Positions 1 through 64,000 of a DNA stretch of 64,000 nucleotides are shown here, one piece after another (the first letter of the stretch is position 1; each line of letters begins with the position of its first letter). The notes under the pieces were generated by a model, which did not search any database, was not told the origin of the DNA, and worked only from the letters and a program-made list of their open reading frames with translations. The position numbers were made by a program, and so were the translations under genes. Origin of the DNA: Isurus oxyrinchus. Taxonomy: Eukaryota. The DNA lies in NCBI GenBank assembly GCA_026770705.1, contig JANJGN010000089.1, positions 1,302,001 to 1,366,000 on the forward strand, given 5' to 3'.

Positions 1-32
1 ACCTTCTGTTCTTATTTCAGATTCCCAGCGTG
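1..32 (+). mobile_element. 3' tail remnant of a Penelope-like element (truncated by window edge)
   Basis: ttctgttcttatttcagattcccagcg resembles the tail of the Penelope-type repeats at 31160-31225 and 41070-41105. Confidence 0.45.
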
Positions 33-358
33 AGTTATCTGTCCCTTTCTGAACAATTAATCAATCTCTGTGCTGATATCAATATCCAAATAAAGAAATG
101 GGAAGCAGCAGAAGGAAAGGTTTAATGGAATTAATGAATTTTATTTAATGTGGTTAAACCTATCCTGGCTCCACACTAAAGTTCAGCAATGAGGAACAAA
201 CCTGAGTAACATTCTAAATGGATTGTAAGTGGAGGTTGTAAATCTTTGTATTTGAATAACAGCTGCATGCTTTTTCCATGCAAGATCTCAGCGATTCTGA
301 TCAAATAAAGCTCCGAGTGTGGGGTTACTTATTTGAGAGGTTTTAAAAATCAACAAAC

Positions 359-431
359 TGCGATGTCGGGGAATTGAACCAGAGTCAACAGCTTGAAAAA
401 GCAAGACCGCACACTACTATCCCACCATCGC
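359..431 (-). pseudogene. tRNA-Gly(TCC)-derived pseudogene
   Basis: Reverse complement GCGATGGTGGGATAGTAGTGTGCGGTCTTGCTTTTTCAAGCTGTTGACTCTGGTTCAATTCCCCGACATCGCA is colinear with vertebrate tRNA-Gly-TCC. The acceptor stem GCGATG/CATCGC pairs, but the T and anticodon stems are broken. Confidence 0.75.
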
Positions 432-439
432 TGAATTGG

Positions 440-1060
440 GTACTTTCACAGCAGCAAACTGTCCCAAGGCACTTAAGAACGTTATCATTAAAAATATGGC
501 TGATGCTCAGCGACTGATGGAGAACTTAGGTCTGGTGACAAAAGCTTTCTCTGAGAGGGAGATTTTAAGGAGTTTCCAAAAGATGAGAGGGAGCTCGAGA
601 AGTGGGGCGGTTTGGGAAGGGCGCCCATGATTTTAGACCAGGTCAGGTGAATGCACGGTTGTCAATGCAGTAGAGAGTAAAACCCATTATGTGCAAGATG
701 ACAGTAGAGCAGAAGTAAGGAAGTTTTCTTGGGCTGGAGGAGGTTAAATAGAAATAGAGGGGTGAATTCAGGGAGATATTTTAAAGTCAGGATGAGTGTT
801 TTAAATATGAGGCATTGCCGGGTTAGGCGTCAGTGTCGGTCAGAAAACATGGGGGTGATTGGTGAACTGAACTTTGTTCAGGTGAAGTTCCAGGAAGCAG
901 AATTTTGGTTTAGCACAGGTGTATGTAGGGTGGAGATGGGAGGCCGGCCAGGGGAACACTGGAATAGTCAAGACCTGAGTGAACGAAGACATGGATGAGA
1001 GTTTCAGCAGCAGGTGAACTGAGGCAGGAACGGACTTGGCCGATGTTTATGATGTGCAAG
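440..1060 (-). mobile_element. decayed L2-type LINE 3' fragment
   Basis: Antisense similarity to the L2-like sequence at 33515-35012; no intact ORF. Confidence 0.5.
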
Positions 1061-2951
1061 TCCATTCTGTTCATCTGATAACATCCTGTCAGAGTCTCTA
1101 TTATCATGCAGTTTTATCAGATATATTGGAGGGGAAAATAGATACAGCGTCAAGTATTATTGATCAATGTTGGGATTTTTGCTGTATCTGTATTTCTCGA
1201 AAACTATGCCAGTGCCGGACTTTTCACATTTCATTGCAATTCGAAACTGAACAGAATATCCCAGAATGTGGCCAAGGACTGACAGCCTTTAAGTCTGACA
1301 TTTTCCCCTTGAAGTAGCCCAATTGGGAGCATTTCCTGCAGGACATTTGTTGTTCATGAACTATTAATATCAATAATTTGTGGGTTCACTGAGGAGGATG
1401 AAGTGTCAGTGAACAGACTGGAGTGTCACAGTTATTCTGTTCCCACTCTCCAGCTCCCAGCCTTTTAGTGAGGAATCGGTCTCCCAGGGATTCTGTTGTC
1501 CCCATTTTCGCCCGATTCCCGACTTTTAACATTGAGTGAACTGGCAGCTGCCAGTAACTCCAGCATTGGGATCCTGGTGAGTTCATTGTGTTCAGTGTTT
1601 AAACAGCACAATAACAAACAAGGTTCATGAGGAATATCATAAATCAGATTCAGGATTGTATGAGGTCACGGGGGCAATGTGCGCTCTCGACCTTCTGATT
1701 CAGGTTCCTGAACGTTACGGAAAAATAAATTATATTTGTTGCATTGTTGCTGTTGTGGTCGTATGGATTATTAGATGATGCGTCTCACTTCTGTTTGTCG
1801 TGCAAGGTTGTCAGAAGATTGTCGGGCAGAGTCCTACAATTTTTCTTATCATTGTTCCATGCAGATAAATTGCCTTGTACAGAAGTTCTAGCGCACTTTG
1901 TGTGTAGAATTATTTTTCAATTTCCCGCAGTAAAATCTCTGGCTTTAAATCTTCGATGGTGGCACTGAGTCGTCTGTTCACAGTCAAGGGGAATTGTTTC
2001 CGATTTTCCATACCTGTTCAAACTTGCAAAAAATTATATAGAATCCTTACTGCAATCATGACGAATTACGACGGCACAGGGACAGTCAGTGGGTTATATG
2101 TAGAGACTGAATTGTGGTTTGGTGTCGGGAATTGAAGAGTATCAGGAGGGAGTTCAAGAGACAAACAGAGTTGCGAAGGAAGACAACTGAATGATTGGCG
2201 AGGAGGAAGAGAGAAGAATAAAAATGGCGTTCATCATCTTTCAAATTTTATTCAATGAAAGGCCCAAAGAGAAAATAATCTCTGTGCCAGGGATCTGCTG
2301 ATCGTGAAATGACCAGAAAATAGAACTGGAATTTGGAGAATCATCTTGTTCGCTGAGGGAGAGGCAATGCTATAAGAAAAGAAAAGTTAGGAGGGGTGCG
2401 GTGATGAAAGGCAGGATTCTGAATAGCTGTTGTCCGAAAGCAAAGGAAATAAAGGGCAAATTGCATTTTAAAAATGAACAAAATGGTGGCAGAGATTATA
2501 ATGTATATAACCCTCTCATTTTACAGTCACTGTTTACAAGATGCAACTTTACTGTGAGATTATGAATGAATTCTGCTTAGTTAGATTACAAAGTCGTGTA
2601 TGGCCAGTTCCTCTCGGTTTTAAAATAACTTATTTCAGCAAACTGTCCTGCTTTCAAACAGCTAAATTCAATGATTTCACAGAAATGCCGATTCAGCCTA
2701 GTTTAAGTGAAAGAGCCAACATTGGTGTTAGGACACATATCGAATTGTGGGCTGACTGTTGGAATGAAGGGCCGTTCCTCTCAAGGAACACTAAAATACC
2801 GGTATCTCTAAAAAACTACTGCTGATCCTGAATCTCCCTGTCGCTGATAAGAAATATTTATCCGCACTGTCTTTTACATATCAAACTGTCTAGTGTTAAA
2901 GTCCATTTCCAATTTCGTGTGTTTTCTTTCTTAAAGATAAAAAGAAACCTA

Positions 2952-3023
2952 CGCCTGATTGCGGAATGGAACCCTAGTCTTCCTCATGATCAGTTGGCAT
3001 ACTAATCATTATACTAACGAGGA
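2952..3023 (-). pseudogene. tRNA-Asp(GTC)-derived pseudogene
   Basis: Reverse complement starts TCCTCGTTAGTATA, identical to the 5' end of vertebrate tRNA-Asp. It continues atgattagtat...agactagggttccattcc (A-box and B-box relics); the anticodon arm is degraded. Confidence 0.75.
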
Positions 3024-4699
3024 GTTTCGAAGCTTGGCGCAGAGTGGAGAAACCTAGGGTTATCTTCACTCAGTAACAACTGAAAGTGCTGAAGTGGTAA
3101 AATGTGTGACTGGAGGTGTTGCGAGCTTCCTTCTGTTGTTTCATTGATTAGAAGGATGACAGGATGCCTTCTCTGAGGGAACTCGCTGTTCCTCAATCCC
3201 AATCAGGAATTTATGATGCTTGATAATCTACAGATTGACAGAGTTGTTGAATTGTCCTCTGATCAGCACATGCATATGATGAAGCATTCCTCGTTAGGAG
3301 AGTGTCTCGATTTGTCAATGAGATATTGCGGCCGACAGTTAGATCTGCGGATGTAATACTCACACCAGACTTCAGGGAAATTGCCAATATCACGACTTGT
3401 CACTGAATACTCGGCAGACGCCTGTGCACAATAATATGCACGGACTGATGAAATAATGTAAATCCTGCAACTGCAGTTAAAGCCTAGGAGAGTTCGGAGA
3501 CAATGGAAGTGTCATCAATTCAGGTTATCTGTTTTGTGGCAAATGCTGGCAAAATAATACTTCCTCTGACCCCAATTTGGGGTTTCTAAAACGAATAGTG
3601 ATTTATTTTTTTCCTCTTGAAGCATTTCCTGACCGGGAACACCGGTAAGGTAAAATGAAGTTTAAAATGAAACGTGAATATATTTATGTTCACCCTGCAG
3701 TGACGGGGAAACCTCCCCGTCCACGCCCCCCACCCCCCACACCCCAGCCACGCCCTGTCATTGTTCTGTCCAGCCTCCTGCTGGGCCGCCATCTTGCATT
3801 TGTGCAGCAGCTATTTATTATTCAGTTCAGCTCTGTCTATCCCGTCATTGGCTCTCCATTCTATCTTATGAACTCCGAGAAGGCAACGCATTCGCTTGAT
3901 AAAATCACAAGGGAGAGTCTCTTTTCCTGAAACATTTGGTCCCAGGCCGAGTGTTTATTTCACCACCCAGACGTCCCTTAAAATTACATGCAATATATTA
4001 ACTTGCTTTATAAATGCCTGGTTACTGGTTGTTATATGCACTCGCCCTTGTCAGCGTCAATGGCCTTCAAGGGTAAAGACTTCTTCCTGTCTGCTGTAGA
4101 AGTTTTGCCCTTGCAGCTTGAGTTCGGTAGGACATCACTAGTAAAGGCTGCATTCACCAGGTGGCTTCCAACCAGATTTCTCTTTTCTAATTTTTTCAGT
4201 ATCTCCAGTTGTTCCAGTGCTAAAAAAAAATTGACGATGTTGCAGTTCCACCTTCTCTTGGCCTTGGTGTTGAAAGTTAGGGATTTAAATTGCTTTCCTG
4301 ATTGTACAATGACTGCAAATGTGTGTTGCTGCTAAAACATCATGGGGTGTGAAAACTAGACATGATATTTTAATTTCCTGAGCGAATTGTACTTACGTCA
4401 AATCTCCCTTCCTACTCACATTCTTAAATCCTGCCTCCAAGAGTCATCCTTTGTGTAAAAATGGTTTCTTGTGGGCCCTGGAGCTAGGCAATTTCAGCAT
4501 GCATGAGTGGTTGATTGGTTGTTGTCCTCTGAGTTTTGCCATAATGCTGGGAATAACAGCTCGTCTGTTTACAAAAGATTTAAAAAAAATGTTTTAATGA
4601 TGGACATTCAACCATCATAAACAACGAGTCTCAGTGAGATCGCTGTGATTTCATCTTTAAATTCCCACACTGGTGACAAGAATCAATCATTGGTGTTGA

Positions 4700-5085
4700 C
4701 CAACCTCAAAGCTTCGGGAATGAAATAGGCAGGCCACTATATGCCTTAGTGAGCGGCAGAGTATGGTCTTTCTTCATTCTCTCAAAAGTTACAGCCCTGA
4801 CAAGGCCGGCATCCCTATCCCTTGACAATGGTTAAACGTCAACCACGTTTCTGCAGGCCAGATTGGGTAAGGGCACCAGATTTGCATCGCTAAAGGACAT
4901 TTGTGAAACAGTTTTTTTTTACTACAATCGATGAGATTCTAATCTGTGGTAGCATTATTCAAGTTAATTTTATATCCCAGAATTTCTAAACCGATTTTAA
5001 ATTTGATCAGCTGACGTAGTTGGATTTGAACCTGTGTCCAGTTAGCATAAGCCTCTCTGGATTACTAATCCAGTGACATGGCCAG
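4700..5085 (-). mobile_element. tRNA-headed SINE-like repeat fragment
   Basis: ggatttgaacc...ggattactaatccagtgac is an antisense pol III head; a related copy lies at 49790-50040. Confidence 0.5.
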
Positions 5086-5134
5086 GGAAAAAAGCCAGTT
5101 AATTGATGTAGGCCCCAGTATCTTTGACACACAT

Positions 5135-6950
5135 TTTGCAAGGAATGTCTCGGGAAAGTCTAGGTTGACAACAGGATGCGACCACTCAATGTGACCTAAT
5201 TTCATGTAATGGAGGGAGGATTCCACAAGCACTCACCCAATTTTGATCTTCAAACCTGCTCTCAATTGCAACCTTTGCCCTCCAAGAGACCAAAAATGTC
5301 CCACTTGAGCAGCAACTTACCAGGGTTCAAAGCATCAGTGGAAAAAAGAAAGGCACAGATCTTTATCTTGCTCCACGGAAGAATCCAAGGGTTATAAATG
5401 CAATGCCGTCGAGGGATTATCCAGGTGAATTTCACTACATTCAATTCCAGAATCTCTATTCACACAACTCTGTTTTCAGGTGCCTCAAATAATTCATCAT
5501 AATGTGTATGGACACGGTAATCACACACTGTAGAGGAAGTTGCTGATTAGTGGGGTGCAGCAGGGAACAGAGAATTCTTACCCAGATTGTCACACAAATA
5601 ACATGCTCGTGACTTGGCCCAGCTGTTCAACTGAGCCTGTGGCCTCTCGTTCTTTGCACTCAGGATACCATTCTACTGCCTGGGGGAATCCATTTCAGCC
5701 TGTCACACTCGGTAGCTGAACTCTGGCATGCATGGAGATGGATAAAATGGTGTTAGACCTGCGATGCTCGACTGTGCTTGCCAATTACCCTACCACATAC
5801 GTTCGGTTGTTGCCAAATGAAGCTCAGCAGAATGTGGCTGTGAATGCAGCTGGTGAGGGGCTCCGCGTCTCATTGGCCTGACGTGGCTGTTTTCATTCTG
5901 ACTGGGGGCAAAACGTTAAGGCTCAGCCTCCTGCTGCCTTTCCTCCTTCCCACTGGCTGGATCAATTGGCTCCTTTACGTTGTGTTTGTATGGAGTGTCT
6001 GTTTCCACCAATGCTGAGCACTGCTAGCTGCCACTGGTGGAGGTTGACACTGTCCTGGCAGTAGTTGGTTCCTCCTCCTCCTCATCCTCAAACTTCGCAA
6101 TTATCCCTGGAAACAGCGGTCAGCTGGGCTTCAAAAACTAGATTCAAGTGAAAGAAGCTGTTTTCACTTTTTTTCTTTGGTGTGCCACTCCCATTGCCAT
6201 GGAGTCCAGCTGAGGAGATGGCACACTACACTTGGTCTTTACTTTTTTCACCTTCTGTGCCCTCACTCCTGCAGCATGGTGACCAGCTGCAGATTAAAAG
6301 TGTGCTGGGAGATCTTGATCTCCATTCTAAACTCGGCAAAAATAACATTGGAATGTCTGAGAATTCAGTCAATTTTTAATGAATAGGATTGATTTAACGG
6401 GGTAGTTTCTATTATATTTTCTGCAGCTTTTAGCATCTGCCTCAGTATCAGCGCAATGATCATTGCATGTACTGCACTGTTTGGACAAGAATCTAAATCA
6501 TGGGCCTGAATTCATTATGAAATGGATGACTTTGACCTATACTCGGAAGCCCAAGCAGAAGATTTTGGGAAACAATTACTTAGATTCAGTTCCTAACCCG
6601 GTTTTTGGCCGTTTTACAATCGGCATTGTTTGGCAGGTCCCCAGAAGGATTCAATTAGCTACAATTTCCCCAGCAAGTGGGCTCAAATTCACTGCGGCCT
6701 CCTGTGTGCAGCAACAGAGGAAAATGAAGACAGCTTACGGCCAATTTACAAAATGTCCCCTGAGATCTTTCCTTGTACCATTCATTTAACCCACCCGCAC
6801 CCCAACACCACTCCCCACCTCCCCCCTCGACCCCCACCCTTCCTGTCGAACCTTCTAGTCGTTCATGGCAGACAGCGGTTCAATACTGGTGAAGAGCTCC
6901 ACGATCCAGGAAACTGGACAAAACTTTCGGGTCACTGTGGCTGGCTCTGC
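5135..6950. mobile_element. possible highly decayed Harbinger-type DNA transposon pieces
   Basis: Weak GFH (5215) and FRCL (5475) transposase-like peptides, an acidic tract on the minus strand (6070-6090), and a TIR-like gggcctgaatt at 6502. Confidence 0.3.
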
Positions 6951-6951
6951 T

Positions 6952-9900
6952 AGGGGCGCTGAGTGAAAAGTACAGCACAGGAACAGGCCCTTCGGCCATT
7001 CAAGCCTGCGCTGATCATATTGCCCGTCAACTAAAGCATTTTGCACTTCCGGGGTCCGTATCCCTCTATTCCCATCCTATTCATGTATTGTCAAGCCGCC
7101 TCTTAAACAGTACTATCGTACCTGCTTCCACGAACTCCACTGGCAGCGAAGCCCAGACACTCACAACCCTCAGCATAAAAAAAACAGTTGCCCCTCATAT
7201 CTCCTCTATAGTTTTCCCCTCTCACCCTAAATCTATGTCTTCTTTTAATTGACTGTTCCACCCTATGAAAAATATTCTATCTACTCTCTCCATGCCACTC
7301 ATAATTTTGTTAACCTCTATCAAGTCGCCCCTCAATCTCCGTCGCTCTCATGAGAACAATGCGAGTTTATCCAACCGCTCCGCATAGCTAATAACCTACA
7401 GACCAGACAGCATCCTGGTAAACCACCTCTGCACCCTCTCCAAGCCTCCATGTTCTTCTGGTTATGTGGCGACCAAAATTGCACACAATAATCCAAGTGT
7501 GGCCGAACCAAGTTTCTATACAGCTGCAGCTTGACTTCCCAGCTTTTATGCTCAATACCCCTGCCAAAGACGGCAATTATGCCATATGCCTTCCTGACTA
7601 CTTTATCCACCGGCGTTGCCACCTTAAGTGACCAGTGGACCTGTGCACCCAAATCCCTCTGCCCGTCAATGCACTTAGGTTTTCTGCCATTTACTGTATA
7701 ATTCCTGCCTCTATTAGACCTTCCAAAATGCATTAACTCACATTTGTTCAGATTAAACAACATGTGCCATTTCTCCGTATATTTCTGCAACCTATCTATA
7801 TCCCGTTGTATCCTTTGAGAACCCTCTTCACTATCTGCAACTCCTCCAGCCTTAGAGTCGTCTGCAAACTTACTAATTAGCACAGTAACATTTCCTCCAA
7901 ATCATTTATGTATTCTACAAACAACAAAGGTCCCAGAACAGATCCTTGCTGATCTTCACAAGTCGAAGCTCGAAATTCAGAAAAGCACATTTCCACTGCT
8001 ACCCTCTGTCTTCTATGACTAAGCTAATTCTGTATTCATCCTGCTCACCTCTGATCACGTTACCTTCTGTACCAGTCTGCCATGAGCGACCTTGTCAATG
8101 GCCTGACTGAAATCCATGTATATAACATCCATTGCCCTTCCATCGTAGATCATCTTTGTCATTTCTTCGAAAAACTTGAACAAGTTAATGAGACATGACC
8201 TACACCTCACAAAAGCATACTGCGTCTCACTAACACTCAAATTTGCTTCCAAATGGTATTAAATCCTGTCAAGAAGAATCCTCTCCAATAATTTCACTCC
8301 CACTGATGTAAGGCTCACCGGCCTGTAATTTCCTGGATTATCCCTGCTACACCTGTTAAACAATGAAACAACATTAGCCATTCTCCAGTCATCTGGGACC
8401 TCACCCGTAGCCACTGAGGATACAAAGTTTTCTGCCAATGTCCCAGCGATCTCCTCCATTGCCTCCCTCATTACTCTGGGGTGGATCCCATCTGGCCCTG
8501 GGGACTTATCCACCTTAATATTCTTCAAAACGCCTAACACCTCCTCTTTTTTTTATCTCAGCATGATCCAGGCTATCTACACCCTCTTCCCTACAAAATT
8601 GACTGCTAAGTCCTTAGCTTTGGTGTATACTACTGAGAAGTAATCATTTAGTATTTCTCCCATTCCTTCCGTCTCCCCACACCTCTGCCCTGCCCTTTAA
8701 CTGGCTACCCTTTCTGTTTTTACCTGTGTAATAAATGGCCGTGAGATTTTCCTTAATCCTGGTTGCCGGTGACTTTTCATGACCACTTTTATCCCTCCTG
8801 ATTCCTTGCTTAAGTTTCTTCCTACTTTCTTTATATTCTCCACGTGCTTCATCAGGTTCAAGCCTTCTAGCCCTCACAAATGCTTCCCTTTTACTTTTGA
8901 ATAATGACGCATTGCACATTATACAAGGTTCCTGAAACTTGCCATGTGTATCCTTCATCCTAGCAGGAATATGCTGGTCCTGAAGTCTTATTGACTGACG
9001 TTTGAAATCCCGCCCACAGGTCAGTTGTTCATTTGCCCTCAGACATCCGCCTCCAGTCTAGATTCCTCAGTTCCTGCCTAACATTATGATAATTAGCCTT
9101 GTCCCAATTAAGCACCTTAACCTGAGGATACTTGTTATCCTTATCCATCAGTGCCTTGAAATTTAGTGAATTATGTTCACTTTTCCCAAAATGCTCCTCT
9201 GCTGAAACATCGATTACCTGTCCGGGTTAATTCCTTATTTCCAGCTCCAGTATTGCCCCTTTCCTAGTTGGACTATCTACATATTGTCTCAGGAAGCCCT
9301 CCTGGATGCACCTTACAAATTCTGCACCATCCAAACCCCTAGCACTATGTGATTCCCAGTCAATATAGGGAAGGTTAAAATTACCCCAAGACTACAACCC
9401 TATTGCTGTTACATCTTTCCAATATCTGCCTACAAAACTGTTCTCCAATCTCCCGCCGGCAATTGGAAGGACTTTAGTAAACGTCCAAAATTGTGGCTGG
9501 ACCCTTCCTATTCCGCAGCTCTACCCATATTGCCTCACTGCATCAGCCCACCGAGGCGTCATCCTGTCGTACAGCTGTGATATTCCCCTTAACCAGCAGA
9601 GCAACTCCCGCACCTCTTCTACCACCCTCTCTATCCTGCCTGAAACATCCAAATCCTGGAACTTTTATCTGCCAATCCTGTCCATCCTTCAACCAAATCC
9701 CTTTAGTAGCAATAATGTCATAGTCCCAAGTGCTAACCAAGCTCTAAGCTCATCTGCCTTGTCTGTTATACTTCTCACATTGAAAATAATGCATTTCACT
9801 CCCCCAGTCACACTGTGTTCAGTAATTTCTCCCTGCCTGCCCTTCCTCTTAGTCCTATTGGCCATAATCAATGTTTCACAGTCATTTATTTCACCTGTTT

Positions 9901-10860
9901 ACCTATTTCTCTGCTTCACACTCGCCTCTATTACTAGTTTAAATCCTCCCGAGGGACACTAGCGATCCTCACCTGCTGGATATTGGTGCCTCTCTAGTTT
10001 AGATGCATCACGTTCTTGTTGTACAGTTCAAGACTGCCCTTGAAGAGCTCCCACTGTTCCAGATATCAGAAATCCTTCCTCCTACACCATCTGTTCAGCC
10101 ACGTGTTCAGCTGCACTATCTTCCAATTTCTATTCTGAATGGCACGTGGCACAGAGAGTAATCCTGAGATTACAAGTCGAGAGGTCCTGTTTTTTTAACT
10201 TACTGCTTAACTCCCTAAAGTCCAGCTGCAGGACCTCGTCACTCTTCCTAACTATGTCGTTGGTATGTATACCTTGACCTGGCTGTTCTCTCTACCCCTT
10301 CAGAATGGGACATTCCCGATCAGAGAAATCATGGACCCTGCCACCAGGGAGTAAACATTCCATCCTTGTGTCTCTTTCACGACCACAGAAGCGCCTATCT
10401 AAGCCCCTGACTATAGAGTTCCGTATGATAATTGCTGTCCTGTGCTTTGATATCCCCCCACCCCCCACCACCACCACCACCTGCTTGACAATTTAACCAT
10501 CCGTGGTACCACTGCTCTGGCTACTGCTGTTGTTTTCCCTTGATAGGCCAGCCACCCAACAGTTTCCAAAATGGTACACCTGTTATAGAGGGGGGGAAGC
10601 CACAGGGGATTTCTGCACTGCCCCTTCTAGCTGTCACTCATCTATCTGTCCATACCTTCGTTGTGACCACGTCTCCAAAACTCCTGTCAATAACACTTTC
10701 CGGCACCTGATTGCTCCTAAGTGCATGCAACTGCTGCTCCAAACGATCCATGCAGTCTGTGAGGAGCTGCAATTGGGTTCACTTGCTGCAGATGCCGTTG
10801 TCCAGGACACCGGAAGCCTCACATATATCCCACATCGCACTTCACCTCAGCAACTGCCAT
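6952..10860 (-). mobile_element. near full-length, internally deleted CR1 LINE (ORF1 SGNH esterase; ORF2 AP endonuclease + RT), pseudogenised
   Basis: ORF-track peptides: AIIIRNSIVRGLDRRFCG (ORF1 esterase), CIIFNVRSITDKADEL and YDIIATKGIWL (APE), KSPGPDGIHPRV, NYRPVSLTS, MDVIYMDFSQAIDKV, ISKFADDSK, LVRPHLDYCVQFWSP (RT). CR1 3'UTR at about 6960-7300; many frameshifts. Confidence 0.92.
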
Positions 10861-10899
10861 TTCTAGAACTATTCAATAAATTAATTTAAATATAATACT

Positions 10900-12005
10900 A
10901 ATTAATTCATTTAAGGTACAAAAAGCAAGTAGGAAAGCAGACAAAACCATGGCTAACAAAGGCAATTAAGGATTCTAACAGGCAATAAGAAGAGGCATGT
11001 AAATTTGCCAAATGAAATGGTATGGCTTAGGATTTGAATAATTTTGAAAATCAGAATAAAGAGAGGCATGAAATTGGTAATGAAAGAGAAGATATTTGAG
11101 ATTAAACTAGTGATGAACACAAAAATTGACTGCAAAAGCGTTTATAGTTATGTAAAAAAGAAAACGTTTCGTAAAGGTTAGTAAAAGTTGATAATGTTTA
11201 TTAATAATTTATGTGTGTTCATTACAGGCCGAGTTTGCATAATTAATAATGGGGACTAAGGGAATTGCAGAACACTATATAAAAACTTTTGACCTGTCTT
11301 CAAGAAGGAGGATAAAAGAAACACTGAAGCTCCTTCGTCGCCCCCAACCCCCCGAAACATTCAGGTGGAAAAGGAAGTAGTGAGATCGAATATGTGAAAG
11401 AAATATGTATCTGTAATGAAGTTGTGCTGGAGGAATTATTTGGTCTGGACTCTATGATTTACTTTCCAAACTCTTCAAAGAGATGGCTGTAGAGAAAATG
11501 GATGCTTTGATGAACATCTTCCAAAATTAGATATATTCAGAAATGGAGCCTAAAGATTAGAACATTGCACATATGACCCCACTATTTAAGAAGTCTATAA
11601 GAGGAAAAAATAGGGAACTGTAGACCTCTTAGCCTGATATCAAGTGGACGGAAAATGCTAGAATCAATAATAAAACCTGTGATACCTGCTGAGATTGCGA
11701 AGCCAAAATGGATTTATGACAGGGTATTCATGTTTGACAAGCCCGATAGATTTTCTTTGAGAATTTTACTAGCAGTAGCTATAAGGGAGAGCGAATGGAT
11801 GTGATGGATTTAGATTTCTAGAAGGTTTTAATGAGCTCCCATATCGGATGTTAGTAAGGATAATTAGAGTTCATAGGATTTGCGGAAATATACTAGCATG
11901 GATTGAGGTTTAGTTAAAGGATTTAAAATAGAACATAGGGATAGATGGATCATTCTCACGTTGACAGGCTTTAACCAGGTTTGGATCTGTGCTTGGGCCC
12001 CAGCC
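10900..12005 (+). mobile_element. decayed CR1 ORF2 fragment
   Basis: Degenerate coding for the PLFKK, NYRP, HGF and LDFxK motifs (e.g. ccactatttaagaag 11580, ttagatttctagaagg 11810). Confidence 0.7.
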
Positions 12006-12009
12006 ATTC

Positions 12010-12300
12010 CTTAAACGCTAAATTGGCAGTCTTGTTCTGTCCCTGAAAATTCCTCTCCATAAGGGAACGGTGTTTGGAACAAGGATCAGAACTCCACCTT
12101 CGGATATCTAACAGAAGGAAATGTCTGACCACCCAGTTTTGGATGCCAGATAAGCAGTCTGATTATTTAACCACACTGGAGCACTCGAGAGAACGTATTG
12201 TGAGGTTCAGCTGGGTGTGATTAGTATACATGTGAAAATAATTCCTGTGTTTTGGGTGATGTCGCTGATGGGCAGCATGTAGATCGAAAAAAAATGAACA
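12010..12300 (-). mobile_element. L2-type LINE RT fragment
   Basis: Antisense of a YADDTQL-like region (gggtgatgtcgctgatgggcagcatgtag). Confidence 0.4.
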
Positions 12301-14084
12301 AAGACCCTTGGGCTATTGAATACGTGCATAACTGTTTCCATGGCATGGCTTGATCTTGGTATATATTTATAAACGTCACCTTGGTGAATATTAAAATATA
12401 TTAAAAAAAAATTCTGTTCTAGATTTATTTATCTGAATTGGTCATGACTTAATTTTCATTAATCCATTGTGCTTGCCTGTCAGATTTGTCTTTTTCTCAT
12501 TGATCACACTGCCAATGTTTTCCACTCAGGTCCGTATTGGACATCTAGTGATTTACATATTCTATTAAATCACTCCTTGTTTTAGGACTGCATTGAGACT
12601 AATTCTTCAGTGAGTTTAATATTTTTCTGTTAAGCTCCAAGTGGAAATCAACAACTCTCTTGGGCATTAGAAATTCCCAACGAGAGCCAATGCAAGATAT
12701 GGGACATCGATAAGAACAGCTCTTTGACTTAATTTCCAGCTGCAGGTCCAGGATTTCATTGATAGCGTCGACAATTCCCACAGTACTTCACTTCGACAAG
12801 CAGATGTTTGCGATCTGCCCCTTTTCATCTGGACAGAGTTGCAGCAGATTCAACCATCAATTCCTTTATAGATTCTACTGTTTGTTGTCTTTGGCAAGAT
12901 TATGTCCATGAGATAGATCGTTCTCGCAATTCCATCCTGCTCTGCTAATAGTTTAGTGAAAAAATAATAATCTGCCTTAATTTTACGATTTTGCATAGAA
13001 CAAACGTATCATCCGATTTCTTAGTTAACCCTTCGGTAGACATTTAAAAAAATATTTTAATGCATACTTATACACGTAATTCCCTTTCATTTTGCAACCT
13101 TTGAAGACTACCACACCTACTTTACAATTGACACAGGCAGCTGTTTTACGGATATTCAGGTAATGCATGGTGGAGTCCACTCTTGTTGATCAATTCGGCA
13201 CTCAATTCCTGTTTTTCCTTTCATTAAGGCACTCATTGCTACCTTTGACTTAGATTTGGAACACTTTTGTTTTCGAACATGGCAACAAAGTGTGAGCGTC
13301 ACGTAGAAATTAACGAACCCCACTGAGGTACAAATCGCTCACAAACAGTGCACTCCAGAGATAAATCTTTTTTATTCCCACGTGCGCTAATGATCCCTAG
13401 ATAGCATTTGTGTTTATTTTATTTAAATTTGCTAGACCCAGCTGCGGCCGGGGAGAATCAATTTATGGTCCAAATAGTTTCCCCAGGCATTATTCTGCAC
13501 CCCCCCCCCCCCCCACCCAATACATACAACTTTATTCTGTGCTTAGTTCTGTGATGCACATGCAATTGTAAACTTCAACGAGCATTGTAGAGGGCTATTA
13601 ATCGGTGTCCAATCCGGTACCCTTACAGTTGTGCAATTGTTTAATGGGGCAGCGCATTTAGAACTTTATTCTACATCTAACGTCGTGTTGTACCTGACCA
13701 CGTGAAGTTTTGACGAGGCAGTGTAGATTGAACTTTACTCCGTCACAAATCAGCACTGAAAGTATGCTAGGAGAGTTTGCTCAAAAAAGGTGGAGGATTT
13801 TTTAACATGATCTACCTTGTTCACCATAGTGTAAATATTCTACAGTATGTCTTGATTTACTCATTGAAAACGTCAATATTAACCTGTGGTCTTTTCTGTT
13901 GTATTGATTTTCCTGCGATCAGTGTGAATGTCTTATAATACATAATCAGTCACTGGCAGCATTTTGTTGCCCACACATGGTCTGAGTAAGTGTGAAAATG
14001 TTACCCAATATAATTTGCCGTACGTGGGAGAACGGGTTGAACACGATACGATTTACATTGCTGGAATGTTGTTACTTCCTAGAA

Positions 14085-14955
14085 TCATTTGATTAAATTT
14101 ACAACTGATCTACTATGGCAATGTAAAATATTTTTCAAGTGTTTCCTGAACTTAGCCTGAGTCATTGCAGAAAAATAAATGTTCGTGCAGCATCCAAAGA
14201 GCTGGAGCACGTATCCCAGTTCTCGGATATGCATGTGGAAACGCAGAATGATACCCCTAACACCACATTCGGTGCCATAGAGAGTACAGAGAAATATTGC
14301 CCAGAGCAGAATGAAAATCCCCGAGATAGCAAACAGCAAAATGTTGGGTTTTCTCCAACTTCCCAGTTCCAGGTCTCTGGATTTTCCGGCACTGCTGGGT
14401 TGACAGCGTCTCCTTCGAAATCTGTTCGATACTGTTATTTGTCGGGCATTCACTGCGTGCAACAACAGTATCAGAACAAATGAGTATCAGGGTGTGAAAA
14501 TAAATAGAAGGAGCCGAATGATTACCCAAACCAATGCTTGATGGACAATGTCATGTGCTTCACAAAACCAGGATCTGTTCGTATGCCAATCTTGACCTCT
14601 TAACATAAGATACCAGGTGCTGTCATTTAAGAAGCAAATGCCAAATCAACCATTTTCTTCGTGCAGGAATTAGTTTTCAACTTCTGACAACAACACGTCC
14701 CAAATCGATCAAATGTGAAAGTCATGTTGAACCAAACTGAACGGTCTGTTGCAGAAAGCAAAGCAGCATGAATATTACACACAGGGATAGACCGTATCAA
14801 TAGAAGCTGTCGCCGGTAAGCAATTGGGAACTTACGCAAAATCAGATCAATGATAATGATCTGTAGATCCGTCACTGTCATGGCCACCATGTAACGGCTT
14901 AAACATTTGGAGACACACTTTCCACGAGATCAGATTACAGTCGGGACTAACATAA
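14085..14955 (-). pseudogene. GPR139-like class A GPCR pseudogene (main coding exon)
   Basis: Peptides SRGKCVSKCLSRYMVAMTVTDL, SVWFNMTFTFDRFGTCCCQKLKT, SWFC, NILLFAISGIFILLW and GCCTNIYFSAMTQAKFR are colinear with the intact gene at 35522-36462. It has in-frame stops and indels, and its splice acceptor reads CTG instead of CAG after the polypyrimidine tract at 14956-14980. Confidence 0.9.
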
Positions 14956-16399
14956 CAGTAGAAAGAAAGAAAAAAGAAATATCATACACCACGCTGGGAC
15001 CAAAATCAAATTGAATATGTAAAGAGATTTACAAATGTGCTACAGCATGCAATGATGTAGTGAAAATGATGGCACCTTTGGCAGGGTCATCCGTTGGAGA
15101 CATGGACTACCATAGAAAGAAATCAATCACTATTTGCAAGTAATATTTGGCATAAGTTAAAATGAGGTTCAGTAATTTACAGAGGTATAGATGAATGCAA
15201 TTGTAGAATTGATGGTTAAGATCCGAGCTCGGATTATTGAGCCTGAATCTTTTGATTGTGAAGCAGATTCAGAAGTCACCAAAGCAGCCATTGCCTATTT
15301 TTTTTCCCCCATTGACCTGTGTACATTTAATCGAGCCAAGGACTTATAACAGCACAAAAGGAGCAACTGTACCTGATAGTATCCAATTGGTTCTCAATGA
15401 AAGATTCCAATCTGTGTAATTTTTCCTTTCTGTCCCGTTACAGGACATGCTTATCTAGCTCAAGTGTATACCCGAATTTATTTATAAACCATTGTTCACA
15501 CTTTGCTCATAGGCATCGAGTTCTAGTTTATTATGTTAGGAAGTTACAATAATACTCATACTTTTTTCTAAATTTATTGTGATTTCGAGTCATAGTCGGA
15601 TATATTTATATGTGTGTGCTTGTGTGTGTGAGTGAGTTAATTGAATTAATCTCGGTGATTTGATCTAAGAGGAGAGATTAGGCTTGCAATGTTAATTACA
15701 TAAACATGTTGAAGTTCAGAAAAATAGGTTTCAAGGGACCATTTGCATGGCGAAACAAACCAGGCTCGATTGCTTTCAAAGCAGGAGTGAGATGTGTCAC
15801 CTATCCAGGTGGAGTTTGGAAAGGGTGTGTTTATTTTTCCCAAAGATTACTGTTAGCACTTTGTACTCTGAGATGGTTCTATTATGAGGGAATGTAATGT
15901 ACAAAAACATAGCACAACAATGGGTCTTTGTATACTAAGAAGATAGGTATCAAGAACGAGCAAGTCTGTGTGCAGGAGAAGACATTTTACAAATGTGTCA
16001 AAAAGTCTTCAGCATCTATGCCTCAAATCGCTGTCTTCAAAAGATGAAGGTAAGATAACTCACTTGAAATTCGAATTGTTCAAGGTCTCAAGTTTCAACG
16101 CCTAGGTGTTTAATAATGTTTGGGCCTTACTGTTGCCTTAACGAAAATTGTACTGAGAGTTAGATTGTTTTGGTGGTTTTGAAGTTATCATAGCTATAAT
16201 TGGTAGACATATGCATGTATTTAAAATCACTTCTCTTATTAATTAATATCTTACCTACTTTGGAAACACCTCTAAGACCTGGTGATTGTGTCACTACTGA
16301 GTTCAAGGCACACATCTAGAAATTTATGGAATTTGAAAATTAGTTGTAATAGCTGTTTCCTTGAAGTGAACAGTGCACCATTTCCCATCGGCTGTCATA

Positions 16400-16700
16400 A
16401 CAATTAGCACCAGCTGAATTAAAAACAAAAATCTCTTCCTAAAATGCGCAATTTATCTCCTGCAGAAAAAACCCGTCAAATTTGTACTTTCTTATCCTTC
16501 AGTACCATCAACTCAATGTAATTCTTGTTTTTATGTAAGCTTTCACACCTGTCATTTTCTTGCAAACCTTTATCAAATTTCCCTTCAATTTCTTTGAGAA
16601 CAACCGGAGTTTCTCCAAAGTAACCAAATAGCTTTAAGACACCATTGATGGAAGAGTCCAGTAAATCTTCGTTGCATTGCCTCAAAGACCCTGACACTCT
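16400..16700 (-). mobile_element. CR1 3' fragment
   Basis: Antisense of the CR1 ORF2 C-terminus (LIEVFKIMKG-like: VLKEIEGKFDKGLQEND). Confidence 0.5.
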
Positions 16701-16751
16701 TCCTAAAGACCAGAAATGGAAACTATGCTTTAGTTGGTGGCTTTGGCAAGG

Positions 16752-17502
16752 CTTGATAAATCTACTGCTTTGTCCTTATGTTATTGCAAACAACCCCACT
16801 ATTTCTGAAGCACACGATCGAATTAATAAGGCTCACGATCCTCTTGGCATGTCCTGCAGCTTTCAAATATATTTTCAGATTGAACGAAAGTTCCCCTTGA
16901 CCATGAACACGATTCATAAATGTGCCATTATATATATTTTGTAGTTTTGTATTAATTTGTTTGATGTGAGCGTCGCTCGCATGGTCAACATTCATTTCCA
17001 TTCCTAATTACTGTTGAGCAGCTTGTGGTGAGCTGCTTTCTTGAGCTGCTGACCCCAAGAGGTGAAGGTAAACCCTTATTCCTGTTAGAGAGGTGGGTCG
17101 CAGACATTGATACTGGGCCAGTGAAGGAACAGTATTATTTTTCCAAGGCAGGATGGTGAATGTCTTAGAGGGGATCTCCAGTTGTAGTTTCCCCATGTGT
17201 CTGCTGTCCTTGCCCGTATTCTAGGTGTTAGCTGCCGTGGGTTTATAACGTGCTGTCTAATGAGATTTGTTGAGTTCCTGCACTGCTTCTTGTAGATGGT
17301 AAAACTGTTGTTGTGCGTGGCTGGTGGAAGGAGTGTTCAGGACCGTGTTCAGGGTCAGAGGGAACTGTCGTTCCATCTGAAAATGTATTTGATTGCTGCA
17401 GGACATGACAAGAGGATAGTGAGCCATATTAATGCGATCGCCTGCTTCAGAAATAGCAGGGTTGTTTGCAATAACATAAGGATAAATGTGTAGATTTATG
17501 AA
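16752..17502. repeat. about 160-bp imperfect inverted repeat (arms 16752-16915 and 17341-17502)
   Basis: ccttatgttattgcaaacaaccc at 16774 is the reverse complement of gggttgtttgcaataacataagg at 17459. ORF-track entries 16762..17001(-) and 17296..17493(+) give near-identical peptides. Confidence 0.88.
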
Positions 17503-19145
17503 ATGTTATTGGAAAGGGTGGAAAAGAAATGCAGTTGTGCCAAGCTCCTTGAAAGTTGTTGGGTCTGTGCGTACTCAGGTAAGTGGGAAGAAACCTAACA
17601 TACCCCTGACTTGTGCCTTGTCGATGTTGGGTAGGCAATGGCGAGGGAGGAGGCGATTTCCTGGCTGATGAATTCCTAGCCATTGGCTAGCTGCTTTTGC
17701 TAAAGTGGGTTTATGTCTAGTCCAGTTCAGTTTCTGGTCAATGACAAGCACGATGATACTGATGGTGGGGGTTACCGATGGTAATGCCATTAAAGGACAA
17801 TGGGGCGAGGGTTAGATTCTCTCTTGTTGGATCTTAACATTGTCTCGCACGTTTGTGGTGTGACTGTTACTTTCCACAAGTCAGCACAAGCCTAGGTTGA
17901 ATGGATGTCTTGCTGTATAGACTGTTTCAGTATTTGAGGAGTAGCAAATAAAGCTGTATCATCAATGATCATTCCCACATTTTAACTTATGATGGAAGGA
18001 AGGTTGTTCATGAATGAACTGAAGAGGGCCTGTCCTAGGAATCTACTCTGAGGTCCTCCTATAGTGATGTCCTGGAAATGAGCTGATTGCCCTCTAACGA
18101 CCACAGGCAAATTCCTTTGAGCTAGCTATGACACCAACAGTGGAGATTTTTAACTCTGAATAGTATTGAATCCAATTTTCCTCGGGCTTCTTGATGGCAC
18201 ACTCTGTCAAATGTTGCGTTGATGTCAAGGGCATTTACTCTTGCCTCACCTTTCATGTTCAACTCTTTTTTCCATCTTTCAACCAAGGCTGTAAGGAGGT
18301 AATGAGCTGAGTGACCTTGGCGGAACCCAAACTGATCTTTAGTAAACGGGTTATTGCTAAATAAGTGCCACTTGGTAGCAAAATTTGTGACTAGTTCCAT
18401 CCATATACTGATAGCGGAGGTAGATAGGGTGGAAATTGGTTGTGTTGGATTTGGCCTGTTTTTTGTGTACATGACATACCTGAGCAATTTTGCAAATTTC
18501 CGGGCAGGTGCTTTAGCTCTACTGGAAAAGCTTGGGTACAGATGCAGGTGGTGCACTGGTCTTCGATACTGTTGTCAAAATATTTTCAGTTCCCATCACA
18601 TTTTAATATAGCATGCCTTCAGACTTTCCTTGATATCACATGGAGTGAATCGATTTGTTTGAAGAATGATATCTGTGATGCTGGGGACCTCCTGAGGAGG
18701 CCGAGATGAATTAGCCTTTTTGCACATCTGCTGAAGTTGTTTGCAAGTGGTTCAGCCTTATATTTTGTACTGATCTGTTGGGTTCCCCCCATCATTCTTA
18801 TGGGGTTATTTTTGGAGGTTTGCTCTCCAGTGAGTTGCTGAATTGTCCACCACCATTCATAAATTCATGTGGTAGGACTACAAAACACAAATATCGTCCA
18901 TCATTTGGGGAATCACTTCGCTCCAAATATCACTTGCTGATTCTACTGCTTGGCACGTAAGTCTTATATTTTGTTCCTTCATCAGTTTGACACCTCGTTT
19001 TTTGTTACGCCAGCTGCAGCTCCTGGCATGCTCTCCTCCACTCTTCATTGAAACAAGATGATCCCTTGGCTTGATAGTACTGGTAGATTGGTGAATATCC
19101 TGGGCTATGGGGTGACAGATTGTGGTTGTGTATAATTCTGCTGAT
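16960..19145 (-). mobile_element. CR1-clade LINE (second family) ORF2 + 3' end, decayed
   Basis: QFGFRQGHSAHYLLTALV and ARVNALDINATFDRVCHQ RT peptides; 3' end near 16960; same family as 46830-49790. Confidence 0.85.
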
Positions 19146-19859
19146 ATTTCACTCTGCATGCTGTCTCCATAGCCAATCTCCGAAAATCCATCATCTCACC
19201 CTCCTGTGCATTCAATTACATCGAACATTTTAACTCCCTTTCTGTTAGCATACCATGCCAGACGGATTTTTGATCTAGAGGGTGTCAAAGATTCCGGTGG
19301 AAAAAACGCAAGTGGAGTTAAGGCCAAAGTTACATATAGCCATCTGGTCAGTGAATGGTTTGGAGCATCGTGGAGGGCCCGTATGGCCTGCTTCTGAGTC
19401 TTTTCCTTTTGATCTTATTAGTACCTTATGATCCCGTTGATTTTCATTGTTACTATGCTTCCTGATTGCCATACCTCCACGTATGATATCCACGTTGGCA
19501 ATTATCCTTCTTTGTCATGACCACCAATTCTATTTTTATAAAGTACCCTGTCAAATAAATGAAAACGCATGCAGCCAAAATACAGCACATTCCCCTCAGT
19601 AATCTTCTCTGTTGCCTTAACAAATTAAAGCAATTAGATTAGTTAGTCAGAGTCTGACATACCTGTCAGTAAAGTTGTACTAGCTGGGTTGGGTTTGGTA
19701 GAAATAACTTAGCAAAGTTCTTTGAACAAACATGTCATAACTTTTAAGTTTTATATGCTGCTAACATTGCTGGCATTTGAGAACCATTTAAGATTAAGTC
19801 AATCTGTTATATGCGCCCTGCCAAGACTGTAGCAATTATATTGACAGCTTTTGCTTCAG

Positions 19860-21100
19860 GTTTTGCTGAGCTCCTAGTCAAACTGTTCCAGCACCGCCAC
19901 AAAACTGGCTTCTAGCCTGCAATGATGACAATTTCCCAGACATGTCTTGCTCAGAAAAATCACGGGCAATTCAACCAGTCCAGTTGCTGCCCCATGAGTC
20001 CAAGCACCATCATCAATAAAGTAATGGAAGGGGTCACCAATAGTGTCACGAGCGGTGCTTGCTTAGAAGTAACCTGCTCACTGATACCACCAAGTTTACA
20101 CAGCATCAGAACACATTGCAGCCTTTTTCAAATATGGTAAAAGAGCTGAACATCAGGAGTGCGACGAGAGTGACTGGGCCTATCGCCCTCACTGCTTCAT
20201 CAATGGCATTCCTTCCATCCAAAAATCAGATGAGGGGATGCTCGTTGATGGCTGTGCTCAAAGTTCAGCAATATTTGCAACTCCTTAGACATTGAGGTAG
20301 TCCATTTAGTCAACTGCAGCATGACATGGATAATATCTAGAATGGGCTGACACATGGCAAGTAACATTCACGCCATACAAGTGCCAGTCAAAGCCCATCA
20401 CCAACAAGAGACAATCCAACTATCACCGCTCGAATTTCAACACACTGAGGATTGCCATTGACCAGATTCTGGATTGGGCTAGCCATTTAAATACTGTGAC
20501 TACAAGAGTAGGTCAGAGGCGAGAAATCCTGTGGCGAATAACTAATCTTGTGACTCCCCAATGCCTATCCACCATCTACAAGGCATAATTCAGAAGTGCG
20601 GTGGAATTATCCCCACCAGGCTGAATGAGTACAGCTGTGACAAGACTCAGTAAACGTGACAACATTCAGGAAAAGGCAGCCTGCTTGATTAGCACCCCTT
20701 CCAAATGGATTCAACACCTCCACCACGAGGAGCAGAGCCAGCAGTGTGTACCATTTGCAAAATACACTGCAGAAACCCACCAACGTTCCTTTGGCAGCAC
20801 TTTCCAAACAAAGGACGACTTTACCATCTAGAAGGGCAAGGATAACAGACAAATGGGAACGTCACAACCTGGAAGTTACCCTCCAAGCCAATCACTATCC
20901 TGCTTTGGGAATACATCGCTCCCGTGCTGTGTCGCTGGGTTAAAATCCTGACAGTCCCTCCATAATGGCACATTGGGCGTACCTACACAACATGGACAGC
21001 TGAAGGAGGCATCAAACCATCACATTATCAAGGGCAATTAATGATGGGCAACACATGCTTCCCCAGCCAGCGAAGTCGAGATCCCATAAATGAATTTAAT
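19860..21100 (+). mobile_element. CR1-clade LINE (second family) 3' half, decayed
   Basis: IINKVMEGV and DNIQEKAACLISTP peptides; 3' tail ...cagccagcgaagtcgagatcccataaatgaat. Confidence 0.85.
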
Positions 21101-21354
21101 AAATAGTAATTTGACAATGATCGTTTCCTGCCTTCAACTTGCTCTGTAATTATTTCTTCATCGACAAACTGTGGCTTTGCCTGAACATCCTTTCTCAATT
21201 GTGGGAATGTTCCACGGCTTTATCCAAGTCATCTTTTCAAATCTTTGTGCCACTGCAGTTTTTTTTCTTCCTGGGAATATTTGTTTCAATTCACTTGGCC
21301 CAGAATGGGAAATAAAAAAGTAGGTTAGCATCTGTTTGCGCTCGTGTGTAGGTG

Positions 21355-21561
21355 CTTGTGTGTCTGTGTGTGTGAGAGGAAGACAGAGACAGAGACAGAG
21401 AGAGAAAGAGAGATAAGTGCAAGGGATAGAGGGAGGGGGTTCATTGTGTGGTAGAGAGAGAGAGAGAGACAGAGAGAGTCAGAGTGAGAAAATTGGAAAA
21501 AAGAGAGATAAAGAAAGAGATATCGAGGGAGAAGTGAACTCGATTAAGAGAGAGAGAGAGA
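21355..21561. repeat. compound (TG)n/(GA)n microsatellite
   Basis: Directly visible gtgtgt and gagagaga/gacaga runs. Confidence 0.9.
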
Positions 21562-23159
21562 CCTTTATACAGGGATGATTTTTTTAAATTTTCATTTTAC
21601 CCATTCGTTTGACACTACAAAATATTGGGTTCTGTGGAGAGGGAAGTGGATAACGCAGATATTATTGATTGATGTCTGTGGCCCATTCAGTTCAACATCC
21701 GAATCTGTTCCTGTATAAAAAGACCATGGATAAAATTCCGGCATCACGTCAGAGAAAGTCACATTGACAGATGAATAAACATAGAGCTAAATAAAATATG
21801 TTTTTGGTGGAGCAAGAATAAGATTTATGCCGCATATGAAGATTTGGAAACAAAAATCTTGACCGTATCCTCCTCACCAAAGCTGTTGTAAGGATTCTGT
21901 GTGAGGTTGTTTTGCGCACTACCTGGTGCTGAAAAATTTATATTTGCAATTTTATCACAGGACAGTATCACGTCGATCCAGCTCTCATGCAGCTCCGCTA
22001 CATCCCAGTCTACACCTTATACTATTGTGCCTCTCTGATCTGACAGTAAATTCTTAATCAGGAGAAATTTTATGTTAAGACTCCTAGCAGCAGCCAAGGT
22101 AGTAGAAGCTAGAATATTCTTAATTTAAGCCGCTGTAGTTAAAAATATGGCAGCTGGATTTTGGATGGAGATGCTGGTCGGCACCCAGATGATTGATCTC
22201 TTCATGCAGCCCCTGCCTCTTGGGTCTCACATGATGCACTAAGCTGGGGTCTTCTGCGGGTCATATTTTACAGAAAATAAAGTTTCCAAAGCAGGCCAGT
22301 CACCTGAGTATAGGTCTAGACTAATCATTCTGTCTTCACACACAATCATCGCCTCCCAAAGATGCAGTCCAATGAAGAATCATTGCCCTTCTTGTCAGGG
22401 AAGAATGTCCTCACTTAGGTACCGAGACTAAAACAAGACAAAGTGCTACAGGAATGAGCTCAACAGTGCCATGTATATTATGATTAATGCTTAATTCTCG
22501 TAATTTCTCCTATCAAACGAAATATTTCTAGATTTCGGCACATTGTATTCGAACTGCCTGTACATTCCGGAGCACTCAGCCCATCCATCTCCTTCTGCAA
22601 CTTCTAAACGTTATCTCCATCACAAACGTTGCTCCCATTTGAATCGTCAGTAAACTTGAATACTTTCTGTAGCAAGAGTTCTGTTCAGTAGTTCCCACAA
22701 AGTTGCTCAGAAGCTTGTAATTTTGAACAAAAATTGTTGGTTGACGACACAGAAGCAATAGAGTATTTCTGTTCCTGTGCGTGTGTAAAATTTAAAGCCA
22801 AATCAAAAGTCATCACTATGCTGAAATCTACTCAGGTCTCCTGACATGTCTGTCCCATGTTTCTCTTTCAATTACACTGTGGGCAGCACTGTTCTCCAGC
22901 CTAACTTTGACCCTTGCTATGCCGAACACCCTTGTATTACATTTCGCTACATTCTTAACCCAACAAAATTACAGCACAATATTTATTTACAGCTACCCTA
23001 TCTCTTTCAAGCCTCAGCGCTCATGAATCCAGACAGTCTGAAGGCCTGAAAATTCTGCCAGACGTCGTTCTGGTCATATTTGGACGGGTGTAGGCCCATT
23101 TTTCTGTGTCAGCTTTGTTAGTTCAGATTTGAAATCATAGTATTTTTTGTTTGTGACAC

Positions 23160-23300
23160 ACTCGTTTATTCATTTGTGTGATGTGGCATGTGGCTGGCTA
23201 GGCCAGTATTTATTGTCCGTCACCAATTGCCAATGAGAATGTGCTGGTGAGGTGCCTTCTTGAATCACTGCAATGGATGCGATGTAGGTAAACCCACTTT
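23160..23300 (-). mobile_element. 3' end of CR1-clade LINE (second family)
   Basis: Same terminal sequence as 46830-46960 and 57190-57300. Confidence 0.7.
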
Positions 23301-23339
23301 ATTGTCTCCATCTAATCAGCTTTAAAATATGGTAGGAGG

Positions 23340-26300
23340 TTCGCCTCAGAAGATAAAGAGATGAATCCTGTTCTGCCCGATTGCACCTTGTGGAGTGGGT
23401 AACAGGTAAAATCTTGCATGATCATCACCTCTACAGACAATGATGCACACTCGTCCAAGGTCCCTGGTTGAAATCTTGCCATATTTGTCTAACTCAGTAA
23501 TGTTCTTGCTGCAGTATCTCCAGCTGTAGGCAGAAGACTCTCCCTGTCGTTAGGACTGTTCTCTTGAACCTCTTTGGCAGCACAGGTTATTGAGTGCAAA
23601 ATTCTTGGCTCACATGCCAAACGACGCTGGCAGGTTGGATCTCTCTGTTAAAAGTGTCGTTGGGAAGTAGTTGCTTTAGTAGAAAAGTGTTTTCAATGGT
23701 GCGGGTGCCTCATTCCTCCTCACCATTGGAACATGAACCCTTGGAGAGCTGGTATGTTGTTGAAACCCGGAATGGGAGGAGAATTGAGTGAAGACCTCTT
23801 TAGAAAATTGTCGGCCATTATGGGACACCACCTGGTGGACAATGCAACGTCTCTCAATTCTTCCTTCAGGGACTTAACGCTCACCTCTGTGTTCGTCCTG
23901 TGTAACTCCTTTGGTTTGATGCACTGGGAGATGTCGTCCACCACGAAGAGGTGGACTTTTATTTACATACGAATAAATGCATTCCTTAACATTTGCATGT
24001 CTGGTAGGTAACTGCTGGCGGTTAATGGGGTCTCTCTATCCCTCTCAGGACTGGTTTGTGCGAAGCCTTTTGGGTGATTCCTTAATTTCAGTCAAAACAC
24101 TGCAGACAGTACCCGTGCTGTCCGCTCTGTAATGCCCCGGTGGCCTTGGTGGATTCGTTGAAGAACCTCTGGCTGAAGGGAAACTGAAATGGCTAGTTCT
24201 GAACCAGCAGATCATCTATCACAGAGAATTGTAGCTCCTGTTCAGAATGTACATTCATGATGTTGCCAGTTGGCTTCAGCAGTAGCCATCCTCGTAGACC
24301 ATAATTGTGGATGTCGACACACCCACCTTTCCACAACTTCTCCTTCCATGTTTGCTGAAGCTTTCCAGAGGTAGTTGATATTAGTTTTTTGAACAATTAT
24401 GAACCAGATTCCAGCTCGTCGACCTGGTTGACATTGAGGCCGAAGGTAGGTCGCCTGTCTCTCTTGATAGTGTGGCTGCAGTCGTTGGTGTTTCTGTTGA
24501 ACTGATGCTGTACTGTATGTAAAATGAATGAGGCACAAGCAGAATTTCTGAAATCTAGGGACATCTTCTGAGGTTCTTTCTCACGAGCTTCAGGTTAACA
24601 ATGGAGTCAAGGAACATCAAACAAGTTCACTTGGCTGCCACATTTTGTAGAATGGCATGGTGTGTTTCTGTGTCGGACAATAATGTCATTATTGGCGGCA
24701 TCCATCAAGCTGCACCTGGAATAAACTGCTGCTAGGCCTCTCGCCATGGCTTCCAATGCTGTTTTAGTGGACAGAGATAGATCGTAGCCAGCCAGCGTTG
24801 ATGGTGAAAGCAGCATCTCTTTGATGTGACTGAATTCTTGCTCTTGTGGGCAGCACAGCACCAGGCCTGGGCCTTTTTGAAGTGCAGGTCAGCGGAGCAC
24901 TCTAATCTGGGTCAGGGTGTGCAGAAATTTCGCTAAATGGTTCACCATGTGAAGGAACCTTTCCAGGTCTGGAATGGATAGAGGTATCGGGAAAGCCGTG
25001 ATTTCCTTTGTTTTGTCGGAGTTCAGCACGATGCCTTTGCTGCTCACAATAAGGCCTAAGAACTGAGTAGAGGTCATCGAAAACTTATACTTCTCATGTA
25101 GTGTCAGGCCTGCTTCCTGAAGCTTTCTAAAACAAACGTGAGCCTCTAGTAGTGTTCCGCAATTGTAATACTGTGGACAATAACATCATACATTTGACAG
25201 ATAGCATCCTACAGAACATGAAAGATCACTAACATTGTGCACTGATAAACCTTGATGCTGGGGTAATACTGAAGGCAAGCATTTGGTGCAGGATTCAGCA
25301 AATTGAGAGTTAGGGCTAGTCAGTAAGTTGGAATCCTCATCTCTTGAAAGTTGCCAAACTCTACGGATAACATAGTTTTTGGATAGTTTGTCAGGCTGCC
25401 GCCCAGCAAAGACATCGGGTTGACTTGTCTCACCACCAACTTGTTGAGTTGTGGAAGGTTGACACAGATTTGAATGAACCCTTTTGGCTTTGGAACTCTT
25501 TCGGCTGAATGACGGGCCAGATGGCCCCCATTTTAGTCATCTCTTTCAGTTGTTGTTTCAACTGTTTTATAAGCATGTTCAGAATATTCCGTGGTGTGAG
25601 CAGACACAGGGAATTGGTATCATTTCATAATGTAATGTTACGTAAAATCTTAAGTCATCCTAATTAAGTGAAAACTTTCCAAATCTCTTTCTTAAAATTA
25701 GAAACAAACACATGTTGAGTGATCTCTTTTTTTAAGGAGGTTGAGGTCGACAAAGGCCTTCCTGTTAAGGGGTTTCTTTTTTTTTTTGACTGAGGTGTTC
25801 AATTATTTTCTACTGTATTTGCTTCGTTTGATATTGGAGTGTTGCGTGCATTGTAGCTTTAATTTGTGTGCTCATTTGCGTCTCATCTGAACAGTGATAG
25901 TGTATGTGGCCTCAGATGTTGCTACACCAGCTATGGATCCTTATCTTAGAGGACTATCGCCATGGCTCCGATGGACAATTTGAAGTTGTTGAGGTGAAAG
26001 TTTTGAAAGAAGTCAGCATTGCTAAAATTAGATCTCGGATCCATTGGATACTTAATCGCACTCAAGAGGAAGCTTCTGACTCTTCCTGGTCTGACAAACC
26101 AATTGTTTGAGATTCTCCACATGACAGAAAATCTTAGCTTTACACAGCTTGCCAAAGTGCTCCAGGACTGCCAGTTGCTGTTGAAGTACTGCCAAGAGAT
26201 TTCTGGACATCGTTTTCACCTGTGAGGACTTTTGGCTCCATAATGGTGACATTTCCCCCAACAGCCTGTGTGTGTTTAGGTGTTGCCTTCCTTGGACTGG

Positions 26301-26960
26301 AGTCTCCCTGCCATCTGCTGCTATGTAAGCTGGACAGTTGGATTTACTCTATTTCATAACTTAACTTTGTCATGTAAAATGAAGCAATGTTTTTGGCAGG
26401 TTTCAGCATTCCTCACTATTTGGATGGTTTTTTCTACGTCTAATCCTATTTTCCCTGTATGGGAAGGGACATCATCAACCACCCTGGCTACTATACCGTC
26501 TGTGATGGCCTCTGGCTTACGACAACTGTCGTCACAGACTTCCTCCCATATGTATAACTCATTTATTAAAAGGTTATCGGACTCTTCAGCTTTATGCACC
26601 TGCTTGTTGAAGTTTCCTCGCGCTACAATTTCATTGCTTCTTAAATTACGATAGGTATCGAAGGATTTCAAAGCCTCATGAAATTTATGTGAAGATTAAT
26701 TACATTTTTGCCTCAAAATGATGTAATCGTTTATCATTCCTCCTGATTAAACTTTTACGTTCACTTCTTCGGCCTCTGTCTCCTTACCTGAAGCTGTCTA
26801 TGCCTCAAAAAATGTCAGCCAAAGAAACCAATTCTGCGCCTGATCTTCCCCTTGGATAAGTAAAATTGGCCTGGTAGTGTTGATTTATTATCCATGGTTA
26901 TTCGTTTATTTTCAGCAGAAGGCAGTATAGATTTAATTGATGTTGCTCTTTTAGAAGGTG
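23340..26960 (-). mobile_element. Ty3/Gypsy LTR retrotransposon internal region (gag-PR-RT-RNaseH-IN), pseudogenised
   Basis: Domains appear in Gypsy order on the minus strand: gag (LYIWEEVCDD; zinc-knuckle relics KCHHYG and EHFGKLC), protease FKLSIGA (cf. FKLDTGA), RT (IQICVNLPQLNK; ICQMYDVIV cf. HMDD; QFLGLIVSSKGI; LERFLHMVNHLAKF), RNase H (LAGYDLSLSTK), integrase (RIHQGHRGI). No LTR pair recognised. Confidence 0.88.
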
Positions 26961-27499
26961 GCGTTCAGTTACCATTTTTTTCACATCTTACGCGCTTGTC
27001 TTGTTTTGGCCGGTTCATACGCAATCACGGACCCAATCACAGAGCGATTTATTATCTTTGAAGCAAGCCTTTGAATCCACCATTTGGTCTTTCTCGACGT
27101 TTTCCGAGAGTATTTCCCCGAGCAAAAGTGATTTGCGTGTTTCACTGAGGCATTAGACGTGTTTTTTTTTTTCAAACGATTTAGGCCGCCGACTCGCGGT
27201 CCAAGCTGGCTGCGGTGATCAATGAAATTGATTGTTCTGCACAATTGATGCCCTGAATACTTTTAAAGACCAGTTCAGCCTTTGACCCATGTCTTAAATA
27301 TTATTTTGTTTGCTCGCCTTCGCGAACTGGCTAGGTTCATTGACTCTGCAATGGATGGGATTACACAGTGGCACAAGACGTGCTCTGTTGGAGTCCTTAA
27401 TTTGCCCATGAGCCTCCAGGTATGCTATAGAGTTTCTCCTTAGGCGTTCTCCAGATGTTCCCTTCAGTTCTGTTGGATTCAGGCAGGTCAGAATGGGGC

Positions 27500-28900
27500 T
27501 GCATTAGTATTTTGCTATGGAATGTATGCATATTCTACACTTTGAAATTAGTTCCATCATGTCAGCCATTAATATGGACTGTACATAGCTGAGACCCAAA
27601 TATTCATCCATCTGTAACCGCAGTAATTGCAGCCTGCCAAGTTGAAAATTTCTCTTTCCTTCCTAATCTCGGTTGTCGGCCCAAAAATCATTTCTTTTTC
27701 CCTGCTAATATATTACGCTAAATCCCATAAATTCTAAATAATGCCAGCACCTTTAAGATTACAAAACGGATGCTCTCTGAACATCGAATTTTAACATTCA
27801 CTTGTGTTCCCCTTATCCTCCACATAATTAAACCCTCGAAAATGCTGATGAGATTGCCACATTCAATTTCCCCTTCACAAATCCATGTCGAGTTTATTGG
27901 ATTATATTATGCTTTTCCAATAGTTCTATTTGCACAATCCGAATAGAAAAAGAAATTGCGTTCCCTAGCAATGATGTTAAGCTAATAGTGCCTCGTTTTC
28001 TTTCTTGCACCCTTCCTATATATTCGGGTTTCTTACCTTTCAATACTTGGGAACTGTTCTGGATTCTAAGTAATTCTGAAAGATCATATCCAATGCATCC
28101 GCTATGTTTGCAACTACCTCGTCTGTAAAACTCTACTCTCCAGCCAGTAAAGTCTGGGTTATTGCTGGCCACTTAGTGCCATGAATGTGTCGAGCGTTTT
28201 TGTTGATGCAGATGCCCGCAAGTTCCTTATATTCACTTGATATTTGACTTTGCATTGATTCTGCATCGTTTCTGAGGCATCTCCCCATCCTGCATTATAT
28301 TTCACCTTTAATCTCTGTCCAATGGGTCAATGTTTACTCTCACAATTGATTGCTTTTCTCAGCTGCATACTTTATAGAAATTTTTAGAACCTTTTTAAAA
28401 TAAAAATAGCAGTTGGTGCAATATCGCATTTTCTTTAGTCTACCCTTTTAAACGTTAGGTCCCCTCTTACTGAATACTAAAATCGTTTCATTCCAATGAT
28501 TTAGTAGTCAGCCTGGCGACATTATGCTATATTTAAATCTCATTTTCGTTATCGTTACGCCACTTATCTTTTGTTGTGGGGCTGGTGTACCCTAAATGAA
28601 TTTATACGTGTTTAAAATTGTGTAGTCGTTATTTTAATTTTAACTGTTGTTTATCCTGAATCATATGTTTAAAATCCATAACTACGTTTGACAGCTCGCA
28701 TTCCAGTTCAATCTGTTTGCTATTTCGAGAGTCATCATCCGAGATTCAGGGTAAATCACATCATTTCCGAAAACAAAATCTTAAGTTCGACCATATTATT
28801 TTCGCTCTTCCTTAGAAATATTTTTTGTAAGCTTATTAATTAACCTTCGTTATTGCACACTCGTAGTTCTAAAATGGATCTAAACTAGGTCAAGTACCCT
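27500..28900 (-). mobile_element. very old CR1 ORF2 fragments
   Basis: Antisense relics such as NPDFTGWRV (cf. SPGPDGLHPRV) and RGTISLTSLLG (cf. NYRPVSLTSVVG). Confidence 0.5.
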
Positions 28901-29129
28901 TGTTGGGCCGTCGACATACTGATACGCAAAATAATCATGTATACGTTGAGACATATTTCCTCTGGGATTCTTTTCTGTTGATGAATTTCAATGGCAGGTG
29001 TTTCGTTGACTGACTTGTTCAATTTTGACATTGTTTTTCTGAATGCACTGAAGTGGCAACAGCTCTTTGTTTGTTAAGTGCCTATAACTAACGCGAAATG
29101 TTGTGCAAGCTGCTTTACTCATCTGGGCA

Positions 29130-29145
29130 CCAATTGTATTATAAA
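29130..29145 (+). promoter_or_regulatory. candidate CCAAT/TATA core promoter of the GPCR gene
   Basis: ccaat at 29130-29134 and tataaa at 29140-29145, about 80 bp upstream of the ATG; positional evidence only. Confidence 0.3.
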
Positions 29146-29222
29146 TGCGATCTCATAAGGATCTCAGTTAAATTCCAATCGGAATAGCAATTCAGGACTG
29201 CACACGAAGGTTCTTCTGAAAA

Positions 29223-29292
29223 ATGGAGCGGCCAATAATTCTACAGATCAAGGATATTTACTATCCCGTGCTCGTAGCCATTGGTACTCCTG
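29223..29292 (+). CDS. GPR139-like GPCR, coding exon 1 (MERPIILQIKDIYYPVLVAIGTP + G)
   Basis: ATG in good Kozak context (aaaATGG), family-typical IYYP-L---G-P TM1 start, and a phase-1 donor G|GTAAAT at 29293. It joins exon 2 in frame (G+TG = Val) to give GTPVNLL. Confidence 0.85.
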
Positions 29293-30149
29293 GTAAATCA
29301 GTGTATCCTGCTGTCTGATAGCTGTTGAATATATGATTATATTCAGAATGAGATTCCCCTCCTTAGCTCATTTATCCAGGGCCATAACTTGTTAAATATG
29401 CACGGAAAAATGTAGGAGCCCACCTCTAGCTGAGAGGCTCTGCTTGTTCGGCAGATTAGTGGAACAGGTCTCCTCACTTTAATAAGACAGGTCAAAGCTG
29501 ATTTGCCTCAATCCAAAATTTGGTAGATCATTAAATGAATTGTACGTTTTTATTCATCCCTAGAATTCTGGCAAGCTCGGCATTTTTTGACGATCGGTGC
29601 TGGTTGACATGCTGATCGCTGAGTACTTTAACTCGATTTTTCTTCTGACTGCAACTCCGTACGGTCAACACAGGCCTTGATTTTTTTTTTATCAATATGT
29701 TTGTTGCTCCCAAACTTTGGGCTGGAACTTTTCAACTTTTCGATCAGCACCCGCTCAGTTTCAGAGCAGCTCCCTCTCTCGGCTTGTAAACACGAACAGA
29801 GCAGCGTTTTCAAATATGTTGAAAGATATTTATTCTCTGCTCAATATTTCATTTGAACTGGTTTTTTCCCGTTTATTGTTTGGAAATTATATTGAAAGTT
29901 AATAGCATCGATTGCCGCTCGCACGATGCTTGTCTCCAAGTAAGTGGCCGGAAAGAAATGTAAAGTTCAGTGATTTGCACCGTGGGCCTGCAGTGGGAAC
30001 TCAGAAAATTGGGGAGGTAGACCTTCCTGTGCAAGCTCCAGAAAACGATGTTTTAGCGCTCACAATTTAGCAAACAATTATCCATTCATATATATGTAAG
30101 ATAGTTATTTTACTATAGGTTAAATTTAAAACTAAGTTATAGAACCATC

Positions 30150-30490
30150 CAATGTTTAATATTAAGAACATTCTTTCTCCAGAACTGCAATGCTGCTGCG
30201 TGGCACTCGCATCGCATTGTTTCCTTTTCAAATTTGCCTTGTCAATGAGACCCACCCCCTGGCTTCCTGAATTCTATTCCGACTACACACCGGATACCCA
30301 AAACTGTTGTAGCCCGTGCCATGTGATATTGTTCTCTTTCTTCCATTGAGGTCTTACTTTTCACGGTCACCTCTCTCCTCAAAAAGGTCATTTTACCCAG
30401 AGTCCTGCCCCAACTCCAAAACCCATATCCTGTCTAAAATCCTGAAATGCATTGTTGCCTTTTTAATTTTGAGCACATATTTTTCAGAAT
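30150..30490 (+). mobile_element. L2-type LINE RT fragment (intronic)
   Basis: cctctcctcaaaaag and ctgtctaaaatcctgaaatgcattgttgcc resemble PLLKK and LSKILERVVA. Confidence 0.45.
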
Positions 30491-31004
30491 GCCATGCTTG
30501 AGTTCCTCGAGAAAGATTTCAGCTCAACAACATACCAAAGTTTATTTCTATCAAAGTAACACGTTAATTCTATATAACTGCAAAAGTCTGTGCCGAGCTT
30601 CCTGGACCTACCTGCAGATGCAGTTGACCAATCCATCCTGCTCAAACGTTCTTCATTGTCTTGTAGTGAATTTGAGACTGCACTCTCTTGGTTCCATGGG
30701 AATGGGTGGATTGATCATGGAAAACTTTGTTCAAATAATTTGGAGACCTTTTTGCAAAGAGATAACAGAGACGGTTGATGACGACAATGCTGTGGATATG
30801 GTGTGCATGGACTTCTAAAAGGCATTTGATGCTATCTCATCAAACAGACTTTTTGGCAAGGTAGCAGCTCATGCAATAAAAGGGACAGCAGCATTGTGGA
30901 TACAGAATTAGCTGAGGAAAACGAAACAGGATGACTTGCTGCAGGTTTATTTTCGGTCTGGAGGAAGGTTTATAGTGGAGATCCCTAGTGATAAGAATGG
31001 GGAC

Positions 31005-31225
31005 AAAAATTAAAAAAAAAAAAACAGGAAAAACTCAGCAGGTCTGGCAGCATCTGCGGAGAGGAACACATTTTACGTTTTGACTCCTTAAGATTCTTGA
31101 ACACAACTCGAAATGTTAACTGTGTTCCTCTCCGCAGATGCTGCCAGACCTGCTTTGTTTTTCCGGTTATTTTTATTTTTATTTTTGTTTTGGATTTTCA
31201 GTATCCACAGTTTTTTTGCTTTTCT
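31005..31225. repeat. palindromic Penelope-tail-derived element with perfect 34-bp inverted arms
   Basis: 31037-31070 agcaggtctggcagcatctgcggagaggaacaca is the exact reverse complement of 31121-31154. The arms match the terminus of the Penelope element at 37951-38030. Confidence 0.85.
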
Positions 31226-31505
31226 ATCAGTATTGGGGACAATTGGTTTCCCTGATATTTGTTAACAACTTTTGTTTACATGACAAAATTCCAAACGTTG
31301 CAGATATATAAAACCTTGCGGTATTTTGAAATGTGAGGAGGATGGTTAGAACATCAAAGGGAGTAGAATAGTTGGTGGAATGGCCGGACAGTTGGCAGAT
31401 TATGTTCAATGCAGAGAATTGTGAAGTGACTCATTTTGGCAGGGAGAAGGGAGATATACAAAAAAATGTACAGCTCTAAAGGGTGTGGATTGGCAGAGAG
31501 ACTAG

Positions 31506-32010
31506 AGTTCAGAATAAATTAGTATTGCTGAAAAAATACATGTTGTCAAAGATGTTTGCCTTGCAATCATCAGGACAATCGCAAGAATATCAGTCAGGGG
31601 AGCAACAGTTGATACTGTATGAAAAGAGAGTCCTGAATGTTTGACAAGTAGAGTCTGAATGGTAGAGGCTATGCTTGGAAAATTCTCCAGCTAATGGTGA
31701 CTGACGGTTACCTGCGAAGAATTATTTCAAATTATAAAACATGCAGCTTGGCTCTCATTCTTCAAGGCATTACCCCACGGAAAGGACGAGGGAATGGCAA
31801 TGACTATTTTGTTTAACTGAAACAGGCGCTATGCGTGCACATGTTCTTTCTGTCAGAAAAGAAAGGAGAACTGTGTACAGATACACTGCGATCCCGACTG
31901 ACATTCTTAAATTGGTTGCCAGCGTTATACTTAACATGGTGAGGAATATTTAGCAAATGCTGTCCAATCGCAGAATCACATCTTATTCTAACACTATCCT
32001 TTGAGTTTTG
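31506..32010 (-). mobile_element. Penelope-like element (second family): GIY-YIG C-terminus + 3' pseudo-LTR
   Basis: Minus-strand peptide RIRCDSAIGQHLLN...NQFKNVSR; tail with cctgatgattgcaaggcaaac (degenerate hammerhead core). Confidence 0.72.
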
Positions 32011-32059
32011 AAAAACGGGCTGTTTCGTAACGTCAGTATTTTCGCGTTACGAACAGCAA

Positions 32060-32340
32060 AGGAATGTACTGTTTGATACGAGACCTGCCGGATTGTATCA
32101 AACAGCATGTTGCTTCTGTTGTGTGCTCGGACAAGTTGCAGACTGCACCCAACGAGCGAGTGTTTGAAGAACTCCTAACACATTGTTCCAACATGAGATG
32201 TTATTCTGCAATTGGACAGCGTTGCCGAAAATTTACCCTGACGTTCCTATTCATGCGAATGCCCTCAAGAGTGCAAGCGGAAAAGCTTTACAAAATGTCT
32301 TTTTTCAAAAGTACTCAAGTTCTGTACTATCAAACGAATA
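32060..32340 (+). mobile_element. Penelope-like element (second family), internally deleted inverted copy
   Basis: LPDCIKQHVASV...SNMRCYSAIGQ peptide and tail gagtgcaagcggaaaagc...gtactcaagttctg, homologous to 31506-31580 in the opposite orientation. Confidence 0.68.
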
Positions 32341-33169
32341 TTTGTTCATGAATTATTGTAGTTGGCACGACATGTTGACAATGCAGTGAAAAATGCGGAC
32401 AGTATCCTGGGATTTATCGAAAGTGTACAAGAGCGAGGCATTAATCTTGCACTTGTAAAAGGCCTAAGTTCGGCGTCAAAGCCGGGAATGCGTCCAGTCT
32501 GGGCGCTTCAGGAAGGATGAGAAGGCATTACAAAGAGTGCTGAATAGATTCACGAGAATGGTTCCAGTGATGACGAAAATTAATTCTGAAGAGAGATTGC
32601 AGACTTTGGTACTGTTTTCCATGGAGAAAGGTAGATTGAGAGCAAGTTTGACGGAGGCATTCCAAATCATGAGAAGCCTGGACAGAATTGAAAGTGATAA
32701 TTTGTTCCACTTGTGAAAGGATCGAGAACGAGAGGGAACAGTTTTGATGTAACTATTAAAGGAAGCAAAAGTGATATAAAGAGAAACGTTTTTATGTAGC
32801 CCGTGTTTGGGTTTGGAGTGCACTGCCCGAGGCTTTGGTGAAGGATGATTCCACTGAAGGTATCAAAGTGAATTGAACAGGAAGAACGTGCAGGGTTACG
32901 GGAAGAATGGAGGTGGGGAGAATAATACTAGGTGAGTTACTCATTTGGAGAGCTGGTGCAACCACGTTGGGCCCGAACAATCCCTTGATTCCATGTGATT
33001 CTGTTTCATTTAATCATAGCCAGAGAAGGTTGCAATGGTTTCTCTTTCCACATCTGCGTCCTTAGCTCTGATATTCAAAGCACTCCAAGGATTTCTACCT
33101 GCTGGCTTCCTATTTCACATAAACATGCTTCCCCTAGTCGAAAAAAACCCTAAAACGTAACAATAGTTT

Positions 33170-33512
33170 TCAAATGAACAGGGACTCCATCAGGAGCTCT
33201 CCGAGGCTCCTTCAGCAGCATCTTCCAAGTCCACGGCCATCTAGAAGGACAATGACAACTGCCATGTGCGAACACTACGACCTAGAATTTCCCCTCGAAG
33301 CCACTGATCATCTTGACATGGAAATATATTGCCATTCCATCATTGTCACTCGTTCAAAATCCTGGAACTCCCTCCCTTACAGCTTTGTGGCTGTACCCAC
33401 ACCACATTGGATGCAGCAGTAGAAGAAGGTGGCTCAGCATCATGGGCATTTAGCGATGCACAACAAATGCTGGCCTAGCCAGCGAATCCCACATACTATG
33501 AATCAATTTAAA
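33170..33512 (+). mobile_element. 3' end of CR1-clade LINE (second family)
   Basis: RLLQQHLPSPRPSRRT and SKSWNSLP; tail gctggcctagccagcgaatcccacat. Confidence 0.8.
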
Positions 33513-33514
33513 AA

Positions 33515-35012
33515 GTGCACTGATGACATCCAGCTCTGTCTCACCATCCAACTTCTCGATTACTCCACCTCGACTAAATTATGAGGCTGCTTTCCCCACC
33601 CATATCCAGTAGTGAATGATCAGACATTTTCTCTCATTAAATATCGGAAAGCTGGAAGCCATTGCCTCTGTTAAATTTGACTATGTTCCTCTGCTGAAAA
33701 GTTGTCTGGGGCTAAACAAGGCTGCTTGCAAACTGAATGTGGGAGCTGACCTTGAGATTAGCTTTTGATGACATATCCCTTCTATCTCGTAGCCGGTATT
33801 TATCCATCTTCGCAACATTTTCCAACTTTGCCAAGTCCCAGCTGATCTGCTGTGGAAACCTTCATTCTATAGTCTTTGTTACCTGAAGTCTTTGCTGTTC
33901 CAATGCACACCTGCCCCTCCTCCTACATTCTGCCGCTTTTAAACTTGTGGTCATCCAAATCTCTGTTACCCGAGTCCTTATCAACAACAAATCACGTTCA
34001 CTGATCATGCCTATGCTTGCTGGCCTAATACATCTCCCGATCAATCAAATCCTTCATTTTAAAATCCTCATCTTTGCTTGCAAGCCTCACCTTCCCCACT
34101 GTTACGATATAAAGTATAATTCTTTGTTCGGATATGATCAATATTCGTGGAATTAAAGGAGACAACTGATTATAAATGTCACTTTATTACATTTACATAC
34201 CGACAAGCAATAACATCACGTCCTTCTGCTCGTCGGGGACACCGTGGTGACGGCTGTTCGAGAGCTATCCTCATGTTCCTTGGCACTCGTCGTGAACCAG
34301 TTTCACTGGTGAAGGCCCAATTATTGTAGCAATAATCTCACATCCTTCTACAAATTGTAGACAACGTGGTGGCGGCTTGTCCAGAGATATCTTCAGGTTC
34401 CTTGCCACCGGTGGTGAACGCAGTGCATAGGTGAATTCGGAATTCGACTAGATGGTGCCCGCCTTTATAGAATGGTATAAACAAAGGACTTATCTTGTTT
34501 GCTACGTTCTTTCTCGTGTTAGTCACTGCCAGCTGTTGTTAGCATGTATTAGACAGTTTATACTATATTAACCCATGAATATTATGTTAAGACTGTGACA
34601 ATCCGCAGATTCCCACATTCAGCCTCCCTCCTCCGTCCAAACCCCAAAACCCATTACCACAAGTTCTCACCCATTTTATATCTGAAATCTCCTCCAACTC
34701 CACGGACCGTGATGACATTTCCAACCTTATGAATCGGGCATCGTAGACATTTCCAGTTTTAATTGTTCCAGAATTCGGACCCTGTTTTGGACTTGCTCCC
34801 TGAATTTCCAACCACAAACATTTCCACCTCTCTACGTCTCTTCTTCCTTTCACGATGCTCCATAAAGTTTCACTCTTTGACCAAGCTTTTTGCCACCGTC
34901 CTAAGTGTTCCTCAATTGCTCCCTATCTATTTTGATTTTATGGCACTTATTTGAAGAGCCTCGAGAGATTTTATAACGTTAATGGCACTATATACATATA
35001 AGCTCTAGTTGT
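33515..35012 (+). mobile_element. L2 LINE 3' part, interrupted at about 34100-34592
   Basis: ctgatgacatccagctctgt (ADDTQLY-like), ITPMLAGL-HLP and FKILIF; L2-like 3' end aatggcactatatacatataagctctagttgttg. Confidence 0.7.
34100..34592. mobile_element. candidate solo LTR inserted in L2
   Basis: About 490-bp CpG-richer insert starting TGTTACG that interrupts otherwise colinear L2 sequence; terminal CA and TSD not clean. Confidence 0.4.
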
Positions 35013-35521
35013 TGCCACTTACATCCCATCCTTCCTTAACATTGGAGTTGGTTGCATTTCAATCATGGAAAACAAATGGCTGTAGAAGAATTACAGATAA
35101 ATGACTACAAATAAAACGACTCATATTAAAATATCAGCTGAAGTCGCAAGCCTGCCACAATCAGCCTCCTGCTACCAAGCATTCCCCTACAACTGCTACA
35201 CCGCACCATCCCTGTTAGTGACTCCTGTCTTGGGTTATTAGAGTCTGGGTCTCTTTGATGTAGGTCGCTCACTTTCAGCATTCCCCTACCTGATTCCGAA
35301 AGACTCTGTTACCTTTTAAATGAAATATGTATGAAGGGCATTCAGTGTTAAATTGTTTATTTGATTGGGGAAAAAAGTGCCATCAATGCTTGCCTAAAAT
35401 TCTGGAAGGAAACCGTGCTGTCAATTGCAAATAGAAGCACATCTGTAAATTTCCCCGCAATTTATGGCCAGGTGTTCCTGAGTGTCCCCCATTATTTAAC
35501 TCTTCTCCCTCTTTCTTGCAG

Positions 35522-36462
35522 TGAACCTACTGACAATAGTGACTCTCTGCAAAGGAAATTGCCACCTTCCCATAAGTATCTCTATATACATGGTGGCCAT
35601 GGCAGCAGTGGATCTACTGGCCACGCTCATCCATAGAATTGGGCATCAAATTATGCGGGAACGTTTTCCAAATTCAATCCTCTCCTATACCTTTATTTGT
35701 AAACTTATGTTGTACATGACTTCTACCAATGTTGGTTTGTCCGTCTGGTTTACAGTCTCCTTCACATGTGACCGGTTTGTTGCTATATGTTGTGAGAAAC
35801 TGAAAACCAGATATTGCACAGTGAGAACTGCGTCCATCATCATAATAATTGTTTCTGTGCTAATTTGTTTAGAGAGCATCCCTTTTTGGCTTGCATTTGA
35901 ACATAAAATAATAATTAACAATATTGAGTGGGGTTTCATCCCCAGTATGTCCTTTCTCAGATCGCCTGCAGGCGGAGCCTACTTCAGATTACAAAGTTTT
36001 CTATTTTCATTGATTCCTTTTGCTTTGATATTACTATTTAATTGTTTAACAGTGAGACGCATTATCATAACCAATATTGCCCGCAGGAGACTCCGGGCTC
36101 CCAGGACTGGGAATCAGCGCGATGCAGAGATGGAGAACCAAAGGAAATCCATTATTTTACTGTTCGCCCTGTCGGCAAATTTTATATTGTTAAGTCTGAT
36201 ATCAGTAGTGAGTCAGTGGACTGATGCCCTGGTTCTAATATTCCGACGAGAATATACAAACCCTGCATATATTGTCAATGAGACTGGATACATGCTCACC
36301 CAGTTGAAGTCTTGTACAAACACATGCATTTATGCAGCGACACAAACAAAGTTCAGAGATGAGCTCATTAGTGTGGTCAAATCTCCTTGGAAATTTGTTT
36401 TGTCGTTGGGTACAAGTATGAATAAAAACAAAGCCAAATGTCCTGCCCTTGTTGGAGAATAA
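35522..36462 (+). CDS. GPR139-like (probable G-protein coupled receptor 139 family) class A GPCR, coding exon 2; full protein 336 aa
   Basis: Open 313-codon frame preceded by a polypyrimidine tract and CAG acceptor (35519-35521). Hydrophobic 7TM pattern with YMVAMAAVDLL (TM2), SVWFTVSFTCDRFVAIC (TM3, DRF), IPFALILLFN (TM5), RKSIILLF (TM6) and SCTNTCIYAATQTKFR (TM7/H8). Likely a paralog of the expanded family rather than the 1:1 GPR139 ortholog. Confidence 0.93.
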
Positions 36463-36959
36463 TTACAGCCCTTGTTTCCATATAGAATAGCCAACTTTCC
36501 ATTTAGATCAAAGGAGTTGGTTGTCATTGAAAATCAAGAGGAATCAGAAAGCATTTCCTGAATTTAGTGCCGTGTGTTTCATGTCTATTGTTCTCCAACA
36601 CTGTACAGCTCAATTCCCTGATTAAACCTTCCACTTTATACCCCAGATTCAAAGGGAATAGTCACGTTTGAGGTTCAAATAGGGAATCGAACATGGGGGA
36701 GTCTGCATTTACTGCCATACACTCCAGCTACTGGAATAATGTTCTCTGGTAAATTAATTTATCGCATCCTTTAGGATAGAAGGTGTTGAAAACTAGATTG
36801 TTTATCGTTAACCTGTAATATCGGTGTGGATGTTACAAACCCTGGTGCCTCCATCAGATTCCAGCTTCCATTTCTTCCGGAGGTAAAAGAAAAGTGTCAT
36901 GTCCGTGATCTGTATCAAATTATAAGGCAACAAGAACTTGGTTCAACGTATTAACTATA

Positions 36960-37330
36960 ACTCTCAATTGGTCGTGAAAATGTTGGTATTTTCAAAGAGG
37001 CGAATGGCCATTCCAAACAGCCAAAACTTGTGGACCTTTAGCCTCCAATCAAGAAAATAGTCGCAACAGTTTATGCCGGCACTTATGAACATCATCTGGC
37101 TATTTTTGTTCACCAACATATTTATTTTCATCTTTATTTTGGAATAATTTCTGTCTCTGCGAAATCCACTGTCTCCCAGTTGCCGGTAAAGATTTTTGTT
37201 CACCATCAATTCTAAATGATTCTGGCATTGAATATTTTATATCTGACGTTTAGTTCTTGACCCCTGATCTAACAGAAGGTATCAGCATCCATTTGTCCAG
37301 TCCTCTTGAAGGTTAACCAGTTGGGTACGA
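36960..37330 (-). mobile_element. CR1 3' fragment
   Basis: Antisense CR1-like ORF2 end and 3'UTR, degraded. Confidence 0.4.
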
Positions 37331-37950
37331 CTCAACGAATTAAAAATAAAAACTCACTTGATAACCGTGTGGTGTCCTTCTGCCAAGGAAACCTCTGAAC
37401 GTGCACCATTTTACTTAGTATGAAAGATACAGAAAAACAAGAACAGACATGCCGTTTCAATGTTACATTGATGGGATATTTATCTAGAGTGAAAGTATCC
37501 ATAAAATGAATATATTAAACTTAATGCAATCATGCATTGCGTACTGGGGCTCATAGTCTGTTGCACATGAACACGCATATGCTGACTCAACGCTTTTCTA
37601 TCCATTAGGCCTCTGATACTGAACTCGGCATTCTGCTATGTTTTTTTCATCCACGAACAGTAGCCAGGCTGATTGTCATTTCAATTTCCCGCTTGTTCTT
37701 ATTATTCCATATTTAATAAATCTATGGCGAATCACTTCAGTGTTCAAGAATATGGCTGCAAACCTTACATGTCCAATGAACTTCGAACTTCAATTCTGGA
37801 ACAGATTCATTCATTCAGAATTGTGATTTAATTCGTTTCCCGTCACACTTCAATGTTCCAAAACATCGTTAGGCTCACGGAAAGTCAACCTCCTAATTAT
37901 AGTGTTCAGTGGCATCCAGGCTCTGCCAATCCTGCTGGCAGTCAGCTTTC

Positions 37951-39585
37951 TGAAACAAAAACAAAAATACCTGAAAAAACTCAGCTGGTCTTACAGCATC
38001 TGCGGAGAAGTACACAGTCGACGTTTCGAGTCCATATGATTCTTCATCAGAACTAAGGAAATAGAAAAATGAGGTGAAATATAAGCTGGTAGAGGTGAGT
38101 GGGTCAGGTAATGCTGGATAGGGGCCCAGTGATAGGTGTAGGCACAGAAGCGATTGCCAAAGATGTCATAGAGAAAAGGGAAAAAAAAGTGGTGTTGATG
38201 GTGGTGATGTTATCTAAGGAATATGATAATGTGGACATTAAGGGAAGCAAGCAGAACAAGCTAGACGTGGACGGCCCTGGTGGGGGTGGGGGTGGGGGTG
38301 GGGGAAGGGATCGAAAGGTACAGATAAAACAATAGATCGAAATAAATTTTAAAAATAGGTTGGAAAAGAAAAATATATATATTTTTAAAGTATACATTAT
38401 TGGAAAAAGCGGGAGTGGAGGGGCTGGTGGAGAGTTCATGATAGGAAATTGTTAAACTCAATATTAACTCCGGAAGCCTGTAATGTGCCTAGTCAGAAGA
38501 TGAGGTGCAATTGTAGCAAGCTAAGGATGGACATGTAGGCATATGAGAGCAGGTTGATGTGTTGAAATGGCAAGCATCAGGGACGTCTGGGTCATGATTG
38601 CGCTCAGACCGATGGTGTTCCGCAAAGCTGTCACACAGTCTGCATTTGGTCTCTCCAATGTAGAGGAACCCGCATTGGGAGTATCGAATGCAGTTGACTA
38701 AATTGAGAGACGTGCAAGTGAAGCTCTACTTCACTGGAAAGGGGTGTTTTGGCCCTTGGATGGTGAGGAGGGGGGAATAAAGGGGCCAGTGTTGCACGAT
38801 CTGTAGATGCATGGGAAGGTTCAGTGGGAGGGGGTTGAGGTGTAGGGTGTGATGGCAGAGTGGACCAGGGTGTCCCGGAGGAACGTTCCATGTGAAAAGC
38901 CGCCGGGAGGCAGGAGGGGTGGGTGAAGGCAAAATCTTTTTGGTGCTAGCAGCATGCTGGATTTGGCAAAAATAGGGGACGATGCTCCTTTCAACGTGGA
39001 GGCTGTAGGGTGATAAGTGAGGACAAGGGGGACCCAATAATTCTTCTGGGAGGGAGGTAAAGGTGTGAGGGCGAATGCACGGGAGATGGACCGGACACGG
39101 ATGAGGGCTCTGTCAACAACCGTGTGTGGAAAACATCAGTTAAGGAAGAAGGCAGACATGTCAGAGGAACTGTTTTGGCAAGTGGCGTCATCAGAGCAGA
39201 TGGCACAGAGGGGAAGGAACAGAGAGATTGGGATACAGTCCTTAAAGAAAGAGGGGTGTGAGGAGCTGTATTCGAGGTAGCTGTGGGAGTCGGTGGGCTT
39301 GTAATGAATATTGGTGGACAACCTGTGACCAGAAATTGAGACTGAGAGGTCAAAAATGGGAAGGGAAGTGTTAGTGTTGGACCACGTGAAAATGATGGAG
39401 GGGTGTAAATCAGAGAAAAAAAAAAAAATTTTTCCAGATCCAGGAGAGATCATGAAGCGGCACTGAAACATTTATTGATGTAGTTTGAGAAACATTTGTG
39501 GAAACTGAGTAGTACTGGAACAGGTAATGTCCCACATACCGCATGAAGACAGGCATTAATGGGGTCAATGCATTACCCATATCCA
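37951..39585 (-). mobile_element. Penelope-like retroelement (RT C-terminal half + GIY-YIG endonuclease + 3' pseudo-LTR), pseudogenised
   Basis: VDMGNALTP..FMRYVGH, HPSIIFTWS, LPIFDLSVSI and NIHYKPTDSHSYLEYSSSHP (PLE RT); CIRYSQCGFLYIGETKCRL (GIY-YIG); terminal hammerhead motif. Confidence 0.92.
38014..38054 (-). ncRNA. minimal type I hammerhead ribozyme motif
   Basis: Minus strand reads AGUU-CUGAUGA-AGAAUCAUAUGGACUC-GAAAC-GUC-GACU, giving the conserved CUGANGA and GAAA cores, stems I and II, a palindromic ACGU stem III and a GUC cleavage triplet. Confidence 0.7.
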
Positions 39586-40520
39586 CGTCATTTAATTGCT
39601 CTCTGGAACTGCTTTCTGAAACTGGTGAACAGCTGCTCTTGTTTCTGCGCATAAATTGCATTTTCCTTTATCTGTATTCAGACGTGAAGTACCATTTAAG
39701 GCAGGCGTCGGGCAGCAGATAGATGGTTTAATTATGTCGAACAGCGATTAATCAAAAACTATCTACTATGAGCATCAATGTCCAGTCAACAATACATAAA
39801 ATAAGTAATGGAAAATTTAACCCTTTACACTACGGTGTCAAATGCATTTACATATGTATGTATTTTCATAACCCTGTTTGTACGTGTAGACTTCTTGTTT
39901 TCCCTTAGGTAGCTCTTTTTTTTCTAATTAACAGTCACGGAGTATCCCCGACATTGCTATCCCTTGCGTCAATAATTAAGCCATTATTTTAACTTGCGTC
40001 CACTACTTCAAAATAAATACATATCGCTTTCCCCTGATACGTCCATTCATTCCATTTCAATTTAGACAGCTCGTGTGTTACTCAAAACGAAAGAATATCA
40101 GAGGAGAGCTAATTATTTTGTGAATCCTCCTTGAATACTTATTTTGCCATTGGGTGAAAATTTGAAAAATCTAACCAAAAATTCCAGTCCGAGTTGGAGC
40201 ACAGTTCGTGTGCTTCATTGAGTTATCTTGCCCGCCTATCAGACAACTCTCGATTATCAGTAAATTGACGGGAGGTGCTGTTGAAGTGCTATCAAGCATC
40301 GCTTGCACACCAATAAAATGCTCACTGATGCGGTCGTAACTTTGCCTCACGATTTCCTTCAAAAATTACTCAGCGCTGCAGCCGGTAGAGGCAATTCCGG
40401 CTGCAGTAAATTGAAACGGGTATCGGCTCAATGTTATACGTGGCCATCGGTACTTGCCTCCGCTTCACTGCTACTTGGAAGATGAGGGCCCATGTCTAAA
40501 TCCCATAGAAGTTGAAACGC

Positions 40521-40590
40521 TGTTCTGTCCTACTCTCTGACCTGTGAACTTCACTGTGTCACAGATTAGTGACCACTACTGTACGGAAGC
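40521..40590 (-). pseudogene. tRNA-Val-derived pseudogene
   Basis: Reverse complement GCTTCCGTACAGTAGTGGTCACTAATCTGTGACACAGTGAAGTTCACAGGTCAGAGAGTAGGACAGAACA vs tRNA-Val GTTTCCGTAGTGTAGTGGTTATC...ACACGCGAAAGGTC...GGCGGAAACA. Confidence 0.6.
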
Positions 40591-40989
40591 AATAACTGCA
40601 ACATAAGCGGAAAACTTCAAAGTCTGTCAGGGAATAGATTCTGCACGCTCGTATTCTTTCACAGTTAAAATGTAAATATGAAATGAACCAATTCTTAACA
40701 AAAAAGTTCTCCTTTTTTGTTTCAATATTTGCAAACTTGCTCCATTGCCTTTTTACTATGGGTTAAACAGTAGTTCTGTGGAATTCCCATAATACCATCT
40801 ACATTTTCTTAAACAAAACCAAAACACAATTAAACAAAGAACGAAGCGCAATGCTGAGAGTTTCACAGGAAACAATCAAATCGGAGAGGAATGATATCCG
40901 AGAAGAATAAATCTGAAAGAAAGGCGGACAATTGAAAGAGTCAGTTTTAGCCGGCAGATTCTGTGCAGTAGAGTATATCGGGGATCAGC

Positions 40990-41110
40990 TCTAGGGTCCT
41001 TGTATAGACCTGAATTGTTATTCCTCCCTTTCTCTCTCCAGTGATATTACTGCTGAGTCTTTCCAGCAACTTATGTTATTATTTACGAATCCCAGCGTGT
41101 GCAGTAATAC
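40990..41110 (+). mobile_element. degenerate Penelope 3' tail
   Basis: agggtc...gacctgaattgtta...tctctctcca...tgctgagtctttccagca; hammerhead core mutated. Confidence 0.55.
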
Positions 41111-41431
41111 ATCTCGCTTTTTGAAGACTAAACAACCCTTGTGCGGCAATCGATATTTAAATAAGAAATAGGGAACATCAGAGTGAAACTTATCCGAGAA
41201 TGACTGAATTTCACTTAATCCGAGTAATTTCATTTTCGTTCCACGGTGCAGCTCACGGAAAATCATAATTATTAAAAATGCGAAAAAAGGAAAAAAGCCT
41301 GAGTGAAAATTTAAATAGGTTTGTATTCCAATTGGACCCGCATGTATTGTCCAATTAAAATGCCTCCGAACCGCTTGAAGTGTACTTGCACTCTTATAGT
41401 TAACGGCTTCACGAATTTAGAGTTTGCATAC

Positions 41432-41503
41432 TAGCATGGACGGGAATCGAAATCGGATTCAATGCTTTGGAAATAACCATGCTAGTCACTATATCACCAT
41501 CTT
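41432..41503 (-). pseudogene. tRNA-Gly(TCC)-derived pseudogene
   Basis: Reverse complement gATGGTGATATAGTGACTAGCATGGTTATTTCCAAAGCATTGAATCCGATTTCGATTCCCGTCCATGC retains TTCCAA and TTCGATTCCCG. Confidence 0.7.
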
Positions 41504-42669
41504 TGACTGGTGAGGAGCTTTGGCGATTTTTTTTTTCCAGATTTTATTACTGATCTGTTCCTTTTTGGTAATCAGTATTTTTTTCCACTCCCATGAAATA
41601 TTAAGGATACGCTGATAATGATGTAACTTTTCTTAGTGTAAAGGTGTAGCTAATACCTGCAACATTTGATGAGATTCACAGATGTCTTTTTCTGAAGCTC
41701 ACATCAGTCATTCACTCAAGATAAATGTTAAGTTCAATTGTTGTTCAAAAGATTCAGACCTAGCACACATACATTTCCAGACACCAGACACATGCTCCAT
41801 TATGGAACTCTTATTCTGTCCGCCCCCTCCCCAATCTCCCCATTCATTAAATAATGACCTATGTTCCATTGTGCGGCAGATTTTCAAAGTGCACACAATC
41901 TTGGGCAAAGGGTGCAAAAAACTAGGAAATTATGAGCAACCTGTGTGAAACACTGCTTTGACCTTAGCTACAGTATTGTGCCCAGTTTTCATTGCCACAC
42001 TTAGGAAGTAGTGAAATTCAAACACTTACAGTCCCAATTGCCAAACATTACTATTTTCGTTACAACTGTATTTCTGGAAGCTGATTATAATTAAATAGAA
42101 AACACATAATTGGAATCAGGCATTAGAAATTGATGTCGGTTGTTACGGAGGACACATTGAGTGGAGATTAAGATTGTAAATCTCTCCAAGGGCCTTTCAC
42201 ATTTCAGTGTAACCTGAAACTGAATTTGAACAATAGACTGATACGCTTCAGTGTTTCCACTGATATTGTTCAAGTTGGGATCAAATCCTGCCGGACAATT
42301 TCTGCACATAAGAACATTAATATCAACGATTCCTGGGACAGGTTTCACTGAGAGAGATGAAGAGTCAGTGGACGAACTGTCACAGTTGTTCTGTTCCCGA
42401 CTCTCCAGCTCTCTGTCTGCTATTGAGGAAATTGTCTCGCAGGAAATGTGTTTCGAATTCCGCCCGATTAACACTAGATGAATAGAACGCTGCTGATCCA
42501 ATTTCCAGTATCTGGCTCCTGGTGAGGACACCGCTGGATTTTGCGTGCAATTGGAAGGATGCAATAATGACTAAGCATTGGGTACAGAGCAGTAACTTCC
42601 GTATCTCAAACAAAGGGATTAATGCGGCTCTTTGCGTCAATCAGGAGATTTATTAAACTCAATAAATCA

Positions 42670-43240
42670 TACAGGATTAGAATGATGCAGCACAGAAGCG
42701 ATGCCATTCAGACATCATGCCTGTGCGGGCACTCTAAAGGAGCTAATCAATTAGTTCCACTACTCTTTCCTTCCTCCATAACCCTGTGACCTCCCAACAT
42801 CACGGATTTGTTAAAATCCATTATTTAAGTTATTACTGTACCTGCTTCTACCACCCATTCAGGCTGTGAATTCCAGATTAAGACAATCTGCTGCATCAAA
42901 GAAGTCTTCTCATATCCCCCTCTTATCATTTTGTCAATTATCTACCCTCTGGTTAGCGCCTCTTCCCTCAATGGAAACAGGTTGTTATGATTTAGTTTAG
43001 CAGTTTGCTTAACTCCATTAAACCTCGTCTTAACACCTGCTGGAAGGAGAAGAATCCATCTTCCTTCTCTTTCCATGTAACTGCAGTCCCGCGCCTCTGT
43101 ACTCTACTAGCATATCTCATTTGCAAAATCTTTAGCACCTTGACATCTTTCCTAAAGCATGCGGCGAGGAATGGGTGATAATACGCCAGCTGGGTTCTGA
43201 CCAATCATTCAGAAAGGTTCAGTATATCTTCCCTGCTTTT
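42670..43240 (-). mobile_element. CR1 3' end
   Basis: VRTQLAYYHPFLAACFRKDVKVL (cf. [24 protein letters not shown]) plus 3'UTR. Confidence 0.75.
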
Positions 43241-43244
43241 GGAT

Positions 43245-45854
43245 TGCGGCCCTGTTCAGATTTCTAACTCTGGGAGGACAGATGTAGCTTTATTCCCTCT
43301 CTTGACTTTACTCTTCCTGGACACTTGCAGCAGTTAACGTATGACAGGCACGTTTCCCACATCTTCCTTCCCACATTGCGTAATCGAGCTCATATCGCCC
43401 CCCCAGCAGCCCCAAAAGGCAGCTGGGTCTTCGGATCTACATCCTCCGATGAGGTCTCATCCTTCTCCAGGTTGTACTCTGGCAGGGATTCGCCTCTTTG
43501 CATAGCTTGATTGATAAGAGCTCAAAATACTGCGATCTTGTTGGAAACCCTCTTGGGAGGGCATTGGGTGAGCTCCCTGAACGGTCCAGACATCTGAAAG
43601 CATCTTCAGAAGCTGTGTGGTCTGCTCCATCGGAAATATGTGGAGTACTGAGCACCATTTCACCTCTCCTCGGAACGAGTCTTAGGGTGAAGCACTGGTG
43701 TCATCAGCCAGCTTTTCAGTGCCCACCCCTTATCTCCAAGCAACCATCCCTGTAGACATAATGGCCCCTCGAAAATATCAGGCACCCGAGTTTGACTTAG
43801 TGTGTAGGATTTCTGGCAACTCCTAGGGTAAACCTTCATAAACGTGCAGGATGGGCTTTGGGTGATCACACACCAGTTATACCTTGATGGAACGATTGTC
43901 CTTGCGGTTTATAAATATTGTAGGCTGCTACCATGGAGCCCGTACATCTATAATGGTGCAATCTAGTTCACGCTGCACTTTTGCGAAGCTTGAGATGCTG
44001 GCGAAGCCGGTATATTTCACAGCCTGATGATCTTCGCCCAGAATGAGCCAGACTAAATGACAGGCCTTCCAACAAAGTGCAACCGTAACCTTATTTGTGC
44101 AACAATGTGCTGCGGACTGACTAACGCCACGCTGCCTGCTTGTTGAACATTTCAAAGATCCAGAAGCTAACAAATTGAGTGCAGTGGTCACCTTCAAAGC
44201 CACTGGCCAGGCATAGTCTCCAAATGAACGTGGGTCATATATTCACCAAGAATGTGGCAAATATGACATACCTGAGCTGGGGACAAGGGCAGACGTGCAT
44301 GGCAATGCCACTCATTTGATCTGTAAGTAGGAGACTCTTCAACGCTATGCCCTAGGTCTGGTGAGCCACCCCATTGTCTGGGAACAGCTACTGGCACTGC
44401 AAATGATGCTCTGGCTCTGCCTGACCATTTACCTCCTTCTGGAGGCACGCAGCGCCTTGTCTCCCTCCCCTGCCTCCTTGCTTACGTTAGGACCCTGACA
44501 AGGGCAGCATTGAGCACAATATCGCTGTCACCTTTTACCTTCCCTCTGAAAGGGAAATTTGAAGGTATTAACAGTTAGAGGCAACAAAGTTAACCTGTGA
44601 GGATGACACGTTTGGAGAATGTAAGGGTCCACAGATTTTTCTTCCATACCTGCATAGTGGCTGAAGCCAGCTTGTCCCTGAGACAGAAACACACAAACTG
44701 GGGTGACCAAGGTGGCATCGAGGATGTGTAAAATCTTGAGATCTGGGTGGGATGCTACAGATCAAAAGAGACGATTGGTCCAACCTAGCTCTGTGCTTCA
44801 ATCTCTGATATCACAATCAATGATCAATCAGTGATTCGATGACCTTTGCCCCATAAGGTGCGTCAACCCTGGTGAACACGTGGCAGATTGATGAAGTTTC
44901 CTAAATGATGCCGGTATTCCTTCTTCACTATAGCTTGCATTCGTAAATCCTCTTCCTAAGTGCTTCTATTGAGGTGCAGTGACTGTGGTTTTAAGCCACT
45001 AAGTTCAGAGTAACTCTTTAACACTGTTAAAGAAACCATTGGCTTTCAGGGCCTTTCCATCCAAGGAATTCTCCCTCCTTTCCTTTTAAGCGGATTATTG
45101 CTCACTCCTGCGGGAACAAAGGTTTAGAGTTCATTCCGAGAAAGGGCACACTCGTGTTCACCCTTCCCCCTAACTGCCATTTCACAGCCTTCCCCTCCGC
45201 CTGTTGCACTGGTGTTCACACTTTACCCTGGCGGCCATTGCACAACCTTCCCTCCCAACTGTCTCCCTCATGTTAGCCCGTGCAAATGTATGCCATCACA
45301 CGAGCTTCACTCCCCGATAACCCCTCGTGTTCATGAAGCCAGCCCTCGCCTCACAGCCCACCCCAAGTTGAAGTTTAAGTCACTAAATTTGGAAGCATGC
45401 ATGTGTATCGCAGTGCAGTGGTGCTTCTCGGGACAAGGTAGGCAAAGAGCAGGAGTACCCGACAGCCTGAGGAAAGTGGCATCCATCGCAATATCTCTCG
45501 AGCAGCTTTGGCCCACTCGCCTGGAGTTTGCCAGCGAACTGAAGAGCGACTTGTGCATGCCACCGTTTCACAAATGGATTTGCCGCCGATGTACATTCCC
45601 GCTGGCATTATGGAAGACTGAAGCCGTGGCCAGATTCCAATGAGAATCTACTTTAATGAACATTCGTGACATGCTAATGAATGCAAAATGAAATCATGCC
45701 ATTAGTTAGAGGGGTAATAAACGCCCCGTTAGTACCCCGTTAGGAGAATTGTAAGCTAATTTGTGACAGCTGAATTGTGACTTTTTGCCTGCTGCTAGGT
45801 TCTCCGCTTCACACCGCCACGAAACCCATGTGTGAGAGATGGGGAAATTCTCCC
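43245..45854 (-). mobile_element. PIF/Harbinger DNA transposon with decayed HARBI1-like DDE transposase (about 43440-44420)
   Basis: ALKVTTALNLLASGS, GVSQSAAHCC, FAKVQRELDCT (cf. FPQVQGAIDCTH), FINRK, GWLLGDKGWALKSWLMTP, EQTTQLLK and FRCLDRSG, with stops and frameshifts. TIR-like gggagaattt at 45845-45854; left end uncertain. Confidence 0.85.
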
Positions 45855-45855
45855 A

Positions 45856-46125
45856 GGAATACTGGTGAACCAAGAGACTGGCGATAATGATGAAGGAAAA
45901 TAAATGAATATGTGGATCTGATAACCTAATAGTGCTGAATGCTGATAATTGCTCTTGATCTGATAACCCACACATCAGAGAGTTGCAATAGGTGGCTGCA
46001 GAGCTGTCGTAATTGTCATCTACCAAAATTCTATAGATTCTGGGACCTGAAGATTGGAAGATCGCAATTGTTGCTCCATTAGTTAAGAAAGGGGGAGAGG
46101 GGAGGAGGTTAACTACGAACCTTAC
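45856..46125 (+). mobile_element. CR1 ORF2 fragment
   Basis: cctgaagattggaagatcgcaattgttgctccattagttaagaaaggg encodes PEDWKIAIVAPLVKKG. Confidence 0.7.
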
Positions 46126-46129
46126 ACAA

Positions 46130-46825
46130 GAGCATACGAACAAGTAGCAAAATATGGCCATTCAACACCTCGAACCTGCTTCGCCGTATAATAAAATCAC
46201 TGCCGATCTGATAGTAACTGGAAATCTGCATTCGAACTTCCGACGATAACTTATGACCCATCTGCTTATCGAGGATCTCGCCACCTCTGCCTTAAAAATA
46301 TTCAAATGTTCTACGTCAAGCTCTTTTTAAGCAAAACAGTTTCAAAGCCTCAAGGCCGTCAGTGTGAAAAAATGGCCTCACCTCTGTTATAAATGGGTGA
46401 ACACTTATTTACAAAATGTGACACCTAGTTCTCGATTTTCCCACAAGCGGATATATCATCCCTACCTATACCCTGTCAAGAGCCCTCGGAATCTTATATG
46501 TTTCAATGCAGTCGCCTCGTGCCCTTCTAAACTTCAGCGGACAAAAGGCTAGTCTGCCCAAGCTTTCCTCATAAGTCAATTTACCTATGCCAGGCCTCAG
46601 ACTTTTAAATTGTCTCTGATCTGCTTCCAACGCATTTGCATCCTTCCTTAAATAAGGTGACAGTTACTGTCTACAGAACTCCAAATTTGGTTTCACTGGA
46701 GCAATGTATAACTGAAGCATACTTACCATTGTATTCAATTCCCCTCCAACAAACAATAACGCTCTATTAGCATTCGTAATTAAATGCTGCGCGTGCACAC
46801 TAGACTTTCGTGATTCTTCCACTTG
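46130..46825 (-). mobile_element. CR1 3' end
   Basis: Antisense CR1 tail and ORF2 end (ccttatttaaggaaggatgcaaatgcgttggaagcag, PYLRKDANALEA). Confidence 0.75.
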
Positions 46826-46829
46826 TTAT

Positions 46830-49790
46830 CTTCATTCACAGGATGTCGGCTTTCCTAGCTGGCCCTGCATTTATTGCTGATCGCTTCTTGCACGTGAGAA
46901 GGTGGTAGTGAGCTGCCTCCTGGAACCATTGCAGTCCATGTCGTGTAGGCACACCCACAGCAATGGTGGGAAGGGAATTCCTGGTTTTTGACCCAGTGAC
47001 AGTGAATGGACGGCAAAATATTTCCAACTCAGAATGGTGAGTGATGTGGAAGGGAACTTGCAGGAAGTGCTGTTCCCACTGATCTGCTGTACTTGTCGTT
47101 CTGTATGATAGATGCCTTTGGTTTGCAAGGTGATGCCGAAGGGTAGCTGCGGAATTCCTCCATTGCAACTTGTATATGGTGCAGGATTCTGTTGCTGCCT
47201 GTTGGATGTGGAGTCAGTGAATGCTTTGATTGTGATGCCAATCAAGTGGGCTACTTTGTCCTGGATGGTGTTACGCCTCTTGAGTGTTGTGGGAGATACA
47301 CCCATACAAGCAAGTGGGATTATGCCATCAGACATCTGCCTTGTGCATTACAGAGGGGGAACAGGCTTTGCAGATTCAGGAGGTGAGTTAATAATCACCT
47401 AATTCCTAGCCTTGGACATGTTCTTGTTAACGCAGTAGTTATATAGCTCATCCAGTTTCTGGTTAGTGGTAGCCCGCAGGATATAGATAGTAACTAATTC
47501 AGTGAGGGTAATGCCATTTAACATCAAAAGGCGATGTTTGAATTCTCTCCTGTTGGAAGATCGTCTTTGCCTGGCACTTATGTGATGCGAATGGCACTTG
47601 CCACTTGCCGGCCCAAGCCTGGAAATTGTCTAGGTATTGGTGCTTTTGGACTCGGTCTGCTTCAGTATCTGAGAATTCCCGAAATGTGCTGATCATTATG
47701 CAATCATCAGCGAACATCCCCACTTCTAACTTAAGGATGGATGGAAGATCATTGATGAAGCAGCTGAAGATGGTTAGGCCAAGAGCACTATCCTGAGGAA
47801 CCCCTACAGTGATATCCTGGAGTTGAGATGGCTGACATCCAACAACCTCAAGCATCTTATTTTGTGCAAGGTGTGACAACAACTAGCCTAAAGCTCTACA
47901 TCTCATTGCCATTAACTCCAATTTTGCGAGGTTACATGATGCCACGCTTTGTTTAAAACGTGGCATTGATGTCAGGGGCAGTCACTCTCACCCCACCTTG
48001 GAAGCTCATATATTTTGCCCATGTTTGAACCAAGGCTGTAATATGTTCAGGAGCTGTGGGGTCCTTGGGGTACCCAAACGGGGCGTCGGTGAGCGGGTCA
48101 TTGCTAAGCAAGTGTCGCTTGAAAGCACTATTGATAACAATTCAACTACTTAAATGGTGATCGAGAGTATACTGATGGGGCATTTATTGGATGGGTTGGA
48201 TTGGTCCTGCATGTAATGTACAGGTCATTTCTGGGAAATATTTCACATATCCAGGCAAATGGCAGCGTTGTTGCTATACTGGAACAATTTGGCATGGGAC
48301 ACGGCAAGATCTGGAGCACAGGTTTCAATATTGTTGCCGGGTTATTGTTTGGGCACTTGGCTTTTGGAGTAATCACTGTCTTCAGCCGTTTCTTGATATC
48401 ACATGGAATGATTCGAATTGTCTGCTGATGGCATCACTGATGTTGGAGACCTCTGAATGAGGTGGAGACTGATCATCCACTAGCATTTTCTGGCTAAAGA
48501 TTGTGGGAAATGTTTGAGCCTTGTCTTTCGTACTGATAGGCTGAGCTCCTCCAGCATTGGTGATTGGGATATTTGTGGAGACATCCCTTTCAGTGACTTG
48601 TTTAATTGTTCCCCAATAATCATTTATGGCTGTGACAGGGAACCATAGTTTAGATCTTTTCCGTTAGTTGTGGGATCGCTTAACTCTGTGTATCACTTGC
48701 TGCTTATGCTATTTTCTCACAGAACTTATACAATGTTATTGCTTCACCGGGTTGACACCTCCTTTGTTGGGATGCCTGGCGCTGCTCCTGGCTTGCCTTC
48801 CTGCATGTTAATCGAACCATGGTTGATGCCCTGAGCCGATGGTAATGATAGAGCGGAGTATATTTTGGGCCATGAGGTTACACATTAAGTTAGGGTACAA
48901 TTCCGTTGCTGCACGGAGCTTCATGGATGCTGAGCCTTGAGCTGCTAGATCTGCTCAAAAGCTCTTCCATTTAGCATGGATGTAGCACTGCAAAATGCGA
49001 TGAAGTGTATCATAAATGTGAAGCTTCATCTGCACAATGACTGTGTAGTGGCCACTCCTACAGATGCCATCATGTTCAAATTATTGAGTGGCAGCTGGGT
49101 TGGTGATGATGTGGCGATTATTTTTCCCCTCTTGTTGGTTTCCAGATCACTAGCCACAGAGCCAGTGCAGCATTTATTGCATTTTGCACTCTGGCAGCTC
49201 AGTCGGTTGTAATGCTACCATAACAGTGTTGCTGATAGATATTGAACTACCCAACCCAGTGTACTTTCTGCGCTGTTGCCACTTTCAGTGCTTCCTTCAA
49301 GTGGTGTTCAACATGGAAGAGCAATGATTGATCAGCTGAGTTTCTGAGGGTTGGGGGGTGGTGGCAAGTATTAATCAGCAGGAGGTTTCCTTCCTCGTGT
49401 TTTCCTTGATGCCTTGAGAATTCATTGAATCCAGATTCGATGTTGAGCACACGCCGGGGAAATGCTTTGCCACTGTAAAGCACTGTGCAGCCACCTTTGC
49501 TAGGCCTGACCTATCGGTGGGCAGGATATATGAAAGGATGTTGATGGTGGTGTGTGGGACATTATCGATAAGTTATGATAACGTGAGGATGGCTATCGCA
49601 GGATGTTGTATGTCTATAGCTCTCCCAATGTTGGCTCTAGCACCCAGATGCTAGTAAGGAATGCTTTGCAGGGTGGACAGCTCAGAGATTTCCATTGTCG
49701 TTTCCGTACTCTTGGTCAATTGAACGATTCCAGTTGGTCCATCTGGTTTCAGCCCTTTTTAATGAATTGTCGTAGCTTATTTGCATGTGG
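46830..49790 (-). mobile_element. CR1-clade LINE (second family), most of ORF2, pseudogenised
   Basis: GNLLLINTCHHPP (APE); ITVGVPQDSALGLTIFSCFINDLPSILKLEVGMFADDCIMIS (RT core); 3' tail at 46830. Confidence 0.9.
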
Positions 49791-50040
49791 CCAGGTAGAA
49801 CATCTCAAAAGAAAATTTAAGCGGCAACCACATTACTGTTGGTCTGGCTGCATGCGTAGGCAAGATCAGGTAAGGATGACAGATGAGGACATTACAATGA
49901 TAGACAATGGTTTCATCATTAGGCTTTAGTGGCAGATCTTTAGTGAACTCAAGTTCCACCAAGTTCCGTGGAGGCATTAGAACCCCAGGGCATTATCCTG
50001 GGTTATTAATCCAGCGAGTATACAACTAACCATCACCTTC
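49790..50040 (-). mobile_element. tRNA-headed SINE-like repeat
   Basis: Related to 4850-5085 (ggttattaatccagcga...caactaaccatcacc). Confidence 0.5.
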
Positions 50041-50109
50041 AGACGCACAATTGAGGGTGTCAGCACCATCATATTGAGACAGAATACGATCAAAAGCAAA
50101 GATTCTGGA

Positions 50110-51400
50110 AGAAAGCGGACAGGAGAAAATTAAGGGGGCTGGCTTAATTTGAGGGAGCCTGAAAAATGCACATAAATTCAAACATTGTGGGGATGAAGGG
50201 TGGGATTGTAGGGTGCTGAGGGTAGGTAGCAAATTGAGTGGGTTCTTGAGGAGTTGTATCCCAAAAAATCAGGTGCACAGCCCAAATATTTTGTGCAGAA
50301 CAAAATTGAGAGAATTGCTAATAATTGCAATGCATCTAAAAATAAATAAAGGAGGCACTCTGAAAAAGAATGGGGGCATGACAATACTGTAGGGGCATCA
50401 TACATTGTCTGGAAAATATGTTGGAATTAAATTCAGAAAGTGTGCAATAAGGCTGCATGTATTGAGCGTGCCCAAGTGTGGGTGCAGTACTGGGATCACT
50501 AGTTTGGGGGTGGGGTGCGCAAAATTGAGGGCGGGGCCAAATTGGATGACTGGTCAAAAACAGAAAGGATGTCGAAAATTGTGGTGTACCCGTGATCATT
50601 GGCGGTCACCAAAAAATGGAGTAACAGCAGGACAAAGGAACAGCTCTCAAAAATTGAGGACGATTCCCTTCACTGAGTCTGGGAGTATGGAAAAATTGAG
50701 GCGAGGGAATTTTAAACAGGAAATTTAGGTCAGTAAATAGGTGAAGGTGGGGGGTGCAATTATATTGAGGGAGTAATAAAAATGTGGATGGCCACATAAA
50801 ATGGCGGATTCAAGTTGGTGGGCAGAGAGGGAAGGCTACAGAATTTAGTGAGGTGCGCTACATTGCTGGTGGAGGGTGTGGTTGGTGGATGTTTAGGAGG
50901 GGATCTCAAAAATTGATGTGGCACACCAAATATTGAGGGAGCGGGAATATTGAGGGAATTGTCCAAAATTAGCGTGAAAACTAAAAAAAAATGACAGGGG
51001 CCATTCATAAATTGGGGGAGGAATCAATTCTGACAAAAAGAAAAGTCTGGAGAAAATTCAGAAAAAAACGAGTCATAAAAAGACAGATAAAGTCAGACAG
51101 AAAAAAATCGGGAAACGATGCCGGAAAATAAACGCAAGAAAGTCAATCCAGTCGGAAGAAAAGACACAAAATAAATAAGTGAGAAAAAAGGCAAAATTAG
51201 GAATCAGAAAAACGAGCCAGATAATTTATTTCTCCCCAATTATAGACACATTTATTTAACTATCATTTATTTATTTTTGAATTGATGACGAGGAATTTTG
51301 TATCCACCTTGAGACTGCTTTCTGCAGAAGAAAAAGAGCCAGAAAAGAAGAGCCACAAGAAAAGAGTCAGAAGAAAATATCAGAAAAGACAGTTAAAACT
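50110..51400. repeat. degenerate AAAATTGAGGG-motif satellite (50110-51020) followed by A-rich AGTCAGAAAA-like tract (51030-51400)
   Basis: Recurrent aaaattgagg/aatattgaggga variants at e.g. 50127, 50302, 50521, 50649, 50692, 50762, 50930 and 50947. Confidence 0.7.
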
Positions 51401-52739
51401 GTCATCGTTGGAGGGTCTGCCACCGTTGTTGGACCTTTACCATTGCTTCTGCTGTGTCAATTGACGTGTTTGTAATCTGTTGGAGGGACTGTACTGTTTG
51501 ATGTGCTCTATTTGATTAAAGTCATTTACCAATTTCAGCTGTTTTATCAGATTGTGATTCGGAAGCATTTTCTTGTGTAGATTTTTTTTTCAGAAACTTC
51601 ATTGAATTCTGAAACGAATAGTCAAAAATAACGCAATTTCAGCACTTAACAGAATTCCCACGTTGAAAGAGGGCAACTACATTTCAGGCTGCAATGAAGC
51701 AGCACTGGAGAGACACCAGAATATTTGGAATGTAATTACTTAATAGTCAGCACCAAGTGAAGGACATCACTGAAAAAAATTAGAGGAAAATGACACGGTG
51801 TTTGAGATGACAGCGCCATTGGATGGAGAATACAGCTTCTACCTTTATTATTTGAACAATGTGATCCTTATTGTCGAGCCTTTGGAACGTGGCAGCTCAA
51901 TCTCAGAAGTTAGCATGTTCCATCATCGGTAACATTATAGTTCATATTTGTGAACAACCCATTTTATGAAATGGATTTAGCAAATGCGAGGAAAGAAAGG
52001 GAAGGGAAATGCCAGAGATGTACTGTGCCAAGAGAACAGTTGGGGAAATTAGGAGAAAAGTTAATGATTTCTTGGGTTGAAATCTAAGGAAGGAAATGGC
52101 AACAAAAGTCATCAAAATTACCAGGAACCTCAGAAGTGTCGTGACAAAAAATGGTGCATGCACCCTGCACAACGGCAGCATAGCCAGAACACATAGGGAT
52201 CCCTCAGTGCTACAATTTGAGTTTAATATCCATATGTTCGCATCCGACGACGACACACCTACACATTGCAATCGCTCCCCTACCCAGAAATCGTGTTCAT
52301 GATTGTGCGACTGCTTTCGTTCCTAGAACATAAGCATTGAGGGACAGACCAGTTCAACTGGAATGGAGAGTGTATGAAACTGAACAATTCAATTATAAAT
52401 GGGATCATTGGAATTTTCCAGAAGAAGATGGTGGAGGGAAACTGCCACGAAAATTGCATCATTATGCCTCTGAGGAAAAATATCGCCCACTTTGATTTTA
52501 GTGAGAACCAGGGGTTTACTGAGACTAGTTGAGTTAGGAATTGGTGTTGTACAATTCACTGTGATTTGCTGCAGAACGAACTCGACTTCTAGAGCATAGC
52601 TTAAAACTCAGGACAGAGGAAATAACTCCGGTTGTGGGACAGCTGGGACACAATGAGGAAGTGAATGAGGATTCACAACCTGAAGAAGGGAGGGAGCTTT
52701 CTGATTGGAGGAAGTAATCAGCCAAACGGCATTGAATAA

Positions 52740-53710
52740 ATCCAACCCTGAAACTTGAACATGTTTAAGGCTGAATTTCCATAACGTGATGAAAGAGAAT
52801 TTAAAACCTTTGGGTTGGATAGAATGCATGGATACGTACTGAAAAGAAAAGAGGGGGAGACAGCAAGAACATTATTTTACATGCAATAGAGCATGATTAG
52901 AGGACGTGAGTGCAGCTAATATAATTCATGTATTTAAAACAGAACGTAGACCAAGATGAAAGAAATAAACATCAGTTAGCACAACGTCAGTGGCAGGCAA
53001 AATAAGGGAATCAAAAATATATTAGAAGAGCATTTAGAATCACACAACATAAGAAAGAGTAGTCATTGCATATTCCCAAAGCAAGGAAATATTTGACAAA
53101 CTTCATTTGCTTACTTGATTTGTCATCAGAAATTGACGATCAGATCCGTACCATAGATGGGGAGCATCTAGTTGGATTTTCTCAAGGCCTTTGTTAAGTC
53201 ACAACACCACGGAATCAAGAGAACTGTTAGAGCAAGTGGGGTTAGGGGACATGTAACTGAATGAATAGCAAGCTGGGTACAAAAACAGAAAACAGGGAAC
53301 ACGGGTTAAAGGGGTTTACTGAGACTGGTGGAAGTTGGGAAATGGTGTTGCACAAGGAACAGCGCTGGGATCATTACCTTTCACCATTTACATAAATGGT
53401 ATGGGATCGGGAGCAGAAAGATGATTCCAAAATTACAGACAAAGCCAAATTGAGAGAACATTGAATATAGAGGGTGAATACCACATACTACCTGAGCACA
53501 TTAATGATAATTAATTAACCTGCACAGTGGTCATTTCAATGGAAAATTCAGTTCAATATAGCTGAGGGTCAGGTGCTGCATTTTGATAGAAATGTCCAAA
53601 AGGGTCCCAAAATACTCGTTGGAAGTTACATGTCCCAATCGGGTCGAGGTTCAGTGGTTCAGTGGTTCAGGGTAACAGATTCACGAATCAATTAATGTAG
53701 CAATGCAGTT
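52740..53710 (+). mobile_element. decayed CR1 ORF2 fragments
   Basis: ttggattttctcaaggcctttg (LDFLKAF), ggtgttgcacaaggaacagcgctggga (GVAQGTALG), ttcaccatttacataaat (FTIYIN). Confidence 0.7.
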
Positions 53711-54229
53711 CATCTGGAGACAAATGGAAGTGACAGGGAGAAAACACAAAGAAGACTGGAATACTGTAGCGATGCTGTCAAATGTCACTAACTCGGTGTA
53801 GCCTCTTTCTGCTCAAGTTGTTCAATAAAAAAAAACAGATCATGTTGAATCAAACGTAGATGCTGAAAAAAAATTTTGACACTGAGGCACTTGTAAACCC
53901 AAGGTAACATGTGCTACTCCAAAGAAAAACATACATACAATACTAACGGGAAAGAAGCAACGTGAACTAAATTAAAATTAAAGATGAAATGCTGGAAATA
54001 CTGGACAGTGCAGACGACATCTGTTGCAATGAAACAGGTGCGAAATTACGAAGTTTCAGTTAAATTTTAAATTTGCAATTAACCTCTGCTGGGATTGAAA
54101 GGAGAATATGTTTTATGTGAGATAACTGGCTTGGAAACCATGCAGAGCATGTGTCGCTAAGCAATGAGATACAAACAATACGTTTATTTAATTTTGTTTC
54201 AGCCTAATTTGTAACACATTAGGATGTTA

Positions 54230-55115
54230 GGGTGTTAGGGTCGTAATTAGTGAGGAGAATAGCCACAAACCTCAGGAGGATATTAATGAGCTGGGCAGGT
54301 GGGCAGAGCAATAGCAAATGGAATTCAAGCCTGAAAAGCGTGATTTAATGTATTTGGAGAGCAAGTCACGGTATTATACTATGAACGGTCGGACCCTGCA
54401 AAGTACTGAAGATCAGAGGTAACTTGATGTGCAAATCCACAGATTCCTGAATGTAGCAGGACAGGTAGATAAGGTGGTGCAAATAGCCTATGGGATACGT
54501 GCCTTTATTAGCCGAAGTGTAGCATACAAGAGCAGGGAGGTTATACTGGAACTGTTTAAAACACTGGTTAGACCACAACTGCGTGCATTCCTGAAAATCA
54601 ACATTGTAGGAGGGAAGAAATTTCACTAAAGTCGGTTCAAAGAGACCTACCAGGATGCTTCTTGCGCTGTAGGGTCTGATCTCTGTGGAAAGGTTGGATA
54701 GGCAGACAGGTTGTTTTGCTTGGAGCATCTCGAAGATTGAGAGGGTATCTAAGATATATATGTATATATATATGTAAGATTATGAGGGACAAAATTAAGC
54801 TGGATCGGAAATCAATTTTCCCATTAGTAGAGGGGTCAATAATCAGGGGGATAGAATTAAGGTAAGAGGCTGAAGGCTAAGAGGGGGGTTGAGGAAAAAT
54901 GTTTTCATCCAGAGGCTGATGGAAGTATGGAACACACTGCCTTGAAGGGCGAGTGTCAGAAAGTCTCGTAGCATTTAAGAAGCATTTAGACATTATCTTG
55001 TGTTGCCTTAGCCTTCAGGTCTATGGGCCAAGCACTTGAAATGGGATTAGTGTAGTCAGATCTTCGTTGACACTATGGGCCTATTGACCTTCTTGTGTGC
55101 TGCGAACGTGTATCA
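54230..55115 (+). mobile_element. CR1 3' end
   Basis: VAGQVDKVVQIAYGIRAFISRSVAYKSREVILELFKTLVRPQL plus CR1 3'UTR. Confidence 0.85.
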
Positions 55116-55599
55116 GTATTTGAGAGACGGTAATGCAGCATTTTTGGAGGACATCTAGGAACAGGATATGATTCTTGGGCCGAGCCAGCAGGTACCTGCC
55201 TGTTCAGAAATTTGTGCATGAATATACTTTGCTGAAATTAGCAGCATTTGGTTGTTGGGAAGCGAGTTATTGTTTCACGTAGGGGGTCGTTACTAGTTTG
55301 AATGCAGCAGAATGCATAAGATATCAGCTTATCGATGGCGCGAAATTTTGTAGCTTTAGATTTGATTTCGGCAGAATGGTTTCAACATGAGAAGAAAATG
55401 AAATGCAGCTTTTGCTGAGCAACTTAGTGAAGGTCGGAACGTTCAGGCAGCTCTTGGCATAAATATGTCCTTACAGCCCACTGGTGACCTGAAGTTTTGA
55501 TTAGCAAAAATGAAGTTCTAATATTCCACCTACTGCTCAATCAGTCAGAAAAGAGGAATGGTGAGACTAAATTTTAAAATCACTTGATCTCATTAGGGA

Positions 55600-55675
55600 A
55601 ATTTGAAAGCTGAGAATGGTTAACTCGCGTTTAGAATTAATGCAAAACTCGCGGGTTTGATCTCATTACTGGTCA
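55600..55675 (+). pseudogene. tRNA-Ile(AAT)-derived pseudogene, copy A
   Basis: 3' half tcgcgggtttgatctcattactggtca vs tRNA-Ile TCGCGGGTTCGATCCCCGTACTGGCCA; 5' agctgagaatggtta. Confidence 0.6.
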
Positions 55676-57189
55676 GTGAAGCTTCTCTGTCTTAAACCCT
55701 ATGTTGATTACGATGTTCAGTTGCTGAACGGAAGTAGTGGACACACTACATGACGGTTGTAAATGGAAGGATTTGCTCCTGTAGGATTGATGTATTCATT
55801 TCATTCGTGCTTCTTGGAAAATCGATGTCTTTTGTTCTGACAACTCCCGGCTCCTTTAAACACTTCTGTGCCACCGATTTGTCGGTAACATATGATCAAA
55901 AATATTCTACTGTTCAGCCGAGCACTTGGAATCGAGCAATGACAATCGCTGTCAACTGTGTCCATCATTGTCGTTCGCTGCAATTTTGTAGGCAATATCA
56001 CTCGAGACAACTAGCAATCGCAAGAGCCACAAATCCCACTAGCCTATCTTAAAGTGATTGCATTAATGATATCACCGGCCCTCTATATGAATTTAAAACT
56101 CTGCAAACAACTTCACACAAATGCGCCCTTTGTTTAGTAAAGCCTGTTCATAAGCACATTTCTCAACATTCTGCTACTGGCTGGGCCAAAACACACTTTT
56201 CGCTTCTATGTTCCTGTTTGAGAAACTGCACAACGGACTCCTAATATGCTGTTAATTACTTTTAAACAAGCACAGAATGAAACAAAATACCTAACCTCGC
56301 AATGTGCACTTCATTGCTGGAGTATATTTATGAAACACATTATCAATGTGGCAGAGAACCCAATGTTATATGATTTTTTTTTCAATTTCCAATGTTTCAC
56401 ACATCGTCTCTTTACGAAGGCACCCAGCCGAGTTTAAACGCAAGACAAAAAAAAAATCAGCGAGTTCTCCCCACCGTGCTTTGGCGTTGCTGTATGACTG
56501 TTACTCTGATAAATATATCAATCATAAGGGCAATTGGTCTGTTAATTGTTCTGTCATTTACTAGTTTCCCAACTTGCTCTAATCGCCCAAAGTCATTGAT
56601 TGAGAGCCAGGAGGAAATATGTTTAAGTTCCCTGCAAATTCAACTTCCCCGAATTATACTACCAAATTTGAAAATCAACAGACAGTCGGTCATTTCGCTC
56701 TAAAGCCCTACTCATGAGTTTGTATTTAGAAACCACCTTACTTTTCATTCGTAATTGTGTCCAAAAGGTTCAATTGCAACAAACTTGAGAAACGGCAACA
56801 TCTCAAGTTCATTATTACTTCAATGTTTGAATTGCTCTTTATATTTAGCAATCCTTCTCCAGGGAATTCTGCATGAGCAACGTATAGTGGTCATGCGAGT
56901 CATGAGCACATCCCATGGAAGAAATAGGAAAAAAGAATCATTGCATCAGATTTGACGTGGAGATTTAGTTCATGTTGCCGTTTACTTGGGCTATCAGCAT
57001 ATTGAGGGCGAAACATTTTGAAGCTTGAGGTTACCTTACGGGAGAGTAGTTTGAATATGGAGAGGTAATAGGACATTGATGCTGCTGAGCAGCTCTGTGA
57101 AGATCCGGACAATCAGGCAGCTGTGGGGAAAAGCATTTCCATCCACATCGCTGGTAACCTGATGCTTTGAATTTGCAACATTTTTACTT

Positions 57190-58320
57190 TTTCATCCAAG
57201 TGGTGTGGGCTTCACTGGCTGGACCAGCATTTCTAGCCCTTTAGAAGGTGCTGGTTATCTGCATTCATGGACCGCTGCAGTCCATGATATTTAGGAATAC
57301 TCATTATGCTGTTAGGACGGGAGTGCCAAGGTTTTGACCCAGCAAATGTGAAGTAACGGCGATACATTTCCAAGTCAGGATGGTGAGTGACTTGGAGGGA
57401 AGATTCCAGCTGGTCGTGTTCCCATATCTCTTATCCATTTAGAAAGTAGAGCGTGTGGGTTCAGAAGGTGCTGGCCAAGGGACCTTGGTGAATTACTGCC
57501 ATGCACCTGCGAGATAGTAGAAAATGCTGCTACTGTGCGTCGGTGGTGGAGGGAGTGAATGTTTGTGGATGTGGTGCCAAACCAAAGGCTACTTAGTCAT
57601 GGATGGTGTCAAGCTTCTTGAGTGTTGTGGGAAATGCAGCCATCCAGGCAAATGGGGAGTTTTCCATTACATTCTTGACTTGAGCCTTGTAGATGGTGGA
57701 CAGTGATTGTAGCATCAGGAGGTGAAAAACTCATCACACGATTCTCAGCCCCTATCCTGCTCTTGTAGGCACTGTATATAGCTGGTTCAGTTCGGTTCCA
57801 GGTCAATGGTAACACCCAGAACGTTGATAATGAGAGAAAGAGTGATGGAAATGCCCTTGAACATCCAGGGGTCGAAGTTTGCTTCTTTCTTGTTGGAGAT
57901 GATGGTTACCTGACAATTGTGTGGCGCGAATGTTACTTGCCACTGGTCTGTTCATGCCTGGGTATTGTCCAGGTCTTGCTGCATTTGGACATAGCCTGCT
58001 TCAGTATCTGAAAGTCACGAGTGGTGCTGAGCATTAGACAATCATGAGCGAACATCCCAACTTCTGACGTTATGATAGAAGGAAGGTTATTTATGAAGCA
58101 GCTGAAATTGGTTGTGCCGAGGACATTATCCTCATGACTTTCTGCAATGTTGTCCAGGAGCTGACATAACTGAGCTCCAACAACCACAACCATCTTGCTT
58201 TATGACTCCAACCAGGGTAGAGTTTGCCCCTGGTACCCATTGACTTCAGTTGTGCAGCGGGCTAATTGCTGCGACAATCAGTCAAATACTACATTCGTGT
58301 CAAGGGCAGTCAATCTACCT
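57190..58320 (-). mobile_element. CR1-clade LINE (second family) 3' part
   Basis: NVLGTTNFSCFINNLPSIITSEVGMFAHDCLMLS. Confidence 0.85.
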
Positions 58321-58462
58321 CACAATATGAAATCCCAAATGCGATAGTTCCAACGTTCCATTTGCTGCACCATCAGTCAGCAAGGAAAAATGTTGCTTCC
58401 CCTGCACCTGCTAGTCTAAATTTGAAAATCAGTTTGTCAAACCAGGGAAGATTGGCAGTGGT

Positions 58463-58537
58463 CGCTGGTCAGCTCAGGTGCTTAGAGGTTGGCGTTAATT
58501 AAATGAAAGTCGACTGTTTGACACCCATACTGGGCGA
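58463..58537 (+). pseudogene. tRNA-Ile(AAT)-derived pseudogene, copy B
   Basis: cgctggtcagctcaggtgcttagaggttggcgttaattaaatgaaagtcgactgtttgacacccatactgggcga is colinear with GGCCGGTTAGCTCAGTTGGTTAGAGCGTGGCGCTAATAACGCCAAGGTCGCGGGTTCGATCCCCGTACTGGCCA. Confidence 0.65.
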
Positions 58538-60723
58538 TGCTAACTAGAAACAAGGTTACTGCGTTCCGGTAATATCCGGAAATGGCTGCTACTATCTTGT
58601 TAAATAAATCCGGATGGCGTCCTTGCTCCTATGGAGCCCCGCCAGTTTTCTTCATTCTTGCAAATGTCTGCCTTATGATGGAACAAATCCATCCTTCTTT
58701 TAACACATCCCAGCCACTCACCTGTCACTAATGTCTGATGAACCTTTTGCAAATTTACATTGGAACAGCTGCAAAAGGTGCAGGGGCATCACTGTCAACT
58801 GTGCTGATGCCTGCCATTCGCTGCAATGTTTCAGGCAAACTTACACGCACCAACTTGCCACCGCCAGTGCAACAAAATTTTATGTGTCTACCTCAAGCTA
58901 TCAACAGCCCTCTACACGAATGAATAACTTGCTTCCCAACAATTTCGTGTGAATGCTGCTTCTTTCAGCAAAGCATATTCGTAAGCACATTTTTTATGAA
59001 GGCTGCTGACTGGGCCAAAACAAACTTGCTGCTTCGAGGTGTCTTATTACAAAGCTACACAATGTGAAATTCATTTCTGAGACACTTGTAAGCAACACAT
59101 AATCGAGGTCGCTTAGAAACTTAAGCATTCCAGTAATCCTTATTGTCAATCTCTCATTGTTTTCACCTACCCCTGATGTTCTATCATATGCTGTCTGTTC
59201 CATCACTCTTAAACAGCATAAAATGCATCACAAAGTTATTCATGGATATGCTATGTCATATGAGAGAATGAGGCCTGCGAGTGCAGTCTCACTGAGCTGG
59301 TCAATGGAGGAAAGATATTCCAGTGTTAATAGTTTGCAGCTTTACAAGTCTATACAGCATGAAAATGGAAAATTTACTATAGCGTTACGGACCATTATGA
59401 GAAGTGTGTGGAGTTAAATTTAGCAGGATTTTTCTACAGGTCACTAGAATAAGTTAAATGTTTAATTAATTAACCAACCAGTCGTTTATTTACCTTTGAT
59501 ACTGCTGGGCGGAGCATAAAAAATCTTTCACCAGGCGTATTTCAACAAACACAAAATAATCGATTTGTTGGAAAACAAAGTTTTCTTTTGAAAACAAGTT
59601 GTAAAACTGGTTCACAAACAATTTGAAATTTCATTATATTATGTTTATTTTCGCATATAAGAAAAACAGAAATCCCAAAACCCATACACTCACTTCCAAA
59701 AATGAACGGAAAACAGATACGATATCTGCATGGTCCGGAGTGCAGGAGAGTTTTATTTTAAATGACAAAGTTTGATAAGTTCTCGACACTGTTGATCTAA
59801 CATAATTCTGGTCTCAATAGATCTGGAAATCCTTTTAGACGGATCTTAGATGATTCATTGTCATTGATAACTCTCGCTTGTCACAGTTTTGCAGACATTA
59901 GAAAAATATATATCAGTAATTTTGGTGAGCAGTTTCTGTTTGAAGGTGAAATCACTGCACTGCAGGCGATTCTGCTGAAAGGGAAGGGGGTTGGTCCGGA
60001 AAAGAGAGACAGACCCACTTTGCAAAAGTGAGCCTGTTCTTTGTTCTGTCACTTATTAGTTTTGCACTTGCTTCAAATGCATTAAGCCGTTGTTGCAGAA
60101 TCAGTCGGAAATATATTTTAGTTCCCTGTAATAGCAGCTCCCAAATTCTAAGCTCAACTGATGCGTTTGCAGTACTGTGCCAGCCTTACTTCTCAATTGC
60201 ATCAAGTTCCAATTCACATCTTCAATTGCATTAACCTTGGAATACGGCAACATTTTGATGCTGTATTTAGTTCAAGGTTTAACGTGTTTTCACTCCTAAA
60301 GTCAAGCAATCCTTCTCAAGGCATTTCTGGTGAGCAGCATTTACTGGCGATTTGAACCATGCCTACAGCGCATGAAAGAAATAGGCCGAAATGCAAAATT
60401 TCTAAGATCACAGCCTATTGATAGCGAGAAATTTTGCAGCTTGAGATTTTCCTTTCGCAGAATATCTTCCACTTCGATATGCAGGAGGGTGTTGAAATTG
60501 CTGAGCTGATTTGTGATTATCAGAACAGTCAGGCAGCGGTGAGGGAAAGAAAACATTTCCTTGCAGCTCGTTGGGAATCTGAGGCTTTCAAATTGCAAAT
60601 AAGATAGCATCAATTTTCCAGTTGGTGTGCGATCAGTCAGCAAGGAAGAATGCTGTATTGTCCCCTCAATGCTAGGATGAATTTGAAATGCACTTGGTCA
60701 TATGATTGAAGTCTGCTATCGAT

Positions 60724-60797
60724 GGCTGCTTAGTGCAGCTCGCTCAAGTGTGATACAAGTAATACCGACATTGCAGGGTTTGATCCTCATGTTTACA
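60724..60797 (+). pseudogene. tRNA-Ile(AAT)-derived pseudogene, copy C
   Basis: ggctgcttagtgcagctcg...gtaatacc...gcagggtttgatcctcat; same upstream flank as copies A and B. Confidence 0.55.
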
Positions 60798-60921
60798 GAG
60801 GAGGTCAATCTTCATTAAACCAAGCTCGGTGCTCCTCACGTTCAACTGCGAGATGCTGCGAATGCTCTAGCTAGGGTGCTTCAATTTCCCCCATCAAGAC
60901 TGGCTGGGTAGCACCTCTAAT

Positions 60922-61008
60922 GACCGAGATGGTCGTGTTGTAATGGACATAGCTGCTAGGTTGGAACTACAGCGCATTGTGAGTGGGGCAAAAGACTTGA
61001 CCTCGCCT
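60922..61008 (+). pseudogene. possible tRNA-Ser(GCT)-derived relic
   Basis: gaccgagatggtcgtgttgtaatggacatagctgcta...gagtgggg...cctcgcc vs GACGAGGTGGCCGAGTGGTTAAGGCGATGGACTGCTAA...GCGTGGGTTCGAATCCCATCCTCGTCG. Confidence 0.4.
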
Positions 61009-61089
61009 GACGGAGCTAAACAAACCAACGTAGAGTCCTTGTGGAGTCGGAGTCTCGCCTTCACACTGAGAATATCATTGTGTAACGTG

Positions 61090-61570
61090 GCACTAAAACA
61101 CTGCTAAATGGGATAGGTTTTGAACAGATCTGGTAACTGAAAATTGGGCATCACTGTGGACCATCAGCACGGCAAAATTATAGATAACCACAATCTGTGA
61201 CCTCATGGCTGGAAATAACCCCAACTCTACCATTACTACAATCACTGGCTCAATAAAGAATGCAGGAAGGCATGCAAGTAGCAGCTGCAGGCATACCTCA
61301 AAATAAGGTGTGGACCTGGTGGAGCTACAACAAAGTACAACCTGCATTCCACACTGCAAAAGCGGAATGTGACTGAAGAGCTACAACAAACCCACAACCA
61401 ACGGTAACAAACTGTAACTTATCCTTTTTGCTGCATCCAGTCGTGAATTGTGGTGGACAAGAAGAAACTAATTGGCGGACGCTCCATCAGTATTCCATCC
61501 TCAATGATGGCGGAGACTACCACATCAGTGTGAAAGGTAAGGCTGAAACGTTTGGAACCATCATCAGCTC
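61090..61570 (+). mobile_element. CR1-clade LINE (second family) internal fragment
   Basis: tattccatcctcaatgatggcgga...aaggctgaaacgtttg (IPILNDG...KAETF); reverse-complement similar to 18720-19140. Confidence 0.7.
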
Positions 61571-61699
61571 ATAATTTAATATAGCAATTAAGGTGCACTC
61601 CAAATTGCCTCAATAACAGGTGACACTTACGATTGAAAATAATTCCTCAAATGAAAGGATGCCCCAGGAAGTGAATTCATGGAACAGGTTGTGAGATAC

Positions 61700-62620
61700 C
61701 CATACATTCGTTCAACACAGAAGGAGATCCTTGGGCTAATCATACATTTTACAATTAGACACGCAATTTCTGCGAATGTAACTGTTTTATCCCGCTAGAG
61801 AAGATTTTTTTTCATAATTCCTTTCCATTTTTGGACGCCACATTAAGTGAAAGTTTTCAACTGCCAATGTAGCCTCTAGACAGAAAGAGTTCCCAATGAT
61901 CCTTGCAGCAATATAATGAGACATGATTCAAAAATTTGCATTACCCCTCCGGGGTACAGAATTCAAAAAGATTCATTTACATTTCAGTGATGTAATTTCT
62001 CCTCATCTCAGTCCTCATATTCTGTCCCTTGTACTGACACTGTGGCCATCACCAAACCTCAGCGACCACCACTCCCCCCCCCCCATAACCCTGTGTTTTT
62101 TGCTTCCCGTTTAGCAGAAAAAATCTGTCAGCCTTTGCCCTATCAAGCCCCTTCAGAATTGTGTACATTTTACTGAAATTACCTCTCATTCCTCTAAACT
62201 GCAGAAAACTTTGGGCAAATTTCCTAAGACTTTCATAATACGACGAGCTTTCATTCACAGAAACCAATTCAGTGAACATTCGCTGTCTTGCCTGCAATGC
62301 AAACATATCCCTCTTGAAATTTGGGTTAAAAACTGTGTACTGTATCCCAGATATTGCCTCAGCAAACTCAAGCGCAGTATTAACAATACTTCTGTATTCC
62401 AATGTTTCAATCTCACTGTAACAATGGTCAACATGCCAGTTGCCTTACTAATTGCTTGCTATCCGTGCCAGAAAACTATGGAACTGCTCTCCTTCTACGA
62501 GTACACCCAAGTCTCCCTGAACAGCAACATTTAAGAGCTCCACACTTTAAGTACGCTGATGTTCTACATGTACCAACAAAATGATTAATTTTCCCTTCGT
62601 TGCATTACAGTATCTTGTTT
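61700..62620 (-). mobile_element. CR1 3' end
   Basis: MEYRSIV...PNFKRDMFALQARQRMFTELV...RGMRGNFSKMYTILKGLDR. Confidence 0.75.
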
Positions 62621-62984
62621 AATTCGCTTTACCCACCGTTTTGTTATGAAGACTATTTGTGTCCAACCTAACTCAGTAGCATTCTCAATGTACTTCTCGC
62701 TAACATTAGAGAATGCACATTCAGAACACAGGTTAACAAGTTGGCTCCAAAATAAAACAAAAATAAACCGTCTTCACTGACTGAGAGAAGGTAGCTTTTC
62801 ACAAAGAACCATTCTGGGACGATTGCCTTTCGTTATGTAGATATGTAACTGCAATCGGGATTTAGAAGTGCAATTTCAAAATACATGAACGACATAACTT
62901 CAAGGGGGAAGAGAACTGTTTTGAAATATAAGATGGCATTCATAACTACTAGTATGTGAATGCAATTGTCAAATGAACTTCAAT

Positions 62985-63650
62985 GTAAGAACACAAGGAC
63001 ATATGGAACAGGAGAAGGAAAAGACCAATCAGCTCAATGAGATGGCTTCGCAAGTCAATAAGATCAGACTGATCTTCAGTTTCAACTCCACTTTCCTGCC
63101 CGCTCCCATTTCCTATGATTTCCTGAGAGAAGAAATTCGGTCTATCTCAGCCATAATCATTTTCAATTTTACATCATGTGTAAGGTTTTGGAACAACACG
63201 CTGCAAATATTCATGACCTTTTGGTGAACAAGCTTTATCTCATTTCAGTCTCAAATAATTGGCCCTTTATCCTGAGCATATGCTCATTTATATGTCCTCC
63301 CGAAAGGGTAAACTATCTGTCAGCATCTATTGTGTCAATCTCTTCTTGAGATTTCCAAAAAGATCGCCTCACATTCTTCAAAAATCCACAGAATATAACA
63401 GAATAGCTCTCAGAGTAGCATCGTAGGACAACTGTCTCTTTCAGGAAGCAAATTAATTAATTAACGCTATAGTTTATCCAATGCAATCCTATGCTTCAAA
63501 AAATGATGACCAAAACTTTACACAATATTCCCGGCATGGTCTCACAGGCCTGCTGCAAGTGTTTCTTTTTTTTTCTTTTTTCTGTACTTGAAATATCAAC
63601 TTGCATTAAAGCCCGACGTGTCATTTGTTTCCCAAATTGCTCCCTTGTCC
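62985..63650 (-). mobile_element. CR1 3' end, decayed
   Basis: Antisense tail taagaacacaaggacatatggaacaggag; gtgagaccatgccgggaatattgtgtaaagttttggtca (VRP-REYCVKFWS). Confidence 0.65.
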
Positions 63651-64000
63651 TTTTCATGAATAAATATTAACGCCTAGAATGTTATTGCAAAATTGAATAT
63701 AAAATAGTGTTCTCGTCAGGATGGTGTCAATGTGTCTTAATTGGATTAAAACCAGCTGTCCTGGATGCTTTGATGTACGGTAGTTTTGAGAAGTTAATAA
63801 GGTAAACGTAAGGAGGGTAGAAGGTAAATTGAAAATTTGCATTTATTAAAAGGAGCCATTCAGGAATGCAGGTGAAATTTGCACCAAGCTAGAAGGTGCC
63901 GACCAATGCGTTTATTTTTTCTCAGTTTACAGATGCAATGGGTGGGATTAAGTGATTTAATTATTGGAAGAGATAAGCACAAAAGTCCAGTGATATGCTG

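What the first reader, a model, noticed from the sequence alone, without database searches (positions are those of the whole stretch)
359..61008. Fossil tRNA gene cluster interleaved with GPR139-like receptor genes
Seen: at least seven, possibly eight, full-length but eroded tRNA bodies of several isotypes lie in the non-TE scaffold: Gly 359 and 41432, Asp 2952, Val 40521, Ile 55600/58463/60724, and perhaps Ser 60922. They lack SINE bodies or tails. Known: vertebrates carry tandem tRNA clusters, and Gly-TCC and Asp-GTC are neighbours in the human 1q23 repeat. Inference: this was a tRNA cluster whose copies died in place while GPCR genes duplicated with it. tRNA-array recombination may have driven the receptor expansion, and residual A/B boxes could bind TFIIIC as insulators.
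Basis: partly seen in the sequence, partly recalled or inferred. Interest (0 to 1): 0.7.

Follow-up and report, generated by a model that had tools for sequence, protein, structure and literature searches.

The report
Dead tRNA cassette riding receptor expansion
This stretch of shark-type DNA holds worn-out copies of real tRNA genes that were copied many times together with a very large family of orphan receptor genes, likely as dead or dying passengers from an old tRNA-and-histone gene cluster rather than as working parts.

Summary
Mostly real, mechanism mostly ordinary. Against this genome's own intact tRNAs, four relics (Gly 358, Asp 2950, Gly 41432, Ile 58463) beat all 30 shuffles. Ile 60721 nearly does, Ile 55601 is proven by paralogues, Val 40521 is only likely, and Ser 60922 is part of a dispersed repeat. 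The relics are DNA-level gene duplicates, not SINE heads: their flanks match those of intact tRNA genes elsewhere in the receptor cluster. One cassette (Ile, Val, receptor, Ser/Arg, Lys, Asp, Gly, in some copies a histone H3 pseudogene) recurs on six contigs, in 10-33 kb duplicated blocks with GPR139-like receptor genes. Relic-like hits: 12 in 200 kb of flanks taken blind, 0 in 200 kb of control. Many were dead before amplification, and bodies diverge as fast as flanks. A/B boxes are not significantly conserved and duplication ends do not fall on relics, so the recombination-driver and TFIIIC-insulator ideas get no support. The scan noted the receptor family in this genome and a dead tRNA cluster in another shark, not their coupling.

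The parts
358..431 (-). tRNA-Gly(TCC) pseudogene; full B box kept, anticodon reads TTC, T-run downstream
   Evidence: score 123, 76%; both flanks match a 96%-intact Gly-TCC at C17:88,406,820 (72% and 67%)
2950..3024 (-). tRNA-Asp(GTC) pseudogene; B box broken, T-run downstream
   Evidence: score 117, 71%; flanks 76% and 75% to intact Asp-GTC at C35:5,142,472
5738..6964 (.). flanks of the histone H3 pseudogene that paralogous cassettes carry; the H3 body is missing here
   Evidence: 5738-6501 and 6834-6964 match both sides of the H3 relic at C278:169.4 kb; no H3 match in the window
14068..15082 (-). GPR139-like receptor pseudogene (exon 2, frameshifted)
   Evidence: nhmmer and hmmsearch with family profiles; 34% to the intact copy
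29223..29292 (+). receptor exon 1 (ATG, 23 codons plus 1 base, GT donor)
35522..36462 (+). receptor exon 2; the spliced frame gives 336 aa; class A GPCR; dN/dS 0.23-0.34 against 7 diverged paralogues
   Evidence: Pfam 7tm_1 E=5.5e-14
40098..40211 (+). 3' fragment of a receptor exon, present at the same place in paralogous blocks
40521..40593 (-). likely tRNA-Val(CAC) relic, travelling downstream of the receptor
   Evidence: score 65, within noise alone; 17 of 29 genome matches lie 2.6-5.1 kb behind a receptor exon listed or 47
41432..41505 (-). tRNA-Gly(TCC) pseudogene of a second Gly lineage
   Evidence: score 106; shared decay with C35 and C20 paralogues
55601..55676 (+). tRNA-Ile(AAT) pseudogene, first unit of a head-to-tail Ile/Val array
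   Evidence: score 63; paralogues up to 116; 38 of 40 scored genome matches on contigs that carry receptor hits
   Evidence: score 65; 22-copy consensus 77
58463..58538 (+). tRNA-Ile(AAT) pseudogene, second unit
   Evidence: score 103
60041..60113 (+). likely tRNA-Val relic, paralogue of 56547
   Evidence: score 69; self-match 56539-56637 to 60034-60131
60721..60796 (+). tRNA-Ile(AAT) pseudogene, third unit
   Evidence: score 79; upstream flank matches the other Ile relics
60860..61570 (.). dispersed repeat that holds the claimed 'Ser 60922'; not a tRNA relic
   Evidence: matches on many large contigs; Ser score at most 44
21131..43280 (+). segmental-duplication block holding the intact receptor with the Val and Gly relics
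   Evidence: collinear with C17 and in part with C20, C35, C47 at 72-74%

Best explanation
The relics are genomic duplicates of real tRNA genes that were copied in 10-33 kb blocks together with GPR139-like receptor genes, and they are likely neutral passengers from an ancestral tRNA-plus-histone cluster in which a receptor gene came to lie. Shown: tRNA identity, flank homology to intact genes, a recurring cassette order, co-duplication, shared decay, and neutral-rate divergence. Inferred: selection for more and different receptors (dN/dS about 0.3) kept the duplicated blocks. The redundant tRNA and H3 copies were free to decay, some once before amplification (Gly, Ile, Lys lineages) and some separately afterwards (Asp lineage). 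A few copies stayed intact by selection or gene conversion.
For: Flanks shared with intact Asp, Gly and Ile genes inside receptor regions. T-run within about 45 nt downstream in 39 of 91 elements against 22% background; poly-A in 0 of 91. Same cassette order on C89, C35, C20, C17, C47, C278. 53 of 81 receptor-bearing duplication blocks also hold a relic. Paralogue pairs with flank distance under 0.2 share 80-99% of decay changes against 18% for distant pairs; body distance 0.096, 0.150, 0.325 against flank 0.080, 0.122, 0.232. H3 relics at 5 places and an H2A relic at 1, inside or beside cassettes. A second species holds the Val+Gly segment at 109 differences in 2,154 bases, far below the 20-30% between cassette copies.
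Against: B-box sites change somewhat less than matched sites (0.79 against 0.92, P=0.052; A+B P=0.065). Raw continuity across relics was lower than across random points (0.60 against 0.72), and block ends within 500 bp were in slight excess (17.5% against 13.6%, P=0.018, one of four thresholds). One Ser relic abuts a receptor exon at C17:88.387 Mb. Five of the six regions were chosen through tRNA hits, and only about 1.1 Mb of a far larger cluster was read. The order 'tRNA cluster first, receptor second' is inferred, not rooted on an outgroup.
Confidence: 0.8

Rival explanations
1. Relics, or the few intact tRNA genes left among them, still bind TFIIIC and act as insulators that partition the receptor cluster.
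For: B box marginally conserved (P=0.052). Gly 358 keeps a full B box, as do 18 of 91 elements. Four intact or near-intact genes persist in the regions read. Human tDNA clusters have insulator activity (PMC7567086, passages).
Against: Bodies diverge at least as fast as flanks. Only Gly 358 of the window's relics has an intact B box. Receptor-to-relic distance is no shorter than under circular shifts (P=0.14 and 0.51). The same paper reports TFIIIC binding without insulation at the HES7 tDNA.
Confidence: 0.1
2. Recombination between same-isotype tRNA copies drove the receptor duplications.
For: Lower raw continuity at relics; slight excess of block ends within 500 bp; a local head-to-tail Ile/Val array, whose breakpoints cannot be placed.
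Against: 22 of 389 block ends within 150 bp and 38 within 300 bp, at chance level. Continuity 86.5% against 85.8% once true segmental paralogues are compared (P=0.57). Most elements pair the same upstream and downstream flank lineage. The 73-bp bodies were already 20-35% diverged in most amplified lineages.
Confidence: 0.07
3. The relics are heads of a dispersed SINE or tRNA-headed LINE, retroposed tRNA copies, or chance matches.
For: No ARAGORN or Rfam call. Ser 60922 and the Cys-like hit at 48912 do lie in repeats. Three Val-like hits are within noise singly.
Against: Eight isotypes at score >=70 besides a single Glu, both flanks shared with intact genes, no poly-A, 0 in control DNA. True SINE heads score to separate decoys and are as common in control (8 in 200 kb) as in cluster regions (3-9 per 200-264 kb).
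Confidence: 0.03

Closest known systems
tRNA gene clusters evolving by birth and death (Velandia-Huerto et al. 2016, PMC4981973; passages read; author name recalled)
   Same: Tandem and local duplication, escape from concerted evolution, pseudogenes beside intact copies.
   Different: Here a whole multi-isotype cassette was amplified as cargo of a protein-coding family across many contigs, and most copies are too eroded for standard tRNA finders.
tRNA plus histone superclusters: red stingray chromosome 28, human chromosome 6, zebrafish chromosome 4 (bioRxiv 10.1101/2025.06.08.657570; passages and section 6 read)
   Same: tRNA genes mixed with histone genes. H3 and H2A relics lie in or beside these cassettes, and live Gly-TCC/histone neighbours exist on C37 and C40.
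   Different: That study discarded tRNAscan scores under 50 and has no mention of GPCR in its main text other than SUCNR1. Here nearly all tRNA and histone copies are dead and the selected cargo is the receptor.
Human extended MHC at 6p22: histone, tRNA and olfactory-receptor clusters side by side (recalled; search found no paper, only loose matches)
   Same: A fast-turnover class A GPCR family next to tRNA and histone clusters.
   Different: The receptors here are not olfactory receptors by database name, tRNAs are inside the duplicated unit, and synteny was not tested.
Human 1q23.3 tDNA tandem repeat (Darrow and Chadwick 2014, PMC4041453; abstract and passages)
   Same: Gly and Asp neighbours in a repeated unit.
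   Different: That unit is a 7.3-kb GC-rich, CTCF-binding array of Leu, Gly, Glu, Gly, Asp. This one is 42-45% GC, dead, scattered, and holds Ile, Val, Ser, Arg, Lys, Thr-like genes and receptors.
Human 17p13 tDNA clusters at ALOXE3 and PER1 (PMC7567086; passages)
   Same: Lys-TTT, Arg-TCT, Ser-CGA and Thr in one neighbourhood; that Ile-AAT, Gly-TCC, Asp-GTC and Ser-AGA lie close by is recalled.
   Different: Those genes are live insulators. Overlap of isotypes is a lead only; no flanking-gene synteny was tested.
Elasmobranch 'probable G-protein coupled receptor 139' family (database label); GPR139/GPR142/GPR210 group (PMC6504862; passages)
   Same: Class A GPCR, 81% to the best shark hit; 1,165 proteins at E<=0.001; every named hit among the 120 listed is from a shark, ray or skate.
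   Different: Orthology to mammalian GPR139 was not tested; no solved structure matches at E<=1e-5; ligand and tissue unknown.

Membership tests
Functional tRNA gene | Intact cloverleaf recognised by covariance or structure search | tested here: not met
   0 by ARAGORN and Rfam; 5-10 of 11-12 acceptor and T-stem pairs left
Functional tRNA gene | Intact A and B boxes and anticodon | tested here: not met
   Full B box only in Gly 358, whose anticodon is changed
tRNA pseudogene by DNA duplication | Full-length body above chance | tested here: met
   Four beat all 30 shuffles, Ile 60721 beats 29 of 30; Val copies inconclusive alone
tRNA pseudogene by DNA duplication | Flanks homologous to those of a parent gene; terminator kept, no poly-A | tested here: met
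tRNA pseudogene by DNA duplication | Neutral divergence of the body | tested here: met
   Body distance >= flank distance in every bin up to 0.4
tRNA-derived SINE or tRNA-headed LINE | Dispersed copies with a shared 3' body or tail and unrelated 5' flanks | tested here: not met
   Cluster-restricted, both flanks shared, 0 in control; only the Ser 60922 stretch is a dispersed repeat
Extra-TFIIIC site / tDNA insulator | Conserved B box | tested here: inconclusive
   P=0.052 for B, 0.36 for A; 18 of 91 intact
Extra-TFIIIC site / tDNA insulator | TFIIIC occupancy and enhancer blocking | not testable with these tools
   needs ChIP or CUT&Tag and a reporter assay
1q23.3-type tDNA tandem repeat | Head-to-tail GC-rich unit of Leu, Gly, Glu, Gly, Asp | tested here: not met
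   Different isotype set and order, 42-45% GC; my only Leu reference was an internally deleted copy
Histone-tRNA supercluster | Histone genes mixed with tRNA genes | tested here: met
   H3 relics at 5 places and H2A at 1 in C17, C20, C278; none in the window, C35 or C47 stretches; no H4 or H2B relic at E<1e-3
Histone-tRNA supercluster | Orthology to the conserved vertebrate cluster | not testable with these tools
   no other vertebrate genome is held for synteny
GPR139 orthologue | Phylogenetic orthology and ligand | not tested
   name is an automatic database label

The most novel reading that the evidence does not exclude
The giant shark-and-ray GPR139-like receptor repertoire was born inside an ancient histone-tRNA supercluster, and the Pol III genes that survive in it (intact Asp, Ile, Gly, plus B-box-bearing relics) still organise the cluster's chromatin. 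That would be an independent parallel to the histone/tRNA/olfactory-receptor neighbourhood of mammals, and would point to tRNA-histone clusters as recurrent cradles of receptor repertoires.
Probability: 0.15. Interest if true: 0.75.

Novelty: new member of a known kind. Interest (0 to 1): 0.4.

Why it matters
The relics are lineage-tagged neutral markers. Their shared decay orders the duplications that built one of the largest unstudied receptor families in sharks (7,240 first-look candidates). They also tie that family to a histone-tRNA cluster, a type of region reported to be old in jawed vertebrates. Standard tRNA finders miss every relic in the window, so this history is invisible in ordinary annotation. 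The process itself, pseudogenes hitch-hiking in segmental duplications, is well known.

Tried and rejected
ARAGORN and Rfam found no relic in the window, and ARAGORN found none within 1.5 kb of 30 of 30 receptor exons. Patterns had wrong gap lengths (1 and 0 matches). My first scan produced false shoulder hits 60 bp beside strong hits; this was fixed, and the final counts are. A Cys-like hit at 48912 (score 66) was rejected because it lies wholly in masked repeat. A partial Val match at C35:4.757 Mb was another relic, not an intact gene. The low continuity at relics vanished when only pairs with at least 0.9 kb of one-sided homology were compared; it came from short, old matches between tRNA lineages. 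A gene-conversion tract around the intact Asp was looked for and not seen. In one search, copies under 10% diverged were left out of the pair table; one Ile copy from C13 probably entered through a repeat. Expression: no RNA holder was listed, and two runs guessed to be RNA gave cover mainly on a repeat; this is no evidence either way. A cross-species comparison of Gly 358 against its flanks was not obtained. Pfam on 74 of 191 candidate open frames gave only a histone, a NACHT protein, transposon domains and repeat noise. The queries included two LINE frames, whose hits were ignored. Nine literature searches found no paper on tRNA relics in shark receptor clusters. The library lacks most subscription papers, and the bioRxiv supplements, which list tandem gene clusters, could not be seen. 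The library lacked Gln, His, Met, Phe, Pro, Trp, Tyr, a full Leu and most Arg references, so counts are lower bounds.
Full report
Setting. The window is G000:C89:1,302,001-1,366,000 in a 4.98-Gb genome. Its intact receptor has exon 1 at 29223-29292 and exon 2 at 35522-36462, 336 aa when spliced. It is a class A GPCR whose named relatives among the 120 listed are all shark, ray or skate proteins, mostly labelled 'probable G-protein coupled receptor 139'. The own-genome search gave 7,240 candidates, of which 125 were scored, on many small contigs and on C20 and C35. dN/dS against 7 diverged paralogues is 0.23-0.34. The window also holds a receptor pseudogene (14068-15082) and a 114-bp fragment.

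Observation. Structure-based finders see no tRNA. I built a library from this genome's own tRNAs and scored end-to-end alignments against shuffles. Gly 358 (123), Asp 2950 (117), Gly 41432 (106) and Ile 58463 (103) exceed the best of 30 shuffles (84). Ile 60721 (79) is beaten by one shuffle. Ile 55601 (63) and Val 40521 (65) are noise-level alone. Ile 55601 is rescued by its paralogues; Val 40521 stays likely. Ser 60922 scores at most 44 and sits in a genome-wide dispersed repeat. Two more Val-like relics (56547, 60041) make 55.6-60.8 kb a head-to-tail Ile/Val array.

Enrichment. At score >=70, SINE heads set aside, the counts were 17 in 264 kb (C89), 15 in 200 (C47), 15 in 200 (C35), 17 in 200 (C20), 18 in 164 (C17) and 10 in 50 (C278), against 0 in 200 kb of control from 20 stretches on 19 large contigs. 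Four of the 92 are intact or nearly so. Five regions were picked through tRNA hits. The fair comparison is the C89 flanks taken blind: 12 in 200 kb against 0; the copies are not independent. Genome-wide, 38 of 40 scored matches to Ile 55601 with flanks fall on contigs that carry listed receptor hits. For Val 40521, 17 of 29 matches lie 2.6-5.1 kb behind a known receptor exon. SINE heads are as common in control as in the cluster.

What they are. With bodies masked, the flanks still align to those of intact genes. Asp 2950 matches Asp-GTC at C35:5,142,472 (76% and 75%). Gly 358 matches a 96%-intact Gly-TCC at C17:88,406,820 (72% and 67%). Ile 55601 matches upstream to intact Ile-AAT on C278, C369, C188 and C35 (72-73%). 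A T-run follows 39 of 91 elements against 22% background, and none has poly-A. They are DNA duplicates of tRNA genes. One order recurs: Ile, (Ile), Val, receptor, Ser or Arg, Lys, Asp, Gly, Gly, Gly, Asp, with variants on six contigs. The window begins in the tail of one such cassette, whose head lies within 10 kb to its left. In C17 and C278 a histone H3 pseudogene sits between Gly and Asp, and C20 has two H3 relics and an H2A relic. The window keeps the H3 flanks but not its body.

Co-duplication and timing. Chaining repeat-masked alignments gave 425 blocks, up to 33 kb outside a satellite; 53 of the 81 that hold a receptor also hold a relic. The window's 21-43 kb block (receptor, Val, Gly) is collinear with C17 and in part with C20, C35 and C47 at 72-74%. 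On flank trees, decay changes follow the flanks. Pairs under 0.2 flank distance share 80-99% of changes, against 18% for distant pairs. By lineage: Asp 9 of 64, Gly-1 40 of 90, Gly-4 25 of 45, Ile-3 443 of 633, Ile-4 73 of 135. So the Asp copies died separately after duplication, while the others were largely copied dead. A second species holds the Val+Gly segment at about 5% difference, so the duplications at 20-30% are much older than that split.

Function tests. Bodies diverge as fast as or faster than flanks. After matching for base and CpG, A-box sites are not conserved (P=0.36) and B-box sites are borderline (P=0.052). Only Gly 358 in the window keeps a full B box. Within clusters, receptors are no closer to relics than under circular shifts. 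Block ends are at chance within 150 and 300 bp of relics, with a slight excess at 500 bp (P=0.018). Continuity across relics looked low at first but equals that across random points among true segmental paralogues.

Mechanism. Shown: identity, co-duplication, shared and neutral decay. Inferred: a receptor gene lay in a tRNA-histone cluster, selection kept receptor duplicates, and the tRNA and histone neighbours went along and decayed, with a few intact survivors. Confidence 0.8. Insulator role 0.1, recombination driver 0.07, SINE or chance 0.03.

Known context. tRNA birth and death in clusters is described (PMC4981973, passages). tRNA-histone superclusters are reported in a stingray, human and zebrafish (10.1101/2025.06.08.657570, passages and section 6). 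The 1q23.3 repeat has another make-up (PMC4041453, abstract and passages). Human tDNA insulators are discussed in PMC7567086 (passages). The GPR139/142/210 group is in PMC6504862 (passages). The mammalian histone/tRNA/olfactory-receptor neighbourhood is recalled, not read. Nine searches found no description of this coupling in sharks. Earlier scan notes cover the receptor family in this genome and a dead tRNA cluster in another shark; none of those shown links the two.

Verdict. The functional proposals are unsupported. New member of a known kind; interest 0.4.

Noticed in passing
G000:C40 (for example 110,803 and 109,556; 2,666,748 and 2,665,249; 7,703,683 and 7,705,058): Intact Gly-TCC genes lie about 1.2-2 kb from roughly 105-aa histone-fold (H4-like) frames at many places along the contig: a live tRNA-histone unit repeated over megabases. 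L140 (C37) holds H2A, H2B-like and H4 frames beside a Gly-TCC.
   Followed up: partly
L242:8067-9869 (G000:C35:5,118,067): A 601-aa NACHT/NLR open frame inside the receptor region; one copy in the regions read.
   Followed up: no
G000:C116:612-637 kb and C89:862-888 kb (inverted): 99-100% identical copies of the window's 35-61 kb part: recent duplicates or uncollapsed haplotypes.
   Followed up: no
L218-L222 (G000:C47:390-425 kb): A 44-bp satellite of about 808 copies, 35 kb long, within the receptor cluster.
   Followed up: no
G000:C1:39.78-39.93 Mb: A tandem array of more than 80 Gly-GCC genes at about 1.85-kb period.
   Followed up: no
L155:9238 (about 760 bp left of the window): A Gly-TCC copy still called by ARAGORN, head to head with the dead cassette.
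   Followed up: partly
L111:1488 (C35 Asp) and L124:1485 (C278 Ile): The intact Asp and Ile genes in the receptor regions lack a four-T terminator within 40 nt, so they may be read-through or maintained by conversion.
   Followed up: partly
window 5010-5101 and 49958-50034: Heads of the common tRNA-derived SINE or LINE, distinct from the relics.
   Followed up: partly
window 31003-31188 and 37953-38054: An 81-bp-arm inverted repeat that scores weakly to miRNA models; it matches the end of a high-copy repeat at 37953 and is likely two repeat tails.
   Followed up: no
window 16753-17502: A 159-bp inverted repeat, 87% complementary, with 432 bp between the arms.
   Followed up: no
window 43928-44242: A frame that resembles a Harbinger-type transposase by eye (recalled motif); no Pfam match.
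   Followed up: no
L282-L283 region, G000:C17:88,386,946: A Ser-AGA relic abuts a receptor exon 2 directly, the one clear junction seen at a relic.
   Followed up: partly
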